Notes under the pieces: generated by a model
Database searches by the model: none
What the model was told of the DNA's origin: nothing
What the model saw: only the letters and a program-made list of their open reading frames with translations
Made by a program: the position numbers and the translations under genes
Source of the DNA: a virus
DNA length: 64,000 nucleotides
Direction: 5' to 3' (one strand)
Virus record (IMG/VR): IMGVR_UViG_3300050343_000285
Coordinates: 1 to 64,000 of that record
Shown: positions 1 through 64,000 of the stretch, piece after piece
Layout of the letters: the number at the start of each line of letters is the position of its first letter
Position numbering within the stretch: the first letter of the stretch is position 1

Positions 1-226
1 CGTTGGTATTTAATAAGTAAATTAAGTATAAATTAGTGACTAAATTGGCCTAAAAAATTATAAAAACCAGTTGCTTTTGGTTCATACAGGAAAGGAAAAC
101 CCTAAAAATGGGTAGAAAATAGTTCTAAAACATAAAAAAATTCAAGAAACATAAGATTATTCTGTCTATTGTTATATTGTCTAGTAGTAGGGAAAATGTT
201 ATTAAAACCCGATAAAAATGAGTTTT

Positions 227-433
227 CTAAATTTGATCCTCTGTTACTGTATGGGTCATAGTAGGAGTAGTATCAAGGTTCTCTAATGAATGAGATACTT
301 TCATTATATTAATATTCAAAAAACAATCACTTAAATCCTTGCCATTTTCCTTGATCCAACTTTGTACTTCTTTTTCTATTGCCTTACAAACATTCTCACA
401 AGCCACATTATCTTTCATACTAATATTAATCAT
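227..433 (-). CDS. hypothetical protein (68 aa)
   Basis: ORF track; co-oriented with the early-region genes. Confidence 0.6.
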   Translation of the reverse strand: MINISMKDNVACENVCKAIEKEVQSWIKENGKDLSDCFLNINIMKVSHSLENLDTTPTMTHTVTEDQI

Positions 434-540
434 AACAAGTTCAACCCTAATAGTTTAAATGATACAAAATTTTGCTGACCTTATATTTTCACTGACTATC
501 AACTATTGGAGCAATCCTAATAGTTAAGGTAATACAAAGA

Positions 541-885
541 TCACTCTAATAAATCTTCATCAATATAAAGATCTTCATATAAATCTATTTGACCATCCTC
601 GACCTTTAAATCTTCCATACTAAAAGATTCTAAAATTTCACTAACAGGTGCTAGTTCCTCGACCTCACTTATCTCTGAATCAGTTGAGATAAATTCTGCA
701 ACATCTTCAATAGTTGTTTTTTCTCGATGAGGGTTATTTGGTACAGGATAATAATTTATAGGAGTATTATTCTCTAACCATATTGATACAGATATACTAG
801 TAGTTCCTGTTAAAAATAATAATATAATTATCCCAAAAAAGATTTGACCTAACATCCATCTTACTCCACGACCATTTATATCCAA
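541..885 (-). CDS. hypothetical membrane protein (N-terminal hydrophobic helix, acidic tail)
   Basis: IFFGIIILLFLTGTTSISVSIWL segment; upstream GGTGTATTAT motif at ~940-951. Confidence 0.7.
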   Translation of the reverse strand: MDINGRGVRWMLGQIFFGIIILLFLTGTTSISVSIWLENNTPINYYPVPNNPHREKTTIEDVAEFISTDSEISEVEELAPVSEILESFSMEDLKVEDGQIDLYEDLYIDEDLLE

Positions 886-1015
886 CTACCATATAGTAGG
901 GCTGTTTGTTTGTCGTCACAAGATACTGTTCGGCTAATCTAATAATACACCGGGTCTTAATATTCGCTGACTATGATTATACAGGGCAAACCTGATACAT
1001 AAGGTGGGACAAATA

Positions 1016-1282
1016 TTAGGCTAGTAAATTATTTGTTTCACTAATTATTTCTAATTCTTTATCATCAATTAATTTTGCAAAACAACTATAAGATATTTTT
1101 TGTCCTTCTAGTTGGGTTTCGGCATCTACCATATGTTTAGTGTAGACATTAATTCTATATCTATTTTCCCAAAGATTAGATGCCTTACACATTATTAAAT
1201 TTTTCGGTCTACCAATCCTTTTCATTATAAGATCGCATACTATTCCATCTGTTTCTACTGATACTGGATTTACTGCTGGCAT
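1016..1282 (-). CDS. hypothetical protein (88 aa)
   Basis: ORF with GGAGG SD; stop codon coincides with the edge of a 57-bp repeat. Confidence 0.75.
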   Translation of the reverse strand: MPAVNPVSVETDGIVCDLIMKRIGRPKNLIMCKASNLWENRYRINVYTKHMVDAETQLEGQKISYSCFAKLIDDKELEIISETNNLLA

Positions 1283-1506
1283 CTTAACCTCCTGTTGCTT
1301 TCTCTAGTTAATAAAATCTTTTAATCGGTTTTTTCTTCTTGACTATTTCTATATTTCTGTTATATTTATACAGGTCGGGAGGATAATACTAATATATTCT
1401 ATATATAAATACACCCTATCACCAACCAAGTACTATATCTTGATCATGCCTATAGATATTAAAATTATATAACCCATCATAATTGTTGTTATTAAAAATT
1501 CCATAA

Positions 1507-1689
1507 TTAAATTCTATTAGCCTCCATGCATTTGTTTTCATCTAATTTTGTATTAATATAAACTAAAGCAGACTCTAATGCTCCTTTAGCATCTTCTAGG
1601 TATTTTGTTTCTCCAGTACTATCGTGCCAATTCGTACGTATATTAGCAAAATTTATTAATTTCAATATCTGACTATTATAATTATTCAT
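1507..1689 (-). CDS. hypothetical protein (60 aa)
   Basis: ORF downstream of a 57-bp repeat. Confidence 0.6.
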   Translation of the reverse strand: MNNYNSQILKLINFANIRTNWHDSTGETKYLEDAKGALESALVYINTKLDENKCMEANRI

Positions 1690-1759
1690 AATACATTCCC
1701 TTAAAACTCGCTGACTATAACATCAAGACGCAAACCTGATAGGTTAGGTAATACAAATA

Positions 1760-1975
1760 TTAACCTAATTCACAACCATATAATCCAATACTAATCCCAT
1801 CCTTGTTATAACATTTACCAATAACAATAGAATTAAAACCATCATTATCAATACTTTGAATATAATGTTTCGTATACCTAGCACCTGACCAATAGTCATC
1901 AAATATTACAATCTTATCTATAATATTATCTTGACTAACAATCATTGCCCATCTTTCTTCCTGTATCAAAATCAA
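1760..1975 (-). CDS. hypothetical protein; probable start TTG at 1975 (track start 2014 lies inside the repeat)
   Basis: GGAGG immediately upstream of an in-frame TTG. Confidence 0.55.
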   Translation of the reverse strand: MILIQEERWAMIVSQDNIIDKIVIFDDYWSGARYTKHYIQSIDNDGFNSIVIGKCYNKDGISIGLYGCELG

Positions 1976-2281
1976 ATACCCTCCACTTTCGCTGACTATA
2001 ACCATTCTAACCAAACCTTTCGGTTTAGGTGTGACAATAGTTATCTCCTATTTATATTATAATTATAAAACCCTTCCTAAGTCCTTACTGGGAAACAACT
2101 TACGCCTCCTACCATTATATCGGATTTCAACCCCTTTGTCCATTAGGAAAAGAACGTAAGTCCTTGTCAGATATAGACTTATGAACATTAACTTTTCATC
2201 TTATTCATCTTATTATTATTGGCACATTTCGTGCGGCCGCTTTGTAGCTAAGTCCTTATCTAGTAACGACTTAGACATAAA

Positions 2282-2321
2282 TAAAAAAGAGAGGGCCGAC
2301 CTGACAACTAGGCCGACCCTC
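2282..2321 (-). terminator. intrinsic terminator after the DUF932 gene
   Basis: Minus strand GAGGGTCGGCCT-AGTTGTC-AGGTCGGCCCTC followed by TCTTTTTT. Confidence 0.75.
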
Positions 2322-2351
2322 AACTGGCAACGCACCACGAAAGGAGAGCGT

Positions 2352-3298
2352 TTAGAGCGAATTAGCGTATTCTGTTGCCAACGCTAAGGCTCGATTATTA
2401 GCAGCACCATTTTGACCAAACCACAGGCTTTCCATACGGTTATTAGTATTGCGACCTTTGGTGTAATTTAGATACTCGTTGAAGCCGTTGTAAGCAGCCC
2501 ACCACGTACCCTTAACTCCGGGCATACTTTGCTTTGGCCCTTCAATCGTAGCAAGAACATCATCAAGGATATTTTTGGTACGAGTTTTCAAGTCTTCGTC
2601 AGCAGTCTTTTCTACATTCAGCAATGTTTTAACATACTTGCGAACGTCAACCTGATTGAAGTTACGACCAGCAAGGAATCGGAACTGTTCAGCAGTAGCC
2701 TCGAACTGTCCGTTGATATTATCCATAATATCTCTGACATTATCTAGATTAGCCGCTGCACTTTTCGTATGTCTAATACGTAGAAGTTTGCTTACGCCGT
2801 TTTGGTGAGCAAAAGCCAAGGTATTGACACAAACAACACGAATTGGAGTGTATCCGACACGAATAGCGGTTGTGCCATCGTGACTGTTGGATAGAAGAAT
2901 AAACTTCTGCACCTCATCACCCTTGACAATTTCGCTAGGGTCACGGTTGAGTTGAGCCAAGGCCCAGACTTTTTGACCGTCACTTAACGAACCACCCGTA
3001 TGCAGACTGCATTCACCAGCATCAATAAATGGCTGAAACCAGTTAAAAGCATCTTTATTCTGAAGAGGAACATATCGTGGGCCGACTACACCTAAAATGG
3101 TATTGTCAGTCTTTCGATAGGTTGCTCTTGCAGGTACATCATAACCATCTTTGGTTACAAGGTCTTTCGTCCCTACTTCCCAATCAAGACCACTCGCCTC
3201 GATGCTTCCGAGATTGTTGGAGCATCTTCCAATTTTTCTCCAAGGCCATGCCAAGGAGTCGCTCCAGTGTAAAACATAGATTCAACATTAGCAGGCAT
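2352..3298 (-). CDS. DUF932 family phage/plasmid protein (frameshift near 3204)
   Basis: MPANVESMFYTGATPWHGLG start after SD AAGGA joins ASGLDWEV..., LLSNSHDGT, VRVVCVNTL, IRHT and GTWWAAYNGFNEY in another frame. Confidence 0.85.
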
Positions 3299-3453
3299 TT
3301 CAGTTCCTTTCGTAAGAGTGTCATTGCCTTTGTTCTCTCAGTATACCATATATATCGTCGGATGCAAGGGGTATTCTTTAAACAAAATAAAAATAAACGT
3401 AAGTCCTTGTCAGTAAACAACTTACGAGCAACCCGGCCGCACTATTTATGCCG

Positions 3454-4008
3454 TTATAGATATTCTATACCCAAGTCTTTTTTACAATATTCGGGATGGT
3501 TTCTGTATGCACACTCATCTTTTATATAAGAGTAAACCCCCATACACTTAGATCGTGAACTTTCTATATCAATACTTTTTAGGATATGCTTAATAGTATC
3601 TCCTGAACATATTAAATCATCAACAATAATATATTTCTTTGTATATGGGCCTTCTACATAGAATTTGCTGTACCCTTTTAAATCTTTCCTTACAATAATA
3701 ATGTTCTTTTTTAATAACTCAGCAATCTGTGGAACAATCATCAATCCGCTAGTACCACAACAGGCTATTGAATCATAATCAATATTTAACTTTTTTAGAT
3801 AAGAGTATGTTGTCATAATTATCCTATTTCGATATTTATGATTTAACAACTTAGAAGTATGAGCAGCGCCTTGTATAACGCTACCATCTTCATTTCTTCT
3901 GTATTCATCTAATTGTTGCATTAAAACATTCATAATATAAAGACTGGCGACCTGATTCGAACAGGCTATATAATTTATAACTAGATAGATATATGTGTCC
4001 CACCACAC
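3454..4008 (-). CDS. type I phosphoribosyltransferase-like protein (start probably ~3933)
   Basis: PRPP-binding motif YIIVDDLICSGDT; IACCGTSG and IIIVRK. Confidence 0.8.
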   Translation of the reverse strand: MWWDTYIYLVINYIACSNQVASLYIMNVLMQQLDEYRRNEDGSVIQGAAHTSKLLNHKYRNRIIMTTYSYLKKLNIDYDSIACCGTSGLMIVPQIAELLKKNIIIVRKDLKGYSKFYVEGPYTKKYIIVDDLICSGDTIKHILKSIDIESSRSKCMGVYSYIKDECAYRNHPEYCKKDLGIEYL

Positions 4009-4026
4009 CGCACCAGCCAGAAGAGA

Positions 4027-4206
4027 TCAGTATTCTATTTTATCACTAATATCATCATAATAATTCCAACTTTGTCTGTCAACGGTATCTTCTCTACAAT
4101 CTTCATCATACTCCTCATTATTAATCATGGACTCAATATAATTAGCGCTATTATCAAAAATATCATTATTGTTATCCTTTAATACTTTCCATTCAAAGCC
4201 ACTCAT
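4027..4206 (-). CDS. small acidic hypothetical protein (59 aa, below the track cut-off)
   Basis: MSGFEWKVLKDNNNDIF...; AAGGAGAG SD. Confidence 0.6.
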   Translation of the reverse strand: MSGFEWKVLKDNNNDIFDNSANYIESMINNEEYDEDCREDTVDRQSWNYYDDISDKIEY

Positions 4207-4244
4207 AAAATCTCTCCTTTGTGAAAACTACCGAACATCACCAG

Positions 4245-4317
4245 TACCCCCAGTAGGACTCGAACCTACAACATACGGTTTAAAAGACCGCTACTCTACC
4301 GATTGAGTTATAGGGGC
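4245..4317 (-). tRNA. trnK: tRNA-Lys(UUU), no encoded CCA
   Basis: Cloverleaf: GCCCCTA/TGGGGGT acceptor, anticodon loop CTTTTAA, GTTCGAGTC T-loop. Confidence 0.9.
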
Positions 4318-4321
4318 AAAG

Positions 4322-4394
4322 TAGGGCGTGAGGGAATCGAACCCACTTCTGTAGTTAATAAGACTACGGTCCTTGACCATTGAACGAACGCCCC
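4322..4394 (-). tRNA. atypical tRNA with anticodon UAU (Ile), U at position 37
   Basis: GGGGCGT/ACGCCCT acceptor, GTAGT-CTTATTA-ACTAC anticodon arm, GGTTCGATT T-loop with one T-stem mismatch. Confidence 0.7.
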
Positions 4395-4400
4395 GTAGCA

Positions 4401-4739
4401 CTACCACCAACTACTATATTCTACGCTCATGCCTTTGCAGATGGCTGCACGAGCATTCTGGATAAATTGAGTATCCTCATCCTTGTAATAATCATCACTA
4501 TCGCCACCAAAAAAGAAACCTTGAGTTTCTGGTAAATCTTTCTGATTAATGGCTTTATTGAGATCGTCAAGATCTTCTGTAGTTATTTCTACAGCCACGC
4601 AATTAAATTCTTCCTTGCCACCTTTTTTATGATACAAGTCTTCCATCCATCCCTGAAGATTAGGGTGTTTTCTCCAGCAAGCGATTTCTTCACTATTACC
4701 TTCTGAGTCTACAGCGTATGCAAATTGATCCAAACCCAT
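4401..4739 (-). CDS. conserved-looking phage hypothetical protein (MGLDQ...WRKHPNLQGWM...YSSWW)
   Basis: ORF with AAGGAG SD and sigma70 promoter TTGACT-16-TATAAT at 4759-4786. Confidence 0.8.
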   Translation of the reverse strand: MGLDQFAYAVDSEGNSEEIACWRKHPNLQGWMEDLYHKKGGKEEFNCVAVEITTEDLDDLNKAINQKDLPETQGFFFGGDSDDYYKDEDTQFIQNARAAICKGMSVEYSSWW

Positions 4740-4937
4740 TTGTCTCTCCTTTTCTTAAATTATACCCAAGATGTCCAATAAGTCAATAGTCCGCTAATGC
4801 TCTTCTCCGAATATCCATGCGGGTGCGAACTCTGCGAGGCCGGTTATCATGAGTACCAGAACCAGAACGATGAATGTTGTGTCCACGAGATACCTCCCAA
4901 GGTTTTTTAGTTGAAACTTTTATTGAACCACATTTAC

Positions 4938-5237
4938 TCATAGTTTATCCTTTAATAAGTCTTCAAGAAATTCCTTAGCAACATGATCAGGATCCTCTTC
5001 TACATCCACATCACATACATTTAGTTCTCCATCAAAAGCATCTCTGTATGCTACTCCTAAGTCTTCTAGTATGTAATCATCACGCTCATCTTCGTCTAAT
5101 TCCTGATACTCTGTACCTGTAATAATATGTTTATGAGATTCATTCTCTATATAATCTCCGATCCATTGAAATCTGATACTCTCAGGGTCAGCCTCAACCC
5201 AACCAGAAAACTCTATGATAATTTTAGTCATTACCAA
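4938..5237 (-). CDS. acidic hypothetical protein
   Basis: ORF track; GGAG SD. Confidence 0.65.
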   Translation of the reverse strand: MVMTKIIIEFSGWVEADPESIRFQWIGDYIENESHKHIITGTEYQELDEDERDDYILEDLGVAYRDAFDGELNVCDVDVEEDPDHVAKEFLEDLLKDKL

Positions 5238-5339
5238 GTTTCTCCACTATTAGGTCACAAATCATATCAATAGTGCTAGGATCACTACGACCATCAAGGA
5301 TACATCTAATGTCTTCTTGCATTTGTTCACATATCTCGT

Positions 5340-5513
5340 TCACTTTCTGCTCCAATCTCTAAAGAACTCCCATCGAATCCCAACGTCCATTGTACCATCT
5401 ACTGGTCGATTGTCAAGGGATATTGTTTTATTACAGAACATAGTGGTTTTTGTAGTTGTTACACATCCACTACAGAATATCAAGATGAACGCCAAACATA
5501 GTCTATATACCAT
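5340..5513 (-). CDS. small putative lipoprotein (57 aa)
   Basis: MVYRLCLAFILIFCSGC lipobox-like N-terminus; AAGGAGG SD; sigma28-like element at 5535-5562. Confidence 0.55.
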   Translation of the reverse strand: MVYRLCLAFILIFCSGCVTTTKTTMFCNKTISLDNRPVDGTMDVGIRWEFFRDWSRK

Positions 5514-5668
5514 TCCACTACCTCCTTAAGAGTTATATCGTCATCCTCAAGGATTTTCTTTACCTTATCTGTCTCTACCTGATTCATCACACTCATCTTG
5601 TGATTTAGGTAATCTAATACTGTTGTTATTTTTTCTTTTTTATCCAATATTATTCTCCAAATAGTTAA

Positions 5669-5740
5669 TAGCCCCGGCGAGAATCGAACTCACATCGACG
5701 GTTTAGAAGACCGCTGTTCTATCCGTTGAACTACGAGGCC
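5669..5740 (-). tRNA. trnR: tRNA-Arg(UCU)
   Basis: GGCCTCG/CGGGGCT acceptor, GCGGT-CTTCTAA-ACCGT anticodon arm, GTTCGATT T-loop. Confidence 0.9.
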
Positions 5741-5748
5741 AATAAGAA

Positions 5749-5797
5749 AGCCAGAGCCGCAGTCTTGGTTATCCCCATTGACGCTGCGACTCTGACT
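5749..5797 (-). other. long RNA hairpin (14-bp outer stem) between the ORF and tRNA-Arg; terminator or processing site
   Basis: AGTCAGAGTCGCAG/CTGCGGCTCTGGCT with G-U pairs only on the minus strand. Confidence 0.6.
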
Positions 5798-5804
5798 ATT
5801 CCGA

Positions 5805-6065
5805 TTAGGCTGTAGCAACTTCTGCTTCTACCCTAGCCTTAGATGCCTTATGAGCATCACCGGCTTCTTTAACGCCAATACCGAACTTACGGTTGCGAGC
5901 AACTTTCCATCCTTGTTCTGAATATTCCTTAACACCGTCTGCTTTACACAGGGCTAGAGTATCTTCAGGCAATCCGTCAGTAAGTGCTTGACGAATTGTA
6001 TCTTCGATAACTTCGGTATCAAGTGCCTCAGAAGCAATAGTAACATTAAAAGAAAAAGCCTTCAT
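5805..6065 (-). CDS. hypothetical protein (86 aa)
   Basis: ORF downstream of composite promoter 6142-6170. Confidence 0.7.
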   Translation of the reverse strand: MKAFSFNVTIASEALDTEVIEDTIRQALTDGLPEDTLALCKADGVKEYSEQGWKVARNRKFGIGVKEAGDAHKASKARVEAEVATA

Positions 6066-6252
6066 GGTGAAATCTCCAAAAGTAAACCAAACTTAGTAAC
6101 TCGCACAGTGCTTGTCACTTATAATATCATTCTACCATATATTATCGTCATGTCAACCTTAATAACTTGAGGAAAGGTAAAAAAATAATCTCTCGTAAGT
6201 CGTTGATATAAAACAACTTAGGCATGCTGCGTGCGGCCGTTTTTACAGAAAG

Positions 6253-6590
6253 ACCCGTTACAGCCCTACTTCTCAAAGATGTCTTTTAGTCAAATAAGAC
6301 TAATAACCCTCATAACGATTTTCAGCGATCTGTAACGGGTAATAGATAAACCGCCTTGCCCCATGAAACAATAACAGGATAGGTCTTACAGGCGGTTATA
6401 TTATTGGACGGGGAGGACTTCTTTTTCTACCTCCAACTTTTCAGGGCATGATATGTCAGTGTTCCCTACTTCGCACCGCTAGCCCAAACCTCAAGCACTC
6501 GCCCGTTGGTAAGGATTCGCGTACTGTTGCACCCTCATGCGGGCCAGCACACTTTCAGTCACCGTCCTATAACAGGGTAGCGAACCCTGC
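6253..6590 (-). ncRNA. structured non-coding cassette containing a 163-nt tRNA-like multibranch RNA (6405-6567) and flanking long stems
   Basis: GGACGG/CCGTCC+A closing stem stacked on GGAGG/CCTCC; GCTGGCCC/GGGCTAGC; AACCGCCT/AGGCGGTT; ACCCGTTACAG/CTGTAACGGGT; GC-rich; no ORF of 60 aa or more. Confidence 0.7.
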
Positions 6591-6601
6591 TATGTATTGT
6601 A

Positions 6602-7117
6602 TTATGTTTCCTCCATAGTATCATAGTATTCGTGCATACTGAACTCATCTCGCAGAGATTCTGGAAAATCGTTCCAGTTGCCCTCATAAGAATCATCCGT
6701 ACCATTGTGCCATATTCCGGCAAAACTCATCCCTGGCTCAAAATAGGACGCTTGTACGTCAAATCCCAAGACTACCAACCTCTCATAGAATCCCAATGGA
6801 GGACTCCATGCACTATCGAACGTTATACTAAGTTCGTTATCTACCCTAGTTGGTTCCAGACCATACCCATCTCCACATCCAATATCCCACTTTGTACCCC
6901 AATTGGCTACACGCCATAGATACCAGTTGTTGTTTACGTTATCATCTTTGCTCATAGCCTTATTCTCACCCATCATCATAGTTGGATCACTGGGATCTCG
7001 TGGAGTAGGATAGAAAGTTTCGATAGTCCAATCATTCCGATAGGCTTTCTCGAATTTGTCCAGCATAGACTTATCTTCGTGTGTTACAGTCAATTTATTC
7101 ATGCACCAATTAGGCAT
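6602..7117 (-). CDS. YubB/Api92-like (DUF1281) ferredoxin-like domain protein
   Basis: MPNWC...WYLWRVANWGTKWD...FDSAWSPP...YFEPGM signature. Confidence 0.8.
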   Translation of the reverse strand: MPNWCMNKLTVTHEDKSMLDKFEKAYRNDWTIETFYPTPRDPSDPTMMMGENKAMSKDDNVNNNWYLWRVANWGTKWDIGCGDGYGLEPTRVDNELSITFDSAWSPPLGFYERLVVLGFDVQASYFEPGMSFAGIWHNGTDDSYEGNWNDFPESLRDEFSMHEYYDTMEET

Positions 7118-7508
7118 AACATCTCTCCTCTACAATATGTATTCTGTTGCCGTCCGTGACCAGACTATTAAAGTCATAGTCGTCCCAATCAAAATCGCCG
7201 TCATCATTCACTCGTCTCCAACTTGGCTCGACTATAGGATTATAACATAATCTTTCTAGGTTGTCAATAGGTATACTACCCTTTTCATTTATAAAAAAGT
7301 TATCACATTCTACCCAACCACAGACATCCTTCTTTCCTGCTGCATGAACTTTCTTAGCAGCATTTTTTTTATTTATTAGTATACAGCCTGTCATTTCGAT
7401 CTGATACTTTTGTGGATCAAGATACGAGACTGTACCATCCCATGCTCTAATCTGCCAGTGCATATAGTGCTTACCACGTTGCAAGTGAAATCGTACTCTG
7501 TATTTCAT
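7110..7508 (-). CDS. hypothetical protein (start MKYRVRFHL; track start overlaps the promoter)
   Basis: GGAGAAGGAG SD before the ATG at 7508. Confidence 0.7.
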   Translation of the reverse strand: MKYRVRFHLQRGKHYMHWQIRAWDGTVSYLDPQKYQIEMTGCILINKKNAAKKVHAAGKKDVCGWVECDNFFINEKGSIPIDNLERLCYNPIVEPSWRRVNDDGDFDWDDYDFNSLVTDGNRIHIVEERCYA

Positions 7509-7601
7509 AATTATCTCCTTCTCCCTAGTATACATTATCGGCATTATATTGTCAAGAACTTTAGTAATTTCGCTGACTGCACCATTGCCACCAATCCTAT
7601 A

Positions 7602-7822
7602 GGATAGGGTGAGACATAATAGGACTTAGGCATTACTCGTACTAGAGCAACTCTTTCCCGTATACCTGTCAGGCTGCCAAGGTGGTATACGCCCTATCCA
7701 TCTTAATGTACGGCCATCGCACTAGGGACTTGCACCCTACAAGTATCTCCGAATGTTTGACGACAAAGCCTTATCGTATCACAATCTTGGGCTTGAATAC
7801 TTGGGTAACTCTTCCGTGCCAT
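7602..7822 (-). ncRNA. second structured non-coding cassette: tRNA-like ~107-nt RNA (7716-7822) plus a multibranch hairpin (7602-7699)
   Basis: ATGGCAC/GTGCGAT acceptor-like stem, TAGGG-TGCAAGT-CCCTA T-arm, CAAGTATT/GATACTTG; GGATAGGG/CCCTATCC enclosing GTATACC/GGTATAC; directly downstream of promoter 7843-7870. Confidence 0.65.
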
Positions 7823-7941
7823 GTATTGTAAGTATACTATATTTATCGTCATTGTCAATAGTATTCTTTAGTATAATATAGAAATAATTATGGCACAAGG
7901 AGTGCGGCCGGGTCGCACGTAAGTCCTTATTCTACAACAAC

Positions 7942-8169
7942 TTACGTAGGGTATCCTTCTTTTCTTAAAATGTCTTTAGTTGGTACGACAAAAGTTAATT
8001 GGTCCGCATTCGTATAGTCTTTCATTCCACGCTGATCAATATACATATACTCGTCTAAAATATCATGTTTATTCATTTCATGTATCACTGTTCTACAGGC
8101 AGCGTAGGGTTGTTGACTTGTCGAATAAATTAATTGTAGAGTACCACTTGAAATATAATATTTAGCCAT
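7942..8169 (-). CDS. hypothetical protein (75 aa)
   Basis: ORF; stop codon falls inside a 29-bp inverted repeat. Confidence 0.65.
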   Translation of the reverse strand: MAKYYISSGTLQLIYSTSQQPYAACRTVIHEMNKHDILDEYMYIDQRGMKDYTNADQLTFVVPTKDILRKEGYPT

Positions 8170-8389
8170 CTATCCATACCTCCGAGTGTGAATATTCCAT
8201 ATCTATATCACATCCACCGCAAACAGGAGTTCCATTCTGTTCGTACCAATCTGGCATTATCTCAACTTCTGTACTACAGTCTTGACATATCCAAAAATTT
8301 TTTATGTGATCATCTGGTATTTTTGTAAACATTATAGGATTCTTTCTTAATGAGATGGAAACAATACGTTGCCTAATCCCTTTACGCAC
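8162..8389 (-). CDS. small zinc-ribbon protein (start probably 8332)
   Basis: CQDC...CGGC pairs. Confidence 0.65.
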   Translation of the reverse strand: MRKGIRQRIVSISLRKNPIMFTKIPDDHIKNFWICQDCSTEVEIMPDWYEQNGTPVCGGCDIDMEYSHSEVWIDG

Positions 8390-9057
8390 AAATTACAGGC
8401 TACACTATTCTTAGTAGGGGTGCAAGTAACAACACCACGACCACGACGAATCTCTGGACAAGTAATATATTTTTCTTCACCAAGAACAACCAACTTGGGC
8501 AGACTATCACGCCATTCTTGAGCCTTAACCTTTCCCCTTGGACGTTTAGTAGCAATTTTTTCGTCGCTATCGCACCATGCGAATAATTTGAAACCTACCG
8601 CTTTGGCATCGAGAACATTTTGAGCATTGTGGACACTAGCATATACAGCCATATACTTGTCCAGACTAACAAGCCGACTATCATAAATATGAGTATAAAA
8701 CCACATATCTGGCAAATTACCACCAGAGGCAAGAATACTCTCGCAAGCCCATACGATATTATCGACATATTCTACATCCAATTCTGAACCATTTTTATAA
8801 AAATCACCACGCTCATGCCAACGAATAGACTTATCTTTTTTTTCTGCGTTCACTATCATAGCACGGATTTTGTTTTTCTCCGTGATTAGATTCTGCATAC
8901 CAGCAGGACGAACACCGGGATAAATTTTTTCTAATTGTTCGGCATAACAACCATTACCTAGAAAATCACAACTAGGCGGGCATGTGTCCCCAACTGGTCG
9001 AGAAACTACAATACATTTTTCTTTACCTAGTTTATCATTACCGTTTGCTGTTTTCAT
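8347..9057 (-). CDS. phage gp88-like protein
   Basis: TCPPSC...GCYA, IRWHERGDF, WFYTH, YASVH, TCPE...C...CNLC pattern. Confidence 0.7.
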   Translation of the reverse strand: MKTANGNDKLGKEKCIVVSRPVGDTCPPSCDFLGNGCYAEQLEKIYPGVRPAGMQNLITEKNKIRAMIVNAEKKDKSIRWHERGDFYKNGSELDVEYVDNIVWACESILASGGNLPDMWFYTHIYDSRLVSLDKYMAVYASVHNAQNVLDAKAVGFKLFAWCDSDEKIATKRPRGKVKAQEWRDSLPKLVVLGEEKYITCPEIRRGRGVVTCTPTKNSVACNLCVKGLGNVLFPSH

Positions 9058-9311
9058 AATACTGCTCTCCGTGTGTGTGCTTCAAGTATATCATATTATC
9101 GTCTGGTGTCAACTAAAAACTATAGAAAAAATAAAAATAATGTTTGGCACAGAATTTGCTACACTTTCGCTGGCTATACCATATCGGCCCAGCCTTTAGG
9201 CTTAGATAAGACATGAGGTCTTTCGGCACACGGAGTGCGGCCGGTCCGCACCTAAGTCATTGCTGGGCAACAACTTAGGGCGGTTCACGGCACACACACC
9301 ACGGAAGAGAG

Positions 9312-9695
9312 TTATGCTACTGCCCAACCAAATAATGGCTTGCGGCAGTTCTTTACACGTTCGCAGTAAAACTGTCGAACATTACCATCCACTGTTTCAC
9401 ATGTTACCAAATGATTGGTACGCTGAAACTTTGGATCATTTCGACGATAGGTACTATGAGCATTCATTTTACGAATTGTCCGCTCGTCGAACTTTACAAC
9501 AGGCTCCACAACGCGAGCCAAAACACGTTTTGAGTCTCCGTGTAGAGGTTGCATATACTCAAAGTTGTATACTTCTCCAACTTGAGCATTGCACAAACTA
9601 GCACGAAAACCACCATATACAGCATAGATACCAAACGCAATCAACGCAAGGGCTCCTGCTGCTAAGATACCAGCAATCAACATTACATTATCCAT
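9312..9695 (-). CDS. hypothetical protein with N-terminal TM helix (start MDNVML)
   Basis: Hydrophobic LIAGILAAGALALIAFGIYAV; upstream sigma70 promoter 9733-9761. Confidence 0.7.
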   Translation of the reverse strand: MDNVMLIAGILAAGALALIAFGIYAVYGGFRASLCNAQVGEVYNFEYMQPLHGDSKRVLARVVEPVVKFDERTIRKMNAHSTYRRNDPKFQRTNHLVTCETVDGNVRQFYCERVKNCRKPLFGWAVA

Positions 9696-9757
9696 TATAA
9701 AACTCCTAAGTGTGAAAACCAAACCTAAAACCATTCTACCATACTCTTGACACCGTG

Positions 9758-10060
9758 TCAAGCCTTAATCGTCATTCCATCCTCAAAAGGTGTAATCCCA
9801 TTTACATACCATTCCCAATTTTCTTGGCGTACATAAAAAGGACTAAACTTATTGATTCTGTCTTTTGTCGTGGGTGATTTGTGCCCACCATGTCTTAGCG
9901 TTACGCTGTCGTCATCATGAATAGTAACAACATCCGTACTGTATAACATGAAAGCCACGCTACCATCCGGCTTGATTCTTGCGGTGGTATTATTGGCTAC
10001 CTTACGTTGCATTCTGTTAGTCTTACCTAAAACCAATTGTGTTGCTTCTGCGTGTGTCAT
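9758..10060 (-). CDS. hypothetical protein (100 aa)
   Basis: AAGGAG SD; composite promoter 10082-10110. Confidence 0.75.
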   Translation of the reverse strand: MTHAEATQLVLGKTNRMQRKVANNTTARIKPDGSVAFMLYSTDVVTIHDDDSVTLRHGGHKSPTTKDRINKFSPFYVRQENWEWYVNGITPFEDGMTIKA

Positions 10061-10184
10061 AAGTATTTCTCCTTACTTGTTATATCGTCAATTATACAGG
10101 GTAAACTTTAGTTGTCAACAGAAAAAAAAGAAAATAATTTTTGGCATACTGCGTGCGGCCTCTTTTTATGTAAGTCCTTATAGA

Positions 10185-10529
10185 TCAATCACTTACGTTC
10201 ATATCTCTGTGACCCCAAAATCTCATTTCGTTTTCTTTATCATCCCAATAGCATTGTACCTCATCTTTAGAACATAGTTCGGCTAATACAAAACCCATAT
10301 TCATACTATTGACATCTTCTAAAAACATTTCCATTTTTTCTCTAGTAGATATAAACTCCCCATCGTCTTCTTCACAATAGCCACGTAAATGATTAATCAA
10401 CATACCCTCATTAAGATTTTCAAAGTCTGGAATTATATGTTCAACAACGCGATTAAGATCTACCGCAAATTCTTCCATGGTTTTTCTCCTTAATTTTTCA
10501 AAATCAGCAACTAACAACCAACTCATCAT
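10185..10529 (-). CDS. acidic hypothetical protein (start probably ~10478)
   Basis: ORF; 3' end overlaps a 29-bp inverted repeat. Confidence 0.6.
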   Translation of the reverse strand: MMSWLLVADFEKLRRKTMEEFAVDLNRVVEHIIPDFENLNEGMLINHLRGYCEEDDGEFISTREKMEMFLEDVNSMNMGFVLAELCSKDEVQCYWDDKENEMRFWGHRDMNVSD

Positions 10530-11097
10530 CCTGTACTAAATTACGCTCTAGCATACGATCCATAATAGTATCCATAAGCCTACCATAATCATATGTTGGC
10601 TCATCTTGAAAATCAAGCCCTTCCGACGGGTGAATAATAAAGTCTAAGGTATCATGAGGTATTGATGCTGTTATCTTATCCCCACTATGTTCAAAATACT
10701 TACAAATATTATTATAACTACCTACAGCAATAGAATATGGTGCAGAAGTTTGAGTAAGTATGATGTAATCAAACATTTTTTCTATATTATAGTTTTTACC
10801 TAACTTGTTAGCAATCGTTACAGCATTGGTTTTGCCAGTACGTTTCTGGAACATTTTTTGTTGAGATTTTCCAGATACTCGTTCTTTACAAAAAGTCCAA
10901 TCGTATCCAACCTCATCTACATATTCTAGATATGGAAAAACTTTAGCATATTTTTTATCAATCAGTTTTGCTTTCATAAATCTGTGACCAGAATCATTTA
11001 AGCTGGCTCCAATGTTATGGCATTGTTGAAGTAGTTCGTGACAGCTTTTTGGACTGTTAGTTAAATAAGCTGAGAGTAAATTACTTACGGTTTTCAT
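10504..11097 (-). CDS. hypothetical protein, possible PD-(D/E)xK nuclease fold
   Basis: GYD...ERVSGK and FDYIILTQ motifs (weak). Confidence 0.6.
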   Translation of the reverse strand: MKTVSNLLSAYLTNSPKSCHELLQQCHNIGASLNDSGHRFMKAKLIDKKYAKVFPYLEYVDEVGYDWTFCKERVSGKSQQKMFQKRTGKTNAVTIANKLGKNYNIEKMFDYIILTQTSAPYSIAVGSYNNICKYFEHSGDKITASIPHDTLDFIIHPSEGLDFQDEPTYDYGRLMDTIMDRMLERNLVQDDELVVSC

Positions 11098-11159
11098 AGC
11101 GTTGTCCTTTCGTATTTAGTATCTTACCATACTATTATCGACGTGTCAATATCAAAACT

Positions 11160-11465
11160 TTATTCTTCGTAAGTAATAAATACCCACGACCACTCTCTGG
11201 TTTTTAGATTGTATTTATAATGTTTATAAACTACCCTATTGTAAATATGTCTATTGTCCACAGTGGTTTTAAGAATATCATTTTCCAGACTTATATCTAC
11301 TATATCAGAGTAGGGAAAGTCTAACAGCAAACGATAGTCGCTACTGTAAAACCAGTAGGTATTATATGTCTTATTGTATGTTCTATGGACACGTTCACCT
11401 ATATAATCTAAATCAATTACACAGTTTCCTGAAATAGCTAATCCTAAAATTAGTTTTAATAACAT
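11160..11465 (-). CDS. hypothetical protein, signal-peptide-like N-terminus
   Basis: MLLKLILGLAISGNC; AAGGAG SD. Confidence 0.65.
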   Translation of the reverse strand: MLLKLILGLAISGNCVIDLDYIGERVHRTYNKTYNTYWFYSSDYRLLLDFPYSDIVDISLENDILKTTVDNRHIYNRVVYKHYKYNLKTREWSWVFITYEE

Positions 11466-11647
11466 TTTGTTTTCTCCTTGTTTTAGTCTTAAGTATTGCT
11501 ATTCTACCAATTATTATCGTCTAGATCAAGCAATTTCTTGATTTTTATTTTGGTAGCTGTAAGTGCTTGTCAAATAAGAACTTAGGCACGCAGAGTGCGG
11601 CCGGGTAGCCCCTCTAGGGGGTGAACCCTATTTGAGGAGCATTACCT

Positions 11648-11860
11648 TCAATTAGATGTAATATTGTTGTAAGGATAATTCCCATTATAAGGGCTGTTAC
11701 CATAATTCGGACTAGGCTCTTCTGGTCTTTCCTCGTAGTATTCTTCTCGTTCATATTCGCTCTCCTTAGCGTCTAACATATCCCTGAGATACCAACACAA
11801 CAACGTGCCGCATACATATCCTATCGTCAAACTAGCAACGTCAAGTTGAATAAAATTCAT
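11648..11860 (-). CDS. small membrane protein
   Basis: Hydrophobic N-terminal segment; overlaps the upstream stop codon (ATGA). Confidence 0.6.
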   Translation of the reverse strand: MNFIQLDVASLTIGYVCGTLLCWYLRDMLDAKESEYEREEYYEERPEEPSPNYGNSPYNGNYPYNNITSN

Positions 11861-12087
11861 TCTCCCTTATACTCCTCATAAGTGAAACTTTGTACGCCAT
11901 TACGATATTGTTGCTCTACAACACCTGAAATTGCTACAATATTTTCTTGACGATCTTCTGGTGTGTTAAGATCAATTCTAGGTACTGCTACCATGATTGT
12001 CAAGTTGTCCTGCTCTTCGCCTGTAATTTCATCGACAATATTTTTGCAATCGTAGTATCTAAAATTTGGATCCATCGCGTTATTCAT
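11857..12087 (-). CDS. hypothetical protein
   Basis: Translationally coupled ORF. Confidence 0.65.
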   Translation of the reverse strand: MNNAMDPNFRYYDCKNIVDEITGEEQDNLTIMVAVPRIDLNTPEDRQENIVAISGVVEQQYRNGVQSFTYEEYKGE

Positions 12088-12266
12088 TTTTCATCCCTGT
12101 ATCGTTTGAGTAATTCTTTAGAACCTGATCGAACCACATTTTCTAATATCTCTAATTCTGTCAAGTCTCCTCTCAATTTTGCTTTCGGGATGTCCTTTCC
12201 ACATTCCCTAACCCACATCTGTATATCTTCGGTTGGAAATTCGTCAAAATAGTATGGCATATCCAT
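12084..12266 (-). CDS. hypothetical protein
   Basis: Translationally coupled ORF. Confidence 0.6.
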   Translation of the reverse strand: MDMPYYFDEFPTEDIQMWVRECGKDIPKAKLRGDLTELEILENVVRSGSKELLKRYRDEK

Positions 12267-12269
12267 AGT

Positions 12270-12533
12270 TTAACCCCAATCTTCTGGATACTCAAGACAG
12301 TCGTGGTAGCATTCCCATTCCGCCCCGTATCCGTATAGATCGTTACATTCCTGCTCAAGATCAGGCTGTCCGTCATCATCCCCATCATAGAAGGCATGTT
12401 CGTACTGATCATCCTCCATCATGTCACGGGTGTCAAGACCATCAACAACGTCCTCATCTGAACGATAAATGTTTTCAGCAGGTGTCATAACTTTTCTCCA
12501 ATTGGGTCTTGTTGTTATATTCCAAGTATACAA
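12270..12533 (-). CDS. acidic hypothetical protein (start probably ~12488)
   Basis: Track start overlaps promoter 12537-12564; GGAGAAAAGTTATG. Confidence 0.6.
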   Translation of the reverse strand: MYTWNITTRPNWRKVMTPAENIYRSDEDVVDGLDTRDMMEDDQYEHAFYDGDDDGQPDLEQECNDLYGYGAEWECYHDCLEYPEDWG

Positions 12534-13022
12534 TCATTATCGACATTGTCAAGCGAAATCTTTATTTTTTTTCATAGATTGTGTCCAAGTAAATTTCCTC
12601 CGGCGTGATAACATAACCATACTCACAATTAGGGGTATACACTCCGAAATATACTTTTCCGTTGTCGTACCCTTCGAACCCGATCATCATGCCAAAGATA
12701 GTGTAGATTGTCAACATCATTTTTCTCCGTGGGTTATTGTTTCCTATATATATTATCGACTTGTCCAGGCGAAAACATTAGGATAAAAAAGAAAATTTTT
12801 GGGAATTCACTGGCTGTCGTGCTATGACAAGTGAAGCGGGAGGCTTAGGTGCGACAGAACGTATACCAACTTTGGCGGCCGGTCGAACTGCTCGTAAGTC
12901 CTTTACTGACAACAACTTACGATTACTTTATGTTAAATACTAATTTAGTAAACATATAAGCAAACAACAACACGTACCCCATCGAAACGATAGGGCCGTA
13001 TTGCTGAATGAATGGAACCAAG

Positions 13023-13286
13023 TCAAGCCACGGCTGCATCATCTTCTTCTACCTCGTCGTCTTCCGCATCTTCAGCAAAACATGCTGCGTTGATCTCATC
13101 TATATCTAAGTTGCTATCATTCCATGCTACATGGTCAGGAGTTTCCAGTGAATCCAACTCCCGCATAGTACCAACAAACTCATCATAATTAGCACAAGAC
13201 ATGCTGAGATTGTAGAGCCCTTCATCGTTAGCAATCCACAAGCAAACATTCCACGTTTCATAGTTTTCATATCCGTTGTAACTCAT
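13023..13286 (-). CDS. phage hypothetical protein (YNGYENYETWNVCLW type)
   Basis: GAGG SD; sigma70 promoter TTGACG-16-TATACT at ~13332-13359. Confidence 0.75.
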   Translation of the reverse strand: MSYNGYENYETWNVCLWIANDEGLYNLSMSCANYDEFVGTMRELDSLETPDHVAWNDSNLDIDEINAACFAEDAEDDEVEEDDAAVA

Positions 13287-13490
13287 GATAGCCTCTCAAG
13301 TAAAATCATTGAAACAGTAACCACTAAGAAAAGTATAACACACATTCCATCAGCGTCAAATCTTTTTTTCATCTTTAACTCCTTACTGTTATATCGACAT
13401 TATATACAGTATAACTTTAGTTGTCAATAGATAAATTTAAAATATTTTGCGGCCGCACTCCCTGTGCCTAAGTCCTTTACCGATAATGGT

Positions 13491-13919
13491 TTACGTCAAC
13501 AATACATATCGTTTCTTATTACCTCCCATTGTTTCCAGTTTTGAAATTTTATGTCGAAAAAATAAGGCTGCTTTCCCTTGTATATATCTACTGCTTAGAT
13601 GTTGATTCATTTCCTCGAATGATATTTTATCTTTACCCTCTACCATCTGATTCCATATAACATCTTTCTGCTCTGATGTAACATACTTAGGATTCATAGG
13701 AGTAGCAGTCATACTCTTCATCTTTTGTTCAATTTGTTTCTCTACAAACTCTGGTGATAGGTCACTCATAATATCAGAGTACTGTTCTTTTATATCCTTT
13801 ACTCTCTGCTCATATCGTTGGTACTGCTCTATTATCAGTCGATTCTGAATTAGTACTTCTGCCATATCTCTGCACATATCATCTAATGCTGTCAATCTTG
13901 TTTCAAAATCCATAATCAT
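13491..13919 (-). CDS. hypothetical coiled-coil protein
   Basis: ORF track; coupled to the upstream gene. Confidence 0.7.
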   Translation of the reverse strand: MIMDFETRLTALDDMCRDMAEVLIQNRLIIEQYQRYEQRVKDIKEQYSDIMSDLSPEFVEKQIEQKMKSMTATPMNPKYVTSEQKDVIWNQMVEGKDKISFEEMNQHLSSRYIQGKAALFFRHKISKLETMGGNKKRYVLLT

Positions 13920-14182
13920 TCTCCTTTGGATGTTTTATTGCCCCATGCTTTAATAGCAGATACTGAACATGCGTGAAGGTTATTGTCAAATTTAAATATA
14001 CCTCCTACCGTTTCAATACTCTCTGTTGCCCAACCCTTACCATCATTCATGTCTTCTCTGTAATAACACATCTCCGTTCCTTTATAAGTATACATATCTA
14101 CAACTTTCCTACGCCATCCATGACCCTTTTTTCTTTCCCATACACTTCCGGTTTCTACTGTAATTATTTTTCTGTTACTCAT
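13916..14182 (-). CDS. hypothetical protein
   Basis: Coupled ORF. Confidence 0.65.
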   Translation of the reverse strand: MSNRKIITVETGSVWERKKGHGWRRKVVDMYTYKGTEMCYYREDMNDGKGWATESIETVGGIFKFDNNLHACSVSAIKAWGNKTSKGE

Positions 14183-14343
14183 TGTAAAAGTTCCTGCAAT
14201 GTAAAATGTTGTCTGCTACTCTCATTCCGTCCTTATCGTCAGTCTCCCAACAAGACACGTAGTACATTTGTACCAAACGAGTTGATAACTTGTCAAGGAT
14301 ATCATATAGGTTCTTTTCAATTAGTTCGTTCATTGTAAGCATA
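14175..14343 (-). CDS. hypothetical protein (start MLTMNEL)
   Basis: GGAGAG SD inside the end of the upstream gene. Confidence 0.55.
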
Positions 14344-14679
14344 CTCTCCTGTGTCATAGTTTCTAATCTCTTGTAGTCTATCAGCAATTTCAAAATGGTC
14401 AAGCCATCCAAATACTTCTACCGCCCCATGTCGCTTGTGTATAGGATGACTCTCTAATACTTTGTACGACATATTAGGATCGGTGCCGTGTTTATGTTCT
14501 ATAATCCAGACTTCAAAGTAGCCGCTATTCCCGCCATAACTTTTGTCATGATTACACACAATAGCACCAAGCCCATTAGAGAAAAAATAACGCTTAACAT
14601 ATCGACCCTTCTCTTTCATATACTGGGAATCAAAATATGTTTCATTTAGTTTCAGTGGGTTCACTTTAGTTGTGATCAT
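14317..14679 (-). CDS. hypothetical protein (FSNGLGA...YGGNSGYFEV type)
   Basis: GAGGAG SD. Confidence 0.7.
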   Translation of the reverse strand: MITTKVNPLKLNETYFDSQYMKEKGRYVKRYFFSNGLGAIVCNHDKSYGGNSGYFEVWIIEHKHGTDPNMSYKVLESHPIHKRHGAVEVFGWLDHFEIADRLQEIRNYDTGEYAYNERTN

Positions 14680-14878
14680 TTTTTACTCCTCAATATGTGA
14701 TAGTGTGAATGGGATTATAACATGATCGGCTACCTTTTGTCTAGCCTCAGTTTCTGTCATGGCCCCAACTTCGCCAATCTTATTTCCTTGTAGGTCAATT
14801 ACAGCCCAAACATTTTTTCTAGGATACACTACGCAATTATTGTTACTCATTTTAATTTCTCCTTATTTATAAAGTTTA

Positions 14879-15061
14879 TCAGCCAGCCCCGTGGAAGTCA
14901 AGGCTAGATTCAAAATGTACAGCTTCCGAACAATCAAAGTCTGTACGATCTTCGATAACCTCACAATGTTCGTAGCATGTGGGACAGATGTCTGCGTCGG
15001 AGTGAACCGAAGCACCACAGCAGTCTGAAGAGTAAACGATTTCAAAGTTGTTATTTAACAT
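14879..15061 (-). CDS. small Cys-rich (zinc-binding) protein
   Basis: SDCCGA...ICPTCYEHC; promoter 15113-15140. Confidence 0.7.
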   Translation of the reverse strand: MLNNNFEIVYSSDCCGASVHSDADICPTCYEHCEVIEDRTDFDCSEAVHFESSLDFHGAG

Positions 15062-15299
15062 TTTCTTTTCTTTCTAATCTTTGTTACTTGTTATATCTGA
15101 AGTATATATACTATATCGGAATTTGTCAAGCAATAATTTAGAAATATTTTTATTTTTTTTCTGTGTGCAAATATCATGCCATAATTTTTTTTCTTTTGGC
15201 ACATGATTTGCTATATGTTAAGATAGGTAACCCGGCCGGGCGAAATGCTCGTAAGTCATGATGTGGCAACGACTTACGAACATCCACCCCAATGGGTGA

Positions 15300-15512
15300 T
15301 TATGCAGCCTGATAGTGGCGTATACGATTACTTCTTCTTACTCTTTTTAGTTTTTCTCGTACGGCTTCTTTCATAAGTTCAGCAACTACACTATATTTTT
15401 TTGTAGTGTAAGTCTGTTCATTATCTCTTAGATCTTGTCCAAGTGTACGGATCCAAGCATCTAGTTCAACTGTTTTCATTTGCTGGAAAGTACTCATAGG
15501 TTTATTCTCCAA
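15300..15512 (-). CDS. hypothetical protein
   Basis: ORF track. Confidence 0.6.
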   Translation of the reverse strand: MENKPMSTFQQMKTVELDAWIRTLGQDLRDNEQTYTTKKYSVVAELMKEAVREKLKRVRRSNRIRHYQAA

Positions 15513-15786
15513 ATGGTGATTGTTCTAAGGTGGTTGCATAATGTAAACGTAACGCTGCTATTCTTTCATCACTTCCCGGTTTACCTACTGGTATAATCAT
15601 ATCGTCTTTACTACTAAGATACCTATCGTCTACCTTCGCTTGCTCACTCTTTACAATTTTTCTCATAGCCTTTCTATTAAACTTATGAACCGTACCATCC
15701 TGTTCAACACCTTTCCATATCATACTACATTCATCCCATGCAGCGGATAAAATAGGATATTTTCTCATTAGTTTTTCTGTACTCAT
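15502..15786 (-). CDS. hypothetical protein
   Basis: ORF track. Confidence 0.65.
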   Translation of the reverse strand: MSTEKLMRKYPILSAAWDECSMIWKGVEQDGTVHKFNRKAMRKIVKSEQAKVDDRYLSSKDDMIIPVGKPGSDERIAALRLHYATTLEQSPFGE

Positions 15787-16148
15787 TTTTTATCATCCTC
15801 AAATATAGGGTCGCCACACTCATCAACTGGTATACCGTCTTCACTCATAAATATATCACCATTCCGCAGTCCGTCAATAGTAATTTCTAATTTTTCTTGC
15901 TCTGTAAACATTTAGAATCTTTCCTGTCTACTGTGCTGCATTTAAGTAAATTTCATCGAATAAGTCTACCCCAGTGACTTCACACCAATCAAGCGGGTGT
16001 GAATTGTTGTCATCGCAAGGTTCTACCACACCTTCATTTTCTAGGGCGGCAATTAACAGTTGAGTATTTATATCTAACATCTCAATTTCTCCGTGGTAAG
16101 TGTATCAAAAGTGTACCAAAATTTTTCTGTCTACGTCAATAGCAAAAA

Positions 16149-16346
16149 TTAACCTAATCCCCAAACGCGGTTTAGGTCATAACTATTCTGTAATGTTCTC
16201 ATTACAATAGAATCATCTTGACAAAATTTGCCATTCTTAGCATATCCGATTACCTTGTTGGTATCGGTTGTTACTACTACTTGACGATTGTGAACGTCTA
16301 CGATTTTAAGATTGTTAGCTATTCGATTTTTTTGTGAAATAATCAT
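16149..16346 (-). CDS. hypothetical protein
   Basis: AAGGA SD; promoter 16378-16406. Confidence 0.65.
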   Translation of the reverse strand: MIISQKNRIANNLKIVDVHNRQVVVTTDTNKVIGYAKNGKFCQDDSIVMRTLQNSYDLNRVWGLG

Positions 16347-16526
16347 TTTTTATCCTTTGTTTAATGTCCTATTTACTATATCGGAATTTTAGCATAGTAA
16401 ACTTTAATGTCAAGAAAAAACTTTTTTTCTTTTCTAATATATATATAGTGCAAGTATCATGCCATTCGGATAAAATTTTTTTGGCTATACTTGTATACTT
16501 TTTATATTGTCATTATGGCATAATTC

Positions 16527-16610
16527 ACATTATTGCGACACGTTTTGTCACGTTGTTGTGAATAGTGTATAAAACCCGTTAAATACGTGTCATATTATTG
16601 TGACACATTT
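16527..16610 (+). repeat. 19-bp imperfect direct repeat AYATTATTGYGACACRTTT x2 in the non-coding junction
   Basis: 16527-16545 and 16592-16610, with additional GACAC/TGTCAC half-motifs nearby. Confidence 0.65.
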
Positions 16611-16744
16611 TAAGATGATTCACACGTATGATACACTTAGCATGGGGGTTTTTTTGTTTTACGTATGTACGCTGTCGCCGTGCTAAAAAATGCCGGGTGG
16701 TCCAAAAATAGTAAGGACGGTCTATATTAAATGTAATACCTAAA

Positions 16745-18202
16745 CTATCCTGTTTGCCCCAACAGCTTCTTAGATCCTACTAGCTGCCTTAATTCTTGAA
16801 TAGCTCCATCATCAAATTCCATCTCTACCCCATACTCCCTTTTACATATCTCCAATAATTCCTCATCTGAATACCTATCGCCAAAATATTCAACTAACTT
16901 TTCCGCCTCTATTCCCCACCTAGATAGAGCATCTCTTCTGTATAAATCCCCTGACTTTTCTTGAATCATCTTTGGTTTATATAGACTTAAATGAAATCTC
17001 ATTGCTCTAATCGTTCCTAACTTATATGAAGTTCCTAACTTTTGATTAACTAGTATCGCTAGGTCCTCATCTGAATATTCTTCATAATTATCTCTAATAA
17101 CACTCATGGCCCCTGTTTTGTCGCAATTTTTGATTCTTTTTCTATTTTTATTGATTGATTTGCCTTTAATTTTTCTTTTCATATTGCTTACTTGACGAGG
17201 TGTTAACTTTAAATCAAATTTCTTATTCAAAGCTTCTGCTATTTTAATATTCTTTTTCCCATACCTCTCCTCACACTCCTGTACAAATTCCTGTATATCT
17301 TTTCTTTTCCATAAACCTGGTCTCATAGCTCTTTTGTTATTATATATATCAGGATACTTTTTCCTTAACCCTAATTTCTTTTCCCAGCTATATACTGCTG
17401 TAGACACACTCTTATATTTCCTTTGGCAATTTCTTTTCCATCCATATAATTCAGTCAACTTATCTGCATCTCCCTCTAACCTTACCCAATCGTTTTCGAA
17501 TCTTCTTGGAAAATCCCCTCTTTTATCAATACTATTTTCACTATGAGTACCAGCTTTTAAATGATCTGGATTATAACAGCATTTATTATTACATAAATGA
17601 CGTACCAATTCTGGGTATTCTCCATATTTTTCCCAATAAGCTACTCTATGCTTAGTTAAATGTTTTACTTCACCATTTATCCGTATTTGCACCTTACCAT
17701 ATCCTGATCGCTGAATAGCATTACTTTCTTTACAAGGTGTTGCATTATAAAAGTTTTTATTGCTATAACTAAAATTATTCTTATATGCCTTACTCTTGAT
17801 AGCTTTTTCTAACCATGGTTTAATTTTGTCCACACTAATTGCCACCCACTTATTTAATAAATTATCTTTCGCCCACTTATGCTGATACTCTCTTTCTTTT
17901 GACAAAATTTCATCTTCGCTAAAACGCTCTAGTATAACAAAATTCATTTGATATTTAGGATCGTTATAACACTCTAGTAATTTACTTGAAGTTTTATAGC
18001 TAGTATTCTTTATATCTCTTAGATGCTGTTGACATCTATATATAATATCCATACTACTACCAACATAAATTTTAACACTTTTAACATTCTTCTTATTAAA
18101 AACAATACCATACACTCCACAGACCTTTTCCCTTGATCCTAAATGTACTTTTTCAAACTTTTCTACTTGGTCTTGAGTTAGTCTTTTTTGTTTTTGGCTC
18201 AT
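16745..18202 (-). CDS. free-standing endonuclease: GIY-YIG domain + HNH (His-Cys zinc-loop) domain + C-terminal HTH-like region
   Basis: GVYGIVF...IYVGSS...YRCQQH...ILE; GYGK...HRVAY...VRHLCNNKCCYNPDHLKAGTHSEN. Confidence 0.8.
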   Translation of the reverse strand: MSQKQKRLTQDQVEKFEKVHLGSREKVCGVYGIVFNKKNVKSVKIYVGSSMDIIYRCQQHLRDIKNTSYKTSSKLLECYNDPKYQMNFVILERFSEDEILSKEREYQHKWAKDNLLNKWVAISVDKIKPWLEKAIKSKAYKNNFSYSNKNFYNATPCKESNAIQRSGYGKVQIRINGEVKHLTKHRVAYWEKYGEYPELVRHLCNNKCCYNPDHLKAGTHSENSIDKRGDFPRRFENDWVRLEGDADKLTELYGWKRNCQRKYKSVSTAVYSWEKKLGLRKKYPDIYNNKRAMRPGLWKRKDIQEFVQECEERYGKKNIKIAEALNKKFDLKLTPRQVSNMKRKIKGKSINKNRKRIKNCDKTGAMSVIRDNYEEYSDEDLAILVNQKLGTSYKLGTIRAMRFHLSLYKPKMIQEKSGDLYRRDALSRWGIEAEKLVEYFGDRYSDEELLEICKREYGVEMEFDDGAIQELRQLVGSKKLLGQTG

Positions 18203-18326
18203 ACCCAGTATCTCCTTTACTCCTGTATAAATACTATCCTTATAGTAACTAGTTTTATTATTTTTTTAATATCTTGGTGTATAATCTTAATATTGTAAGA
18301 TCAGCATTCTAATAAGGTATATAATA

Positions 18327-19673
18327 ATGGCTAATAATATAAGATTTAATTTTGGATCTAAAATGTGGGGCAAATTTCGCAAGGGAAATAATGACTCAAT
18401 AATGGATTATAAAGATACTACCTTAAACAAAAAAACACTTGACTATAAAAGTACAGATTATTTATTAGAAAGCAAAGATGCTAAAGTTATAGGCAATATG
18501 GATATTGATAGTAGTAAAAATTTTGCTATAGGAGGTAGAGTAGGGCAGGGTGATCGTGAACGTAGACTTGCTATAAAAAATGAGGAACTTAGTTATGATT
18601 TACAAGATAATTTAGACCCTTATACTTATCTTGGTAATAATAAAGTAGATAATGATGTTTTATTAATACTTAACTCACCGCATGATCCCGATCCTGCTGG
18701 TAAAACAATATTCAGTGGCGATCACTATACCACTTATCCAAATGATTATCCGCCACAAAACACGCCTTGTAATTGGTGCAGAATTCCAGATCCTGATAAT
18801 CCAGGTAAGTGTATATCTTATGAAAAGATGTATCCTTGTGCGAGATGCGATCCAAAAATGAAGCAATTCACGATCGAAGTAACGTATGATGCTAATAGTA
18901 TTAATAAGACATTGGCAGGAAAAACATTTACGCGTAGGGTTACGGTTGCTACCGGAGAAGAAATTAAACCTTCTCGTGCTTGCGAAAAATTTCAGCAAGA
19001 TTGCAAAAATTGTGTTACCTTTAATACTGGCAATGGAGTTGTTGAATGTGTCGGACAACCGCGAGCCAAAAACACACCATGCGATGAATGTATTGATGGG
19101 ACATACGAAGGTTGCGAAAGGCATGGTGCCTATACATGCGTAAACGGTGAATGTAAGCCTGATGATTGTGGTGGTGAGGTTTGTGATGAAACACAGTGCA
19201 TGTCATGTGAGAGTAAGAATCCGAAAAATCCAAAGCTGGGTAAACATTGTGTATTTCAATGTAAAGGATCAACTCCTGATTGCTTAGAAGTATTTACAGG
19301 CATGGGTCAGCCTAGACAATATGGTTGCGGTTGCGCAGTTGCGATGAATGGATGTCAAGATCCTGCTAAGCCTGACTTAGATACGGACTCTTGTAGCTGC
19401 CGTTGCGATGCAGAGGTAACTTTGATTGTCCCGTTGGGAAAAACACAAGCCCAGATATGCAATGAAGATACTAATAAACATTGGGATGGTGCGACATGTA
19501 GTTGCGTAACTCAGTGTGATCCACCATGTGAAGCTCCTGAAGTATGCGCTCAAGTTGAACCGGGCGTGTATTCGTGTATGTGTCCCGGAGAACCTGCTGG
19601 AGCTAGTAGTTTAAGCTCTAGTGTATGTTCTAATTATAGTCTCACTGAACTACCTTACTCGTTATTGCCTTAG
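18327..19673 (+). CDS. Cys-rich protein (448 aa), putative virion appendage
   Basis: Dense Cys in the C-terminal two thirds, including CSCRC; ends YSLTELPYSLLP. Confidence 0.75.
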   Translation: MANNIRFNFGSKMWGKFRKGNNDSIMDYKDTTLNKKTLDYKSTDYLLESKDAKVIGNMDIDSSKNFAIGGRVGQGDRERRLAIKNEELSYDLQDNLDPYTYLGNNKVDNDVLLILNSPHDPDPAGKTIFSGDHYTTYPNDYPPQNTPCNWCRIPDPDNPGKCISYEKMYPCARCDPKMKQFTIEVTYDANSINKTLAGKTFTRRVTVATGEEIKPSRACEKFQQDCKNCVTFNTGNGVVECVGQPRAKNTPCDECIDGTYEGCERHGAYTCVNGECKPDDCGGEVCDETQCMSCESKNPKNPKLGKHCVFQCKGSTPDCLEVFTGMGQPRQYGCGCAVAMNGCQDPAKPDLDTDSCSCRCDAEVTLIVPLGKTQAQICNEDTNKHWDGATCSCVTQCDPPCEAPEVCAQVEPGVYSCMCPGEPAGASSLSSSVCSNYSLTELPYSLLP

Positions 19674-19694
19674 TATTAATAAGTAGGAAGCTTC

Positions 19695-20528
19695 ATGTCA
19701 TATATTATCTATGGTTCTAGAATAGTTTCTCAGGTGTCTGTTAACAAGATACCTGAGGAGCCTATTATTAGCAACGACCCTAATGTTAAAGGGGTTAAGG
19801 GAAACGAACTATCTTCAGGCCACTCTAAAGAGACAGGTTCTATTGTGGGTCTGACAGCTGCTGCTGGAGCTTTACTAGGTTTTGCTAATATATCTAGTAT
19901 AGGAGGTCCGGGCACTTACACACCAGAATGTGAAGGCTTTGATGAACACCCTGATAATATGTGTGTAATTTGTTATAATGGTAGATGGACTCATTATGAT
20001 GAATTATATCCTTGCAGTCTGCATGCAGAAGGTACAAGGCCTTTTAATCTCATACCAGCTTGCTATGAGATAGATAATGCTGGTTGCCAAATTTGTGGTC
20101 CTTGTTTTCAGTGTAATTCTGATGGTGAGGGTAATTACAGTTGTGATGAGAGAGCAGTCTTCGATTCACTTACTGAGGAATGTTTAGAATGTCATAATAG
20201 TACTGAGTATTGTGGAAGTGCTCTTAGTCCTTATAGGTTTTTGTGTGAGGGTCAGGGTGAGATACCATTTTGTTGCAGTGGTACATGTATAGATGCTGCA
20301 AAAGAATGTTATTATTATCATGGAACATTTCCAAATGTTACTTGTGGCGTAGGATGTAAACCTTTTACTTGTGAAGTATGTGTAAATGGTTTCTGCACGT
20401 TTACTTGTGGAGAGTGTCAAAAATGTGATACAGGAGTTTGTGTACATGATAGTGACGCATATGATAATCAAGGAGAGCCATGTGGGAATTATGCTCAAAG
20501 TTTAATAAATGGTAAAATTATTCCATAA
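19695..20528 (+). CDS. Cys-rich protein (277 aa)
   Basis: Repeated CxxC...C units; ends YAQSLINGKIIP. Confidence 0.75.
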   Translation: MSYIIYGSRIVSQVSVNKIPEEPIISNDPNVKGVKGNELSSGHSKETGSIVGLTAAAGALLGFANISSIGGPGTYTPECEGFDEHPDNMCVICYNGRWTHYDELYPCSLHAEGTRPFNLIPACYEIDNAGCQICGPCFQCNSDGEGNYSCDERAVFDSLTEECLECHNSTEYCGSALSPYRFLCEGQGEIPFCCSGTCIDAAKECYYYHGTFPNVTCGVGCKPFTCEVCVNGFCTFTCGECQKCDTGVCVHDSDAYDNQGEPCGNYAQSLINGKIIP

Positions 20529-20609
20529 ATCCTTGACATACTTGTTTTGACCGTTATTATATTATAACGCGTTTGTTATTAATTCCCTATAGGATAAAGG
20601 AAATATTAC

Positions 20610-21212
20610 ATGAAATTAAATGAAAAAATTAGTATTCAGCCTCCTCCATATTCTGATAATGTAGGTAATGTTACTACCCCAGAAGCTATTGTGACAGATA
20701 CTCTAGCCCTTATTTTTGAAGACGATCCTCAGCGTAAGACGGTAAGTTGTAGGGTTCTAGATATTCCTGTTCCTGTTACTTTATACACCGGTGAAGCTTA
20801 CGATAAAGCAGGTGATTGGACTAAAGCCCAGCTAGAAGATCGATTAAAATCTTTAATGGGGGATAATCCAGCTAAGTTTTTACGAACATTTTTTCCTAAA
20901 ACTATGGAAGAGGATCCTCATGGACCGGGTACTCAATTAGCTAAGATGATTAAAACTCTAGGTATGCATATGAGTGATAGTTGTTCTTGCAGACGTCATG
21001 CCATCAAAATGAATGCTGAAGGAAACGATTGGTGTGAGCAGAACATTGACACTGTTGTTGGATGGATTGAGCAAGAAGCCAAAAATAGAGGATTACCATT
21101 CGTTAAAATGGTTGGTAAAGTAATGATTAATAGGGCTATTAAAAAGTCTAGAAAATTACTAGCTAATCAGCCAGTTCCAGAAAATGATGAAGATCTAGAT
21201 AACGAAGATTAA
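20610..21212 (+). CDS. hypothetical protein with GPGT...CSC...MN...WC...EAKNRGLPF C-terminal domain
   Basis: AAGGA SD; sigma70-like promoter at 20533-20560. Confidence 0.75.
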   Translation: MKLNEKISIQPPPYSDNVGNVTTPEAIVTDTLALIFEDDPQRKTVSCRVLDIPVPVTLYTGEAYDKAGDWTKAQLEDRLKSLMGDNPAKFLRTFFPKTMEEDPHGPGTQLAKMIKTLGMHMSDSCSCRRHAIKMNAEGNDWCEQNIDTVVGWIEQEAKNRGLPFVKMVGKVMINRAIKKSRKLLANQPVPENDEDLDNED

Positions 21213-21244
21213 TCTATTTTACATAAATAGAGAGATATTTTTTG

Positions 21245-21271
21245 AAGCACCTGAGAAATCGGGTGCTTTTT
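21245..21271 (+). terminator. intrinsic terminator
   Basis: AAGCACCTGA-GAAA-TCGGGTGCTT-TTT. Confidence 0.8.
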
Positions 21272-21328
21272 GTGTATATAATTATATAGCATTTGATATG
21301 TAAACGATAAAAATACAAGGGTATCACG

Positions 21329-22621
21329 ATGGCATGTTTTGAAGATGAAGCTCCAGAAGAAGAAGCACCTAAAATACCTGAATATGAAGGTAGCTTTGAG
21401 AAAAAGGAACGTATAAAAAAAGCACTTACAGGAGATATATGTTTTGCTTATGATGATGAAGCACTAGTTCAAGATGCTACAGACCCCTGTTCTTCAGAAC
21501 TTATATTTACGAAGGTAACTAATCCTGGTGAATATTCAATGAATGATGTATCGTTTTATGACAAAGCTGCTGGCGTAAAAGTTACTTCAAGATGGCAGAC
21601 AGCATCGACAAGAAAATTCGCTGTGTCATATCCTTGTAAAGCTTGTGCCAAAGGAACCGATTATGATAATCGAGCAATTGATAGATGGAAAAAAGGACTA
21701 CCTAATTCAGCATATCATCAATGCCATCGTGGCGAAGGCGAATCGGCTTATTGGGATATTTGTTGTATACAAAATCAAATACTTACAGAAGATATGAGAG
21801 GTGAAGGAATATGTGGTTATAATTCTACAGACCCTATAACATTTGATTGGGCTTGGACAAATTATAAGGGAGGTACGCCTCCACATTGCCCTGGTAGAGG
21901 AGGGGTTACTTTTATTGCTAAAACAAGGCCGAGAGTTCTATGTAAAGTAACTGCTAAGGCTTGTGTAGGCACCAAAAATGGAATTGTATGTGCGGACGGC
22001 ATAGGTAGATCTTCTAAGGCTTTCGGTGATGGAGCAGAAGCATATGGTCCGTTAGAGGGTGTAATTGAGACTGCCCCGGCAAGTGGTCCACACACATATA
22101 ATCCACAGTGTCTAGAGCTTTCAAAGCAAGATGCAGATCGACCATGTACAGGACTCGGCTTTAATAGTCGAGGAGGCTGCTATCCGTGTCCTTGGTACAA
22201 ATCTACTAAATCATGTGGATTTGGTTTTTATGAATGCAGTGCTTGGGCCCGTGTGGGCAGCGCTATGCCTGACATTCGCTGTAAGCATAATGGATTAAGT
22301 ACTTCTCCTAATTCCAGCCTTTCGTTAAAAACACTCGGAGACTTTGCTGATAAAAGTATGTTTAATGCTTTCGACATATCTTGGTGTCAAAAAGCGCAAC
22401 CAAGGAACAGTGCATTACCTTGCGCACCTGATCCTACTGTAGGTGCGATGGGGGCTTATTGTCTTACTTTAGCTGGAGCGATGAAATCAGCTGATTGGGG
22501 AGCCATAATAGACAGCGCTTATAGTCTTGCCAAGGCTGACGCTGAGAGCAAAATTTCGGGGGGATGTGACGGAAGTCCTGTCGCTACCTCTCTTGTTAGC
22601 GTAGAACTGACTTTCAAATAA
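21329..22621 (+). CDS. Cys-rich hypothetical protein (430 aa)
   Basis: Long ORF, scattered Cys; late motif at 21272. Confidence 0.75.
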   Translation: MACFEDEAPEEEAPKIPEYEGSFEKKERIKKALTGDICFAYDDEALVQDATDPCSSELIFTKVTNPGEYSMNDVSFYDKAAGVKVTSRWQTASTRKFAVSYPCKACAKGTDYDNRAIDRWKKGLPNSAYHQCHRGEGESAYWDICCIQNQILTEDMRGEGICGYNSTDPITFDWAWTNYKGGTPPHCPGRGGVTFIAKTRPRVLCKVTAKACVGTKNGIVCADGIGRSSKAFGDGAEAYGPLEGVIETAPASGPHTYNPQCLELSKQDADRPCTGLGFNSRGGCYPCPWYKSTKSCGFGFYECSAWARVGSAMPDIRCKHNGLSTSPNSSLSLKTLGDFADKSMFNAFDISWCQKAQPRNSALPCAPDPTVGAMGAYCLTLAGAMKSADWGAIIDSAYSLAKADAESKISGGCDGSPVATSLVSVELTFK

Positions 22622-22667
22622 ACGGTACAGACGTAACATTATAAGAATAATATTGAAGAGAGAATAA

Positions 22668-24062
22668 ATGATATATAATAAATTTAAAGAATCAAAAAAG
22701 AAAAAAATTACTCTTCCTATTAGAGATATATATTCTCATCAAGTTAGTAATTTAACTTACAAAGGTCTTGGAGATGGTACTACGATACAATTATCTTCTA
22801 ATATTACAAATATACCTGCTACATCTTCTTTGAAGTTTGATCAAACCGGAGGCGAAGAACCTGCTGTTGATGGAGTATTTTCAATAAACAGTAATACGTC
22901 TCAAATCTTAGATTTTTCTGATGGTAATTTAGATATAAGCAGTACCAATGTTTATCATATTATCAATTTAGCTCCTAATGTTTTTGACTCTATTGATGGT
23001 GCTTACATTCCTGGCGTTGTTAGATATACAGTTACCGCTGGTAAATTAACATCTCCTACTATATTACTAAATGGTTCTATGGAGTCTGAAGGAACATTTA
23101 CTGATGACCGAGATATATATAATTATAAACAAAACCATAACAATAAAACTTACCAAGAATATGTAAATGCTAATATTTCAGTTGATTATTTTGTTGAAAG
23201 TCTTGTAGGAACCAATGTTACAGATGCTACTATTATTATAAGTGGAGAGGGATATAAATTAGGTAGTACTTTCTATATTGATCAGTTTTATAATCTATCA
23301 GATCATATATTAAATCTGCAAACTAATAAATGTGAATTAGACAATTGTAAACTGTGCTTATCTCTCAATACAGTTTCTATTAGTGGTGGCACAGGATATG
23401 TTGTAGGTGATACATTTACAGTTCCTCCTTCACCCGGAGATGATGGTGAGATAACCGTAGCATCTGTAGATAGCAGTGGGGGTATTACTTCTACTACTGT
23501 AAGTAATGTTGGTTCTGGATTTACTTCTACTCCTTCAGTATCATATAATGGTTCTACTGGTAGTTCTGCTACTATTACCATTACTGATGATTATGGCATA
23601 TGTTATAATAATACATATTTTGAAGATGATGAAACTTATATTTCTGAGCTGACTCCGGGCGGAGACATATTATATATTAGTCAGACTATAGACTCTCCTT
23701 ATAGTATTATTACAGCCAGCGGAGAAGCTTATCTAAACGGTACTTATGAGATTAAAGCTAAAGATTCTCTTGGCGCTAATTATAGCATAGATACGCCAGC
23801 AACTGTTAATATTATAACTGAAGACATACCTAATGAAGATGTTATTATCTTTAATGCTGATGATTTTGATCTTGTTGATTTAGCATTAAAAAGTTCTGGT
23901 AATAATTTATCAACATCAAATGTAAAACTAAAATTAATTATCCATACCCCTAATAGCTTTAATATATCTGACGTTTCTTTAGATTTTATCGGGGATTTCG
24001 AAGATATAGACAAACCTGATAATTCTGATTTTACTATTACCGATCAATTTACAAGAGCATAA
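22668..24062 (+). CDS. putative virion structural protein (464 aa) with GxGY beta-repeats
   Basis: ISGEGYKLG, SGGTGYVVGDT, VGSGFTSTPSV motifs typical of phage fibre/baseplate proteins. Confidence 0.7.
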   Translation: MIYNKFKESKKKKITLPIRDIYSHQVSNLTYKGLGDGTTIQLSSNITNIPATSSLKFDQTGGEEPAVDGVFSINSNTSQILDFSDGNLDISSTNVYHIINLAPNVFDSIDGAYIPGVVRYTVTAGKLTSPTILLNGSMESEGTFTDDRDIYNYKQNHNNKTYQEYVNANISVDYFVESLVGTNVTDATIIISGEGYKLGSTFYIDQFYNLSDHILNLQTNKCELDNCKLCLSLNTVSISGGTGYVVGDTFTVPPSPGDDGEITVASVDSSGGITSTTVSNVGSGFTSTPSVSYNGSTGSSATITITDDYGICYNNTYFEDDETYISELTPGGDILYISQTIDSPYSIITASGEAYLNGTYEIKAKDSLGANYSIDTPATVNIITEDIPNEDVIIFNADDFDLVDLALKSSGNNLSTSNVKLKLIIHTPNSFNISDVSLDFIGDFEDIDKPDNSDFTITDQFTRA

Positions 24063-24074
24063 CCGGAGAAAATT

Positions 24075-25223
24075 ATGGTAAAATGTTGCAATGATAGTTG
24101 CTGTCCACCGATTAGTGACTATCTCTATTATCCTCCTAATGAGAAGAACGGTTGGCCAGAATGGGAAGTCGAGATACAGGCAATAGGAGACTATTTGCCG
24201 GGAAATCACAATGGGACATGCTGTCCTTGTCAATGGGATATAGATGGCAATGAATGCCCTGCTGCTACCCCTCATAGGTCTCCAGATGAAATAGTAGAGC
24301 TAACTAGACCTGGTAGTGGTGCGGTATACGAGTTCACCAGAAAGATCTGCGAATGCACTTGCGATCAAGAAAAAATTATGTCAAAAGTTAATTATGACAT
24401 GAGCGGTCCTTGCAATACAAAAGTTCCTTATGGTAAAGATGCGGATGGTAATGATATCTATCAATATAGATGTCCTGATTCTACACCTACTTTTAATAGT
24501 GCTAATTGTAGTTGTGAATGCACAGTTGAATCATGTCCTGCATCAGCTCCTACTTTCGTGAGTGAACTATGCTTGTGTCGTTGTGGCATTAGTCATCAGG
24601 CTTGCGTAGCAGAGACTACAGAAAGTGAAATATGTGCAGCTGACCCAGCAACTCCTGATTTTAATGGAGCTACATGTAGTTGTGTTTGCAATAAAAGTCA
24701 AGCTGATTGTGCCGCAGATGAAACATTTGATGATAGTATATGTGATTGTGTGTGCTCTAAAGTGTGTGATGATCCAGCACTTCCTGATTTAACTGATGAC
24801 TGCGAATGTGTGTGTAATGTTACAGCAGATGATTGTATGGGTAGTGATGAGTATGATAGTGCTACATGTAGTTGTATCCCTTGTAATCTTCATTGTCCTG
24901 GATGTCAGACATATGCTGATGATGCATGCGAATGCGTAGGATGCGAAAAGTGTAATGAAACTCAGTATTGTTTTGGAGATCCTGAAACATGCATTTGTTG
25001 CGGTCCTGGTACAGTAGAGTGCAATGGAGGTTGCGTTAATAATGACTGTGGGGGAGGTAAAACATTTAATTCGAGCTCTTGTCAGTGCGAATGTGATGGT
25101 GATAAAGTATTGTGCAATGAGACATGTTACGATCCTTGTCCAGAAGGAGAAGGCTTTGACCCTGATTGCGAATGTAGCTCTGCTTATGCTGAGTCTCTAT
25201 TGCATTCTTCCCTCTTACCATAA
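24075..25223 (+). CDS. CXCXC-repeat protein (382 aa, 58 Cys by hand count)
   Basis: CECTC, CSCEC, CLCRC, CSCVC, CDCVC, CECVC, CQCEC; ends YAESLLHSSLLP. Confidence 0.8.
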   Translation: MVKCCNDSCCPPISDYLYYPPNEKNGWPEWEVEIQAIGDYLPGNHNGTCCPCQWDIDGNECPAATPHRSPDEIVELTRPGSGAVYEFTRKICECTCDQEKIMSKVNYDMSGPCNTKVPYGKDADGNDIYQYRCPDSTPTFNSANCSCECTVESCPASAPTFVSELCLCRCGISHQACVAETTESEICAADPATPDFNGATCSCVCNKSQADCAADETFDDSICDCVCSKVCDDPALPDLTDDCECVCNVTADDCMGSDEYDSATCSCIPCNLHCPGCQTYADDACECVGCEKCNETQYCFGDPETCICCGPGTVECNGGCVNNDCGGGKTFNSSSCQCECDGDKVLCNETCYDPCPEGEGFDPDCECSSAYAESLLHSSLLP

Positions 25224-25232
25224 TTTTATATT

Positions 25233-25436
25233 CTATGGGGTGGGATGATTTTTCTTCCTACCTCTGTTTTTTACTATTTTTAATTTTCGTCTTTGTGCTC
25301 GCACCATATCTGTGGATATTTGATATCCTGTAATTTTGGAAAGTGTCATAGCTACAGTATTATCTGGCATATTAGGTCCATTATTTTTAATAAATTCAAT
25401 ATCTTCTTCTCTCCACTTTTTATATTTCTTAGACAT
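25233..25436 (-). CDS. small HTH/SANT-like DNA-binding protein
   Basis: KWREEDIEFI...LSKITG...VRAQRRKLKI pattern; divergent from the sigma gene. Confidence 0.6.
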   Translation of the reverse strand: MSKKYKKWREEDIEFIKNNGPNMPDNTVAMTLSKITGYQISTDMVRAQRRKLKIVKNRGRKKNHPTP

Positions 25437-25629
25437 ATTAAATCCTATACTTTACTTGGTGTAATTATATCGTATAATAGTATATTAATCCTTTTGAGAA
25501 AATGGTCAATCATGAAAAATAAAAAATACCGTAATGTAGCTCATTCTACCATTAAAGTCATTGCTTCTGAGAATATCGATATATCTCATGATCTTAATAA
25601 TAATGAGCATAAAAGTATAGCACAATTAT

Positions 25630-26289
25630 ATGAGGAAGAAAATTCCAAAGAAGAAAATCCTACAGAAGAAAACATCAAAAAAAACGAATCAGAAGAATGA
25701 AGTAGTATCAGAAGAAGAGTTTTTAGCTGTTTTAGAAAACATAAGTAAAAGACTATGCTATAAATTTAAATTTGCATATCATGATATTAATGATATGAAG
25801 CAACAAGCTGCTATTTTTGCTATAGAAGGCTTAGAAAAATATGATTACTCTAGACCATTAGAGAACTTTTTATGGACACATGTTAGGAATAGATTATTTA
25901 ATTATAAGCGAGATAACTATCAAAGGCCGGATAAGCCATGTTTAACATGTCCTTTATATAACATTAATTCATCAGATGGTAATGACTGTAATGAATTTAA
26001 TGATAAGTTTAATTGCCACGCTTATAGATCTTGGTTTCAACGTAATAATAATAAAAAAGGTATTATTCAACCATCTTACATAGATAAGATAGATCCAGCT
26101 AGTAACCAAGATTTTGTTGACAATATATCTGATCAGCAATTAATAGATTTTATAGAAGAAAATTTACCAGTTAAATATAGAAGCACCTACCTTAAGTTAA
26201 AATATGGTCAAAAGGTAGTTAAAAATGAAAAAGTGAAATTGCAGAATTTTATTAAAAAGAAACTCATACCTAAGTATAAAAATGAATAA
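25630..26289 (+). CDS. phage RNA polymerase sigma factor (sigma70 region 2) with Cys insert
   Basis: DINDMKQQAAIFAIEGLEKYDYSRPLENFLWTHVRNRLFNYKRD; CLTC...C...C. Confidence 0.75.
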   Translation: MRKKIPKKKILQKKTSKKTNQKNEVVSEEEFLAVLENISKRLCYKFKFAYHDINDMKQQAAIFAIEGLEKYDYSRPLENFLWTHVRNRLFNYKRDNYQRPDKPCLTCPLYNINSSDGNDCNEFNDKFNCHAYRSWFQRNNNKKGIIQPSYIDKIDPASNQDFVDNISDQQLIDFIEENLPVKYRSTYLKLKYGQKVVKNEKVKLQNFIKKKLIPKYKNE

Positions 26290-27100
26290 AAAAAGAGGAC
26301 AGCTTTCTTTAAAGGAAGAAAAGTATATAAGAGATAATGCTACTACTTCTAGTATTGAAGAGATAGCAGAATACTTAAATAGAAATACTACTCCAGTTAA
26401 GAAATATATAGAAAAAAACCAGTTATTACAAACCCCTGCTGAACATGCAGATACTGAGATATTAAGTATGAAATTAAGATCCAAAACCTTTTGGAGTGAG
26501 GTATGTAAACAGTTTGATAGAGAAACTGGAGAATTAGACTATTTCGAAAGTACATGGGTTAATCTTATTAAGCAGTTTAGAGAAGATGTTTTACCAGCAG
26601 AAGAATTACAGATCAAACAGTTTATCACTATAGATATTCTTATTAATAGAAGTATGAAAGAAAGAAAAAGGCATATAGCAGAAACTGAAAAACTACAAAA
26701 GCAAGTTGATTTTGAATATTCTATGCCAGACGTAGATAGGGACACAGCGAAGCTTGCTAATTTAGAAACTCAGCTTAGTTTCGCTAGAAACAGTATTGCT
26801 AGTTATACCAATGAATATACTAAGCTTTTAAGTGAACAGCAAAAAATTAGCAAAGATCTTAAAGCTACTAGAGAACAAAGAATTAAAAGAATTGAAGATG
26901 GTAAAAGTAGTTGGACAGGATTAATTAGAATGTTGGAAGATGAAGAGATTAGAGAGAAAGAAGGTAGACAGCTTGAAATATTAAAGATGGCTACTGATAA
27001 ATCTAAAAATGACTTACAATCTCCACATCAATACCAAGATAATGAATTTGATACACCTATACTAAATGCAGAATCAGTATTAAAGAATCAAGATGAATAA
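26282..27100 (+). CDS. helical protein, candidate terminase small subunit
   Basis: N-terminal HTH-like segment, coiled coil, position upstream of TerL (inference). Confidence 0.45.
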   Translation: MNKKRGQLSLKEEKYIRDNATTSSIEEIAEYLNRNTTPVKKYIEKNQLLQTPAEHADTEILSMKLRSKTFWSEVCKQFDRETGELDYFESTWVNLIKQFREDVLPAEELQIKQFITIDILINRSMKERKRHIAETEKLQKQVDFEYSMPDVDRDTAKLANLETQLSFARNSIASYTNEYTKLLSEQQKISKDLKATREQRIKRIEDGKSSWTGLIRMLEDEEIREKEGRQLEILKMATDKSKNDLQSPHQYQDNEFDTPILNAESVLKNQDE

Positions 27101-27359
27101 AAGACTATACGATAAACAATATAAGGACTGGATTAAAAAAGTTTTTGCAAGAGACAAGTTTAAGTGTCAGTGGCCAGAATGTAAAAAACACAGAGGGCGA
27201 TTAAATGCTCATCATATTAAAAAGTGGGCAGATTATCCAGGTTTAAGATTACATCCTGATAATGGAATTACTTTATGTAAATATCATCATGATCTTATAA
27301 AAAGCAATGAAGAAAATTATGAAATGATGTTTTTTAAGATTGTAGCAGGTAAAAAATGA
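27093..27359 (+). CDS. HNH endonuclease
   Basis: RDKFKCQWPEC...LNAHHI...NGITLCKYHH. Confidence 0.85.
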   Translation: MNKRLYDKQYKDWIKKVFARDKFKCQWPECKKHRGRLNAHHIKKWADYPGLRLHPDNGITLCKYHHDLIKSNEENYEMMFFKIVAGKK

Positions 27360-27988
27360 TAGTATTACATGATTATAAGATATGTTTTTTACGAAAACCT
27401 AAATGTGGCAGTACTTCTCTAGAAAAAGCTATCAGAAAATCGAATGTTAATTTACATTCTAAAATTTTCTATAGTACTAAAACTTTAGTAGATTGTGGAT
27501 GGAATCATCATCATTTTAATTGGGTTCATTCAAATTTAGATAGTGCGATTGTCTTTTTACAACAAAAACATAAACAAAATATAGATGATTGGACTTTCAT
27601 AGTTACTACTAGAGAACCAATTGATATGTTTAAAAGCTTATATTTTTTTGATATTCGTAGACAAAATCTTCTTCTACATGGAAGAAATATTTGGCATCAA
27701 TTTAGTTGCGCCCAGAGCATGATGAAAACAGTTCATTACAAAATGCTAACAGATAAAGTATTTTTTAATAATCATCAAGAAGTTAATTTAAAATTATTTA
27801 AACTAGAAGATATCTCTTCTTTAGAAAAGTATCTACACTCTAAATTTAATATAGATATTGATTTTCCTCAAGATAATGTTAATCAAGCTAGACTAATAAA
27901 TAAAGATATAGATATTTCTCACTTAGAATCACAAATTTATAAAGATTTTTACCTATATACCAAATTTTACAATATAGATGTCCAATAA
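27356..27988 (+). CDS. sulfotransferase-family-like protein
   Basis: FLRKPKCGSTS (5'-PSB-like) and TTREPID (3'-PB-like). Confidence 0.65.
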   Translation: MIVLHDYKICFLRKPKCGSTSLEKAIRKSNVNLHSKIFYSTKTLVDCGWNHHHFNWVHSNLDSAIVFLQQKHKQNIDDWTFIVTTREPIDMFKSLYFFDIRRQNLLLHGRNIWHQFSCAQSMMKTVHYKMLTDKVFFNNHQEVNLKLFKLEDISSLEKYLHSKFNIDIDFPQDNVNQARLINKDIDISHLESQIYKDFYLYTKFYNIDVQ

Positions 27989-28655
27989 CTTATACTTATA
28001 TAATTTAATTTTTAACTCTGAATTTTGTAATTACACTCCAGAATGTTCTTGTATTTTAGGTATGGAGCCATCTTTAGCATTATATCTCTTTAACTATTCT
28101 AAGAATTTATTTTTTAGTTATCCAAGAAGCTTTACTAAGAATTCTTTAGTAATTAATAATTATAAATTCTTTAATACCTGTATTTACTTAAGCAAAACAC
28201 ATCCTCAAGTATCTAAATTTTCTTTTAATTATAAAAATATTAATTTTAAATACTTAGAAGACTATAATGTGAACATTCGCTATATTGATTATGTTAATAA
28301 GTATGACAAAGTTTATCTAAATAATCCTCCAGAGTTTTTAGAATATAATGGTATAGGTTATTATTTACCTAAAGTAGAAGATGTCATAGGCTATTGTTTG
28401 TATCTGTATAGTAAATCCTTTAATCTTAATTATTTAACAGATGCTTGTGTTATAGGCTCTATTTATATAAATAGAATAGTAAAGAATAATATATTGACTA
28501 ATTTATTGATAGCAGGGTGTAATATAAAAAAGGTTTTCTCTAAAGCTTTAAGAGATTTTAATAAACTTAAATTTTTAGATATGGATTTCGAAATATCGCA
28601 AAATATTATAGAACAAAGAATGTTACCCGTATTGAATTTTTGCCATGACTCATAA
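27978..28655 (+). CDS. hypothetical protein (very AT-rich, Y/N-rich)
   Basis: Coupled ORF. Confidence 0.55.
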   Translation: MSNNLYLYNLIFNSEFCNYTPECSCILGMEPSLALYLFNYSKNLFFSYPRSFTKNSLVINNYKFFNTCIYLSKTHPQVSKFSFNYKNINFKYLEDYNVNIRYIDYVNKYDKVYLNNPPEFLEYNGIGYYLPKVEDVIGYCLYLYSKSFNLNYLTDACVIGSIYINRIVKNNILTNLLIAGCNIKKVFSKALRDFNKLKFLDMDFEISQNIIEQRMLPVLNFCHDS

Positions 28656-29121
28656 ACCAGATAAGAAATATAGTTTTAACATTATTATAGATACCAGAGA
28701 ACAAAAACCTTGGGCTTTTGCTGGTTGTGATACTATTAATAGAAAGCTAGATACAGGAGATTATAGTATTGAGGGGTTAGAAGAGCTTTTATGCATAGAG
28801 AGAAAAAATAGCGTAAGCGAAATAGCTAATAATATTTCTGAGGCTAGATTTAAAGCTGAGATACTTAGAATGAATGATTACTTATATAAGTTTATATTAC
28901 TAGAGTTTAGTTTACAGGATGTTTTAAAATACCCTATTGGTTCTAATGTTCCTAGACATATGTGGTCTAAAATTAAAATTAGACCTGCTTACATATTAAA
29001 GTACTTAACAGAACTACAAATTAAACATAATATAAATGTAGTATTTTGTGATAACCCAGAAGCTGCTAACCAAATGGCTTTTTCTATTTTTAAGAGAGTG
29101 AACGAATTACATGGTAAGTAA
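28645..29121 (+). CDS. ERCC4/XPF-type nuclease domain protein
   Basis: IIIDTREQ...KLDTGDY...CIERK. Confidence 0.85.
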   Translation: MTHKPDKKYSFNIIIDTREQKPWAFAGCDTINRKLDTGDYSIEGLEELLCIERKNSVSEIANNISEARFKAEILRMNDYLYKFILLEFSLQDVLKYPIGSNVPRHMWSKIKIRPAYILKYLTELQIKHNINVVFCDNPEAANQMAFSIFKRVNELHGK

Positions 29122-31142
29122 CAGCTATTTAGATAACGCATGGTTAAATATAGGCGATATAGATAAGATCAACATAGATAAAAATGTTATGATCAATCGC
29201 TCTGAAACAGATATAGAGAATCCAGATAGACATTTAGTTAATATAATTAAAGACCCAGCTAATTTTTCCATGACTGCAAAACTTTTAATGGATATAGAAT
29301 TGCATCCCATTCAAGCAGCTATTTTAGAGGAATTTTGGGATAGGCCATTCCCAATGTTTATTGCTAGTCGTGGATTTGGTAAATCTTTCTTACTTGAGTC
29401 TATATTGCATACTTTAAAATGCATTTTTGTTCCTGGTAGTAAGATCGTTGTAGTTGGTGCTGCTTTCAGACAGAGTAAAATTATTTTTGAATACATGGAA
29501 AATATGTGGCGCACTAGCCCTATAATACGTAGTATTTTTAATGGTAATGACGATGGTCCTAGAAGAGATGTAGATAGATGTACTATGCGATTATGGAGAT
29601 AGTTGGACTATTGCTATCCCTCTTGGTGATGGTAGTAAGATTAGAGGCTTAAGAGCTCATATTATTATTGCTGATGAATTTGCGTCTATTTCTCCAGATA
29701 GTATATGAGACTGTTGTATGCTGGTTTTGCTGCTGTGTCTGCTAGATCCTATGGGTAATGTTAAAGCAGAAGCTAAAAAAGAACTAATGAAAGAACTTGG
29801 CATTTGGAACGAAGAGCTAGAGTCTTTACAATATCGGAAAAGTAATCAAGCTATCATTGCAGGTACTGCTGATTATAGTTTCAAACACTTCGCTCGGTAT
29901 TGGGAGAGATATAGATCTATTATACATAGTAAAGGAGATAAGGAAAAGTTAGGTAAAATATTCCAAGGAGAAGTCCCTAATAATTTTAATTGGCAAGATT
30001 ATAGCGTTGTTAGAGTTCCATATGAATTAATACCTAAAGGCTTTATGGATGATAGACAGGTTGCTAGAGCAAGAGCTACGATACATAGTGGTATTTACAA
30101 TATGGAATATGCAGCTTGTTTTACTAAAGATAGTAGTGGATTTTTTCGTAGAAGCTTAGTTGAGAGTTGTGTAGCTAATGTTAAAAACCCTATTATTATT
30201 AATGAAGAACCTATGATTTTTGATGCTAGGGTAAAGGGAGATCCTGATAAAAAATATGTTTATGGTATTGACCCAGCGAGCGAACAGGATAACTTTTGTA
30301 TAGTAGTTATAGAATTACACCCTAATCATTCGAGAATAGTATATGTCTGGACTACCAACAGAACTAATTTTAAGAAGAGACAAAAAACAGGATTAGTAGA
30401 AGAGAATGATTTTTATGGCTTTTGCGCTAGAAAAATTAGAGAATTAATGACTGTATTTCCATGCGAAAGAATAGGCATTGACGCACAGGGAGGCGGTATA
30501 GCTATTGAGGAAGCTTTACACGATAATAATAAGCTAAAGGAAAATGAAGTTCCTATATGGCCTATTATAGATGGAAAAAAGCATAAAGATAGTGATGATA
30601 AACCAGGATTACATATTTTAGAGTTAGTGCAATTTGCTAGATCTGATTGGACCAGTCATGCTAATCATGGACTTAGAAAAGATTTCGAAGATAAAGTCTT
30701 ACTATTTCCATCATTTGATAATCTAACACTAGGTTTAGCTATGGAGAAAGATGCTCAGAATGTTATGGAAACTGATCTAGAGAATGTTTATGATACTCTA
30801 GGAGAGTGTATTTTAGAAATAGAAGAACTAAAAAACGAACTAACAACTATAGTAATGAGTCAAACTAGCAATAGTTCTGGAGCTAGAGAAAAATGGGATA
30901 CCCCAGATAATAAGGGAGCAGGAGCCAAAAGAGGTAAATTAAGGAAAGATAGATACAGCTCACTAGTTATAGCCAATTCTATAGCTAGATCTATTAGCAG
31001 AGCAGACGCTCCTGTTGAGTATGATGTTATCGGAGGTGTAGATGGTAGATATAAAGACGATAAAGAAAGTCTCTATAAAGGTCCAGCATGGTTTACAAAT
31101 GATGCTAATAATGATATATATCTTGGTATTTACAAAAAATAG
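29111..31142 (+). CDS. terL: terminase large subunit (broken by several 1-nt insertions at ~29.6-29.75 kb)
   Basis: Walker A SRGFGKS; restored frame IRGLRAHIIIADEF (Walker B); nuclease YGIDPASEQDNF...IGIDAQGGG...KDRYSSL. Confidence 0.9.
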
Positions 31143-31200
31143 TGTATAATAATAGAGTCTTCCATAATCATTAGAATTGCAATAGAAATACAATAGAATT

Positions 31201-33390
31201 ATGTCCAAAAAATATCCGAAAAGTGATGCTATAGAAAACGCAGAGATCGAAAAAGAAGAACTATACGTAACATGGGGAGAAGATTTAAAATCTAAACAAC
31301 AAGCTCTAGAAGAATCTTCTAAGTCTATCAGTGAGTTTGAAGGGATACATAAAACCACTGGTTATGCTAGATATAATAGGGATTTTTCTAATTTATCAGA
31401 CAATACTTCTGGTAGGCCAGGACTAACCAGATCTGATTATGATTATTTTAGACCTAACGAGGCAGTGCCCGTTAAGCTAAAAAATATTATTAAGACAGCA
31501 GATACTATATATCAAAGAGTTGGTCTTGTTAAGAATGTTATTGATTTAATGGGGGATTTTGGTTCCCAAGGAATTAGACTGTCTCACAGAAATAAAAGAA
31601 TAGAAAGATTTTATAGAAATTGGTTTAGAAAAGTTAATGGTTTAGATAGAAGTGAAAGATTTCTTAATAATTTATACAGAGTTGGCAATGTTGTTATCAA
31701 TAAGCAGACAGCTAAAATTAACAAAAAAATATCTGATGAATTATACAAGGCGAATGCTAAAGCTGATATAGACCCATCTTTAGAAGAAATTAAAGTTGAA
31801 AGAAAAGAGATTCCGTGGAGATATACTTTTATAGATCCTTTTTATGTTGATGTTTTGGGAGAGAGTTTGTCTTCTTTTGTTGGTAAAAAACAATATGCTA
31901 TATCAATGCCTTCTCAATTAAGGAAAACAATTAATAGCCCTAAGAATAGTGTTGAGAAACAAATAGTTGCAGAATTACCAGAAACTATTTTATTAGCAGC
32001 TAAAAATAAAACACTATACCCTTTAGAAGTTGAAAAAACTTTAGTATTCCATTATAAAAAAGATGACTGGCAAAATTGGGCTTATCCTATGATATATGCT
32101 ATCATGGATGATATTAATATTATTGAAAAACTTAAACTTGCAGATTTAGCAGCCTTAGATGGCGCTATTTCTAATATTAGAATTTTTAAGTTAGGTAATT
32201 TAGAGCATAAGATTGCACCAACAAAAGCGGCAGCAGCAAAGTTATCAAATATTTTACAAAATAATGTTGGTGGTGGCACTATGGATTTAATTTGGGGTCC
32301 AGACATTGAATTATTAGAAAGTAAAACTAATGTTCATCAATTCTTAGGAGAGGCAAAATATACGCCACATCTAAATAGTGTTTATGCTGGTCTTGGCATC
32401 CCCCCTACTCTTACGGGTACATATGGAGCTGCTGGAACTACTAATAATTTCATTAGTTTAAAAACATTAACTCAAAGATTAGAGTATGGAAGACAAGTCT
32501 TAATGCAGTTTTGGCAGCAAGAAATTTATGCAGTTCAAAAAGCTATGGGTTTCAGATATCCAGCCAAAATAGAATTTGACAGGATGGACCTTAGTAATGA
32601 AGAAGCAGAAAAAGCCTTATTAATACAACTTGCTGACAGAAACTTAGTTAGTGAGGAATTAATACAAACTAGATTTGGTCTTGATTCTGATATGGAGCAA
32701 AGTAGAATTAGCAGAGAAAGCAAGGAAAGAAAGTCTAATAAGAGACCTACTAAGTCTGGACCATATCATGACGCAGAATTCCTAAACAGTCTGAAAAAAA
32801 TAGCTTTACAGGCTGGAATGGCTACTCCTAGCGAGGTGGGCTTAGATCTTAATAAAAAGAAACGAGGAGAAAAAAATCTTTATGAACTAAAAAATAACAC
32901 AGAAAAGACTAACACAACGAAGTTGGTTAAAGATTCTCCGGAATCTTTACCTGGCGTCCCTGGAGAAGGCCGTCCAAAAATGTCAAAAGATACTGATAAA
33001 CGAAAAACTAAAGAATTTAGACCAAGAACTGGAGCTACTCTAGACATATGGGCGCAAGACGCTCAGGAAAAAATAGCGGGAATAATTAATCCTCTGATAT
33101 TAGAATTTTATGATAAGAAAAATTTGAGATCTTTGTCTAATGGAGAATCTAAAAATTTGGAATTCATAAAAACCCAAGCTTTATTTTCATTAAGTCCTTT
33201 TGCAAAAATTGACTCAGATAAAATTTCTTCTAATATAAAAAATATTTCAAAGAATACCAAAACGTTAATATCGGGGTATGAATACTGGGTAAGATCTATA
33301 TCTAATAATTTACGAAGAAACTTGACAACAGAAGAGCAAAAATTGGTTAAATCTATTTACTACTCATCTATTCACACGGAAGAGAATTAA
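31201..33390 (+). CDS. portal protein
   Basis: 729 aa directly after TerL; late motif at 31142. Confidence 0.8.
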   Translation: MSKKYPKSDAIENAEIEKEELYVTWGEDLKSKQQALEESSKSISEFEGIHKTTGYARYNRDFSNLSDNTSGRPGLTRSDYDYFRPNEAVPVKLKNIIKTADTIYQRVGLVKNVIDLMGDFGSQGIRLSHRNKRIERFYRNWFRKVNGLDRSERFLNNLYRVGNVVINKQTAKINKKISDELYKANAKADIDPSLEEIKVERKEIPWRYTFIDPFYVDVLGESLSSFVGKKQYAISMPSQLRKTINSPKNSVEKQIVAELPETILLAAKNKTLYPLEVEKTLVFHYKKDDWQNWAYPMIYAIMDDINIIEKLKLADLAALDGAISNIRIFKLGNLEHKIAPTKAAAAKLSNILQNNVGGGTMDLIWGPDIELLESKTNVHQFLGEAKYTPHLNSVYAGLGIPPTLTGTYGAAGTTNNFISLKTLTQRLEYGRQVLMQFWQQEIYAVQKAMGFRYPAKIEFDRMDLSNEEAEKALLIQLADRNLVSEELIQTRFGLDSDMEQSRISRESKERKSNKRPTKSGPYHDAEFLNSLKKIALQAGMATPSEVGLDLNKKKRGEKNLYELKNNTEKTNTTKLVKDSPESLPGVPGEGRPKMSKDTDKRKTKEFRPRTGATLDIWAQDAQEKIAGIINPLILEFYDKKNLRSLSNGESKNLEFIKTQALFSLSPFAKIDSDKISSNIKNISKNTKTLISGYEYWVRSISNNLRRNLTTEEQKLVKSIYYSSIHTEEN

Positions 33391-33392
33391 TT

Positions 33393-35105
33393 ATGCAAAT
33401 TTATCAACAAGAATGGGATGATGGTGTCGCTGAAAAAGTGATGGCTAATGCGTCTGTAGCATATGTCACTAAAATTCAACCAACTACTGTATCAAATATT
33501 AATATAGCAAAAGCTAGTCTTGATACGGAGATTGAAAAAGTTTTAGAGAATATCTCTGATCCAGATGGTAAATCTTTAGCCTCGGTCGACGATGACGACT
33601 TGTATTATGTGCAGTCTATTCTTGTCTCTTCTTCATGGAATCGTAATGATGACATCTTTGATAAAGCAGAAGTTTGGAAAGCTAAAAATACACCTGAAGA
33701 TAAACCCACAAATTTAGAGCATGATGAAGACCAAATAGTAGGTCATATTATTTCTAATTGGCCTATAGATTCTGAAGGCAATAAAATACCAGAAAATTCA
33801 GACATTTCTGTATTACCAAATAAATTTCATATTGTTACAGGCTCTGTTATATATCGTAATTTTTCTAATCCAGAATTAAGAGAAAGAGCTGCGTCTCTTA
33901 TACAAGACATTGAGGCTGGTAAGAAGTTTGTCAGTATGGAGTGTTATTTTAATAATTTTGATTATGGATTATTAAATGCAGAAACTGGAGAATATAAGAT
34001 TTTAGCTAGAAATAATAATACATCTTATTTAACAAAATTCTTGAGGTCTTATGGTGGTATTGGTGAATATGATAATCATAAAATTGGCAGGGTGTTAAGG
34101 AATATTAGCTTTTCTGGAAAGGGTTTTGTAGACAAGCCTGCGAATCCAGAGAGTATTATTTTTGATAAAGACACCACTGATAAAATTTTTCTTAAAAAAG
34201 ATGATAACCTTTTAGCCAATAATAGTGTATTTAATATCCAAGCGTCCTTTAACCCGGAGAATGATAATATGAGTCTAGAAAAAGATGTAAAAGAACTCAC
34301 AGAAAAAGTCGAAGCTATGACCGGCTGTGGCGAAGTTCTTAAAGAAGCTTATAGTCGCGTTAGCGAACTAGAAGCCAAAGTCATGCAACTAGAAGCTACT
34401 ATGAAAGATAAAGAAGAAGAAATGGCTAGAATGTCAGACTCCTCTTCTAAACTCAGTGAATCAGTAGCTGAAAAAGATAAACTTTTAGAAGAACATAAAA
34501 ATAAAATGGAATATGATGTTGCACAGCTTGACGAAGTTAAAGCAAATGAGCTTAAAGAGCTTGCTGTCACTCATGAAGAATCCATTAAAGCTAAAGATTG
34601 CGATCTTGAGGCTTTAAAAACCGAACTTGCTGCTGCTAATGAAGCTATTGAAGCGTATAAAGCAAAAGAAGCTGAACTTGCTAGGCAGGCAATTATTGTT
34701 AGTAGGGTCTCTGAACTTGTCGAGTCTGGTGTTGCTCACGATGTAGCTACTGTTACAGTGAGTAAATTTGAAGATCTAGACGACGAGGCTTTCGCTACTA
34801 TCAAGTCTTTGGTAAGTTCTAATGTCCCTGAGTGGGCTCAGACTAAATCAGAAGAAGTTGCTTCAGAAGAAGTTGCAGAAACTGAAGAAGTTGTAGAGGC
34901 TACTGAAACTGAAGAACAAGAAAGTGAAACAGAAGATTTAGTTGCTGAAGTTGCTGAAGAAGCTTTAGAAACTGCAGAAGCTGAAGAAGCTGTTGATCTT
35001 AGTGTTGGTAGTGATGAAGATTCAGAGATCGATCACACTAGAGCATCATTAGTAGATTTTGTTTATTCTAGACTAGGCAAACAACAGTCCAATAAAGGAG
35101 AATGA
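33393..35105 (+). CDS. prohead protease/scaffold fusion
   Basis: N-terminal NLEH...GH...SMECYF...FSGKGFVDKPANP; C-terminal acidic coiled coil; possible nested start at 34269. Confidence 0.7.
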   Translation: MQIYQQEWDDGVAEKVMANASVAYVTKIQPTTVSNINIAKASLDTEIEKVLENISDPDGKSLASVDDDDLYYVQSILVSSSWNRNDDIFDKAEVWKAKNTPEDKPTNLEHDEDQIVGHIISNWPIDSEGNKIPENSDISVLPNKFHIVTGSVIYRNFSNPELRERAASLIQDIEAGKKFVSMECYFNNFDYGLLNAETGEYKILARNNNTSYLTKFLRSYGGIGEYDNHKIGRVLRNISFSGKGFVDKPANPESIIFDKDTTDKIFLKKDDNLLANNSVFNIQASFNPENDNMSLEKDVKELTEKVEAMTGCGEVLKEAYSRVSELEAKVMQLEATMKDKEEEMARMSDSSSKLSESVAEKDKLLEEHKNKMEYDVAQLDEVKANELKELAVTHEESIKAKDCDLEALKTELAAANEAIEAYKAKEAELARQAIIVSRVSELVESGVAHDVATVTVSKFEDLDDEAFATIKSLVSSNVPEWAQTKSEEVASEEVAETEEVVEATETEEQESETEDLVAEVAEEALETAEAEEAVDLSVGSDEDSEIDHTRASLVDFVYSRLGKQQSNKGE

Positions 35106-35108
35106 AAA

Positions 35109-35570
35109 ATGGCTTTAAAACCAGATCGTGTTGAAAGTTTTACCGATGTATCTTTCTTTATGAACACCACCGGCGATCGTGGCGGTGTTGTAGTATACAA
35201 CGGTAATGGTGGTATCGGTTCATCCATGGATGACGCTGATGCCGTAGTTATCTATCCGACAGGCAGCCCATCAGGTACTGCACCAGCAGGTGTTTTACTA
35301 AATGATGTTGTTAATCTTGATCTTACAAGACAGCACATCAATTATCATAAAGATGAGGTTCAGGCTGGAGGCAAAGTGGCTCTTCTTCGTAGGGGTCAAG
35401 TTACTACTGACAGTCTTACTGCTGGTCAAGCACCAGTGGCTGGAGACGCTGCTTATTATGATGGTGCTGGTGATCTCACCACAGTATCTACAAATAGCGT
35501 TAAAGTTGGTACATTTTTAAGCGGCAAAGATGCCGATGGCTACGTCAAAGTAGATATTAACATTACCTGA
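35109..35570 (+). CDS. putative capsid decoration/cement protein
   Basis: 153-aa Gly-rich beta protein between scaffold and MCP. Confidence 0.6.
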   Translation: MALKPDRVESFTDVSFFMNTTGDRGGVVVYNGNGGIGSSMDDADAVVIYPTGSPSGTAPAGVLLNDVVNLDLTRQHINYHKDEVQAGGKVALLRRGQVTTDSLTAGQAPVAGDAAYYDGAGDLTTVSTNSVKVGTFLSGKDADGYVKVDINIT

Positions 35571-35591
35571 TTAAGAAGGAGATTTATAAAC

Positions 35592-36593
35592 ATGGCTAAT
35601 AAATTTGAACCATCCGCTGAGCTTACTGATCTTCTGATTAGATCAGGTTCGGCAGAAAAAGAGCAGTCTTTAGCTGCAAGTAAAGAGTTTGCAAAAGCTC
35701 TTGAGCTTCCATTGCGTCAAGCTATTCTTAGTGGAGATATTCTCGATAACATCTTTGAGCCAATTCAATTAGCTCCAGGTGCTACTCCAGAATTTCCATT
35801 AGATTTCTTGGCCCCTGGAACAGAGGCTGATTTTGTTGCGTATACTTTACCTAATCATGGTTATGTGCCAGAACGACATGTCGAAGGCGACTATGTCATG
35901 GTTCCAACCTATGATATTGGTGCAAGTATCGATTATCTTTTAAAGTATGCTCGTGACGCCCGTTGGGATGTTGTCGGTCGTGCTATGGAAGTTCTCGAAG
36001 CGCAGTTTACCAAGAAAATGAATGATGATGGATGGCACACCTTGCTTGCTGCTGGTGTTGACAGAAACATCGTTGTTTTTGATAGTGACGCTGATGCTGG
36101 TCAGTTTACTAAGAGACTTGTTTCTCTCATGAAAACTGTCATGCGTCGTAATGGTGGTGGCAACTCTGCTAGCAATAACAGAGGTATCCTCACCGATCTT
36201 TATGTTTCGCCAGAAGGTATGGAAGACATCAGAAACTGGGGCGTAGATCAAGTTGACGAAATTACTCGTCGTGAAATCTACACCGCTGCTGATGGCAATG
36301 TAAACCGTGTCTTTGGTGTTAACCTTCATGATGTTGATGAGCTTGGCGAAGGTCAAGAATATCAAGAGTTTTATGATAATGTTCTTTCTGGAACAATGGA
36401 TGCTGGCGACAGTGAAATTGTTGTTGGTCTCGATCTTCGTAAGAGAGACTCATTTATCATGCCGGTTCGTCAAGAAGTTCAGATTTTTGAAGACGATACA
36501 TTACATCGTCAGAAGAGAGCTGGTTTCTATGGATGGGCTGAGCAAGGGTTTGCTGTTCTAGATAATAGAAGAGTGCTTCTTGGTTCTCTCTAA
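35592..36593 (+). CDS. major capsid protein
   Basis: 333 aa; position; AAGGAG SD; followed by a strong terminator. Confidence 0.85.
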   Translation: MANKFEPSAELTDLLIRSGSAEKEQSLAASKEFAKALELPLRQAILSGDILDNIFEPIQLAPGATPEFPLDFLAPGTEADFVAYTLPNHGYVPERHVEGDYVMVPTYDIGASIDYLLKYARDARWDVVGRAMEVLEAQFTKKMNDDGWHTLLAAGVDRNIVVFDSDADAGQFTKRLVSLMKTVMRRNGGGNSASNNRGILTDLYVSPEGMEDIRNWGVDQVDEITRREIYTAADGNVNRVFGVNLHDVDELGEGQEYQEFYDNVLSGTMDAGDSEIVVGLDLRKRDSFIMPVRQEVQIFEDDTLHRQKRAGFYGWAEQGFAVLDNRRVLLGSL

Positions 36594-36617
36594 GATTTAA
36601 GCTTATATTGCTTAATA

Positions 36618-36652
36618 AAGGTAGCCACCTCTTTTGGGGTGGCTATTTTTTT
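36618..36652 (+). terminator. intrinsic terminator after MCP
   Basis: TAGCCACC-TCTTTTG-GGGTGGCTA followed by TTTTTT. Confidence 0.85.
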
Positions 36653-36718
36653 ATATACATGCAGTCTATAATGGGGTATATAAATATAGTTAGTCCACTA
36701 TTATCATAAGAGGTTATT

Positions 36719-37255
36719 ATGTCAGCAGAAATTAGAACTATTGTACGTGCCTTGATTAATGACCCAGCTCCACCAGATGCTAATAATGTATATAGCGACA
36801 CAAAAATAAACGATCTCATATCTGTTGCTGCTAGGTATGTTGTTATTGATCTAAATTTAGATCAGGAATATAAAATTGATGTTGTAACAAATACAATAAC
36901 GCCAGATCCTACTGGGGTAAACACAAGAGATGAAACATTCATTAGTTTTGTAGCATTAAGGGCATCTTGCTTTTTAGATCAAAGCACCTACAGAACTAGA
37001 GCTGCTACTGAAGGTATTAAAGCAGGATTAGGACCAGCTCAACTTAATGTATCTGGCAATTTATCTGGATATAAAAATATTATTGATATTGGTCCTTGTG
37101 GAGTTTACGAATATCTTAAACAACAGCATAATATAGGTAATGCTACTGCGATTAGTGCTGTGCTTAGTCCGTTTGCTGGCAATAATTTTGATCCTAGATT
37201 TTTGTTCGTTGCTGATTTACCAGCCCGTAGTACTCGTGATGGATTTTATACATAA
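36719..37255 (+). CDS. putative head-tail adaptor
   Basis: Synteny; helical 178 aa. Confidence 0.55.
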   Translation: MSAEIRTIVRALINDPAPPDANNVYSDTKINDLISVAARYVVIDLNLDQEYKIDVVTNTITPDPTGVNTRDETFISFVALRASCFLDQSTYRTRAATEGIKAGLGPAQLNVSGNLSGYKNIIDIGPCGVYEYLKQQHNIGNATAISAVLSPFAGNNFDPRFLFVADLPARSTRDGFYT

Positions 37256-37752
37256 TGGATTTGACACCACTTAAGACTTTATATAATCAACAAATAGACA
37301 TTATCTTAGCGGATACTGGGCTAACCATACCGTGTAATTTAATATACGAAACTACAAAATTAACTCAATGTCCTAATTGTGTTTATGATAGTATTAGTAA
37401 AAAATCTGCTAATATATATAATGGTACAGGACCTATTTCTTTCGTTAATGGACAAACTTGCCCTTTTTGTTTAGGTTCCGGTTTGACTAACTCCTCCGTA
37501 GCAGAAGACGCTGTACATTTCGCTGTTTTAACAGATAGTAAGAATTTTGTAGGAGCTGTTAATGCACCGAATATTGATGCTCAAACTATATGCAATATTA
37601 GCTATTTAGATAACATTAAAAAGTGTTCTAAAATTGTTTTTAACACAGATATACCTAGTTTAACTAATAATATATTTATTAGAGCTAACGAGCCTGCACC
37701 GGTTGGTCTTGGTGATAGTAGATATATTTTTACTAATTGGAAAAGAACATAA
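37255..37752 (+). CDS. putative head closure/neck protein with CPNC...CPFC zinc motif
   Basis: Synteny. Confidence 0.55.
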   Translation: MDLTPLKTLYNQQIDIILADTGLTIPCNLIYETTKLTQCPNCVYDSISKKSANIYNGTGPISFVNGQTCPFCLGSGLTNSSVAEDAVHFAVLTDSKNFVGAVNAPNIDAQTICNISYLDNIKKCSKIVFNTDIPSLTNNIFIRANEPAPVGLGDSRYIFTNWKRT

Positions 37753-38387
37753 TGAATGTTGATATTAACATTAAAGAAACCAGTTCGCAAATATCTGTAA
37801 AAATACTCAAAGCCTTATCTGGTGAGGTAGATAAATATTTTCAACAAGCCTTTAATAGATGCAAAAGAGATATTGTGAGTATAGTTTCTGAGGCTATAAC
37901 TAGCCATAGAACATATCAATCTTTAACCTCAGGAAAATTAAGAGCAGAATTTGGCTTAGATAGTTCTAGTAGTAGATTATCTCAAATATTAAGGTTCTGG
38001 GAAAATTTAGAAGTAGAATATAAAAAACCTAAAATTAAAAGTAATCAAATAATCGGTTCTTTCTCCCTCTCTATGATTCAATCTGATTACTCCGATGTTT
38101 TAAGTAGTGCTGCTGCGGTAGTAAATACAGAAAAGGGATCTCAGTTAGAATGGTTAAGATGGTTATTATTATTTGGAGACAAAGAGATTATTAAAGATTA
38201 TGATATTAAGTTTGGTAGCAATCCTAGATCTAGATCTGGTAATGCTATTATGGTTGGTAAAACTGGTAGTAGATGGGGAGTACCTTCATCTTTTGCTGGT
38301 ACAGCCAATAAGAATTGGATTACAGAGGCCATAGATAGCGTAGAAGATCAGGTATTTAGACTGTTAGAACAATCCCTAAGGAAATAA
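37737..38387 (+). CDS. putative neck/tail-completion protein
   Basis: Synteny; EWLRWLL...GRSG...W.VP. Confidence 0.55.
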   Translation: MEKNIMNVDINIKETSSQISVKILKALSGEVDKYFQQAFNRCKRDIVSIVSEAITSHRTYQSLTSGKLRAEFGLDSSSSRLSQILRFWENLEVEYKKPKIKSNQIIGSFSLSMIQSDYSDVLSSAAAVVNTEKGSQLEWLRWLLLFGDKEIIKDYDIKFGSNPRSRSGNAIMVGKTGSRWGVPSSFAGTANKNWITEAIDSVEDQVFRLLEQSLRK

Positions 38388-38390
38388 AAC

Positions 38391-39362
38391 ATGGCTAAAG
38401 GTGATGAAAAATTTAGTGGTATAGATTCAATTAATGATTATTTACTTATATCTAATATAGAAAATAATATGAAGTCTTTTCTTGATTGGGGTTTTTTGAA
38501 TATTGGTGGATTTGTTAATGTTAATTCTACAGCTAATAGTTCAAGTGCAGACCCTAACAAACTAGCATATGTTAATGACCCTAACTATTCTGATGGTCAG
38601 GTATGGCAGACTAGACATCAGGATTGGGTTTATGAAAGTATAGACGATTATTCTCCTACTATTGCTAATAGTATCACTGTAGATGGTGTTGCTGCTCCTT
38701 CTCACACTTTAGATTTTATGAATAGTAGAGTTATTTTTGATACTGCTATTAGTCTTACTAGTGATGTTAGAATGGATTATGCATATAGATGGGTGCAAGT
38801 GCATAAATCTAGTAGTAATTTAGTATGGTGGAAACAATTTCAATCCGATATTGTTAATGACCCTACACAATTTAGCGAGAATACTGGAGAATATGCTATT
38901 TTTAATCAAAATAGAGTTCAGATGCCTAGTGTTATTATAGAAACAGTCCCCAAAGGAACTTCAAAACCTTATCAATTAGGTAATAAATCTTTAATCTCTC
39001 AACAAGATCTTATCTTGCATGTTATAGCTAATAATGCTGCTCATAGAAATTCTATTATAGATATCATTCGTTTACAGGAAGATAAGGTAATATGGCTGTA
39101 TGATACCAAAAAATTAGCGACTAATGGTGTTTTGCCATTTAGTTTTGATGGGTCTTTAAATTCTGCTAGATTATCTTATAATGATCTTATTATGGATTGT
39201 ACAGATCCAGACCCTGTTACTGGTGAAATTACCTGCGATGATACCTATAGATGGAAAACTTGCTATTTAAAGGATTTTATAGTCTCCGAAGTAGAAAGTA
39301 GATATTTCTTTGAAGAGGCTAAGATTAGAGTTACAGCTGAAATAATATTTGATACACTTTAA
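38391..39362 (+). CDS. putative tail terminator
   Basis: Synteny, immediately before the tube genes. Confidence 0.5.
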   Translation: MAKGDEKFSGIDSINDYLLISNIENNMKSFLDWGFLNIGGFVNVNSTANSSSADPNKLAYVNDPNYSDGQVWQTRHQDWVYESIDDYSPTIANSITVDGVAAPSHTLDFMNSRVIFDTAISLTSDVRMDYAYRWVQVHKSSSNLVWWKQFQSDIVNDPTQFSENTGEYAIFNQNRVQMPSVIIETVPKGTSKPYQLGNKSLISQQDLILHVIANNAAHRNSIIDIIRLQEDKVIWLYDTKKLATNGVLPFSFDGSLNSARLSYNDLIMDCTDPDPVTGEITCDDTYRWKTCYLKDFIVSEVESRYFFEEAKIRVTAEIIFDTL

Positions 39363-39428
39363 AAAATTGGTGTATATACCTGTAAGTGTTCCCACTAGTT
39401 CCTTATAATATTAGACGGAGATTTAACT

Positions 39429-40325
39429 ATGCCAAATAATAGAGTATTTTACGCCTCTCATGGCGTTAAAATTGGTACTACAGTTGTACAAGGCGCTCAG
39501 AGCGTAGGTATAACCACCAACTTTAATCTTGAGCAGGCTTTCCAGCTTGGTCAGCTCGCTCTTTATGACAATATTTCACTTGATCCAGAAGTTGAAATTA
39601 CAGTATCTAAAGTTCTTGATGGACAAAGCAGTATCTGGAATCTTGCCACAAATGGTGGTGGTAGTTTGATTGAAAATGCTCAAGATGACGCCGTTGTTGT
39701 TGTTGGAGTTGGTGATGATACATCAGCTACTCTTGCAAACACCAGCGCTATTACTTGTAGCGGTATGTTTGTTTCTAGCGTTAGCTACTCATTCCCTGTA
39801 GATGGAAATCTTACAGAAGAAGTTAGTTTTGTTGGTAATGCAAAAGCTCTTACTGGTAGTGTCGCTGCTCCGAGTACTGCAGAATCAACAATTCTTAGAA
39901 GACAAAATGTTGATATTGCTAGTTCGACTATCCCATCAGAGGTTTCTGGTAAAAACATTACTAGTATTAGTATTAGTGCTGATCTTGGTCGTGAAAGTAT
40001 GTATAAGCTTGGTAGCTTAAAGCCTTTTCATCGTTTCGTTAACTTCCCTCTTGAGGTTACTTGCGAGTTTGAGGTTATTGCTATTACTCATGATGGCGTT
40101 GAAGTAGACGTTCCAGAAACAGCTTGTAGCGGTCTTGCTGCTAATGATCGTGAAATTGTAGTGAAGATTTGTGGTAGCGATGGGGCTAATGACTATACCT
40201 TTGACCTTGGTGACAAATGTAAGTTAACAAGTGTAAATTATAGTGGTGGAGATACTGGTGGTGGAAACGCTACTATCACCTATAGCTATAGCACCTTTAA
40301 TGAATTAACTATCGACGACAGTTGA
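39429..40325 (+). CDS. major tail tube protein (paralogue 1)
   Basis: 298 aa; GAQSVGITT...FQLGQ; GGAG SD; late motif at 39369. Confidence 0.75.
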   Translation: MPNNRVFYASHGVKIGTTVVQGAQSVGITTNFNLEQAFQLGQLALYDNISLDPEVEITVSKVLDGQSSIWNLATNGGGSLIENAQDDAVVVVGVGDDTSATLANTSAITCSGMFVSSVSYSFPVDGNLTEEVSFVGNAKALTGSVAAPSTAESTILRRQNVDIASSTIPSEVSGKNITSISISADLGRESMYKLGSLKPFHRFVNFPLEVTCEFEVIAITHDGVEVDVPETACSGLAANDREIVVKICGSDGANDYTFDLGDKCKLTSVNYSGGDTGGGNATITYSYSTFNELTIDDS

Positions 40326-40351
40326 TTCTTACCTGTTGGGAACACGTATTG

Positions 40352-40385
40352 GTGGGGATTTCGGTCCCCATCAATTTATTTTTAA
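40352..40385 (+). terminator. intrinsic terminator between the tube paralogues
   Basis: GGTGGGGA-TTTCGG-TCCCCATC followed by AATTTATTTTT. Confidence 0.7.
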
Positions 40386-40403
40386 CATAGCTAGGAGAGA
40401 TAA

Positions 40404-41264
40404 ATGTCAAATAGAGTTTTTTATGCTTGTCACGCTGCATTTCTAGATAATAGCCCTGTTAAAGGCGCTCAAAGTGTAGGTATAACAACCACTTTTGATC
40501 TCGAACCTGTATTTCAATTAGGTCAAGTAAAGCCTGTAGATATTATGAATCTTGCTCCTAGTGTAGAGTTTACCGTTAGTAGAGCTTTGACAAGTAGTAG
40601 TGGTACAATGTGGAGTGGAAACTTTATTACTAATGTAGGATCAGCTGATAAGACTTTATGTCTTGGCATTGGAGATGACACATCACCTCTTTTAACTAGT
40701 ACAGCTAGTGTGCAGTGTACAGGTGCTGGTATTAGTGGTGCAACTTATAATTTTCCTGTTGACGGTATTTTTACTGAAGAATTAACATTTTTTGCTGATA
40801 ACAAAGTATTAGGTGGTGGTTGCGGTAGTGTCAGTGAAGACACCAGCTCTACAGCTAAAACTAGACAGCACTATAATGGAGGCGCTCCGTCTTTAGTAAC
40901 TAACGCTGGTAATTTAACTAATATTAGTATTAGCACATCTGTTAGTCGTGAGCAAATTTTAGCTCTTGGAAACTTTAAATCTGTTCATAACTATGCTAGT
41001 TTACCAGCAGAAGTAACCGTTGAGTTTGAGGTTAGCGCAACAAGTACGGACGGTGCAGCGTTTGGTACCGTAGCGGCTTGTAATAGTCCTACTAATGGTG
41101 TTTACGAGAAGCAAGATATAAGTTTAAATATGTGCGGGATAACTTTCTTAATGGAGGATTGTAAACTTAGTAATGTGACTTATGGAGGCGGTGATACTGG
41201 TGGCGGAAATGCTACTATCAGCTTTACATATACTACATATAATAATCTAACGATTACAACATAG
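40404..41264 (+). CDS. tail tube protein (paralogue 2)
   Basis: Shares NRVFYA, GAQSVGITT, FQLGQ and GGDTGGGNATI with the upstream gene. Confidence 0.75.
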   Translation: MSNRVFYACHAAFLDNSPVKGAQSVGITTTFDLEPVFQLGQVKPVDIMNLAPSVEFTVSRALTSSSGTMWSGNFITNVGSADKTLCLGIGDDTSPLLTSTASVQCTGAGISGATYNFPVDGIFTEELTFFADNKVLGGGCGSVSEDTSSTAKTRQHYNGGAPSLVTNAGNLTNISISTSVSREQILALGNFKSVHNYASLPAEVTVEFEVSATSTDGAAFGTVAACNSPTNGVYEKQDISLNMCGITFLMEDCKLSNVTYGGGDTGGGNATISFTYTTYNNLTITT

Positions 41265-41281
41265 TTTATTTTTGAAAATTT

Positions 41282-42340
41282 ATGGATATAGAAGGAACTC
41301 TATACAGGATTATTAATGGCAGTTATTATACTTTTGTAAAAAGCAAAAGATATAAAGTAGTTTTGCCTAATCTACAAATCAAACAACAAGCACATGCTTT
41401 ATCTTTAGATATCATACAAAATAATAGGTTCGATACTACTCATTGGCTAACTAAACATCAGGCTGAGAAAATATTAAGAACTAATGATATATGGAATAAT
41501 GAACAAGAAGAACAATTAAAGATTTTAAATAACAGACTAGAGGATATGAAAATTGAATTATACCTTAAGTATATTGATCCGGCTATGAAAAAGAAAATTA
41601 AAGCTAGCTTAGAAACAGGCAAATCTGCTATAGCAGAATTATTAGGCAAAAAACACTCTATGGATCACCTAACTCTAGATAGTCATGCTGAGAGTGCCAA
41701 AAATTCATATATTTTAACTCATACTATTTACGACGATAAAGATAATTTAGTATTTAATGATGAGCATGTAGACTCTGGAGAATTGGAAGATTTTATGACT
41801 GCTGTACAAAAACATGATGTATCTCATGATGATTTGAGAACTTTGGCTAGAAGTGAGATATGGAAATCTTATTGGGATGCTGCTAAAGGTAATATTTTTG
41901 CACCTCCTGCATATCTTTGGACAGATGAACAAAGACTCTTAATTAATATTAGTAAAATGTATGATTCCGTACGAGAACACCCTGAATGTCCTGAAGATGC
42001 TGTTATAAATGATGATGATGCTTTAGACGGATGGGTATTATTTTGGAAAAGAAAGGCTGAAAAAGAACGTAAGAAAAATAAACTTATGGAAGATGTTGGC
42101 GGTAAATATAAAAATGCTGGAGAAGTATTTGTTATAGCTAATTCTACAGAAGAGGCTAAAGAAATTTATGGTCTGAATGATGCTAAAGGTATGGCAGAAA
42201 TTAGACATATGCAAAAATTGGCAGCAGATAATACATCAGAATCTGGTATTCCTTGGCAGGATTTACCACATGTAAAGACTCAAATACAAAATCAAGTTAA
42301 TAGTAAACAACAATCTATGGCAGCCCAAAAGGGAAATTAA
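41282..42340 (+). CDS. hypothetical protein (tail assembly region)
   Basis: Long helical ORF. Confidence 0.6.
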   Translation: MDIEGTLYRIINGSYYTFVKSKRYKVVLPNLQIKQQAHALSLDIIQNNRFDTTHWLTKHQAEKILRTNDIWNNEQEEQLKILNNRLEDMKIELYLKYIDPAMKKKIKASLETGKSAIAELLGKKHSMDHLTLDSHAESAKNSYILTHTIYDDKDNLVFNDEHVDSGELEDFMTAVQKHDVSHDDLRTLARSEIWKSYWDAAKGNIFAPPAYLWTDEQRLLINISKMYDSVREHPECPEDAVINDDDALDGWVLFWKRKAEKERKKNKLMEDVGGKYKNAGEVFVIANSTEEAKEIYGLNDAKGMAEIRHMQKLAADNTSESGIPWQDLPHVKTQIQNQVNSKQQSMAAQKGN

Positions 42341-42341
42341 T

Positions 42342-42635
42342 ATGAAAAATCATAGTAGACGACAAATGATAGATCAAATGGAAAAAAGATTTAAAACTAC
42401 AATAATTGGTGCTCTTGCTAGATTTGAAAATGAATTTGGATATCTTTGGAATGGTAATCAAGAACCTTCAGATGGTCAAGAAGCTTATTTTAGAGATAAG
42501 TGGGAAGACTTAAGAAGTGATTTGCTAGATCATGGAAATGATCAAATGAGAAACGGAATACAGGATTTGAACAATTACTTAAACAAGGTGGAGAAATACC
42601 ATCTACAAATTTATTATAATAAAGGAGATAGATAA
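42342..42635 (+). CDS. hypothetical protein
   Basis: Coupled ORF. Confidence 0.6.
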   Translation: MKNHSRRQMIDQMEKRFKTTIIGALARFENEFGYLWNGNQEPSDGQEAYFRDKWEDLRSDLLDHGNDQMRNGIQDLNNYLNKVEKYHLQIYYNKGDR

Positions 42636-43519
42636 TGGCAGAAACATTTAGTTTACAGGTTGATGGAAAAGCTGTTGAGTTTCTCGTACAGTCACCCACA
42701 CTACATCAACAAAGAGAAGGACAGAAAGTATATAATCAAGCATTCTCAGATGCTGTAAAATCAGGCTCTATTGTTAGAGCCAAATTAGATGATCTATTAA
42801 AAGATCAAGGACTATGGGATGATAATAAGCAAGCTAGATTTATGGCTATTCAAACAGAATTAAATGATTGTGAAAAACAATTAGCTACGGGTGGCATATC
42901 TCTACAAAATGCTAAAGGTGTAGCCCTTAAAATGAAAAATTTACGAGAAGAGCTAAAAGATCTTATATCTGTTAGAACTAATCTCGATACGCATACGGCA
43001 GAAGGACAGGCTGATAATGCTAGGTTTAATTATTTAGTTTCTTGCTGCTTGGTGTATAGTAGTAATAAGAAAGTTTATTTTAGTAGCTATGAAGACTACC
43101 TAAATAGATCTTCTGATCCTATTGGAGTTATGGGAGCACAAAAATTGGCAGCCATGTTATATGGTTTAGATTCAGAATTTGAGAAAAAATTACCAGAAAA
43201 TAAGTTTTTAATTAACTATAAATTTGTTAATGATGACTTAAGATTCGTTAATCCAGCAGGTCAGTTGGTAGACGAAGATGGTAGACGAGTTGATGAGAAT
43301 GGCAGATATGTTAATGAGGCAGGAAAATTTGTTGATAGGGATGGAACCTTAGTTAGTGCAGATGGTGATTATGTTGTAGATTTTGTTCCTTTTACTGATG
43401 ATAGTGGTAAGCCCGTAGTTTTGGAAAATGAAAATGAAAACAAAACAGAAGAATCAACAGATCAACCGGAAGTTTCAACTAAAGAAGATAAGGAACCAGA
43501 AACCCAACCAGTTGAATAG
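42635..43519 (+). CDS. putative tail assembly chaperone with VD(E/R)xG short repeats
   Basis: Immediately upstream of the tape measure gene. Confidence 0.55.
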   Translation: MAETFSLQVDGKAVEFLVQSPTLHQQREGQKVYNQAFSDAVKSGSIVRAKLDDLLKDQGLWDDNKQARFMAIQTELNDCEKQLATGGISLQNAKGVALKMKNLREELKDLISVRTNLDTHTAEGQADNARFNYLVSCCLVYSSNKKVYFSSYEDYLNRSSDPIGVMGAQKLAAMLYGLDSEFEKKLPENKFLINYKFVNDDLRFVNPAGQLVDEDGRRVDENGRYVNEAGKFVDRDGTLVSADGDYVVDFVPFTDDSGKPVVLENENENKTEESTDQPEVSTKEDKEPETQPVE

Positions 43520-43545
43520 ACATAATTTGTTTATATCATACATTC

Positions 43546-43573
43546 AAGATCCTCTATTAATTTAGGGGATTTT
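43546..43573 (+). terminator. hairpin/terminator before the tape measure promoter
   Basis: AAGATCCTCTA-TTAATT-TAGGGGATTTT. Confidence 0.6.
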
Positions 43574-43600
43574 GTGTGTATATTAGATTAAGGTAAATAA

Positions 43601-46600
43601 ATGGCAGCGGCATTCAATCTCACAGCACAAATTAATCTTAGAGGCCCTAGAAATACTAGAGCAATTGCTTCTCAAATGAGGAAACAATTATCTGGTGTTA
43701 AAGTTAAAGTAGATCTTGATTTAAAAGGAGCATCTGCTAAAAACGTAGCTAATATTAACAAACAGCTACAAGGTTTATCTAGAAATGCAGCATTAGCTCA
43801 TAAGAATGTAGCTAGACTAAATCAAAGCGTAGTTCAGTTAGGTGCAGGACTAAAAGGAATGGGTGCTGGCTCAGTTCAGTCTATTGCTAAGGTGCAGAAG
43901 CAAGTTAATAATGCTGGTAAATCTATAGATACTGCTACTTCACAGATACAAGAATTTGGTAAGCAATCAGGCTTGGCTATTAGAAGATTTGCTGCGTTTA
44001 GTGCTGTTACAGGTGTTGTGTATGGTTTAACCAATGCTATTAATAGTGCTTATAAAGAATTCGTACAATTTGATAGACAATTAATTAGATTAAGTCAAGT
44101 TACTGGTACTAGTGTTGCTGGGCTCCAAGGTATTACTAAAGAGATAACAAGTCTTTCTACTAACTTAGGGGTAGCTTCTACAGACTTAATGCAAATTTCA
44201 GTAACTTTAGCTCAGGCTGGTTTAAGTGCTCAGGAAGCTAAAACAGCATTAGAAGCTCTGGCTAAATCTTCACTAGCTCCTTCTTTTGATAATCTGAACG
44301 ATACTGTTGAGGGTAGTATCGCTTTAATGAAACAGTTTAGCATATCTTCTACGGACCTTGAGGCAGCTTTAGGTAGTGTTAATGCTGTTGCTGCTAGTTT
44401 TGCTGTTGAAGCTGGAGATATTATTAAAGCTATTCAGCGTACTGGTGGCGTGTTTGCTAGCGCTAGTAAAGGAGTAAGTACAGGTACTCAGGCTTTGAAT
44501 GAATTTGTTGCGCTTTTTACTAGTGTTAGATCAACTACTCGTGAAGGTGCAGAGACTATCGCTACTGGTCTGCGAACTATTTTCACTAGGATTCAGAGAG
44601 GTTCTACAATAGAATCTTTAAAAGAATTTGGTATTACGTTAACAGATTTAGAAGGTAAATTTGTAGGGCCGTTTGAAGCAGTTAAAAGATTAAGCCAAGG
44701 TCTTAGTGGTCTTGATCCTAGAGATTTAAGGTTTGGACAGATTGTTGAAGAGCTTGGTGGTTTCCGTCAGATTGGTAAAGTTATTCCTTTAATTCAACAG
44801 TTTGCTACTGCTCAAAAAGCTTTAGGCGTAGCTCAATCTGGGCAAGGCAGTTTAAGTAAGGCCGCTATACAAGCGCAAGCTTCATTAGCTGTGCAGTTTG
44901 AAAAAACTAGGCAATCTTTTGTGGGTTTAATTAGAGAGATTGGAGATAGTACAACATTTAGGACTATTGCTACGGTTAGTTTAACAACCGCTAATGCTTT
45001 TATTAGTCTTGCAGGTGCTTTGAAACCATTACTTCCTATGCTTACAGCTCTTACTGCTATTAAAGGAGCTTCTATCCTGAGTGAATTTGGTAGTGGCTTT
45101 CTTGGTGGAGTAGGTAAGTCTGGTGGCGGTGGAGGTGGAGGTGGTCTTGGAGGTCTTCTTGGTGGAGGTAAAGGGCCAAAGGGTTCTGGTGGTGGTAGAA
45201 AAGGTAGTCCTGCTAGCTTAAAAGCCAATACAGCTGCCTTAGCAGCAAATACATCTACTATGGCAGAGTTGATTGCTTCAATGCAAAATTTAAACTCTAT
45301 GATTGCTGGTATGTCGGGAGGATCTACTAAGGCTTTTGCTAGTGGTGGTTTAGTGCCTGGTAGTGGTAACAGAGATACTGTATCAGCTAAGCTGACTCCT
45401 GGTGAATATGTTATTCGCAAGAAAGCTGTAGAAAAAATAGGAGCTGATAAGTTAAGTAAATTAAATCGTGGAGGCAGGATTCAAAAGTTTGTTACAGGTG
45501 GTTCTGTAGAAGAATTAGCTGAGCAAAGAGGAGTAAGCGCAACAGATATTGTAGCTCAAGAGATACAGAATGCTAAATCGATTAAGAATGTTAAAGAGCT
45601 TGCGGGTATAGACAATAGAAGCAAATTTAGTAAAAGCCTAAATAATATATTAAGAAAAGGAGTTTATGACGATCCAAGTAATCCAGAAGCACTTGCTACA
45701 GCTATAGATGTGATCAATAAAGTTTTAGCTAAAAAAGCTGGAGATGCCGAAAAGCTAGAAGGAGAAAAGGCGGTTGCTCCATCATACGCTCTAGTAGGAT
45801 TACGAGGTAAGCCCGCAGACCACTTCATGGAAGCTGAAGATGGTACGATGGTTAATCTTGTAGGTCGCAGAGCCAAATTTGGAAGAAGTTATGATAAACA
45901 AATGAGAGAAGGTTTTGTAGGTACAGTTCAGGATGTTGCTGGGTCAATGGCTCAAAAAATTGGCGGGGGAACGAAAGTTAAAATACCAGATAAAAAAGGA
46001 TTGGCAAGAGCAGGTTTATACAATGCTATAGGAGCTTATCTTGAAGCAGCAGTAGCTTCTATTGGCGCTCCTTACGATAAAGATCAAAGTAATGATCCTT
46101 TAGACTTTGAAAAGGGACTAGGTCCTGCTGCTAGTATGTTTGGCGTGCCATCAGATATGCCTGCTGATACTACTAGAACAGTTTTCGGCAAAGGTAAAAG
46201 TCCTGCAAAATTCCTTGATCAAGTAAATAGATATAGAAAAAATAGAATGGCTACAGGAGGTTCTGTAGAAGATACAGTTCCCGCATTACTTACTCCGGGA
46301 GAATACGTCCTTAATAAAAAAGCTGCTCAAAAATTAGGCTCTCAAAAACTAGATAAGCTAAATAAAGCAGATAAAATTCAAGGCTTTAATAAGGGTGGTG
46401 CTGTCGGTTTTGTTCAAAGATTTGCTGCTGGAGGCGGCGTACAAGCTGATCAAGCTGCTTATGTTGCTAGAATGGCTAAGAAATTAGGAATGACTGTTGA
46501 AAAATATGAGAAAAGTATTAGAAACAGAATTCTTAATCAAGCTGAAAAACAAGCTACTAGTAAAACTGGAGCCCAAACAGATCTTCTAAACGTTCTTGTG

Positions 46601-49600
46601 AAAAATATTGAATCTATTGGCGATGCTGATGTAGAAAATCTGGTAAGAGGACAAGCTCAAGAATTAGTAGAGAAAATTTATGGTGGAGCAGATCAAATTG
46701 ATCCTGATGTTTTAAGCGATTCAATAGACGATCTTGTTGCTTCAATGAAGAGTGGATTATCTATAGAAGAAATTAAGGCTAGTTCAAGCCAATGGGCTGA
46801 AACATTAGATATGCAAATTAATGCATCTGGTGAAGTTGCTAAAGCTCAAGAAAATATGGCAAAGAAATTAGGTTTTCTTAGTTCTGGAATGAAAACTAAA
46901 GATATTGACATTAGAGCCAGACAATCGCTCAATGAAGGTAAGTTTGGATCTTTTGATAAAATGAATTTACGAAATGCTCAAACCAATATAGAGTCTGGAT
47001 TTGGTAGCATTTTAGATAACATCGGTCAGAAACTTAGTACTGCAAATATACCCGGTATGAATAAGCTTTCTAAAGCTTTTCCTGATGCAGCAAATAAGAT
47101 TACTTCTATTGGCGATAAAATGGGTGGCCTAACTGGTATTTTAGGATCAGGAGCAACTATATTATCTACTCAATTACCTAAGATGTTTGATAGCTTTGAC
47201 AAGTTGACAGGTTCTGTTTCAGATCATAGCGAGACTCTTGCTGGAGTTACTGGAGCTTTAAGTTCTGGTGGTAGTTTTGGTATGAGTGGAGCTATATTAG
47301 GACAACAAGCATTCGGCAGACGGGGCGCTGCTATTGGTGGAGTAGCTGGAATGGCTGGTGGTGCGATTAGTGGCTTTATTAAAGAGTCTACAGCTAGAGA
47401 GCTAGAGAATGCTATGAGGGGCGTAACAGCTGCGTCTAGTAATCTTGATAAAACATTAGGTCGTTTAGATATGGCTCAAACTATAGAAGAAAGACAAGAG
47501 CTTGTTCAACAACTTAATAGAGATTATGAAAATCTTAATCAAGCTTTAAATCAATCAGCACAAGAAATAGAAAAAAATAGAATTTGGAATGCTTTAAGTA
47601 GTGGTTTAGAAGGATTTATGTCATCGCTTACTACTGTTATAGGCTTCATGGCTGCGGCTAAGATAAGTGCTGCTGCATCTTCATTTATACCTAGAGGAAA
47701 AGCAAAAGGCGGCTCTATTGGTTTTAATACTGGAGGTATGGTTCCTGTTAAATTAGCTAGTGGAGAAGGAGTATTTACACCACCATTACCGACATCTATT
47801 GGTAATCTTAAAAAGATGAATCAAGCGGATAGAAACGGTTATAAACCAAATTTTGCTGGTGGCATGGGGATTGTTCCTGGTTCAGGTAGCGGGGAAGTTG
47901 ATAATTACGATACTATGTTGCCAGAAGGTAGTTATGTTATTCGTGCCAAGGCTATGAAAAGCATGCAGGCTGCAACAGGGGGTAGAATTGGTAGTAGTTC
48001 TGTAGGAGTTAAGGGCTATGCTAGTGGTGGAGGTGTTCAAGGATATTTCTTGGGTGGTTTGATAAGACCACTTATAAAGGTAGGCTTTAGAACTATCGGT
48101 CCTTATCTAACTAAAGCTTTAGTACAAGGTGTGAAAACTACAGGTCTCATTGCTGCGGTAAATCTTATACCGGCGGCTATACAAGGTGCTTTGGGTTTCC
48201 TCGATAATACAGCTACTGATCAGCAATTAGCAGCACAAGTAGCTAGTTTAGAACAACTGAGAAAACTTGTAGATATACAGACCAACTTTGTTGTTAAAGA
48301 TCAGAAATCTTCTCAAAGATTATTAAGCCAGATGGATCCTATTGAAAGAGCTAATCTTACTACTGAACAAAGACAGGCGATGTATGCTAGTCCTACATCA
48401 GCTAGTGGTGATTTTAATGAATTAAATATTTTAGGTTCTAGACAAGCTAGAGCTAAGCTAAGTGGTGCTGGTTTTGATGTAGGTCAAGGACAAGGCATTC
48501 AAGAATATTTAGATAGTTTAAATAGTAATGATAGGCAGGCAGCTGAAGAACTTGTTGTTGAAGCTAATCAAGAATTAGCAAAAAGAATTTATATAGAAGC
48601 TAGGCAAAGAGAGGGTATAGAACTATCTACAGCTAGAAAAGAATTTGAAAGTTCTGATCCTGAAACTCAAACAAAAGTTAAGAAACGTATTGATGAAGAG
48701 TTAGGTAGTCAAAATAGACGTATAGCTTTAGCTAGACGTATGATGGTTGTTAATAGACAATTACAAAAATTCACATTAAGTTTAACAGATGTTATGAATA
48801 GACTTGGTAGCACTATGCAAAGAGTCACATCTGAGATTGTTTCTAGCACAAATAGATTATCACAATTATCTGGTGAGTTTACTGGAGAAACTGTTGGTGC
48901 AGCTAATCCATCAGAAAAAATGGCTCAAACATTATCTAATATTACAGCATACTCTGCTCAGGAATTAGCTCGTGTGGTCGATGGTGTTAATAGTAGTTTA
49001 GGTAATACGAAAGAAACTAGACAGATGGGAGATCTTATTAAAGGTCTTCAAATTATACAAAAAGAATTGCCATTAATTTTAAGAGACACTGCTGAAGGTG
49101 GAGACTTAGACGCTGGTGCAGAAAGTAGTATTAGAGATAGATTAGATACTATGTTTGCGGGTGTTGATATTGGTAACAATATAAAGAAAAATCTGGAAGA
49201 TAGTATTATCAACTATATAACAGATTCTACAGGCAACAGACAGGGAATGAGTTATGAAGACTTAGCTAATAATATTGAAGGACTTAAAGAGTTAGATGCC
49301 GCAGCAGAAAAAGCTAGATCTACCTTTGAAGATTATGCTAATAAACAAATAGAAACAAATAGACTTTTAGGTGGTGTTTCCAATCAATTAGCTAGCCAAT
49401 TAGATAAATTAAAAGACAATGTTATTAAAGTTCGAGATATTCAGTTACAAAGCGCTTTACAACTAGCTGATAAATTTAATAAGACTATAAGTTTATCCGA
49501 TTTAAATTCTCCTTTTAATAATTCTGTAAAAGGACTTACAGGAGGTACAACAGACGCGGCTGAAATAGGTAGAATAATAGCAGAAGCAATTGAACAAAAA

Positions 49601-52600
49601 CGCATGTTGGAAGCTGATCCAGCTACACAAACCAGCGCCTTGGGCGCAGGTCAGATAGCTAAGTTGACTTCGAAGATTAATAGATATCAAAGAGCTTTAG
49701 GTCTCTTAGCAGATAGTACTGATAAAGCTTCTAACGCATTGAAAAAAATTGATGAGCAGCAAAGAATCTCTGCTGGTCGTAGAACTGGAGTAATGGATTT
49801 TCTGTCTAATATCAATAACCCAGAAGCTTTGCTTGGTATGAGAAGAGATCAGGTTTCCTATTCTAATGTAATGTCTGGAACAGGAACTATTAATGATATT
49901 GCTCAGGGTATTTCTCAATTAAGACTTGTTGAAAATACACAAACCCCAGAGGACTTCGCTAGAACTCAAGAAGCATTTTTTAATAATGCTATGGGCATAC
50001 TTGAATCTTCTGGTGGAAATCCTGAAGTCTTTAGGCAGTTCAAAGAAATGTTTGCTGCTGATTTTGGTCCACAAGGACAGAACCCAGCTATATCTCCTTT
50101 TGTAGATGCATTTAGGCAAGCTTCAGAGAAGCAAATAGAGGCAGCTAAGGTGCAATCTGGATTAATAACTAGCGGTGCTGAAATTGCCGGAGATGCTTTA
50201 CGCAAAGGGGCTGAGGACTTTACATCAAAGATGAAAGTAGCTACAGATGCTATAGTAGCTGAACTTAATGGGGTAGCTGATAGACTTGGTTTAGGACAGC
50301 CTAGTGGCAGTCAAACGTTTGCTAATGGAGGTGTAGTATATGCTTCTGCTGGTCAGATGATTAATTTCCAACCAAAAGGTACAGACACAGTACCAGCAAT
50401 GCTTACTCCTGGCGAATTTGTTGTTAATAGAGCATCAACTTCTAAAAACCTACCTTTACTTAAGTCTATAAATAGTGGAGGTTACAGTAGAGGAGGAAGT
50501 GTATCTTATTATGATCAAGGAGGCTATGTATCAACTAGTGGTAATAAATTTCAAGGGGCTCAAAATAAACTTGATAAAAATTTAGAAACAGATTTTCAAG
50601 AACTTATTAGTGGCATATTAAAGGAATCTAAACAAGAATTACCAATGCAGGATGCTGGTTCTTATCAGATTCAAAAGAATATGTTTAAACGTAATAGGAA
50701 ATTGACCAACAAAATGACTGGTATACAGTCTGGTATGGACTTTTTTAATAATTTAGATAGTGGTGATTCTAGAAAGATAAAAAAACTAGACGTATTCAAA
50801 ACTCCTTCACAAACAATTACTAATAAAGATTTATACAGAACACTTGCTGGAGATAACAGGCTGGTTTCTTCAATAAATCCATATTTAACATCAGGTAAAG
50901 AAAATTCTTGGTGGAGTTTCTTTGAAGGACAGGGAAAAAACAACGAAAAATATAAAGGTAATTTAGCAGACTCTAAAGCTACCATAGAAACTCTTGGACC
51001 TAAACTTGATCAGTATTCCGGTATTATGGGAGATAGAATATCTGAACTTCCTGAACTTAAGAAAGTAGCAGCTAAAGATAGATCGATTGCATCAAGAAGA
51101 AAAATTCCTGAACTTGAATCGTTAAAACAAAGAAAAGGACTTATTGATGGTCTTATTGATTTTAGGGCTTTTGGTCAAGGACTTGTAGATACTGATAGCA
51201 TACGACATCTTTTCGGTTTTGGCGACACTGCGCTTGGTGGATCCGGTGGAAGTAGCACTGGTAAATATAGTAATGATCTGACATCTTTAATAAAAACTGG
51301 TTTATTGCCTGAAGATATCTTAGACGAAGGCGCTAAAGAAGGTGTGAGAAAAGGTCTAAGAAATGCTGCCATAGGATTAGGTGCTGGGGCTGCGGTAGCA
51401 GCGGCTCCTTTTACTGGTGGTGCTAGCTTAGCTTCTCTTGGATTAATGTTGGGTGGCACTATGGGTGTTAGCATGGGTGCTATTAATATTGCAGATATGA
51501 TAGAAGAACAACAATTTCAAAAACTAAAAAATAGTGATCCTTTAACCTATGAAAAGATTAGAGCTTTAAAAGATAATGAAAACTTTAAATCTACAGCGAG
51601 CACGTACGAAGGTTTAATAGATATTGCGGATTTGGGTGTGTCTGCTGGTCCCGGTGTTGCTAAATTTTTGCGCAATAGAGGTAGCAGATTAATGAAGAGT
51701 GTCGTTAAACCTGGTGCTATAGGTATGGCGGATGATGCTGTTAGTCCTGGTAGTAAACAATTGCTAAAAGATATTACATCAGATAGTCCTTCTACTAAAA
51801 ATAGTCCTTCTACTAAAAAACCTCCTAAACTTAAAGGTGGCACAAATCCCGATACAATAATGCGAATGACAGATGATGTTCGCTCAATGCTTACTAAGAT
51901 TGAAGGTCAGAGAGGTAGTGAATTAGCTGCAAGTTTTTCTAAAGCTGGTTCAGATAATCTTCTCCAGAATGTTCGAAATTCTCTGGATATATTAGGAGTA
52001 AATCCTGAAGACTTTTATAAAGTTTTACCTAGAGAGATTTCAGTTTCTGATAACTTACCGGGTGCTCTAGGTTTCTTCCGATCTAATCAAGGAGCTTTTG
52101 GAGATATGGGAGATATAGGAATTAGAAGATCCGCTTATGCAAAAACTTTGTATCATGAAATGACTCATTCTATGATGGATCAGATAAAAAAGAAGAGACC
52201 GGAAGCTTGGACAAGATATCAAGACAAGGTGAAGAGTGTGTTTTCAGGAAAAGATCCTCATAAGCTTGGTGATGCTATTACCTCTTTGAGTAAAAATTAT
52301 CAACCTGCAGATATGATGTATGGAAGATATTATAAATTACTAAGATTGCAAAAATTTGGTCAAAAAACATGGCAAAGGAACGTACCAAAAAATTACTAAG
52401 AAATATCCATCGCTAAGGACATTCTTAGATAATCCAGGTAATTATAAGCAGCCTTATGATGGTGCTACAGATGCCATAATGAATGGAGCATTAACAGATT
52501 TAGGGGCTAGCCCAGCACAATTAACCTGGGATGCTAGTTCTGGCATGGAAGAATTTTTAACAAAATTGGTTGATAGCGCTAATGATATGAGTAACAAGCA

Positions 52601-55600
52601 AAGAAAAGGCTTAGGAGGTATATTAGATAACCTGTTGATGGGTCCACCTCCACCACCAATATCTAGGAACAATAGCGCATTAAAAAGTTTAGATACTCCT
52701 AATAAATTAACAGTTATGAAACAGTCATGGAGTAGATTTACCAAGCCTATCAGAAGATTTATGGGTGATGACCCCGATATCTTTTATGGATCAGATTCAC
52801 TTCCTGTTATGGTAGAAAATTCATTCCCCTCGACTGTAGCAGGAGGGGTATTGGCAGGGGCGATAGCGGCTGCTGAAGACCTTTATTCAAATCCGACAGC
52901 TGGTAGTGGTTCTGCTAGTGGTAGTTCTTCTAGTGGTAGTTCTGCTAGTGGTAGTTCTTCTAGTGGTGGTTCTGCTAGTGGTGGTTCTTCTGGTGCAAGC
53001 ACTTCTGTTCCACCTACTAGTAGTAGTGCTGGAGGTAGCGCTGGAAGTAGTGGCGCACAAGAAGCTATAGAACAACACTTGGAAGAGACTAGAAGAGTTT
53101 TTGCAACGACTAACGCTTCTCTTTTAGATGCTACTGGAGGAGAAGGTATAGGTGAGGATAATAGTAGATATAGTTTTGGACAAGCTGTTCAAGGTCGTAA
53201 TAAAGGTCTTGTAGATCCTCTTGATGCTGTCAATTATTATGCTAGAAGAATTCGTATTCCTGAATTTGAGCTTGGTGGTACTAGTCAAAAGGGTGGTGTT
53301 GCTGCTGGTGAGCTATTAACTGAAGATCAAAGACAAGTATATGAGAGTCAATATTATGATGTTTTAAATAAAATTAAATCATTGTATAAATCTAGCGGTA
53401 TGTCTCCTGATCCAGCAAAATTATCAGATTTTACCAATGAAAGAGATTTACTTAAAGAAGTTTTAGATAGTGATTATAGGGCTCAATTTAATCTTGGCCA
53501 ACCTACTAAAGCGCCTAAATTCAATTTAACATCTCCTACACAACCTAATAGTAGTCCTCCTAGCAATGCTGAAAAAATGATGCTAGAGGATGATGTACCA
53601 AAAGATAATAAAAGATTATTAGAGTTGATGTCACATATAAAAACTGGAACAACTACCAAAACTAATGAAGAGATTTTAAAACCTTTTGGCTCAAGATTTA
53701 CCAGTGTTGGTCAATCTTTAAACGAAGCGTTAAAACCAGGCTCAAAGATAGATTATCAAAAACAAGTTTTATCAGATTTTAATAAACTTAAAGCAGATTA
53801 TTTAAAAGCTTATGCTGCTCCACAAGATGTTACAGCTACCAATATTGGTTTTTCAAGTAGCACAAGTGGGCCTTCATCAACTCAAAAAGCTATAGCAGAG
53901 CTTAATCTTTTAAAAAAGGATAAATCAGCAAAGACTCAGGATCCGCAATTTATGTCTTCTCCAGGTGGTTTACCAATTACACCAGCAGAGTTAAATAAGG
54001 TGAACGATGATGTAAATAGTTTAGTAGCAAAATATCAAGGTCAATATGGACAACAGAGCCCAGCAGACTTAAAAGATATTCTGCAAAAAGCTACTGAAAG
54101 AAGAGATCTTCTTAGAATTCAACACGGAAACTGGGATAAGTATTATAAAGAAAAAAGCGGATATGATAAGAAAAGATTAGAGTTTGAGTTTTTAGAAAAA
54201 AGATGGAATTTCAGAGATGAGCTTAAGGCAGATCCTGAAGGTAGAATGTCCGGAGGTGGACAATTTGGTATGGGTTCTTTAGAATATGCATTATTTAACC
54301 ACCCAAGCCCTATCGGTAAAGTAAATCCTTTTGAGGTATTCAAAAAAGATCCTGAAAGTACACTTTATGGTAGACCTGCTACAGATCTTGATTCTGTCAT
54401 GGGCTCAGTCAATAAAACTACTAATAAGATTATTGAAAATCTAATTAAAAATTATGGACAAGCTTTAGGTATTAATCCAGGTTTACCTATACCGAAAAAA
54501 TCCAGTGATATGGATACTTGGCTTAGTAATATTAATCCCGACGCTGTATCATTAATGGATAGTAGTGTGCCAAATCCAGGATGGATGTTGGATGTTTTAA
54601 AAAATCAGTACACCCCAGGTAGGGTTTCAAACGGTGAGACGCTTGCAAGTAAATTTGGATTATGGAGTGTTACTGGTGCTAAAAATGGTTGGAATAGTAA
54701 CTTTGGTAAAGATTATGAAGCAGAATTCCAAAAAAGAGTTAGAGAAAAATTGACAGATTGTATACGAACTTAAAGGTAAAAGAGCAGACACGCTTGATGG
54801 AGGTAAAGTATCTACTCAGGAAAGTATCATAGACTCTTTAGCTACATATAGTGGTTTAATGAATCCTGCGGTTTATAGAGCTGGTAATCCTGCGTTTGGT
54901 CCTTTGATTATACCTAAAAATAATGCTAATATACCAGACGATAAAAAGGTTGCAAGATATAGAAAAGATATTGGAAGAGCATACCAAGCCTACACTAAAT
55001 CTAATTTTGATATGACATTTGGCGGCCGTACTAGTGTAGATGGATATCAAGCAATTGCTGATAGATTAGGTATTCCTTTAGGTGGAGAAGCTCTTAGAGA
55101 AACAGTTTTAACAGATAGAAATGCTTTAAAAAGAATTAAAGAAGGTAGAACTTTTGCTGTAGGCAGAGCAGGTAAAGGTACGGAAGGAGCTAAACAAAGT
55201 ACTGGTATCGCCAATCTTTTTGCTGCTGGTCGTAGTGCCGAGGTACCAGAGGGTGATCGTGGCAGATTCACAGATTTAGACGGTAATGAAGAAAAAAGTA
55301 AAACCATATTAGGATTACTAGCTAGTGGATTGAATTTTAGTAATAGATTAGGTATTACTAATAGACAATCTAGACTAGATTATGTTAAAGATTTTAAATT
55401 TGCTGATCTTTTACAAGATCCTATATACGCTAAATATGAAAAAGATCATTTAGATCCTAGTATCTCAGCCCTCAAACCTGTGTATAAAGTTTGGGATTCA
55501 TTAAAAAATTATTTTGTTAAAGATGGTCTAACTACCGCTAGAATTATTGATGAAAATGCTTCTGGAGTTGTTAGTCGAACTCAAAAAAGTAAAAATGATA

Positions 55601-56484
55601 GATTTCTTATTGGTGGCAAACCGATAGGGGCAGAGAATTTCTTAGATAATTATGCAAATGCTTTGAAAGATGGTAAAGATCCTTATAGTTTAATTCTTGA
55701 GGGTGCTAGTATTCTCAAAGATGCTACAAAGGACGGAGGCGCATTTAGCTCAATAGTAGGTAAACCAACTCCTTTTAATAATAAAGAATTTATCTTAGCT
55801 AAAAAAGAAATACAAATGCAAGATCCGCTTAATAGAGCAAAAGGCGGTTCAATACCAAATTATTTCAGTGGTGGTGGCTCTACACTTGTAAACTATCAAG
55901 CCAAAGGGACGGATACTGTGCCCGCGATGCTTACTCCGGGAGAGTTTGTAATTAATAGGGCCGCTACCCAAAAACATCTTCCATTATTAAAATCTATAAA
56001 TAATGGATCAATGCCTTCTAGCATAAGCGGTACTACATACGCCAGATCCGGCGGTGTTATACAAGCTAGGAACTATTTTGATGGAGGTCTTGGTAAGATG
56101 GGAAATCTTGCTTCAGGAGGTCTTGGCTTAGATTTATCGAGTGCTGAAGGTGTATTTAATACATTTATTAGAAACTTTAGTAGTGAAACTAGTGCTTTTG
56201 GTGGGCTTATTAATAACTTAGCTAGAGTCTTCCCTGCTCTTAGCGGACCTGTTAATAATTTTGGCAATCATGTTGATAAACTAGTTAATGCCCTTAATGG
56301 TCTTAAAAATATAGAAATAAAAGGACCAAATATTCCAGATACAATTAATGTTAATAGTGAGACTATTAGGGTCGAATTAATAGCACCACAAGATAGTAAC
56401 TATAAATTAAGTGATGATGATAGAAGACAGATTACTCAGTCTTTAGAAACTAGACTAAAAGAATTGACTACATTAGGTAGATAA
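43601..56484 (+). CDS. giant tail tape measure protein (~4,290 aa; frameshifts near 52,350 and 54,765)
   Basis: TP901-like core (FVQFDRQLIRLSQVTG...VNAVAASFAVEAGD); six (G)xDTVPAMLTPGE-type motifs, including one in the last fragment; coding frame continues across the breaks. Confidence 0.85.
52902..52994 (+). repeat. 15-nt tandem repeat encoding (S/G)GS(A/S)S
   Basis: ggtagttcttctagt/ggtagttctgctagt units x6. Confidence 0.85.
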
Positions 56485-56511
56485 GTATTATATATTAAGG
56501 AATAATATTTT

Positions 56512-58119
56512 ATGAAAATTAGAGACGAAAAAACAACAGTTCAAAATGTATCCATACAAAATGTAGGTGCTGGTGGAGCTAGTGTTTCTGTTAATGGAAC
56601 GTCTTTAGACCCAGCTCCTTTTGTTAGTCTCTCTACAGATCAGTATCGTGTTGGGGAATTAATAGTTGGTGGAGTATTAAGCGTATCTCTTAATGGTACG
56701 ATTTATACAGCTAGTGCTAGCAGTGGTGGTTTTTCAAATATAGCTGGTAAAGCAAACAATATATTAAACTCTGTAGGTAGCAGTGGGGATTGTGTAAATA
56801 TTAATATTAATTGTAATGGAACAGTTTTAGTTAATGGTTTTGGTACTATTAGATCTGTTAGTGTAGAAGAGGGTCCAGATCCTACATGGACAAAGTTAGC
56901 TACATATAATATAGAAATAGAAATGTATCATAATAATGGCCAACTAGCTGTTAAACCTAATACGGCTGCTGGTAGTTATGTTACTACTAATGAGATTATT
57001 AAAGATGTCAGCGAAAGCGTTACCCTTAATGTAGATAATGATGGTTTTGCTGTAGATGACGCTAATGGTACTAAAGCAGGTAGGGCACATGCTAAATATA
57101 GTTTTAGTATTAGTGCTACAGGAGGTAGCGTAGGTTGTAAAGGTCAACTTTCCCAAAAGACTGGTATTGAGGCTGCTGAAGAGGTTGTGAAAAGACGTAT
57201 AAGTAGTATTTCAAGTGGTAGTATCGGTACAGGCTTAGGTTCTCCTTCAGAATTAACTAGCCAATTAAACACCTATCATAGTGGTAGTAAAAAATTACAT
57301 GTACGTAATGTTGATGCCGATCCTATTAATGGAAGTATGACGGTTTCTGGTGATATTATTTTAAGACCTAGCGGTTGCACACATCCTGAAGCTTTTATCG
57401 ATATTACTGTTGATTCTAGGGCAGATAGTTCACAGGTGGGTAGAACTGTAACGGTGAGTGGAACTGTAGAAGGTCTATATAGTCATGATTTTAATTCCAT
57501 TATAACTAATGGTACTTTTCATTCACACGGTGCGGATCGTCTTGGCTCGGCAGAAGGAGTGTATAATAGCATAAAAGGCTCTTTCGAAAGTATGGCTCAA
57601 ACTTATTTAGAAGGAATTCTTAACGACACCAGCGATTGTACTAATGGAGGCTTGTTAGGTATCTGCGAAACTATCGTTACTCCTGCTGAATGTAATTTGA
57701 GAGAAGTAAATAAAAGTGTTACTAGGAATTTTGGTCAAGGTACTGTATCTTTTACTCATGAATATTCAACAGCTAGAAATTGTAGTATTCCTGGTGCTGC
57801 TAAAACAGACATAGAGATTAGTCATACTTATCCTACAGATGTTTTCGCAGAATTTACTATACCTTTTCGTGGTGGTGGACCACTACTGCAAAGTTTAGGC
57901 ACAACGACAAAAGAAACGATATCTGTTAATGTTAATGTTACTGTAGACGATACAGGTTGCGAGGAGAGATATTTAACTTCTTGCGCTACTTCAAAAGCTG
58001 ATGAAGCTGGGAATACAGAGGGTGCTGGTGGCTGGTATTTAACCCAAAACTCTATTACTAAAACAAACACAGGTTCTTTTAGAGTAACAAAGGAATGGAC
58101 GAAACCAAGTAATTGTTAA
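56512..58119 (+). CDS. tail tip / distal tail-like protein
   Basis: Beta-rich 535 aa after the tape measure gene. Confidence 0.6.
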   Translation: MKIRDEKTTVQNVSIQNVGAGGASVSVNGTSLDPAPFVSLSTDQYRVGELIVGGVLSVSLNGTIYTASASSGGFSNIAGKANNILNSVGSSGDCVNININCNGTVLVNGFGTIRSVSVEEGPDPTWTKLATYNIEIEMYHNNGQLAVKPNTAAGSYVTTNEIIKDVSESVTLNVDNDGFAVDDANGTKAGRAHAKYSFSISATGGSVGCKGQLSQKTGIEAAEEVVKRRISSISSGSIGTGLGSPSELTSQLNTYHSGSKKLHVRNVDADPINGSMTVSGDIILRPSGCTHPEAFIDITVDSRADSSQVGRTVTVSGTVEGLYSHDFNSIITNGTFHSHGADRLGSAEGVYNSIKGSFESMAQTYLEGILNDTSDCTNGGLLGICETIVTPAECNLREVNKSVTRNFGQGTVSFTHEYSTARNCSIPGAAKTDIEISHTYPTDVFAEFTIPFRGGGPLLQSLGTTTKETISVNVNVTVDDTGCEERYLTSCATSKADEAGNTEGAGGWYLTQNSITKTNTGSFRVTKEWTKPSNC

Positions 58120-58135
58120 AGGACATGCAAACGGA

Positions 58136-60076
58136 ATGAAATCTTATAATATAGACATACAATCTCCTGAATGCTTATCTAATTCTAATGGTCGTATTAC
58201 CATAAGGGATTTGACAGAGAATCAATCCCTATCTTTTACATGGAAGAACTTGCCTATTGACTCTAAAATAGAAAACAAAGGATCTATAGTTTCAAATTTA
58301 GAATGTGGTACTTATGATATAGATATATATGATTTAGAAAGCAAAAAAAATATTAATGAAAAGATAACTATAGAATGCAAGGATGTTCTGTCTTTAGATT
58401 TACTGCAAATAGAAGGGTTGCATTGTTATGAAGATGTTGGTCAAATGAATATTGCATGGTCTGGAGGCCAAGCTCCATATACACTATCTATAGGCTCGGA
58501 CAACCATACTACTTATAATAATGTATTTTCTTATAATATATTAGCTAATCATACCTATTCTCTAACTATCAAAGATGCTAATGGGTGTTTAATTAATAGA
58601 AATAATATTACTAAAAATATTGATTTGCTAAACATTGATGTATATTGGGAACCTATTAGCCATTATGGAGGCTCTTCTGCTCATGTCAAATGCGAAATAT
58701 CTGGGGGTAAACCTCCATATCAAATAGCATGGTTTATAGATGGTCAAGATAAGCCTATTATTGTCAATAAGTCAAAAATTACCGATACATTAGATTCTAA
58801 TCATTATCTTATTACTGTTGAAGATAGTAATAAATGCAAAACAACAAAAGAGTTTTTTATATCAGAACCTTCTAATATAATGGTTAATTTAAAAACAAGT
58901 GCTGACTATCATAGTAATTCTTATTTTCCAGAAGAGGATGCTCAAAAGATCTATAATCTTCTGCTCTTTCCTGTAAAAAAAGATAAAATCAAAGATTTTC
59001 ATAAAAAACTTAAAAGTAATAAGCTAGTATTAAATCATAAAAATCAAAAAATAACACAGAATATTGTTTTAGATTTTGATATAGTAACTATAAATAATAT
59101 AGAATATATGTATTTTTATATTAGTCCTGGATTATTAGCTATTCAACAGGCCACATCTAAACTTTCTATAGGTGATGAAGAAATTACCTTACATCACAAT
59201 CCTGAACTTAATAATCAGAATAAACTATTAATGGGTTCTATTATTTTAGATCAGAATTATGAGTATCTATTTCATGAAAACGATGTGGTTAACTTATCTA
59301 GTAATAATAATGATAAAATTTTAAAAACAAAAATTAAATATGCATATACTATGAGTGGTTTATATCTATCTCCTAATATATCAACTATTATTAATTTTTT
59401 ACCTAATAATTCAGATCAAGTTTTGAATTTACTGAATCAAAAAAATGATTTAAAAATACAATGCTTAACTACTAAATCTAATAACAAATTAGGCGAAATA
59501 TCTTTATATGTGAATGGTGGACATACCGATTCTTTACAAGTGGAATTAGTAGATAGCCATCATAATGCGTCATACCATCATATAAAAAATCATTATGTAA
59601 ATATAAGCAATTTATCTTATGGTGATTACAAAATTAAAGTTTTTGATAAATTTAATACTGCAACAGAATATAATAGGACAATAATAGACGACCTACATTA
59701 CCCTGTTAAAATTATGCAGTCTTTTCAAGAAGAACAGGCTCATGCTCAGCTAGAAATATCGAATAAATATAATATTTCTCATACCCTTTTAAATAAATAT
59801 GACTCAACTCCTAGTAAATTATTATTTACATCTCCAGAATTCGAAAATGGGGTATTAATAAATATATCTCCATCTGAAGCTTATTTTGAGATTGTTGATG
59901 CGGACGGAAATAAGGTAGATGGTTGTGGTTATAGCGTTGTGGATTTAGATTATGGAAAATATACTATAACAGCTTTTCATGATGGTTATAAGACACAGAC
60001 TAAAGATTTTTTTGTTAATAGTTCTAAGGATTTAGTAACAGTTTTATTAGAGAAGGAAGATTATGGCTTCAGCTAA
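58136..60076 (+). CDS. tail-associated protein with SprB-like Ig repeats and C-terminal PEGA-like domain
   Basis: SGGQAPYT...TIKDANGC; SGGKPPYQ...VEDSNKC; INISPSEA...GKYTITAFHDGY. Confidence 0.65.
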   Translation: MKSYNIDIQSPECLSNSNGRITIRDLTENQSLSFTWKNLPIDSKIENKGSIVSNLECGTYDIDIYDLESKKNINEKITIECKDVLSLDLLQIEGLHCYEDVGQMNIAWSGGQAPYTLSIGSDNHTTYNNVFSYNILANHTYSLTIKDANGCLINRNNITKNIDLLNIDVYWEPISHYGGSSAHVKCEISGGKPPYQIAWFIDGQDKPIIVNKSKITDTLDSNHYLITVEDSNKCKTTKEFFISEPSNIMVNLKTSADYHSNSYFPEEDAQKIYNLLLFPVKKDKIKDFHKKLKSNKLVLNHKNQKITQNIVLDFDIVTINNIEYMYFYISPGLLAIQQATSKLSIGDEEITLHHNPELNNQNKLLMGSIILDQNYEYLFHENDVVNLSSNNNDKILKTKIKYAYTMSGLYLSPNISTIINFLPNNSDQVLNLLNQKNDLKIQCLTTKSNNKLGEISLYVNGGHTDSLQVELVDSHHNASYHHIKNHYVNISNLSYGDYKIKVFDKFNTATEYNRTIIDDLHYPVKIMQSFQEEQAHAQLEISNKYNISHTLLNKYDSTPSKLLFTSPEFENGVLINISPSEAYFEIVDADGNKVDGCGYSVVDLDYGKYTITAFHDGYKTQTKDFFVNSSKDLVTVLLEKEDYGFS

Positions 60077-60998
60077 AGCTTTTAATTGTGAAATTGCTAG
60101 TTTAACATGTAATTTAGGATTCGGTTCTAGCGAATCGAGTGTATCATTAAAATTAATAGAGCAACAAGAATGCGGAACATATAACGGCTCTTTGGGTTGT
60201 GTATATACTATTAATGTGGGAGGTTTTAATTTTAGTGGTGTTTTAGCAGACCATACTTACCAACAATCTTCCTCAGGATTAGTATGGGATGTTAGATTAA
60301 CCGATGGTAGACAAAGCCTTAATAATGTCTCTGTTATTATGAACGACTATTATTGTAGTCTCGATACACCCAATCTAATTAATGTTTTAGCTCTGTTGGA
60401 ACCATCTGTTTGTAATTTTGATTGCGGAGATTTTATGGCTTCGTTTAAAGATGAATCAGGTATACCCATGTTATATGTATTAAGAGCACTGCATCAACAG
60501 TCTGTCTTGCTGCCAGTTTGTGGAGCAACGTTAAGTCTTGATCTTTCTCAGGTCATAGCTATTTGCCCATTTTACTTACGAATTAACGATACAAGCTCTA
60601 ATGTTTTAAATATTATAGATCAAGCCTGCAAAGAAGCTGGTTTTGATTTTTTTGTACAGATTGTTGGCGGAAATTTTGAGGTAGTTCCTATAAATAAAAA
60701 AGTTGCGCCACCTAGTGGTGCGTTAAGAACATTATTAAATACTATAGCTGCTAGTTCCTGTGGTGGTCAAGGGACTATAGACCATAGATATGGAGAAGAA
60801 ACATCGTATGAACCTAGTAAGAAATTTGTTTTAGGAAATAAGGTACATTATTTAACACAAGTAGACAAAGATGGGGTTTGTACTGGTAATCCTGGTACAG
60901 ATATTAGACCTCCTGTACCTGACGACGGAGTAGTAACCAGTGCTGGGTTTATTCAAAATAATAACGATATTATAACACCTCAACCCAAAATTATATAA
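60063..60998 (+). CDS. tail tip protein
   Basis: Beta-rich N-terminus; synteny. Confidence 0.55.
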   Translation: MASAKAFNCEIASLTCNLGFGSSESSVSLKLIEQQECGTYNGSLGCVYTINVGGFNFSGVLADHTYQQSSSGLVWDVRLTDGRQSLNNVSVIMNDYYCSLDTPNLINVLALLEPSVCNFDCGDFMASFKDESGIPMLYVLRALHQQSVLLPVCGATLSLDLSQVIAICPFYLRINDTSSNVLNIIDQACKEAGFDFFVQIVGGNFEVVPINKKVAPPSGALRTLLNTIAASSCGGQGTIDHRYGEETSYEPSKKFVLGNKVHYLTQVDKDGVCTGNPGTDIRPPVPDDGVVTSAGFIQNNNDIITPQPKII

Positions 60999-61011
60999 GC
61001 GAAGGATTATT

Positions 61012-64000
61012 ATGGCTTGTAATGTAAAAATGTTTTTTGGAGAAAGATTAACAGGTAATGGTTTTGAGGCTTACCTATCAGAACCAGAGAGTGTATTTAT
61101 CGCAGATTTTGATTGTACCATGATATCTACCGCTCTTGGTATGGGCTTTACGGAGTTTGAATTAACTGAAAAAGAACTATTATCTACAGCTACTTTTCAA
61201 ACATGGTGCATGTATATTTCTGAGACAAATAATAATAATCTCTATGGGCCACAGGTTTTTGATGCTTTAGGTTTAGATTTGGCCGAACTTAGAGAGATCA
61301 CTGGTAAATTTTTTCAAGATATTATAGATAATAAAAATCCCACCTCTATCAATGCACATATTAATCAATTGGTTAAAGATGATGTTGCAGTTACAATGCC
61401 AAAATTAGAACAGGCGTTCAAGTGGATTAAAAATGTTCATGATAACTATTACGGTAAAACATATCTAATACAAATAGGGGATGCTAATAGTGGGGTTTGC
61501 ATTAAAGATAAATTCGGGAATGCTCCTGCTTTCGACTTAAAAGCAGAGCCTGGAGGACTATATTATACTAGCGATTCGCCTTCTACAGCTGGGGCTTGGC
61601 CAAACCCAAATGTAAATAATATATTAGGACTACAGATTGGTCAAGAAACTCTTTTATTTCACGGTTCTGATAATAGAGTTGGTTCATTTTGTAGATTTGA
61701 CGAAAAAGAAAATATAATAAAGTCGGGATTTGCAAATCTAAACTGGAGTATAGATCTTTCTAGTATTGATGATGGATCATTTGTTCAGAAGAATGATCAA
61801 CTTTTTTTAAGTTGTTCTATAGATGAATCTATTTATCAGATAGATGGTGATCAGTATGTTAAAGTTGAAGTTAATGGTCCCCCAAAACTTAAATTACAGG
61901 CTGATGGAGAATTATGTGAAGTTAATTTAATGAGTCAGGGTGCTGTAGCATTAATGGCATTATTTGGAGATCAACACCCTGAATTATCTACAGCTTTAGG
62001 AGATACTTTTTGTGATGATCCTGATGACACTCAAGATGGTGCCCCAACTAATAGAAGTGCTTTTAATATTCTAAAAAGTAATAGACCGGCTGTTGTTCCT
62101 AGTCATTTTATATTACCTATGAAAAGCAATTTGTTTGTATACGGACCATGGAGTTATGTATCAAATCCTGTAGGTGGAACTATGGTAGATAATAATCAGG
62201 AGTTGTGCCCATGGAAATTTAGCGATGGATTTGATGATGGTTATGATAGAATGAATCAGTATGGTGCTCTTATTGCTCAAGATGGCCCAAGGGGTTTACA
62301 AAAACAAGAATCTGGCTCTATCACAGTACCTTCTTTACCTTCTTATAATCTTGGTTTTATGGTAGGTACTAATGCAGCTACATTAACAGACATTAATATT
62401 AATATAGGGGAAAGTGGTTATACAACTACTTATAATTTTCAAACATACACACCTAAGTTTGGAGAGCCCGGAAGAGCTTTAGCTGATTTATGGTCTAAGA
62501 GCTATCAATCAATGTCTTACATTAATAAGTTTTTCAAAGATCAGGCTATAGATTTACAAAAGTTAATAAATTCTACAGACCAGGAACTGTCTAAAAAAAG
62601 ATTTTTTGATATTCCTAAAGTTAATCAGGATGGCATTAGTCAAGAAGATGGTGGAGATAATACTCCGGGTAGTGGCAGAAGTCCTGGATTATTACTTATT
62701 GGTTCGTTTTTTATGAGAGATAAAGCAACCAATGCTAGTGGAGGAACTGATTGTTCTGACGGCACAGCAGGGTTAGCTAGAGGGTGTCATGCTTGTGGGC
62801 CAACTCCACCACCGCCTCCTCCATTACCACCCCCATCAAATGCTTCTACTGGTAACATTCTACAGAACAGACCAAAAACAGAACTAGAGAAGGGCTACAC
62901 TTGGGAACATATTAGAAAAAATACATTTCATCGTGTAGCGATATCAACACTTGATTTAATTTTTACGCCCATCAGTACTAATCAAGAAGGAGATGATAGG
63001 GCGCATCTACCTAGATTGACTATGTATCAAGATTATGAGTGTTCGCAGATGGAATTTAGTGATAAGCCAGTAGATACTCAGCCAGGTAGACCTCCATCGT
63101 CTAGACCAAGGAGTGAAATACCTCCTTTCCTTTTAGATTCTGCTTTAACATATGACCTACCAGTGAACCAACAGTATTTAAACGCTGTAACTTCTGAAAC
63201 TATGTTAAATGATTGGGGAGATAGAATTAACGGCAGTACTAAAGGTTTTATTTGTCACTTAATTAGTTATGGTAATGATTTTGAAGATTTTAAATATAGT
63301 AATCAGGATAGTGATGAGGAAGCCAGACAAGCAGAAGAGAATTTTAGGTATAACATATTGAAAGGCCCATTAAGTTTGCAAGGTTGGGGATATGACACTT
63401 CCGGAAAACCTATACCTAATGCTGTCGATTCTGCAGAAGACACAGAGAAAGGCATGTTTAGAAGAAAAGGACTCAAAGACCAATTCTTAAAAGATTGGCT
63501 AGAAAACCCCAAAACGTGGCCTGCTGGACCCATTGATTTACGATGGGATAGAGAAAGAGGTGTTTGGGTAGCTCCCCCAGCTAATAAAATAGTAGTGGCT
63601 AGATTACTAGGTAATTTACAGAAATATGGTACTGTTGAAGCTGAATTAATTAATCCTACTGGTGGAGAGGTAGCTTTCTATGAATATTATGATATATGGG
63701 ATGCTGAAGGTAGAAATATTAAACAGTCTATTAATAAAGCTAAGATAAAAATATATGATTATTTAGGAATAGAGCTTTGTAAATGTGATACAGTGTATGC
63801 TTACTATGATGATAATAGATATATTGTTCTAGAAAGTAGTAGAGCTTATCAAGACCCTAACGAAGCTTGCTGTCCTACTACCACACTTGCGACAGAACCT
63901 GTTTCAGTTGCAACACCCACTCCTACATCATGTTGGTGTAACCTTGAATGTTTACAAACATTAAAAAATTATAAAGAAGGTAAACATCAAGCACTAGTTC
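61012..64000 (+). CDS. large tail protein, 3'-truncated by the window edge (>990 aa; missing from the ORF track)
   Basis: AAGGA SD; ATG at 61012; frame open wherever checked, including the last lines; KGPLSLQGWGYD, WPAGPIDLRWD. Confidence 0.75.
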   Translation, partial: MACNVKMFFGERLTGNGFEAYLSEPESVFIADFDCTMISTALGMGFTEFELTEKELLSTATFQTWCMYISETNNNNLYGPQVFDALGLDLAELREITGKFFQDIIDNKNPTSINAHINQLVKDDVAVTMPKLEQAFKWIKNVHDNYYGKTYLIQIGDANSGVCIKDKFGNAPAFDLKAEPGGLYYTSDSPSTAGAWPNPNVNNILGLQIGQETLLFHGSDNRVGSFCRFDEKENIIKSGFANLNWSIDLSSIDDGSFVQKNDQLFLSCSIDESIYQIDGDQYVKVEVNGPPKLKLQADGELCEVNLMSQGAVALMALFGDQHPELSTALGDTFCDDPDDTQDGAPTNRSAFNILKSNRPAVVPSHFILPMKSNLFVYGPWSYVSNPVGGTMVDNNQELCPWKFSDGFDDGYDRMNQYGALIAQDGPRGLQKQESGSITVPSLPSYNLGFMVGTNAATLTDININIGESGYTTTYNFQTYTPKFGEPGRALADLWSKSYQSMSYINKFFKDQAIDLQKLINSTDQELSKKRFFDIPKVNQDGISQEDGGDNTPGSGRSPGLLLIGSFFMRDKATNASGGTDCSDGTAGLARGCHACGPTPPPPPPLPPPSNASTGNILQNRPKTELEKGYTWEHIRKNTFHRVAISTLDLIFTPISTNQEGDDRAHLPRLTMYQDYECSQMEFSDKPVDTQPGRPPSSRPRSEIPPFLLDSALTYDLPVNQQYLNAVTSETMLNDWGDRINGSTKGFICHLISYGNDFEDFKYSNQDSDEEARQAEENFRYNILKGPLSLQGWGYDTSGKPIPNAVDSAEDTEKGMFRRKGLKDQFLKDWLENPKTWPAGPIDLRWDRERGVWVAPPANKIVVARLLGNLQKYGTVEAELINPTGGEVAFYEYYDIWDAEGRNIKQSINKAKIKIYDYLGIELCKCDTVYAYYDDNRYIVLESSRAYQDPNEACCPTTTLATEPVSVATPTPTSCWCNLECLQTLKNYKEGKHQALV

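Follow-up and report, generated by a model that had tools for sequence, protein, structure and literature searches.

The gaps between small gene blocks in the early arm of an uncultured phage hold a conserved shared kit, consisting of a palindrome, a sigma-54-type box and a sigma-70 promoter interleaved with a sigma-28-type pair. Since the same kit is found in dozens of related phages, we conclude that it is a real control layout, one that has not been described before save for an analogue in T4-type phages, the PeSLs (see below). Read directly from the sequences were which motifs occur, how strongly they are enriched, how they are spaced and oriented, and how far they are conserved. As to how the layout works, we infer that the hubs would be junction cassettes between transcription units, each combining a boundary palindrome and its protein with a forward promoter readable by two sigma factors, and we give this reading a probability of roughly 0.5.

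Three enriched motifs are concentrated in the early arm

The window, meaning the whole stretch of DNA that was analysed, is the opening part, 64 kb long, of a virus record of 194,787 bp from a phage of ~195 kb. The phage encodes a siphovirus-like tape measure of 2932 aa, and we saw no T4 core genes in it. The genome in the record is either permuted or cut at an arbitrary point, and its leftward arm runs on across the record start. The earlier description of the region as first-injected DNA is not supported.

As background for enrichment we used 100 dinucleotide-preserving shuffles of the window. The palindrome TAAGT-N15-ACTTA was present in 11 exact copies (0.31 expected), plus one degenerate copy, the sigma-54-type box GGCAY-N5-KTGC in 12 copies (0.76 expected) and the sigma-28-type unit AAAG-N15/16-KNCGATAW in 10 (0.40 expected), nine of the latter on the minus strand in the early arm. 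None of the 100 shuffles reached any of these counts, bearing out the enrichment implied by the first-pass annotation. Nearly all copies lie within 2.0-16.5 kb of the 64-kb window. The late region had been described as free of these parts, which holds for 18-64 kb apart from a single weak sigma-28-type match at 25467-25494. The whole 195-kb genome adds one sigma-54-type box at 180.5 kb and no N15 palindrome beyond the early-arm copies; six more composite promoters lie at 170-192 kb, beyond the window but still in the leftward arm, and have neither palindrome nor box.

The seven hubs first given as examples all hold the three parts, one of them with a degenerate palindrome, and their coordinates confirm that the parts are modular, varying in order and orientation from hub to hub.

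Hubs
6142-6238: promoter, palindrome 6196-6220, box 6221-6234
7843-7946: promoter, box 7892-7905, palindrome 7920-7944
9096-9279: promoter, boxes 9146-9159 and 9225-9238, palindrome 9253-9277
10082-10197: all three parts
11514-11602: all three parts
13391-13495: all three parts, palindrome 13469-13493 degenerate
15113-15278: all three parts
2078-2273: additional hub
3352-3452: additional hub
12740-12919: additional hub without box
16378-16463: additional hub without palindrome

Palindromes TAAGT-N15-ACTTA (inverted repeats, IR; no strand)
2078-2102: palindrome
2157-2181: palindrome
2249-2273: palindrome
3400-3424: palindrome
6196-6220: palindrome
7920-7944: palindrome; ORF 7942-8169 stops at its TAA
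9253-9277: palindrome; relative G003 has a palindrome in the same gap
10171-10195: palindrome
11560-11584: palindrome
12895-12919: palindrome, then CGGCCG at 12876-12881; no sigma-54-type box
13469-13493: degenerate palindrome, one arm GTTTA in place of ACTTA
15252-15276: palindrome

Sigma-54-type boxes (class I, GGCAY-N5-GTGC plus GGCCG; class II, sequence where given; sense or antisense to the genes)
2221-2234, plus: class I, antisense, 28 nt before IR
3439-3452, minus: class I, sense, 28 nt before IR
6221-6234, plus: class I, antisense, abuts IR
7892-7905, plus: class I, antisense; GG and GC lost in the G003 orthologue
9146-9159, plus: class II (TGGCAC-N5-TTGC), antisense; kept with promoter in G003
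9225-9238, plus: class I, antisense
10143-10156, plus: class I, antisense
11585-11598, plus: class I, antisense, abuts IR
13455-13468, minus: class I, sense, abuts degenerate IR
15167-15180, minus: class II (TGGCAT-N5-TTGCA), sense
15198-15211, plus: class II, antisense
16450-16463, minus: class II, sense, ~37 nt upstream of promoter 16378-16413

Promoters (registers A and B, each spelt out at its first example)
2114-2142, minus: sigma-70-type, TGGACA-N17-TATAAT, CCGATAT in spacer
3352-3380, minus: weaker composite (TAAAG ... GACGATAT)
5535-5562, minus: weaker composite (TAAAG ... GACGATAT)
6129-6170, minus: composite, register A (TCAAG / TTGACA / GACGATAA / TAGAAT)
7527-7563, minus: composite, register A
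7831-7870, minus: composite, register A
9085-9124, minus: composite, register A; near-identical in G003
10082-10118, minus: composite, register B (TTGACA / TAAAGTTT / TATAAT / GACGATAT)
11121-11162, minus: composite, register A
11501-11541, minus: composite, register A
12525-12564, minus: composite, register A
12740-12780, minus: composite, register A, weak -35 (TGGACA)
13391-13427, minus: composite, register B
15093-15129, minus: composite (TTGACA-N17-TATACT), CCGATAT in spacer and CAGATATAAC downstream
16378-16413, minus: composite, register B

The kit is conserved in related phages

A scan with the palindrome pattern matched at least 119 viral stretches, and parts and promoter geometry recur in G003 and in dozens of relatives, the conservation that the first-pass annotation had proposed to look for. 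In all, the parts were seen in more than 100 further viral contigs with early genes in common. G003 is a syntenic relative with ~75% nucleotide identity that retains the palindrome arms and, across ~85 nt, an almost unchanged class II box and promoter; the gene content between hubs differs between it and the window. When the 77 stretches with two or more palindromes were clustered, any single early-gene family was common to the window and up to 20 of them. Where a tRNA cluster ends in relatives, 0-6 nt separate it from the palindrome that follows. In many related phages the cassettes consist of palindrome and promoter and lack the sigma-54 box, and we therefore regard the box as optional.

Forward promoters carry a sigma-28-type pair and most sigma-54-type boxes point backwards

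Sigma-70-type sites matching 11-12 of 12 positions numbered 17 on the gene strand versus one on the opposite strand. In 45 related loci, all 134 composite promoters lay on a single strand within each locus, and the TAAAG-to-GCCGATAW pair was gene-directed in every case, occupying two registers relative to TTGACA/TATAAT. T[AC]AAG stood 20-21 nt ahead of the [GT]NCGATAW box in 79/132 cases in register A and 18/20 in register B; as this spacing is the same in both, the pair constitutes a unit independent of the sigma-70 hexamers. The consensus of bacterial sigma-28 (FliA/SigD) promoters is TAAA-N15-GCCGATAA. Many phage copies fit the sigma-28 consensus at each of its 13 defined positions. The sigma-28-type spacing exceeds that of the E. 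coli consensus by 1-2 nt; a Treponema flagellin promoter has an equal start-to-start spacing of 20 nt.

Bacterial sigma-54 (RpoN) promoters have the -24/-12 consensus TGGCAC-N5-TTGCW, reportedly the consensus of Barrios et al., 1999. The 38 unique boxes near palindromes yield TTTGGCACR-N3-TTTGCT, a full consensus match that extends to positions left free in the search (T preceding GG, R following CAC, TTT preceding GC and T/A following GC). Eight of the 12 window boxes are oriented against the genes, and near palindromes in related phages ~41 boxes are antisense versus 12 sense. The phage encodes neither a sigma-54 gene nor a sigma-54 activator gene. In the G003 orthologue of the class I box of hub 7843-7946, GG and GC are gone, and the class I boxes, with their GTGC plus GGCCG, may be a small GC hairpin instead of a sigma-54 site. 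Of the earlier proposal that the early genes fire under several sigma factors, what stands at the sequence level concerns the forward promoters, with their fixed sigma-28-type spacing, two registers and invariable gene-directed orientation, whereas sigma-54 is not supported as the driver of most early genes.

The palindrome is phased with promoters in phages and recurs in bacteria

The palindrome, of 25-29 bp, has the form CG TAAGT nn TT N7 AA nn ACTTA CG, and in this phage each copy lies on the 3' side of a gene block, upstream of the following promoter. Phage copies show no base-pair covariation, positions 6/20 and 7/19 pairing below chance (7/19: 30 vs 57 expected), no strand bias of G-U versus A-C and no T-run. 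In relatives, palindrome-to-promoter distances peak at 45, 55, 66, 77, 98, 108 and 119 nt. Helical phasing at 10.5-10.7 bp gave a Rayleigh R of 0.70, matched by 0 of 5000 random sets, for 61 de-duplicated cassettes from 34 loci, which are related and not fully independent; this phage's own distances (64, 86, 147 and 165 nt) are less regular. The next palindrome follows at 52-53 nt in 17/26 cases and at 46 nt in 5/26. Several copies fold well on the sense strand (9218-9288, z = -5.8; 7885-7955, z = -2.5) and several fold no better than shuffles; the sole canonical terminator in the 18-kb arm is at 2321-2291. The palindrome most likely works as double-stranded DNA under a dimeric protein. We found no recognisable DNA-binding domain in the conserved early proteins and no ParB in the phage, and the binding protein probably comes from the host.

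In bacterial genomes, a stricter palindrome pattern gave at least 120 matches versus ~9 estimated by chance, and those listed are mostly from Planctomycetota. Their neighbours are tRNA or tmRNA ends, mobile-element genes and genes for sigma-54 activators; for 15 of 143 copies, the 3' end of a tRNA or tmRNA lies 4-24 nt upstream. Integrase genes adjoin some copies (L332, L334) and are not found beside most. Because the bacterial inner stem covaries (7/19 paired in 46% vs 25% expected) and a T-run like that of ordinary terminators is present in some of the copies that follow tRNA genes, the palindrome may have a role as an RNA hairpin.

A model for the junction cassettes and its alternatives

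From sequence we infer all binding and transcription steps of the following model. The cassettes sit in the first part of the phage's leftward arm, a long series of small accessory genes and tRNAs. The palindrome, often with a CGGCCG or GC-hairpin module, would mark the end of the upstream unit. An optional sigma-54-type -24/-12 box, usually directed back at the palindrome, would come next, and then an A/T-rich tract with a strong sigma-70 promoter interleaved with the sigma-28-type pair (TAAAG, 15-16 nt, GCCGATAW). Each small gene block would be an autonomous unit fired by two RNA polymerase holoenzymes, one with host sigma-70 and the other with a flagellar-type sigma or possibly a divergent sigma of the phage. 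The palindrome-bound protein would insulate the unit and/or tune the promoter from its phased upstream position, and backward boxes, instead of driving the genes, might hold a closed polymerase complex at the boundary or yield short antisense transcripts through the palindrome. Being repeated, the cassettes could also serve as joints for gene-block exchange, as proposed for T4-type PeSLs; this is the most loosely supported part.

The likeness to sigma-28 and sigma-54 sites might instead be coincidental, with sigma-70 alone transcribing and with TAAAG, GCCGATAW and GGCAC-N5-TTGC being sites of a phage or host regulator, for example a protein silencing or boosting early promoters. We consider this unlikely, although the sigma-28-type spacing departs from the textbook value by 1-2 nt, the register A TAAAG is readable as a piece of an A/T-rich UP-like tract, class I boxes lose GG/GC in G003, the phage has no sigma-54 activator and the majority of boxes face away from the genes. 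In register B, TAAAG lies within the sigma-70 spacer and thus is no UP element, yet it keeps the same 20-21 nt to the CGATA box; moreover, many copies fit all 13 defined sigma-28 positions and the sigma-54 boxes fit their consensus where the search did not force it. As in the sponge or roadblock array suggested by the first-pass annotation, the hubs could also capture host polymerase. Backward sigma-54 boxes, at which closed complexes are stable even when no activator is present, and the palindrome-bound protein would then be roadblocks that end units in place of a terminator and/or draw host sigma-54 and sigma-28 holoenzymes away from host genes by titration. The backward orientation, the single canonical terminator, the lack of an activator gene and the position of boxes at unit ends, facing oncoming polymerase at a fixed 34-40 nt from the palindrome start, are consistent with such capture; 12 sites, however, are few for titration and the box is absent from many related cassettes, leaving this explanation quite improbable.

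The palindrome might act mainly at the RNA or single-strand level, as a hairpin that terminates transcripts of stable-RNA and mobile-element genes or protects their 3' ends and that is spread by phages, insertion sequences and islands. In that case the hub would amount to an ordinary cassette of terminator and promoter. The bacterial copies past tRNA/tmRNA ends, their T-runs and covarying inner stem, and the phage copies that fold well on the sense strand point in this direction. Phage copies, however, avoid pairing at positions 6-7/19-20, have neither T-run nor strand bias, stand in helical phase with the promoter and in several cases fold no better than shuffles, and the outer-arm sequence is conserved across phyla, which a plain terminator would not need; we hold this alternative to be improbable. 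Far less probable still is that a host tyrosine recombinase (Xer- or integrase-like) uses the 11-7-11 palindromes as its core sites, allowing co-infecting phages to swap gene blocks, in analogy to the pdif modules of Acinetobacter plasmids. The geometry of two ~11-bp arms around a 7-bp variable centre, the bacterial copies at tRNA/tmRNA ends and beside integrase genes, and the inter-hub gene content that differs between window and G003 would fit. Against it, the central 7 bp vary between copies, so that exchange between them would be blocked, the phage has no tyrosine recombinase, most bacterial copies do not adjoin integrases, and helical phasing with promoters is not expected of recombination sites.

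Comparison with known systems

Like bacterial sigma-28 promoters, the phage units match in both elements, often at every defined base, and are gene-directed with fixed spacing. They differ in having N16-17 where the bacterial consensus has N15 (the Treponema flagellin promoter is also longer), in always overlapping a sigma-70 promoter, in two registers, and in belonging to a phage, whereas the bacterial ones precede motility genes. The boxes share with bacterial sigma-54 promoters the invariant GG and GC, the exact spacing and the flanking consensus positions; unlike these, they are mostly antisense, with no activator gene or upstream enhancer visible and a conserved palindrome just past the expected start, and the nearest relative has not kept the class I variant (GTGC plus GGCCG). 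The palindrome resembles REP/BIME/MITE-like repeats in being short and dispersed: a bacterial genome has several to many copies of it, which frequently form doublets and are located within mobile elements and at the ends of genes. Unlike REP/BIME, its outer arms are conserved across phyla and not within one species, its copy number is low (1-17 per genome) and it is reused by lytic-type phages beside promoters.

The first-pass annotation knew of no described phage architecture of this kind. This has to be qualified, as the palindrome is not phage-specific and a close analogue has been published for T4-type phages, the PeSLs (promoter-early stem-loops), which are composite terminator/promoter cassettes (Arbiol et al. 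2010, PMC2839356; Comeau et al. 2014, PMC4122927). PeSLs, too, are repeated cassettes in which an inverted repeat directly precedes an A/T-rich tract, together with a near-consensus sigma-70 promoter for early genes and a Shine-Dalgarno sequence, and they lie between small variable genes and tRNAs, with inter-cassette gene content differing between relatives. The phage described here, in contrast, is not T4-type; its inverted repeat has a conserved sequence common to many phages and bacteria, avoids pairing and lacks a T-run, its promoter is interleaved with a sigma-28-type pair, and sigma-54-type boxes are added.

Recurrent hubs line the early part of the leftward arm

The window comprises the first 64 kb of a virus record that is rated complete at 194,787 bp and 33% G+C. 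Leftward genes fill the stretch between about 18.2 kb and position 1 and that between 195 kb and 65 kb, and the genes from 18.2 to 65 kb run rightward and include virion genes, among them a terminase and a 2932-aa tape measure. Because synteny with a relative indicates that the record start is arbitrary and that the leftward arm runs on across it, the hubs, that is, the gaps between early leftward genes that are built from a palindrome, a σ54-type box and a composite promoter, occupy the first 16 kb of an arm of about 148 kb. This part of the arm holds small ORFs and three to four tRNA genes; an Rfam search returned only three tRNAs and no family for the palindrome. Two further features of the arm were recorded:

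3941-4018, minus strand: tRNA-like gene with a four-base anticodon (atct), called by ARAGORN where Rfam is silent, overlapping the end of a phosphoribosyltransferase-like ORF (3454-4008)
16745-18202, minus strand: 485-aa HNH endonuclease, the first gene of the leftward arm, adjoining the divergence point

The first-pass annotation had proposed that most large early gaps share three parts, and this was borne out, since all seven hubs that it cited carry all three at their expected places. Four further hubs were found, some of them without one part:

2078-2273: further hub
3352-3452: further hub
12740-12919: further hub
16378-16463: further hub

Each part was strongly enriched over a shuffled background. 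The palindrome TAAGT-N15-ACTTA, which together with its usual CG flanks makes up the 29-bp repeat of the earlier annotation, has 11 exact copies in the window (0.31 expected) and one degenerate copy at 13469-13493, with zero N15-spaced copies in the other 179 kb of the genome. The GG-N10-GC box (GGCAY-N5-KTGC) has 12 copies in the window (0.76 expected) and a single one elsewhere in the genome, and the σ28-like unit AAAG-N15/16-KNCGATAW has 10 (0.40 expected), nine of them in the early arm and in gene orientation. The claim that the parts are missing from the late arm held, apart from one weak σ28-type match at 25467-25494. The composite promoter recurs six times at 170-192 kb of the same leftward arm, there without palindrome or box. 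On the minus strand, which is that of the genes, a gene block typically ends in front of a palindrome, which is followed in turn by the box, an A/T-rich tract, the promoter, a Shine-Dalgarno site and the next gene. A second repeat family with the sense-strand core GGTTATAGTCAGCGA, which may be a small-RNA end or another promoter part, is found three to four times close to the record start (442-1769) and once inside hub 9096-9279 (about 9162-9179), with similar copies in hubs of G003, the syntenic relative described below.

Searches of cultured phage records by megablast, tblastn and blastn turned up neither a relative nor a comparable cassette. A terminase search identified a syntenic relative (G001-G004) with 91% terminase identity, an early arm of about 75% nucleotide identity and 12 palindromes, and a pattern scan of IMG/VR matched the palindrome in at least 119 stretches, many with 4-11 copies. 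When ORFs from 77 palindrome-bearing viral stretches, each with at least two palindromes, were clustered, single early-gene families (such as DUF932, GP88-like and several small ORFans) were found to be common to the window and up to 20 of the 77, so that the hub feature is clade-wide. Between orthologous hubs of the window and G003 the palindrome arms are kept, and a span of about 85 nt with the class II box (see below), A/T tract and promoter has hardly changed; the remaining spacer has diverged or contains insertions. Non-homologous stretches between the two genomes (15649-13286 and 12557-9743) touch hubs and are not cleanly hub-bounded.

Forward promoters nest a σ28-type unit in σ70-type promoters

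Predicted σ70 promoters (TTGACA, a 16-18 nt spacer and TATAAT, facing a gene) are present in the hubs; between 1 and 18.5 kb, the gene strand has 17 sites with 11-12 of 12 matches and the opposite strand has 1. The composite promoter comes in two registers: TAAAG, TTGACA, GNCGATAA and TAnAnT in register A, and TTGACA, TAAAGTTT, TATAAT and GTCGATAT in register B. All 134 composite promoters in the 45 loci that carry them lie on one strand per locus, and they share that strand with the tRNA genes at loci where tRNA genes were scanned. The motif T[AC]AAG stands 20-21 nt before a [GT]NCGATAW box in 79 of 132 register A and 18 of 20 register B promoters. In register B, TAAAG cannot be an UP element because it is located inside the σ70 spacer. 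We regard TAAAG and CGATA, judged by this arrangement, as a separate bipartite unit that overlaps the σ70 hexamers in two ways.

The FliA/SigD consensus is TAAAG ... GCCGATAA/T, with the spacing TAAA-N15-GCCGATAA in E. coli. Both putative elements, the -35 TAAA(G) and the -10 GCCGATAA/T, are present in the phage unit, and relatives show full TAAAG ... GCCGATAA matches. The start-to-start distance is 20-21 nt compared with 19 nt in the E. coli consensus, a spacer longer by 1-2 nt; one natural promoter, that of a Treponema flagellin gene, has the 20-nt spacing of the phage unit. Among the flagellin promoters examined in palindrome-bearing bacteria, a clear σ28 site was seen in Treponema only. 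The following sigma-related features belong to the phage itself:

25630-26289, plus strand: divergent ECF-like sigma gene at the head of the virion-gene arm
25540-25575, plus strand: σ28-like pair, TAAAG ... ATCGATAT, whose spacer is slightly longer, in the 406-nt gap directly upstream of the sigma gene
104954-105121 of the genome, minus strand (L402:1477-1644): 55-aa protein consisting of a σ70 region 4 helix-turn-helix alone

The ECF-like protein is the only full sigma of the phage and is not FliA-like. The reader of the σ28-type unit could be host σ28, this ECF-like sigma or the 55-aa region 4 protein. Boxes resembling TGTGTATATAAT, possibly promoters of the ECF-like sigma, occur in late-arm gaps at about 18.29, 21.28, 31.14, 36.69, 39.37 and 43.57 kb.

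σ54-type boxes mostly point backwards

In the boxes, GG (-24) and GC (-12) are separated by exactly 10 nt within a TGGCAC/TTGCW context, and two classes can be told apart. Class I (GGCAY-N5-GTGC followed by GGCCG) has eight window copies; every one of them, whichever its strand, keeps a fixed place next to a palindrome, which it either abuts or precedes by 28 nt. Class II (TGGCAY-N5-TTGCW) has four:

9146: class II box, antisense to genes (motif scan)
15198: class II box, antisense to genes (motif scan)
15167: class II box, sense (motif scan)
16450: class II box, sense (motif scan)

The logo of 38 unique palindrome-near boxes, of which 34 belong to related phages and 4 to the window, is TTTGGCACR-N3-TTTGCT, and it fits the published σ54 consensus at positions that were not forced by the search. 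The boxes, at least those of class II, are very probably σ54 sites. The status of class I is less secure, since in one hub both the GG and the GC are missing from the G003 orthologue. Where the window has class I boxes, G003 has CCCC/GGGG hairpins and CGGCCGGCCG. The class I position, 39 nt after the palindrome start, is also that of consensus boxes in other phages; the class I boxes may be mere GC hairpins, as G003 first led us to read them, or σ54 sites, as the shared position would suggest. When viral contigs were searched with the class I box (GGCAC-N5-GTGCGGCCG), the matches were all single, chance-like and in G+C-rich contigs.

Eight of the 12 window boxes are antisense to the genes, as are 55 boxes against 23 sense overall and about 41 against 12 near palindromes in relatives. 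Boxes begin 34-40 nt after the palindrome start, so that a transcript would start at the palindrome edge and run back into the upstream unit. Neither a σ54 gene nor an AAA+ σ54 activator was found in the phage. The earlier proposal that the early genes fire under several host sigma factors is not supported for these boxes, which do not drive most early genes. A candidate activator at 156 kb, a weak AAA+ match, proved to be a RuvB-like helicase instead.

The phage palindrome probably acts as a double-stranded DNA site

The logo of 172 unique phage copies is CG TAAGT nn TT D N5 H AA nG ACTTA CG. Pairing at positions 6/20 and 7/19 is below chance, with C-C or G-G favoured, G-U is no commoner than A-C among the flanking pairs, and the compensatory stem changes of a structured RNA were not seen. 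This pattern speaks for two DNA half-sites that are read independently, and against a simple RNA stem. The palindrome lies preferentially 45, 55, 66, 77, 98, 108 or 119 nt from the -35 hexamer, with a Rayleigh R of 0.70 at a period of 10.5-10.7 bp that none of 5000 random sets reached, calculated over 61 de-duplicated cassettes from 34 loci of which related ones are not fully independent. This phasing suggests that palindrome and promoter keep a face-of-helix relation. Many relatives carry doublets, in which two palindromes flank a G+C-rich dyad of about 27 nt and start mostly 52-53 nt apart. A search for a binder recognised no DNA-binding family among the conserved early proteins of the phage, and neither ParB nor an integrase was found in it. 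An IHF site was also considered and rejected: a half-site fits CAA-N4-TTA, but the conservation far exceeds what IHF needs.

Set against this pattern, a role of the palindrome as an RNA terminator or protection hairpin seems quite unlikely; some copies do fold better than their shuffles, but only some, no T-run follows them as in an intrinsic terminator, and a terminator prediction included none of the palindromes. The sole canonical hairpin with a T-run in the 18-kb early arm (2291-2321, minus strand) immediately follows the DUF932 gene and closely precedes the palindrome at 2249-2273. We give about as little credit to the idea that the hubs form a polymerase roadblock or sponge, which the backward-facing boxes would suit. 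Least probable is that the palindromes are recombinase core sites: the dif/pdif-like geometry of tyrosine recombinases (two arms of about 11 bp and a 6-8 bp centre) fits, but the centres vary among copies and no tyrosine recombinase was found in the phage.

The palindrome recurs in bacteria of several phyla

We scanned one genome per prokaryotic species with a stricter 18-base pattern and obtained at least 120 matches compared with about 9 expected by chance, as estimated from pattern length and database size. Among the matches listed, most are Planctomycetota, and the others come from Spirochaetota, Fibrobacterota, Gemmatimonadota, Verrucomicrobiota, Acidobacteriota and Bacteroidota. A few multi-copy matches are phage contigs binned into MAGs, the remainder single or dispersed copies. 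Stable-RNA genes are one recurrent context: for 15 of 143 copies a tRNA or tmRNA 3' end lies 4-24 nt upstream, and more such copies were seen by eye. Mobile elements are another. On a Verrucomicrobiae chromosome (G009, L383-L389), six near-identical insertion sequences with a DDE_Tnp_1 transposase each carry the palindrome; a TTGACT box follows 44 nt further on, in agreement with the phage spacing, and the transposase ORF comes after about 100 nt. In a Phycisphaerae MAG (G010, L403-L414), it is central to about 14 dispersed copies of a MITE-like repeat of about 170 nt, flanked on both sides by AACGAACCCAAA direct repeats, and two further bacterial copies adjoin tyrosine integrases.

Seven copies lie near σ54 activator genes, and in two loci (L357:4503-4560 and L363:623-730) the order is activator gene, palindrome, σ54 promoter and gene, which suggests that the palindrome can sit in σ54 control regions. 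Within 130 nt of bacterial palindromes σ54 boxes are 3.2-fold enriched (P = 0.008), although only about 6% of copies have one; TTGAC shows a weak peak 41-43 nt after them, and neither convergent nor divergent gene pairs are depleted around them. These contexts mark the palindrome as a portable signal of mobile elements and stable-RNA loci in these phyla. In the bacterial copies the inner stem covaries, with pairing at 6/20 and 7/19 above chance; by this comparison, the phages appear to have adopted a version that avoids hairpin formation. The bacterial distribution also hints at the hosts of these phages.

The hubs as proposed junction cassettes of the PeSL kind

The reading best supported by the sequence data, to which we assign a probability of about 0.5, is that the hub is a junction cassette of the PeSL (promoter-early stem-loop) kind, following a composite model. 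Each cassette would combine a boundary element with an early promoter that acts autonomously, and small variable genes separate one cassette from the next. It is doubtful that the resemblance to alternative-sigma sites is merely coincidental: the backward boxes and the lack of a σ54 activator in the phage would be in keeping with coincidence, and the spacing that TAAAG keeps in register B and the box logo speak against it.

Phage early transcription is usually ascribed to σ70 promoters or a phage polymerase. A more far-reaching alternative, which we hold to be unlikely, would make the hubs control nodes for three host holoenzymes, with σ54- and σ28-type promoters truly used, the palindrome bound by a host factor, early genes that sense the host's motility or cell-cycle state, and a programme common to a clade of large uncultured aquatic phages. 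The bound factor could be a σ54 activator, because bacterial copies lie between activator genes and σ54 promoters (L357, L363). Were this so, the state read would be the flagellar σ54 to σ28 cascade that operates in swimming cells, with Planctomycetota-like bacteria as one example of a host, and use of the extra sites would tie early expression to host alternative sigma factors and hence to a motile or stressed state. In the literature on phage σ54 or σ28 promoters we found no study describing such nested early promoters, and in that on Planctomycetes palindromes no description of this one. Even if the sites are mere binding sites, the palindrome matters, being common to phages, insertion sequences, MITE-like repeats and tRNA/tmRNA flanks; its occurrence across phyla suggests a DNA signal in wide use that has gone unrecognised, and provides a host clue. 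The cassettes are compact and readily testable by reporter assay.

PeSL cassettes are known from T4-type phages (PMC2839356; PMC4122927) and consist of a stem-loop, an A/T-rich tract, a σ70-like early promoter and a Shine-Dalgarno site, repeated in variable regions (PMC4122927). The hubs are alike in that an inverted repeat stands directly upstream of an A/T tract, promoter and Shine-Dalgarno site, and in that the whole is repeated. PeSL cassettes also border stretches that are inserted, deleted or replaced between close relatives. PeSL hosts are T4-type myoviruses, whereas no T4-type core proteins were among those scanned here, and the hub phage has a 2932-aa tape measure and an ECF-like sigma. 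Relative to PeSL, the conserved and probably protein-bound palindrome is new, as are the two-register nesting of a σ28-type in a σ70 promoter and the mostly backward σ54 boxes.

What the first reader, a model, noticed from the sequence alone, without database searches (positions are those of the whole stretch)
2076..15278. Twelve 29-bp 11-7-11 inverted repeats with variable spacers
The consensus is YGTAAGTCCTT-N7-AACAACTTACG with an invariant TAAGT-N15-ACTTA geometry. Copies are almost all intergenic or at gene ends, and three are clustered at 2076-2275. The arm/spacer layout resembles tyrosine-recombinase core sites (established: ~11-bp arms, 6-8-bp overlap). However, nearly all the 7-bp spacers differ, which would block recombination between copies. 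That favours operator, nucleoid-binding or stoperator-like sites, or relics of cassettes acquired one at a time. No recombinase lies in this window.
Basis: partly seen in the sequence, partly recalled or inferred. Interest (0 to 1): 0.8.

Follow-up and report, generated by a model that had tools for sequence, protein, structure and literature searches.

The report
Dyad sites before phage early promoters
Twelve copies of a conserved two-armed DNA word sit between early gene blocks of an uncultured 195-kb marine phage; they most likely bind a still unknown regulatory protein next to early promoters and are not recombination sites.

Summary
There are 11 exact TAAGT-N15-ACTTA sites against 0.31 expected, plus one variant. 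All lie at 2076-15278, and the rest of the 194,787-bp genome has none.

The motif belongs to a large family. It turned up in at least 118 IMG/VR stretches, clustered in one 10-20 kb region of each of 36 whole records. This scan had already noted its paired 78-bp form in two other phages (e1-5706757, e1-5369069).

Four tests favour a protein-binding DNA site over a hairpin or a crossover site:
- Arms are kept by sequence, with no compensatory changes.
- 512 of 519 sites hold the half-site TAAGTCCTT.
- The 7-bp centre carries almost no information.
- Site-to-site spacings (42/53/64/77) and site-to-promoter spacings (20/30-31/41-42/51/61/72) follow the DNA helical repeat.

The whole genome has no tyrosine or serine recombinase and no Y1 transposase.

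The window's copies are single sites, rigidly coupled to a GC-rich module (GGCAY-N5-GTGCGGCCG). They sit just after gene ends and before sigma-70-type early promoters. These modules are also the points where relatives gain, lose and reorder gene cassettes, as with PeSLs.

The binding protein was not identified.

The parts
2076..2104 (-). A site copy 1 (TAAGTTGTT-N7-AAGGACTTA). It lies about +5 downstream of the TGGACA-17-TATAAT promoter.
2155..2183 (-). A site copy 2, 14 bp upstream of the -35 of the TGGACA-17-TATAAT promoter.
2247..2275 (-). A site copy 3. It directly follows an intrinsic terminator-like hairpin plus T-run (about 2277-2320).
3398..3426 (-). A site copy 4, 29 nt after a gene stop and 32 bp before the TTGCAT -35.
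6194..6222 (-). A site copy 5, 39 bp before the -35.
7918..7946 (-). A site copy 6. Its TAA is the stop codon of ORF 7942-8169. It lies 61 bp before the -35.
9251..9279 (-). A site copy 7, with its flanks conserved in four related loci (L196, L087, L172, L112).
10169..10197 (-). A site copy 8. It overlaps the end of ORF 10185-10529 and lies 52 bp before the -35.
11558..11586 (-). A site copy 9, 30 bp before the -35.
12893..12921 (-). A site copy 10.
13467..13495 (-). Copy 11, the variant type (TAAACC-N-AAGGACTTA), recurrent in relatives. Its TAA is the stop codon of ORF 13491-13919. It lies 41 bp before the -35.
15250..15278 (-). A site copy 12.
2221..2239 (+). GC module B (GGCAY-N5-GTGCGGCCG), with a 9-bp gap to copy 3.
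3434..3452 (-). GC module B in opposite orientation, with a 9-bp gap to copy 4.
6221..6239 (+). GC module B abutting copy 5.
7892..7910 (+). GC module B, with a 9-bp gap to copy 6.
9225..9243 (+). GC module B, with a 9-bp gap to copy 7.
10143..10161 (+). GC module B, with a 9-bp gap to copy 8.
11585..11603 (+). GC module B abutting copy 9.
13450..13468 (-). GC module B in opposite orientation, abutting copy 11.
12876..12881 (.). Degenerate GC module (CGGCCG core) next to copy 10.
15233..15238 (.). Degenerate GC module (CGGCCG core) next to copy 12.
3340..3367 (-). Early-type promoter (-35, CGATA box, -10) downstream of copy 4.
6129..6156 (-). Early-type promoter downstream of copy 5.
7831..7858 (-). 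Early-type promoter downstream of copy 6.
11501..11529 (-). Early-type promoter downstream of copy 9.
10091..10118 (-). TTGACA-16-TATAAT promoter downstream of copy 8.
13399..13427 (-). TTGACA-17-TATAAT promoter downstream of copy 11.
2114..2142 (-). TGGACA-17-TATAAT promoter bracketed by copies 2 and 1.

Best explanation
Each copy is a dyad-symmetric DNA binding site for a dimeric, sequence-specific protein that is still unidentified. The protein is phage-encoded or possibly host-encoded. It would read two 9-bp half-sites (consensus TAAGTCCTT) across an uncontacted 7-bp centre, touching the two outer TAAGT blocks two helical turns apart on one face of the DNA. In this phage each site is rigidly joined to a GC-rich module. 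It stands right after the end of one early transcription unit and on a fixed helical face upstream of the next sigma-70-type early promoter. Bound protein would therefore modulate the early promoters (most likely shut-off or timing) and/or insulate one unit from the next. In relatives it would do so through a symmetric two-site, 78-bp complex. As a by-product, the repeated site-plus-promoter modules serve as homology patches at which gene cassettes are exchanged between related phages. What is shown: the sequence statistics, the geometry, the positions and the family distribution. What is inferred: that a protein binds, what kind it is, and the sign of the regulatory effect.
For: (1) Arms are conserved by sequence, not by pairing. 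In 186 non-ascertained, non-redundant sites from 118 IMG/VR loci, none of the variable arm positions pairs more often than shuffling predicts: positions 6-20 give 104 observed against 110.8 expected, 7-19 give 76 against 69.9, 10-16 give 95 against 107.2, and 0-26 give 89 against 86.0.
(2) Of 519 sites, 512 hold at least one TAAGTCCTT-type half-site. Perfect palindromes of the two variant half-sites are almost absent: TAAAC/TAAAC 0 and TTGTT/TTGTT 2.
(3) A position-anchored logo (n=207) has information at positions 1-5, 8-9, 17-18 and 23-25, and only 0.02-0.29 bit across the centre, positions 10-16. Orthologous copies keep their arms while spacers change freely.
(4) Neighbouring sites lie 42, 51-54, 64 or 77 bp apart; 36 of 52 close pairs fall at 51-54. 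In 128 doublets both inner half-sites are consensus in 84, both outer in only 25, so the complex is symmetric around the GC core.
(5) The distance from site end to -35 peaks at 20, 30-31, 41-42, 51, 61 and 72 bp (n=163 after collapsing near-identical cases). With the main peak removed (n=111), periodicity is maximal at 10.5-10.75 bp (R=0.31-0.32 against at most 0.14 at 8-9.5 and 12-15 bp) and keeps the same phase. Six of nine measurable window copies (30, 32, 39, 41, 52, 61 bp) fall in that phase.
(6) There is no orientation bias relative to the adjacent promoter's direction in relatives: 61 against 85, with 13 ambiguous, out of 159.
(7) The GC module sits at only two fixed offsets from the site, 0 or 9 bp. 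All 8 GTGCGGCC words in the genome lie next to a site.
(8) Copies 2 and 1 bracket a promoter.
Against: No binding protein was found. HTH_3 and phi29 p4 families are absent from the genome. Three widely conserved early proteins are each missing from 10-12 of 36 site-bearing records.
Seven of the 15 early-type promoters in this genome (166-192 kb) have no site, so the site is not needed for promoter activity.
All 11 strict window copies share one orientation and sit right after stop codons, which also suits an RNA 3'-end role.
In relatives L049/L067 an intrinsic terminator occupies the place of the site-plus-module at 3400.
The phasing statistics use related sequences, so the p-values overstate independence. 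Phased A-tract spacers could partly reflect shared descent.
Confidence: 0.55

Rival explanations
1. The site acts as an RNA hairpin in the early transcripts: an attenuator, a 3'-end stabiliser or a processing site at the end of each transcription unit.
For: The copies directly follow or overlap stop codons. All 11 strict window copies are oriented so that the arm mismatches become G-U on the coding strand. The mean fold energy is -9.4 kcal/mol on the sense strand against -7.8 on the antisense strand. An intrinsic terminator replaces the element in L049/L067. One G-U to U-G double change is seen between orthologues of copy 7.
Against: The hairpins are weak (-2.1 to -20.9 kcal/mol), AU-rich, and have no U-tract. 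No covariation appears at any variable arm position. Perfect-palindrome variants are missing. In relatives the hairpin-favourable strand is the promoter's strand in 61 nearest sites and the opposite strand in 85. A real terminator already precedes copy 3. Contigs from RNA libraries run across at least 8 of the 12 copies, which is weak evidence because DNA carry-over is possible. Helical phasing to promoters has no RNA rationale. No Rfam family matches.
Confidence: 0.12
2. The sites are recombination sites. Either they are core sites of a site-specific recombinase supplied in trans, or, more modestly, their main role is to provide homology for cassette shuffling in the PeSL manner.
For: The 9-7-9 geometry matches tyrosine-recombinase cores (geometry recalled from memory). 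Relatives carry the same early genes with cassettes missing or reordered, and alignments break at the site/promoter modules, for example at window 3360, 6100, 9165, 10126, 12769 and 13468. A public-contig joint from 12745 to 13468 ends at the edge of copy 11.
Against: The 195-kb genome has no tyrosine recombinase, serine recombinase or Y1 transposase. The 12 spacers all differ. No listed joint has both ends in a site. Alignment breaks at gene ends are expected anyway where coding sequence meets fast-evolving spacer. Helical phasing to promoters and half-site rules are not explained. Homologous exchange at the repeats is compatible with the main explanation as a side effect.
Confidence: 0.15
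3. The sites are selfish or neutral dispersed repeats of the REP/BIME or MITE kind, with no role for the phage.
For: They are extragenic imperfect palindromes of two subtypes, paired around a linker, with variable presence among close relatives.
Against: No RAYT/Y1 transposase is present. The word is conserved across records of 58-244 kb and always confined to one 10-20 kb region. Registers with promoters and with the GC module are fixed.
Confidence: 0.08

Closest known systems
78-bp double-palindrome boundary elements noted earlier in this scan (e1-5706757, e1-5369069; AI notes on other uncultured ~200-240-kb phages)
   Same: The same 9-7-9 dyad word, the same 52-53-bp pairing around a GC core, and the same place between a gene end and an early promoter. 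I re-derived these features independently on IMG/VR loci.
   Different: In this window the sites are single, not paired, and they are coupled to a specific module, GGCAY-N5-GTGCGGCCG. This phage has a different structural gene set: a 2932-aa tape measure and no PHROG matches to most large ORFs.
PeSLs (promoter-early stem-loops) of T4-type phages (PMC2839356: outline and section 13 read; PMC4122927: passages read)
   Same: A repeated module of a sigma-70-type early promoter plus an upstream dyad, placed after the stop of the previous gene, concentrated among small accessory genes, and marking the points where relatives differ by cassettes.
   Different: PeSL stem-loops are generic G/C-rich terminators whose sequence differs between phage pairs. 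Here a single AT-rich word is conserved across a wide clade, folds weakly, shows no covariation and is helically phased to the promoter. Nothing found here marks this phage as T4-like: most large ORFs had no PHROG match, but no T4 core gene was searched for.
phi29 p4 binding sites (PMC3100819: passages read)
   Same: A pseudo-inverted repeat with 15 bp between the outer words (phi29: CTTTTT-15 bp-AAAATG). Both protomers sit on one DNA face. Sites come in pairs beside early promoters, and asymmetric half-sites are tolerated.
   Different: The sequence is different. No p4 homologue is present in the genome. There are 12 dispersed sites instead of 4 in one control region. Binding was not tested.
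Tyrosine-recombinase core sites (lambda att core, dif, loxP; features recalled from memory)
   Same: Inverted arms around a 6-8-bp centre.
   Different: There is no recombinase, no shared centre sequence and no crossover products. The most conserved bases are distal to the centre.
REP/BIME elements of enterobacterial chromosomes (recalled from memory)
   Same: Extragenic imperfect palindromes of distinct subtypes, paired in inverted order around short linkers at operon ends, and known to bind architectural proteins.
   Different: These lie on a phage genome. There is no RAYT and no pairing covariation. The register to promoters is fixed.
Stoperators of Cluster A mycobacteriophages (recalled from memory)
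   Same: Many dispersed intergenic copies of one word; in this window all point the same way.
   Different: Stoperators are asymmetric 13-mers tied to transcription direction across the whole genome of temperate phages. Here the site is a dyad, confined to 13 kb, and unbiased in orientation in relatives.

Membership tests
Tyrosine-recombinase core site | Inverted recombinase-binding arms around a 6-8-bp overlap | tested here: met
   9-7-9 geometry
Tyrosine-recombinase core site | Identical overlap sequence in partner sites | tested here: not met
   The 12 spacers are all different
Tyrosine-recombinase core site | Cognate recombinase encoded by the element | tested here: not met
   PF00589 gives 0 matches in the 194,787-bp genome, while the control rings in 14 of 14 genomes; PF00239 and PF01797 also give 0
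Tyrosine-recombinase core site | Recombinant junctions within the overlap | tested here: inconclusive
   None of the 15 listed joints has both ends in a site. These are contigs only, 14 joints were not shown, and the runs were RNA libraries
PeSL (promoter-early stem-loop) | Sigma-70-type early promoter in the repeated module | tested here: met
   A consensus-like promoter lies 14-61 bp downstream of 7 copies; promoters inferred from sequence only
PeSL (promoter-early stem-loop) | Stable stem-loop acting as a terminator | tested here: not met
   Fold energies of -2.1 to -20.9 kcal/mol, AU-rich stems, no U-tract, no covariation; termination itself was not assayed
PeSL (promoter-early stem-loop) | Marks points of modular shuffling between related phages | tested here: met
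   Cassettes are missing or reordered in L112, L084, L049/L067, with alignment breaks at the modules
Intrinsic terminator | G+C-rich hairpin followed by a U-run | tested here: not met
Dispersed protein operator (dimer-binding dyad) | Half-site sequence conserved, centre free, no pairing covariation | tested here: met
Dispersed protein operator (dimer-binding dyad) | Fixed or helically phased register to promoters | tested here: met
   Peaks at 20/30-31/41-42/51/61/72 bp; the best period is 10.5-10.75 bp; sequences are not independent
Dispersed protein operator (dimer-binding dyad) | A cognate DNA-binding protein | tested here: inconclusive
REP/BIME | RAYT (Y1) transposase and hairpin covariation | tested here: not met
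phi29 p4 sites | p4-family protein present | tested here: not met
   PF05464 gives 0 matches
Known RNA family (Rfam 15) | Match to a curated covariance model | tested here: not met
   Only tRNAs were found in window 1-18500 and in ten bacterial loci

The most novel reading that the evidence does not exclude
A large, globally distributed clade of uncultured 60-240-kb phages shares one previously undescribed architectural regulator. The regulator would recognise TAAGTCCTT half-sites and assemble as a symmetric dimer-of-dimers on 78-bp double dyads around a GC core. In this marine phage the assembly would use single dyads plus a GGCAY-N5-GTGCGGCCG module. The complex would sit on a fixed helical face upstream of host-type early promoters, timing or insulating each early gene cassette. 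The same modules would be the joints at which cassettes move between phages. That would be a new DNA-binding family and a clade-wide 'cassette boundary' system.
Probability: 0.35. Interest if true: 0.7.

Novelty: new variant of a known kind. Interest (0 to 1): 0.55.

Why it matters
Early gene control in large uncultured phages is almost unknown. Here one 25-bp word, conserved from a 195-kb marine phage to 240-kb phages from other metagenomes, marks every early cassette in a rigid register with host-type promoters. It gives a concrete handle for fishing out the regulator by DNA pull-down or one-hybrid screening. It also gives a sequence tag for recognising the early region in metagenomic phage contigs, and a testable model of how accessory gene cassettes are insulated and exchanged. 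If the binder is a phage protein it is probably a new fold or family, since none of the usual HTH, p4 or recombinase families is present.

Tried and rejected
N4-type hairpin promoters for a giant virion RNA polymerase. The 2932-aa ORF is a tape measure: PF10145 matches at 5.9e-22 and there is no polymerase hit in the PDB.

Known RNA family. None matched.

Sigma-54 reading of the GC module (a lead from note e1-5803400). The GG-N10-GC spacing fits. However, six of eight copies would fire antisense, the position relative to the site varies, and distant relatives have only a generic GC core. I did not pursue it further.

IHF consensus. Only the subset of sites whose spacer ends in ATC fits (by eye; the consensus is recalled).

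Lambda Int core word CAACTT and Tus/Ter likeness. Both are recalled from memory. The orientation relative to the centre is opposite, so I dropped them.

Megablast and tblastn against GenBank phages. There is no close cultured relative.

Binder hunt.
- tblastn of 311 genome ORFs against the loci.
- Pfam and PHROGs on 15 proteins gave only DUFs (DUF932, GP88/DUF7227, DUF7249, Kyano_Gp96) and one weak sigma-70 region 2 hit.
- Three conserved early proteins were searched in 36 whole records. They were present in 26, 26 and 24 records and absent from some records with many sites, for example the 12-site G027, which is only 53% complete. None is therefore a clear partner.
- The ESM Atlas gave nothing.
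- A profile search against the PDB gave nothing.

Transcript evidence. Only contigs of four RNA libraries could be laid. They cover the region and bridge sites but cannot show ends or strand. Parts without cover and small shares are not used as evidence.

Bacterial genomes. The scan stopped at 120 stretches. Several are mis-binned phage contigs carrying the GC core. Others are multi-copy repeats in Latescibacterota, Pedosphaera, Bryobacterales and Pirellulales MAGs, coding repeats in Bacteroidota, or probably chance singles. Flanking genes (LRR proteins, MsrAB, RsgA) gave no clue. This remains unresolved.

Crude ORF-based orientation test. It was too noisy, with 64 sites falling 'inside' spurious ORFs, so I replaced it with the promoter-anchored test.

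Literature. Four full-text searches found no description of this word or element. Supplementary files were not consulted.

Full report
**1. The observation**

TAAGT-N15-ACTTA occurs 11 times in the window, against 0.31 expected. The fuller 27-mer with up to 3 mismatches occurs 10 times against 0.01 expected.

The window is bases 1-64000 of a 194,787-bp IMG/VR virus record that CheckV rates complete. The whole record holds only these 11 sites. A weight-matrix scan adds the twelfth copy at 13465-13497.

Genes in 1-18.2 kb run on the minus strand. Read on that strand, the 11 strict copies are all TAAGT(T/C)GTT-N7-AAGGACTTA. The copies are intergenic or overlap only gene ends, and twice the TAA of the site is the stop codon.

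**2. Local anatomy**

Each intergenic gap reads, in the direction of transcription:
- gene stop;
- the site (called A here);
- a GC-rich module B;
- an A/T-rich stretch;
- a consensus-like sigma-70 promoter of a special build (TTGACA, N3-5, CGATA, then TAnnnT);
- a Shine-Dalgarno sequence and the start codon.

B is GGCAY-N5-GTGCGGCCG. All 8 GTGCGGCC words of the genome lie beside an A site, as do 9 of the 11 CGGCCG words. B takes only two registers and their mirror images: abutting A, or 9 bp away. The GC module lies on the AAGGACTTA side in 7 of 10 copies.

Copy 3 follows a good intrinsic terminator. Copies 2 and 1 bracket a TGGACA-17-TATAAT promoter.

Seven further early-type promoters at 166-192 kb have no A or B.

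**3. A wide family**

In 36 whole viral records of 58-244 kb there are 1-13 strict sites each, against 0-2 for the reversed control. In the records whose sites were listed, nearly all fall in one 10-20-kb region.

These records share the window's early genes and promoter build. No cultured relative was found.

The phage itself is present in seawater and viral metagenomes of 12 studies.

Two earlier notes of this scan describe the paired form of the element in other phages. I treated them as leads and re-derived the features myself.

**4. Hairpin or protein site?**

Covariation. In 186 non-ascertained, non-redundant sites, no variable arm position pairs more often than shuffling predicts.

Half-site types. 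Sites found only by their position, 53 bp from a strict site, show that the partner site is a hybrid: TAAGTCCTT-N7-AAGGGTTTA or its reverse. The window's twelfth copy is of this type.

Half-site composition. Among 519 sites the combinations are:

| Half-site pair | Count |
|---|---|
| H1/H3 | 186 |
| H1/H2 | 186 |
| H1/H1 | 140 |
| H2/H3 | 5 |
| H3/H3 | 2 |
| H2/H2 | 0 |

Here H1 = TAAGTCCTT, H2 = TAAACCCTT and H3 = TAAGTTGTT. A hairpin would accept H2/H2. A protein that needs one good half-site would not.

Information content. The position-anchored logo (n=207) has information at positions 1-5, 8-9, 17-18 and 23-25, and almost none at 10-16. This is the pattern of contacts in major, minor, (free), minor, major grooves along one face of the helix; that groove assignment is my inference.

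Orthologues keep their arms and change their spacers.

Fold energies are weak and barely strand-biased.

**5. Geometry**

Close neighbours are 42, 51-54, 64 or 77 bp apart, and 36 of 52 such pairs fall at 51-54. Doublets are symmetric, with consensus half-sites next to the GC core: both inner halves are H1 in 84 of 128 doublets, both outer in 25 of 128.

Distance from site end to the -35 has peaks at 20, 30-31, 41-42, 51, 61 and 72 bp (n=163). Without the main peak, the best period is 10.5-10.75 bp, in the same phase. The spacers of the different classes differ in sequence and contain phased A/T tracts.

The window's own distances are 30, 32, 39, 41, 52 and 61 bp, which are in phase, and 14, 122 and 140 bp, which are not.

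Orientation relative to the downstream promoter is unbiased in relatives: 61 against 85, with 13 ambiguous.

Caveat: the sequences are related, so the p-values are not exact.

**6. Recombination**

The genome has no tyrosine recombinase, serine recombinase or Y1 transposase. All spacers differ.

Relatives nevertheless carry the same early genes with cassettes missing (L112) or reordered (L084), and alignments break at the A/promoter modules. L049/L067 have an intrinsic terminator where the window has B plus A at 3400.

Contigs from four RNA libraries show many joints at module borders. None of the 15 listed joints has both ends in a site.

I read this as PeSL-like homologous shuffling at repeated regulatory modules. 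It is a side effect, not site-specific recombination.

**7. The binder**

It was not found. HTH_3 and phi29 p4 families are absent. The conserved early proteins are DUFs.

Three of them are present in 24-26 of the 36 records, but they are absent from several records with many sites. The best-conserved one (alignment A1) has no PDB relative and no Atlas neighbour.

**8. Comparison and verdict**

- PeSLs share the place, the promoter and the shuffling. They lack the conserved word, the weak fold and the phasing (PMC2839356 section 13 read; PMC4122927 passages read).
- phi29 p4 sites share the N15 geometry, the one-face binding, the pairing of sites and the early-promoter context (PMC3100819 passages read). 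No p4 homologue is present.
- Four full-text searches found no description of the element.

Best reading: a dispersed dyad operator or architectural site, probability 0.55. Rivals: RNA hairpin 0.12, recombination site 0.15, selfish repeat 0.08.

The finding is a new variant of a known kind and is moderately interesting.

Noticed in passing
window 25630-26289 (+): A 219-aa ORF with a weak sigma-70 region 2 match (E 6.3e-05, 23.1 bits against a cut-off of 24). It is shared with 19 related loci and is a possible phage sigma factor. It sits next to an N-terminal HTH-like 272-aa ORF and an HNH ORF.
   Followed up: partly
window 43601-52399 (+): A 2932-aa ORF with a PhageMin_Tail domain: an exceptionally long tape-measure protein, implying a very long tail.
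   Followed up: partly
window 3340-15129, and genome 166801-191698 outside the window (minus strand): Fifteen promoters of one unusual build: TTGACA, N3-5, (C)CGATA(A/T), N5-10, TAnnnT, usually preceded by TAAAG about 8 bp upstream of the -35. The same build occurs in distant relatives. Other first-stage notes call these nested sigma-28/sigma-70 promoters.
   Followed up: partly
window 16745-18202 (-): A 485-aa free-standing endonuclease gene at the border of the early region. PHROGs report HNH; a GIY-YIG-like N-terminus is visible by eye.
   Followed up: partly
window 6066-6601 and 7545-7941 (-): Two long gaps without ORFs downstream of early promoters. RNA-library contigs cover them. Other notes of this scan propose structured RNAs here.
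   Followed up: no
window 3454-4008 (-) and 3941-4018: The ORF carries a PRPP-binding-type motif seen by eye (phosphoribosyltransferase-like). Its 5' part overlaps an ARAGORN 'tRNA-???' call with a 4-base anticodon, which Rfam did not confirm.
   Followed up: no
L123, L138, L145, L160, L163, L208 (Latescibacterota MAGs); L151, L154, L181, L182, L207 (Pedosphaera); L128, L168, L234 (Bryobacterales): The exact 18-base word also sits in multi-copy chromosomal repeats of high-GC bacteria. Examples are after a poly-G run, or as two copies 76 bp apart beside GTTACGCTT iterons, upstream of LRR-protein genes. Whether these are related to the phage sites or are chance is open.
   Followed up: partly
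L210, L140, L177 and other Bacteroidota loci: The word recurs inside tandem coding repeats of about 228 bp. These are probably coincidental matches amplified by repetition.
   Followed up: no
window 2114-2183 and relatives L067, L049, L112, L081, L044, L053: A conserved block, TTCCTAATGGACAAAGG...CCGATATAATGG, follows an A site at a fixed distance. This is a second promoter type, whose transcript would start just before the next A site.
   Followed up: partly
window 1-18500: The phage or close strains are present in seawater and viral metagenomes of 12 studies, and in contigs of four marine RNA libraries at 90-99% likeness.
   Followed up: partly

Follow-up and report, generated by a model that had tools for sequence, protein, structure and literature searches.

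Phage early transcription is usually explained by sigma-70 promoters together with phage-made factors, and to our knowledge there are very few cases of sigma-54 use by phages. The closest known cassette to the one described here is PeSL of the T4-type phages (Arbiol et al. 2010, PMC2839356; Comeau et al. 2014, PMC4122927), in which a stem-loop immediately precedes an A/T-rich tract, followed by a sigma-70 early promoter close to consensus, an SD sequence and a start codon. Copies of this unit separate small early genes at places where relatives have gained, lost or swapped genes. Bacterial RpoN (sigma-54) promoters read TGGCAY-N5-(T/G)TGC; the GG and GC, ten bases apart, do not vary, position -26 is T, -20 is a purine and -16/-15 are T-rich. 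In E. coli, many sigma-54 sites are antisense or intragenic, ATGCG and TTGCG forms are among those bound, and the holoenzyme occupies promoters in inactive form (Bonocora et al. 2015, PMC4591121). Among phages, Pseudomonas phage YuA is recorded as a user of sigma-54 promoters, with one sigma-54-like promoter region (P015) tied to a mapped start in the account of Ceyssens et al. (2008) relayed by PMC10914365.

When the first 64,000 nt (positions 1 to 64,000; the whole stretch analysed, here called the window) of the complete 194,787-bp genome IMGVR_UViG_3300050343_000285 were scanned for GGCAY-N5-KTGC, 12 sites were found against 0.76 expected (shuffle maximum 3), all of them within 2221-16463, the early region (Table 1). 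The whole genome adds a single further match, 180537(-). The twelve sites that a sequence-only reading of this DNA had picked out were all recovered, and its division into four RpoN-consensus sites and eight variants with GG-N10-GC was reproduced by pattern matching (four canonical TGGCAY-N5-TTGCW sites and eight GTGCGGCC sites). The GTGCGGCC form (2231, 3435(-), 6231, 7902, 9235, 10153, 11595 and 13451(-)) was expected 0.29 times in the window and 0 of 100 shuffles got to 8; these eight copies, all in the early region, are the only ones in the entire genome. TGGCAY-N5-KTGC was found 7 times versus 0.18 expected. When TGGCAC-N5-TTGCW was searched with 2 mismatches, no window-wide enrichment was observed (27 versus 22 expected), and the clustering is confined to the strict matches.

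All 12 sites share with bacterial RpoN promoters the GG and GC ten bases apart, and four fit the full TGGCAC-N5-TTGCW consensus. At positions not used for selection, composites from 20 loci showed T at -26 in 86 %, a purine at -20 in 100 % and T at -16/-15 in 53/58 %, preferences that agree with the sigma-54 consensus. Unlike bacterial RpoN promoters, the sites are found in a virus, recur from cassette to cassette with a constant spacing to a conserved hairpin, and in eight cases (GTGCGGCC) have G at -15 and at -11, then GCCG; four of these eight are without T at -26. In comparison with the single region given for YuA in the relayed account, twelve sites are predicted here, two thirds of them antisense and in shuffled cassettes.

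The sequence-only reading had overlooked the membership of the sites in PeSL-like hairpin/early-promoter cassettes. The cassette parts are a 25-nt hairpin (TAAGT-N15-ACTTA, hairpin A), a GC-rich core, an A/T tract and a strong sigma-70-type early promoter, and the cassettes are repeated between leftward (minus-strand) early genes. As in PeSL, stem-loop, A/T tract, promoter, SD sequence and start codon follow one layout, and the unit recurs in a plastic early region at indels and swaps. Two differences were observed: the present stem-loop is a sequence-conserved element with a fixed internal mismatch, and the -24/-12 element is missing from descriptions of PeSL. In addition, the complete record has no match to the T4 portal Pfam family, which sets it apart from the T4-type phages of PeSL, and none to Gp23 (T4 capsid) in a weak search that gave no match in control genomes either. 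For the terminase, a Bacillus phage gave the only match (29.5 % over 35 % of its length). In the case of orientation, eight of the twelve sites are antisense to the early genes, as the sequence-only reading had it for most of them; the four sense sites (3439-, 13455-, 15167- and 16450-) had escaped it.

Table 1 Sigma-54-like sites, hairpin A copies and early promoters in the early region of the window
Feature	Position	Strand	Remarks
GTGCGGCC variant (TGGCAC-N5-GTGC+GGCC)	2221..2238	+	antisense; 14 nt to hairpin A; predicted start ~2246
GTGCGGCC variant (CGGCAT-N5-GTGC)	3435..3452	-	sense; 14 nt to hairpin A; predicted start ~3427
GTGCGGCC variant	6221..6238	+	antisense; adjoins 3' end of hairpin A
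GTGCGGCC variant (TGGCAC-N5-GTGC)	7892..7909	+	14 nt to hairpin A; predicted start ~7917; 33 nt to -35 of divergent early promoter
Canonical site (TGGCACAGAATTTGCT)	9146..9160	+	antisense; 33 nt from -35 at 9112
GTGCGGCC variant (CGGCAC-N5-GTGC)	9225..9242	+	antisense; 14 nt to hairpin A; predicted start ~9250
GTGCGGCC variant (TGGCAT-N5-GTGC)	10143..10160	+	antisense; 14 nt to hairpin A; predicted start ~10168; 24 nt from -35 at 10118
GTGCGGCC variant	11585..11602	+	antisense; adjoins hairpin A; then CCCC..GGGG hairpin
GTGCGGCC variant	13451..13468	-	sense; adjoins degenerate hairpin A; 27 nt from -35 at 13427
Canonical site (TGGCATGATATTTGCA)	15167..15181	-	sense; 37 nt upstream of -35 at 15129; back to back with 15198..15212; word also in L115 and in genome of L128
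Canonical site (TGGCACATGATTTGCT)	15198..15212	+	antisense; 40 nt to hairpin A
Canonical site (TGGCATGATACTTGCA)	16450..16464	-	sense; 36 nt upstream of -35 at 16413
Hairpin A	2078..2102
Hairpin A	2157..2181
Hairpin A	2249..2273		partner of site 2221
Hairpin A	3400..3424		partner of site 3439(-)
Hairpin A	6196..6220		adjoined by site 6221
Hairpin A	7920..7944		partner of site 7892; final TTA is stop codon of minus-strand gene 7942..8169
Hairpin A	9253..9277		partner of site 9225
Hairpin A	10171..10195		partner of site 10143; overlaps end of gene 10185..10529
Hairpin A	11560..11584		adjoined by site 11585
Hairpin A	12895..12919		GC core CGGCCG at 12876-12881; no sigma-54-like motif
Hairpin A, degenerate (3' arm GTTTA)	13469..13493		adjoined by site 13455(-)
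Hairpin A	15252..15276		GC core CGGCCG at 15233-15238
Early promoter, sigma-70-type	6129..6156	-	downstream (sense) of 6196/6221 module
Early promoter, sigma-70-type (TTGACA-16-TATACT)	7831..7858	-	spacer with conserved GACGATAA; divergent from site 7892
Early promoter, sigma-70-type	9085..9112	-	divergent from site 9146
Early promoter, sigma-70-type	10091..10118	-	12 of 12 consensus; divergent from site 10143
Early promoter, sigma-70-type	13399..13427	-	12 of 12; downstream of site 13455(-)
Early promoter, sigma-70-type	15101..15129	-	downstream of sense site 15167(-)
Early promoter, sigma-70-type	16386..16413	-	downstream of sense site 16450(-)

The geometry between site and hairpin A is fixed. 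Exactly 14 nt separate the -12 C from the hairpin TAAGT at five sites (2221+, 3439-, 7892+, 9225+ and 10143+), and three sites (6221+, 11585+ and 13455-) begin right after the hairpin ACTTA. The eight variants are thus tethered to the repeat as previously proposed, more tightly than the proposed distance of about 25 bp. Among 180 unique GGCAY-N5-NTGC sites from all fetched loci, 59 have a hairpin at most 75 nt downstream, and the spacing is 14-15 nt in 41 of the 59. With this spacing a sigma-54-type start would fall at the hairpin foot, which favours a start over a mere decoy.

We tentatively read the sites as one family of -24/-12 promoters of the host sigma-54 polymerase, mostly antisense and within the early cassettes, a reading that we rate as possible rather than probable. 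From the sequence we infer that host sigma-54 RNA polymerase would bind the twelve sites. At the 14-nt sites, a start placed about 12 nt beyond the GC would coincide with the first nucleotide of the hairpin stem, so that the RNA would carry the hairpin at its 5' end. For eight of the 12 sites, this RNA would be directed against the upstream early gene, and the next early promoter would lie back to back with the site. As firing would require a host enhancer-binding ATPase, the RNAs would link early-gene expression to a host signal. Several observations speak against the sigma-54 reading: no sigma-54 domain, activator gene or enhancer site was found in the phage, the eight variants deviate from the consensus at -15 and -11 (four of them also at -26), most cassettes of more distant relatives are without the motif, the hairpin is upstream of the site in the three adjoining cases, which misfit a start at the hairpin foot, and the only evident target of the antisense products is the 3' end of the upstream gene.

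The same polymerase might be bound and not fire, so that poised closed complexes, located behind hairpin A in head-on orientation and just ahead of the next early promoter, would act as a roadblock or insulator against read-through. On the minus strand of the early region, a single strong intrinsic terminator (2321-2291) was found for 17 strong sigma-70-type promoters, which match the consensus at 11-12 of 12 positions. Hairpin A is mostly without a U tract (a T run follows only two or three copies), and the antisense sites are positioned upstream of the neighbouring -35 by 24 or 32-34 nt. The closed, inactive complexes invoked by the sequence-only reading agree with inactive-state promoter binding by the holoenzyme (PMC4591121), and the failure to find an activator gene in the phage points the same way. 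However, a roadblock does not need the exact 14-15 nt hairpin distance, which is kept across divergent linkers, and four sites are in sense orientation. Most relatives' cassettes do without the motif, and no precedent was found for sigma-54 complexes as terminators. We consider the roadblock quite unlikely.

In domain searches, Sigma54 DBD had no match in the phage or three relatives, and sigma-54 CBD none in the phage. No enhancer-binding ATPase gene was found in these four phages. PF00158 matched the phage and two of the three relatives searched, always in AAA+ frames of 298-301 aa, and the phage frame was rejected as a sigma-54 activator because the frame scan identified it as RuvB. No enhancer site was recognised. 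It is possible that the activator is supplied by the host. The sole genome match is to a contig of 3.7 kb that had been assigned to a Bacteroidetes MAG, and this MAG has rpoN; the combination of TTGACA/TATAAT promoters with strong SD sequences in the phage speaks against a Bacteroidetes host.

Another sequence-specific DNA-binding protein of phage or host may occupy the motif, with a hairpin A factor, and for example silence or boost adjacent early promoters, in which case the sigma-54 likeness would be coincidental. Hairpin A does look like a protein site, as pairing is below chance at positions 6/20 (38 % versus 47 %) and 7/19 (33 % versus 42 %) and its half-sites differ consistently. The two fixed registers of motif and hairpin (14 nt and 0 nt), the helical-repeat distances to -35 (24 and 33 nt) and the negative searches of the phage for sigma-54 and activator genes are also consistent with such a protein. 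We regard it as somewhat unlikely: the agreement with the sigma-54 consensus extends from both elements and their exact spacing to its weaker preferences in the flanks, the motif is asymmetric whereas most dimer sites are not, and textbook TGGCACG-N4-TTGCA copies predominate in the relatives.

A role in sense transcripts, in which the motif would form a small hairpin and, with hairpin A, terminate, process or stabilise early mRNAs, would fit the stronger folding of hairpin A on sense-strand RNA (e.g. -19.4 versus -13.9 and -31.7 versus -24.9 kcal/mol) and the description of PeSL stem-loops as terminators (PMC4122927). Yet the motif alone folds into 3-4 bp at best, and a palindrome extension was observed in just 2 of the 32 unique TGGCAY-N5-KTGC sites in the window and 66 related loci, which indicates no selection for one; the motif is therefore not a structure. 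With whole-module fold z-scores mostly weaker than -2 (six of 12 weaker than -1), no compensatory changes in the present set, and the motif in both orientations and on either side of hairpin A, this role is highly improbable.

When the window was compared with related phages, orthologous early promoters were found to carry TGGCACAGAATTTGCT (window), TGGCATATCGCGTGCGGG (L128) and TGGCATAGGGGGTGCTC (L137), each 32-33 nt from the -35, so that the positional orthologues of site 9146..9160 are GTGCGGG and GTGCT forms. GG (-24) and GC (-12) are constant between orthologues and the spacer varies; together with the unselected positions, this constancy bears out the sigma-54 likeness first noticed in the sequence. 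The canonical site and the GTGCGGCC variant are evidently one element, interchanged at orthologous promoters of related phages, and in GTGCGGCC the -12 element (gTGC) is joined directly to the GCGGCCG core found alongside hairpin A across the clade. The CGGCCG words had been singled out as conspicuous, and 9 of the 11 genomic copies do stand beside a hairpin; the GGCCG tail, however, is a clade-wide GC-rich core accompanying hairpin A and not part of the sigma-54 signal.

The 32 unique sites (24 antisense and 8 sense) are intergenic in all contexts shown. The related genome G001, which holds L063, has 13 sites on one strand only, 12 of them inside 10.5 kb, and L133 has a textbook site ~50 nt before SD and ATG. 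Hairpin A is common to many uncultured phages, often doubled around a 28-nt GC spacer. In more distant relatives most cassettes consist of two hairpins and the GC spacer and are without the sigma-54-like motif, which makes the motif optional.

These patterns bear on whether the motif is a functionless passenger of cassettes spread and homogenised by recombination (PeSL-style shuffling), with the GC core and chance flanks mimicking sigma-54. Synteny breaks of the window against L128, L137 and L132 coincide with cassettes (e.g. near 6175, 9082, 10189 and 13480), the cassette parts vary in order and orientation, and the GCGGCC core is present at hairpins without the motif. Such hitch-hiking is distinctly improbable, as GG-N10-GC is kept in orthologues despite differing spacer and flanks, one L128 cassette has retained the motif after losing hairpin A, the strand bias is 24 to 8, and distant phages have canonical copies at an unchanged hairpin distance.

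To return to the sigma-54 reading, its fullest form gives a large uncultured clade a composite unit, in which each early promoter would lie back to back with a host sigma-54 promoter that initiates at the base of a conserved asymmetric hairpin. A host signal, relayed by a host enhancer-binding protein, would then bring about hairpin-capped antisense transcripts, or polymerases held poised, by which individual early-gene cassettes would be gated or insulated. Such a phage-borne sigma-54 regulon without a phage activator has, in our estimate, a small chance of being correct. The fixed promoter-hairpin geometry yields four exact plus-strand start predictions (~2246, 7917, 9250 and 10168), and the hairpin and GC-core cassette carries the PeSL idea of mobile regulatory cassettes past the T4-type phages. 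If sigma-54 polymerase binds, a clade of abundant uncultured phages would tie its early cassettes to an enhancer-dependent host pathway, mostly via antisense or poised complexes, and would thus register the physiological state of the host as infection begins. The cassettes would then also be a tractable model for the widespread antisense sigma-54 sites of bacteria.

The sigma-54-like sites were assessed by consensus patterns, shuffles and the base frequencies at unselected positions, in place of a full RpoN weight matrix. When the window was searched, 12 matches to GGCAY-N5-KTGC (0.76 expected), seven to TGGCAY-N5-KTGC (0.18 expected) and eight to the variant form GTGCGGCC (0.29 expected) were found. 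All window sites lie within 2221-16463, and the rest of the genome adds one, at 180537. Four sites are canonical (TGGCAY-N5-TTGCW); eight of the 12 are oriented against the genes and four with them. Hairpin A, a 25-nt inverted repeat (TAAGT-N15-ACTTA), occurs 12 times at 2078-15276, 11 times exactly and once in degenerate form, and is absent from the remainder of the genome. The gap from the C of the -12 GC to TAAGT is exactly 14 nt at five sites, and three others start immediately 3' of ACTTA. Thus, the sites are as the sequence-only reading described them in number, position and mostly antisense orientation, and the tethering to repeats that it reported is tighter than stated.

The window covers the first 64 kb of a phage record of 194,787 bp (G+C 32.8%). 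Within 1-18.2 kb every plausible gene is on the minus strand. Of the best sigma-70-type promoters there, which match 11-12 of 12 consensus positions, 17 are minus-strand and one is plus-strand. A single strong intrinsic terminator was found on the gene strand of this early region.

Elements of the early region and their coordinates
Feature	Position	Strand	Remarks
Sigma-54-like sites	2221, 7892, 9225, 10143	+	14-nt gap to hairpin A
Sigma-54-like site	3439	-	14-nt gap to hairpin A
Sigma-54-like sites	6221, 11585	+	Abut ACTTA
Sigma-54-like site	13455	-	Abuts ACTTA
Canonical sites	9146, 15198	+	
Canonical sites	15167, 16450	-	Sense; 36-37 nt ahead of -35
Motif-free hairpins	12895, 15252		CGGCCG core present
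Intrinsic terminator	2291-2321	-	12-bp stem, 8 G-C pairs, T run; directly 3' of conserved DUF932 gene
tRNA-like call (ARAGORN)	3941-4018	-	Four-base anticodon atct; adjoins three ordinary tRNA genes (Lys-TTT, Ile-TAT, Arg-TCT)
Stretch without ORF	6350-6600	-	About 250 nt, G+C richer; between gene 6602..7117 and 6196 cassette; ends in long hairpin (~6352-6400)
Stretch without convincing ORF	7570-7830	-	Only a 51-aa TTG frame (7703-7858); strong early promoters on both sides (-35 at 7858 and 7555)
Promoters with GACGATAA (examples)	7831-7858, 9085-9112, 12525-12552		TTGACA-N1-3-GACGATAA-N7-TAnAnT
Third repeat family	487-499, 962-974, 1706-1718, 1987-1999, 7568-7580, 9165-9177	-	CCTAA..loop..TTAGG-type hairpin, then (TGn)TATAGYCAGCGAAAG; directly 5' of SD sequences
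ORF, 485 aa	16745-18202	-	HNH_3 and weak GIY-YIG match, homing-endonuclease-like; at leftward-early/rightward gene border

For comparison, 66 related loci were fetched via the neighbouring DUF932 gene (60-88% identity) and oriented by gene direction. The terminator is kept in relatives, where it is followed by a sigma-54-like site and hairpin A in the orientation opposite to that of the window. Together, window and relatives hold 32 unique TGGCAY-N5-KTGC sites, all intergenic in the contexts shown, 24 antisense and eight sense. An A/T tract separates the antisense sites from the -35 of the early promoter that follows, the distance being 24 or 32-34 nt. In one related genome, which contains locus L063, all 13 sites are on one strand, 12 of them antisense and within 10.5 kb, and the reversed pattern used as a control gave zero matches in three related phage genomes. 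At orthologous positions of one early promoter, the canonical TGGCACAGAATTTGCT of the window is replaced by TGGCATATCGCGTGCGGG in locus L128 and by TGGCATAGGGGGTGCTC in locus L137, always at 32-33 nt from the -35 hexamer. GG and GC do not change, and the five bases of the spacer vary freely. Judged from these comparisons, canonical and variant sites are one element in two forms. In the L128 orthologue of the 7892 cassette, hairpin A is lost and the motif retained.

When sites across all fetched loci were selected on GGCAY-N5-NTGC alone, 180 unique sites were obtained. Downstream of 59 of them a hairpin follows within 75 nt, in 41 cases at 14 or 15 nt. In 43 composites of motif and hairpin from 20 loci, the unselected positions carry T at -26 in 86% and a purine at -20 in 100%, with T in 53% at -16 and 58% at -15; the sigma-54 consensus has the same weaker preferences. 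The converse selection, on GGCA alone at the correct hairpin distance, picked up copies of textbook form in unrelated contigs, TGGCACGGTATTTGCA among them. The GTGCG form falls within the range of real sites, since E. coli sites with experimentally shown binding include ATGCG and TTGCG forms, with A at -15 and G at -11 (PMC4591121). Many of the E. coli sites are antisense or intragenic and inactive when bound (PMC4591121), and phage YuA is a precedent for phage use of sigma-54 promoters (PMC10914365). The motif matches the definition of a sigma-54 promoter as far as sequence defines one, and the proposed sigma-54 likeness holds for both elements, their spacing and the unselected positions.

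We also considered the motif as an RNA hairpin or terminator. This reading was rejected, as the motif folds into 3-4 base pairs at most, the z-scores are weak, and a palindrome extension occurs in just two of the 32 unique TGGCAY-N5-KTGC sites, without sign of palindrome selection. The motif is a bipartite sequence signal rather than a structure.

Hairpin A itself is not a simple helix. Its half-sites differ constantly (TAAGTCCTT vs TAAGTTGTT), and their polarity relative to the genes is identical in all 12 window copies. Among 439 unique copies, positions 6/20 pair in 38% (47% by chance) and positions 7/19 in 33% (42% by chance); a covarying RNA helix is thus unsupported, the inner pairs being mismatched more than chance. 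Folding is better on the sense RNA. Arm variants that allow G-U pairing favour the antisense strand (45 vs 13) without being confined to it.

A hairpin pattern scan of IMG/VR returned at least 119 stretches. Most cassettes of the relatives lack the sigma-54-like motif. In the more distant relatives the usual cassette has two copies of hairpin A on either side of a 28-nt spacer, which contains a GC core (GCGGCCGC, for example); an A/T tract and an early promoter follow directly, again without the motif. In such two-hairpin cassettes (L144, L164, L169 and L192, for example) the spacer is GC-rich and quasi-palindromic, with 53 nt from start to start. The conspicuous GGCCG words are indeed present in the window, but they belong to this clade-wide core rather than to the sigma-54 signal, as they also stand beside motif-free hairpins. 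GTGCGGCC is best read, from its sequence, as a -12 TGC overlapping the core.

Read in gene direction, the cassette follows a gene end and consists of hairpin A, then the GC core or sigma-54-like motif, an A/T tract and a promoter, with SD and start codon last. The promoter is TTGACA-N16/17-TAnAnT with the conserved word GACGATAA in its spacer, which recurs in loci L128-L193; a TAAAG box lies 5' of the -35 in the sigma-70-type early promoters. A pattern requiring GACGATAA gave 469 gene-strand matches in related loci and six on the opposite strand, which suggests that an extra factor may read these promoters. The order fits the published promoter-early stem-loop (PeSL) cassettes of T4-type phages (PMC4122927), and synteny breaks against L128, L137 and L132 coincide with cassettes, as expected of PeSL-type shuffling. 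By this analogy the cassettes would work like PeSLs; they differ, however, in adding a -24/-12 element, and the phage that carries them does not appear to be T4-type. T4-type membership was rejected because no match to the T4 capsid (Gp23) or portal families was found in the phage, although the Gp23 search was also without a match in every control genome. DNA comparison found no close cultured relative. Among cultured phages, Methylophilales phage Melnitz has the closest homologue of the DUF932 gene product (32% identity), and no enrichment of the motif was found in that phage.

Other RNA-like elements were observed in the same region. An Rfam scan (1-19 kb and 6200-7900) returned three tRNAs only, with no match at the modules. 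It did not report the tRNA-like gene, which overlaps the start of ORF 3454..4008; the call may be spurious, or the gene may encode a tRNA of the frameshift-suppressor kind. The stretch at 6350 is a candidate structured non-coding RNA; in L128 a T run comes after its hairpin, as in an intrinsic terminator. That at 7570, which is 85-87% conserved in L128, is a candidate non-coding RNA or long leader. The third repeat family, with copies 9165 and 7568 inserted within sigma-54/hairpin cassettes, may represent a second class of promoter, with an extended -10, or else a leader that the copies share.

In the case of the host, the sole match among 185,579 species genomes was a 3.7-kb contig carrying the same cassette in a Bacteroidetes MAG, which encodes rpoN. 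The phage's consensus-type TTGACA/TATAAT promoters and its strong SD sequences are not what is expected for Bacteroidota, so the contig was treated as a binning artefact. The composite pattern had no match in the 401 Bacteroidota genomes searched.

The linker between motif and hairpin varies in sequence between phages and is constant in length. In bacteria, 5'-terminal stem-loops are not known to stabilise RNA unless they lie nearly flush with the 5' end. With a start 12 nt after the C and a 14-nt gap to TAAGT, transcription would begin on the base that opens the extended stem; for the start predicted at 7917, this base is the first A in ACG-TAAGT...ACTTA-CGT. Initiation at the hairpin foot would account for the fixed linker length, and for this reason we favour the sites being real, enhancer-dependent promoters of hairpin-capped RNAs. 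Several observations count against promoters: no gene for sigma-54 or an enhancer-binding ATPase was found in the phage or three relatives (the PF00158 match is RuvB), leaving no activator detected within the phage; the hairpin is upstream at the three abutting sites; and most cassettes of the relatives are motif-free. If the sites are promoters, most of their RNAs would cover, in antisense, the 3' end of the early gene lying upstream and would diverge from the next early promoter; those from four sites would run with the genes. These predictions are exact and cheap to test.

Follow-up and report, generated by a model that had tools for sequence, protein, structure and literature searches.

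In enterobacteria, fliA and flgM each have sigma70 (class 2) and sigma28 (class 3) promoters, placed in tandem and tens of nucleotides apart. Phage T4 carries early and middle promoters before the same genes (MotA/AsiA), and phage SPO1 runs a sigma cascade with gp28. Early promoters of phages are generally taken to depend on the housekeeping sigma of the host, alternative sigmas being employed only when brought by the phage. The early block treated here lies in a 64,000-nt stretch of a 194.8-kb phage record; this stretch, as analysed over its full length, is referred to as the window. Its sites were compared with the sigma28 promoter, for which the published consensus is TAAAGTTT-N11-GCCGATAA (PMC7286023), with a TAAAG-to-CGATA gap of 16 at E. 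coli FliA sites (PMC4183435).

Occurrence, spacing and consensus of the element

The literal pattern TAAAGWWW-N12/13-GHCGATAW was scanned, with shuffles and the reversed pattern as controls. It matched 7 times in the window (3352, 5535, 7843, 10082, 11135, 12537 and 13391) and 13 times in the whole record, always on the minus strand; shuffles and the reversed pattern gave 0 matches each. The preliminary description had counted fourteen minus-strand matches, so that its number has to be lowered to 7 for the pattern as written; with one departure allowed, further window sites were obtained at 7535, 16378, 15113, 6142, 9096 and 12753. The bipartite word pair was present on the minus strand at the coordinates claimed, as was the perfect GCCGATAA at 7535–7563. 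A scoring matrix trained only on relatives, at a threshold of ≥14 bits, picked up 12 sites in the window and 20 in the genome, every one on the minus strand (plus strand: 0); shuffled sequence gave 0.8 per strand. Scores in the window spanned 17–27 bits. The sigma28-type element is genuine and greatly exceeds chance expectation.

Only at 17 and 18 nt did TAAAG-to-CGATA gaps accumulate on the minus strand (6 + 10 sites), every other gap from 8 to 29 being represented by at most 1 site. In related contigs, the 82 sites lying outside the selecting pattern were distributed as 27 + 55 over gaps 17/18, on a background of 2–3 per gap, and the canonical gap of 16 was found at 0 of about 140 clade sites. 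The spacer is longer than that of E. coli FliA by 1–2 nt (gap 17/18 vs 16), as had been proposed, and N13 is commoner than N12 in the phage. The consensus, including positions that were not searched, was cTAAAGwTT-N12/13-tGCCGATAA. Across 125 clade sites, TAAAG was preceded by C/T and followed by w, T (66%) and T (66%) in the −35 block, and in the −10 block CGATA was preceded by t, G (92%, position −2) and C (50%, position −1), with A as the next letter in 68%. Agreement with the sigma28 consensus extends to about 13/16 positions, some of them unused in the search. Compared with a sigma28 promoter as defined, both 8-mer blocks and the upstream, co-oriented placement are present; the 11-nt spacer is not.

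Every site is on the strand that codes for the early block (minus), 16–100 nt 5′ of a start codon, and the element occurs only at early genes, with none in the replication and structural blocks. Two further matches were set aside. The one at 105813–105841 of the record (20.8 bits, no sigma70 promoter) probably belongs to a coding sequence, where it specifies an acidic stretch, and was not conserved in relatives; a plus-strand TAAAG-N19-CGATAT at 25553–25582, before a sigma gene, has an off-register gap and no counterpart in relatives, and was taken as chance.

The element is common to a clade of uncultured phages of 145–233 kb. Five complete relatives (terminase 56–69% identical) carry 9–16 co-oriented sites each, which adjoin the late block and are divergent from it. 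Nothing useful came from 50,697 records of cultured phages, whether queried with the region (megablast), a structural protein (tblastn) or a consensus promoter (blastn).

Composite promoters of the early block

A sigma70 promoter was defined as TTGACA, 16–18 nt and TATAAT with at least 10/12 matches. Such a promoter, at 11–12/12, overlaps 9/13 window sites, and the site at 11135 overlaps one of 10/12; the site at 3352 is weaker, and those at 5535 and 12753 fall below the limit.

In the main register (class B), the −35 hexamer lies inside the spacer of the element and TATACT, TAGAAT or TAAGAT follows 16–17 nt later, much as first described. The composite promoter at 3340–3380, on the minus strand like all those below, comprises the element at 3352–3380 (gap 18, 20.5 bits) and sigma70-like hexamers TTGCAT (−35, 3362–3367) and TATACT (−10, 3340–3345). 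At 6129–6170, the element (6142–6170, 17.0 bits) has a degenerate −35 word, TCAAG, with TTGACA at 6151–6156 and TAGAAT at 6129–6134. Likewise, the promoter at 9085–9124 holds an element (9096–9124, 16.6 bits) with the degenerate word TATAG, together with TTGACA at 9107–9112 and TATACT at 9085–9090, and the one at 15101–15140 an element (15113–15140) with the variant word TAAAT, together with TTGACA at 15124–15129 and TATACT at 15101–15106. The same layout was found at 7831–7870 (element 7843–7870, 24.4 bits; TTGACA 7853–7858, TATACT 7831–7836), at 11121–11162 (element 11135–11162, 20.8 bits; TTGACA 11144–11149, TAAGAT 11121–11126) and at 12525–12564 (element 12537–12564, 22.0 bits; TTGACA 12547–12552, TATACT 12525–12530).

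In class A, TTGACA lies upstream and TATAAT or TAAAAT inside the spacer, which bears out the earlier account of the sites at 10082, 13391 and 16378. The first (10082–10118, 24.4 bits) has TTGACA at 10113–10118 upstream of TAAAG and TATAAT at 10091–10096 within the spacer, CGATAT covering the expected sigma70 start. The second (13391–13427) combines the element at 13391–13419 (23.5 bits) with TTGACA at 13422–13427 and TATAAT at 13399–13404, and the third (16378–16413) the element at 16378–16406 (20.0 bits) with TTGACA at 16408–16413 and TAAAAT at 16386–16391.

The two fixed registers originally proposed turned out to be three. At 7527–7563 (class C), the element with the perfect −10 word (7535–7563, 26.7 bits) has TTGACA at 7550–7555, only 8 nt past the start of TAAAG, and TATACT at 7527–7532, a layout conserved in three relatives (L020, L025 and L081). 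Moreover, two sites have no credible sigma70 promoter. The element at 5535–5562 (gap 17, 17.7 bits), which has no credible sigma70 −10, ends 6 nt before the ribosome-binding site and 16 nt before the start codon; that at 12753–12780 (gap 17, 17.5 bits) is a TAATG variant with a poor sigma70 match, and its orthologous site in a relative (L068/G005) has a perfect TAAAG, likewise without TTGACA.

Over the clade, TTGACA starts at −9 to −7 relative to TAAAG (n = 14), at +8/+9 (n = 6) or at +10 to +14 (n = 89), and a further 16 sites have no strong sigma70 match. The internal spacing of the pair stays constant while the sigma70 hexamers shift, and several 11–12/12 sigma70 promoters of the region carry no element. 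Judged by its sequence, the element is an independent, co-oriented, promoter-like module, because the hexamers take three registers around the pair and some copies have no hexamers. Such a module of sigma28 consensus appears to be nested within most early promoters of the phage clade.

Overlap with a sigma70 core, class A covering the −10 and start and class B the −35 and the upstream region, would also be expected if the pair were not a promoter but bound a regulator, of phage or host origin, that shuts off or boosts the early promoter. The nearest collision-free registers would suit occlusion or polymerase contact, and in class A a sigma28-type start, 6–7 nt past CGATAT, would coincide with the ribosome-binding site or lie inside it and leave almost no leader, so that this transcript might translate the first gene poorly. 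A regulator site is nevertheless very unlikely. The half-sites are unrelated words with neither dyad nor direct repeat, and every copy faces the direction of transcription, whereas an operator is expected to be symmetric and free in orientation; the match to the sigma28 consensus includes unsearched positions; the hexamer-less copies at 5535 and 12753 immediately precede genes and have conserved counterparts at orthologous places; and other phages carry whole arrays without any TTGACA.

Candidate readers of the element

The best explanation, which may with equal likelihood be right or wrong, is that host sigma28 promoters are interleaved here with sigma70 early promoters; the reader protein, the start sites and the host named for it are those that we infer. 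Each element (cTAAAGwTT, 12 or 13 nt, tGCCGATAA) would be a promoter of the sigma28 (FliA/SigD/WhiG) class, read by the flagellar sigma28 holoenzyme of the host, and its interleaving with a near-consensus sigma70 early promoter would keep the four recognition blocks from colliding. Early genes (small host-takeover genes and tRNAs) could then be started by either host holoenzyme upon DNA entry. In the main register, the predicted start sites are about 11–12 nt apart: that of sigma28 would fall within the TATACT hexamer, and that of sigma70 about 7 nt past it. If host sigma28 is indeed the reader, the two promoters act in parallel and not in sequence.

Several observations count against this reading. 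Gap 16 is absent from the clade, and N13, dominant in the phage, is rare in the bacterial scan described below; planctomycete flagellin loci mostly have gap 16; the clade keeps a second full sigma; and the GC content of the phage, at 33%, is well below that of typical planctomycetes.

The phage itself encodes sigma factors, one of which had been put forward as a possible reader. This protein, sigma-A (25630–26289, plus strand), consists of region 2, a Cys-rich insert and a degenerate C-terminus, with no recognisable region 4 helix-turn-helix. Its gene adjoins the terminase gene and is conserved in all relatives. As a reader of the element it is ill suited, having no usable region 4, and the −10-only motifs before the late operons, seen by inspection of upstream regions only, fit it better; quick patterns for this late motif were not specific. 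Sigma-A is probably a late sigma that reads such −10-only promoters and not the element. Neither a FliA/WhiG-type sigma nor FlgM was found in the phage.

A second conserved sigma, sigma-B (about 200 aa, regions 2 and 4), was present in 5/5 relatives tested. It exceeds the sigma-70 family cut-off (TIGR02937, 47–60 bits), and its weaker matches include FliA/WhiG/sigma-28 models (E 1e-8 to 1e-5). In the relative G005, a composite promoter like those of the window precedes the sigma-B gene. Were sigma-B made from an early promoter and able to read the element, early genes would be transcribed with host sigma70 at first and by the phage holoenzyme afterwards, which would amount to the two-phase transcription proposed before, albeit with a sigma other than that at 25630. 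The strict gap of 17/18, unlike the usual sigma28 gap of 16, would agree with this, and two phage sigmas would pair neatly with two non-sigma70 motif classes. A phage-encoded reader, of which sigma-B is the best candidate, is unlikely all the same. The recognition helix in region 4.2 of sigma-B is of the RpoD type (R/K-E-x-x-R-Q) and not of the FliA type (E-S-R-x-S-Q), region 3 is missing, and a PDB profile search placed RpoS, RpoD and SigA first. With 15–37 bits against a cut-off of 190 in the FliA/WhiG model, together with the RpoD-type helix and the missing region 3, sigma-B was also rejected as a hidden FliA orthologue. Furthermore, the element is restricted to early genes and missing from the replication and structural blocks, the expected targets of a phage sigma. 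Among other phages with canonical N11 arrays, three whose records are rated complete yielded no sigma factor. The sigma-B gene of the present record is split over three frames, perhaps by a sequencing error.

Host, significance and comparison with known systems

For the preferred reading, in which the sigma28 of the host reads the element, the spacers used by bacteria are relevant. N12 promoters of the sigma28 type were found before flagellin, FliD and rod genes of Spirochaetota, Nitrospirota, Syntrophales and Clostridia. Exact matches in Planctomycetota were distributed as N11:2, N12:2 and N13:4, the N13 form preceding a single conserved gene family in three genomes and the N12 form preceding fliA itself, and those in Bdellovibrionota as N11:11, N12:9 and N13:0. 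Overall, N13 accounted for only 8/121 matches of the bacterial scan and was a small minority outside Planctomycetota. That the host phylum uses only long spacers was ruled out by the planctomycete flagellin loci. The host is probably a planctomycete, an assignment made from gene content only: the phage carries a DUF1559 (PF07596) gene (E 1.7e-44), a family found in 0/14 control genomes. A search of 185,579 bacterial species genomes did not recover the phage terminase gene. Swarmer cells of planctomycetes are motile and have an active flagellar regulon, so that the paired promoters would ensure that early genes are expressed in both types of cell.

Other phage groups have arrays with the canonical N11 spacer, including 11 sites in one 11-kb locus. 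Tentatively, a clade of large phages, probably of Planctomycetota, may wire its immediate-early programme to the host flagellar sigma plus sigma70 through interdigitated dual promoters, and other uncultured groups may do so through canonical sigma28 arrays. If true, these would be the first viruses to use the motility sigma as a transcription switch at entry, the motility state of the host would be read directly at the first step of infection, in the clade and in unrelated uncultured phages alike, and infection success could be tied to the motile (swarmer) cell state. The element could serve as a handle for locating early regions in metagenomic phage contigs and, because spacer length appears to vary between phyla, for host prediction from sequence; the interdigitated layout would offer a compact natural design for a two-sigma promoter.

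Among known systems, T4 and SPO1 resemble the present phage in that a second type of promoter serves early genes and the phage carries its own sigma-like factors. Their second promoters, however, need phage proteins and show no likeness to a host alternative-sigma consensus, whereas here the second promoter has the host flagellar consensus and a matching phage sigma was not found. FliA class 3 promoters of E. coli, Salmonella and Pseudomonas (TAAAGTTT-N11-GCCGATAA) share the same 8-mers, their order and their orientation to the gene, and the flanks agree as well (C before TAAAG, TT after it, G-C before CGATA); the phage sites differ in their N12/N13 spacer, which is never N11, in their position in an early region instead of before motility genes, and in that most are interleaved with a sigma70 promoter. 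The long-spacer sigma28-type promoters of other phyla have N12/N13 as in the phage, but are single promoters. Enterobacterial fliA and flgM offer the likeness of one gene served by two holoenzymes from two nearby promoters; unlike these tandem promoters, those of the phage have their four recognition blocks interdigitated over some 45 nt, a layout that takes three fixed registers and recurs at no fewer than a dozen genes.

Genomic setting and number of elements

The phage record (G000), an IMG/VR entry whose first 64 kb form the window, comprises 194,787 bp at 33% GC (CheckV 100%) and was similar to no cultured phage at the DNA or protein level. Genes are located on the minus strand at 1–18.2 kb and 64.7–194.8 kb, and on the plus strand at 18.3–64.7 kb, where the terminase, the structural genes and a giant tail protein are found. 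The element-bearing block, which lies on the minus strand and adjoins the divergence point, is rich in small genes, holds three tRNAs and gave few Pfam matches, these being to families characteristic of early regions in phages (DUF932, phosphoribosyltransferase, GP88, Kyano_Gp96, DUF7249). A 485-aa protein encoded where the early block meets the late one (16745–18202, minus strand) has an HNH and a weak GIY-YIG endonuclease domain and is probably a homing endonuclease. The terminase reading frame (29111–31142) encodes 474 aa versus about 670–680 aa in five relatives, and a frameshift has probably split the gene in this record.

Fourteen elements, each a TAAAG and CGATAW pair nested with sigma70 hexamers, had been claimed in the preliminary description. 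Its pattern, taken literally, matched 7 times in the window and 13 times in the whole record, but about thirteen elements are real. All 13 literal matches in the record were on the minus strand, and none was obtained in shuffled sequence or with a reversed-pattern control. Allowing one departure added the sites at 7535, 16378, 15113, 6142, 9096 and 12753, the first of which does carry the perfect GCCGATAA previously reported for it. The genome was also scanned with a two-block weight matrix trained exclusively on 109 sites from related contigs, at a threshold of at least 14 bits: 20 minus-strand matches were obtained genome-wide, 12 of them inside the window, and none on the plus strand of the genome, at a shuffled-sequence expectation of 0.8 matches per strand. 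Matches beyond the window fell at 166–192 kb, which is the early block carried on over the record ends. The sole plus-strand look-alike within the window, TAAAG-N19-CGATAT at 25553–25582, is located 48 nt upstream of the sigma gene, is off-register by one, has no counterpart in relatives and is probably due to chance.

Spacing, registers and conservation

The TAAAG-to-CGATA distance was 17 or 18 nt at every site (minus strand, n = 6 + 10), corresponding to spacers of N12 and N13 between the 8-mers, and any other minus-strand distance in the range 8 to 29 occurred at most once. In related contigs, counting only sites not captured by the pattern with which the contigs had been retrieved, 27 sites were at 17 and 55 at 18, versus 2–3 for each other distance. 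The pair always points in the same direction as the genes.

Relative to this pair the sigma70 hexamers shift, as recorded at 125 clade sites and in the window. In class B, comprising 89/125 clade sites and the majority of window sites, TTGACA starts at +10 to +14 from the start of TAAAG; in class A (14/125; window sites 10082, 13391 and 16378) at −9 to −7; and in class C (6/125; 7535) at +8 or +9. A strong sigma70 match, and hence an offset, was absent from the remaining 16/125 and from 5535 and 12753. These registers are the closest ones that avoid collision among the four recognition blocks, and the sigma28-type and sigma70 promoters are interdigitated, more than adjacent. Because the hexamers shift around the pair, and because several sigma70 matches of 11–12/12 occur in the same region without an element, TAAAG/CGATAW is a separate module.

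When IMG/VR was scanned for the class B layout, many contigs carrying 3–8 co-oriented sites were obtained, and homologues of the early genes of this phage were found at most of the multi-site loci. Five complete relatives (145–233 kb), sharing the terminase at 56–69% identity, hold 9–16 elements each, with all but at most one per record on one strand and the majority clustered beside the terminase/sigma block and divergent from it. The three registers, as well as copies without sigma70 hexamers, recur in relatives, some at orthologous positions. One relative (G005, the record of L015) has two diverged terminase copies (12122–13513 and 153735–155129; 69% and 64% identity to the query), and the sigma gene next to the terminase is likewise present in two diverged copies. 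Near each end of the record lies one copy of either gene, a pattern pointing to a chimera assembled from two related phages or to a genuine duplication.

Phage sigma factors as candidate readers

The first phage sigma factor, sigma-A (25630–26289, plus strand), is kept beside the terminase and consists of region 2 with a Cys-rich insert. No region 4 helix-turn-helix was recognisable in it, so sigma-A, previously put forward as a reader of the elements, is unlikely to read a two-block promoter. By inspection, GTGTATAAT/TATAAATATAG-like sequences without a −35 block were located upstream of the plus-strand late operons (18203–18326, 21213–21328, 31143–31200, 36594–36718, 39363–39428 and 43520–43600). 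These −10-only sequences resemble T4-type late promoters and, on the basis of this inspection, are plausibly read by sigma-A with its truncated region 4.

The second, sigma-B, is conserved across the five relatives (L294–L298) as a protein of about 200 aa that has regions 2 and 4; it scores over the sigma-70 family cut-off in four, and the fifth has a shorter form. In the present record it lies at about 104,957–105,500 on the minus strand, broken over three frames with internal stops, owing to either sequencing error or pseudogenization. Reading of the elements by sigma-B is the main rival explanation and would yield the two-phase transcription proposed in the preliminary description, yet we regard it as unlikely. 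As a FliA orthologue sigma-B was rejected: its region 4.2 helix follows the RpoD pattern R/K-E-x-x-R-Q, not E-S-R-x-S-Q as in FliA, region 3 is absent, and its top PDB profile matches were RpoS and RpoD. Neither a FliA/WhiG-type sigma nor FlgM was detected in the phage record.

Comparison with sigma28-type promoters

At clade sites, TAAAG is preceded by C or T and followed by w, T (66%) and T (66%); CGATA is preceded by t, G (92%) and C (50%) and followed by A at 68% of sites. The resulting consensus, cTAAAGwTT-N12/13-tGCCGATAA, agrees with that of sigma28 at positions left free by all search patterns, the published FliA consensus being TAAAGTTT-N11-GCCGATAA (PMC7286023). That the element is instead a regulator-binding site ranks third among the readings and seems quite improbable.

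For bacterial counterparts, 185,579 species genomes were scanned for perfect 8-mers with N12 or N13. At least 121 matches were found; N12 accounted for 113 among the matches listed, many of these from GC-rich taxa, in which chance would not be expected to yield AT-rich words of this kind, and the genes downstream of N12 sites included those for flagellin, FliD and rod proteins. Judged from these matches, the long spacer is also native to bacteria. Exact matches with N11, N12 and N13 numbered 11, 9 and 0 in 81 sampled genomes of Bdellovibrionota, and 2, 2 and 4 in 201 of Planctomycetota. In the latter (genomes L149, L166, L254 and L313), N13 occurs as a perfect sigma28-type match upstream of one conserved gene family in three genomes, and N12 upstream of fliA itself. 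Exclusive use of long spacers by Planctomycetota was rejected, as all three spacers are present and a distance of 16 prevails at their flagellin loci. One planctomycete genome (G006) encodes two FliA paralogues.

DUF1559 (PF07596) is a family typical of Planctomycetota. The phage carries a prepilin-like gene of this family (163936–164763, minus strand, E 1.7e-44), which was found in 0/14 control genomes and hints at a planctomycete host.

An IMG/VR scan with the canonical N11 consensus revealed arrays in further, unrelated contigs (L346, L317, L361, L328, L362/L351 and L393). The densest comprises eleven co-oriented sites at distance 16 in one 11-kb locus, and several others have three or four; TTGACA is absent from most of these arrays. 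L346 shows a conserved GTATA 5 nt downstream of CGATAW. In the three N11-array records rated 100% complete, no sigma factor was detected. Host sigma28 would be the simplest reader for these phages, which makes the same reading likelier for the present one. No paper on sigma28-type promoters in phage early regions was found in the literature.

The best-supported reading, to which we give an even chance, is that the elements are promoters of the host sigma28 class and that these are interleaved with early promoters for sigma70. Counting against host sigma28 are the complete lack of the canonical spacer at phage sites, the predominance of N13, and the coincidence of the predicted sigma28-type start with the ribosome-binding site in class A. 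Compared with E. coli FliA promoters, in which the TAAAG–CGATA distance is 16 (PMC4183435), the phage element matches both 8-mers, and its spacer is, as first described, the longer one, consistently by 1 or 2 nt.
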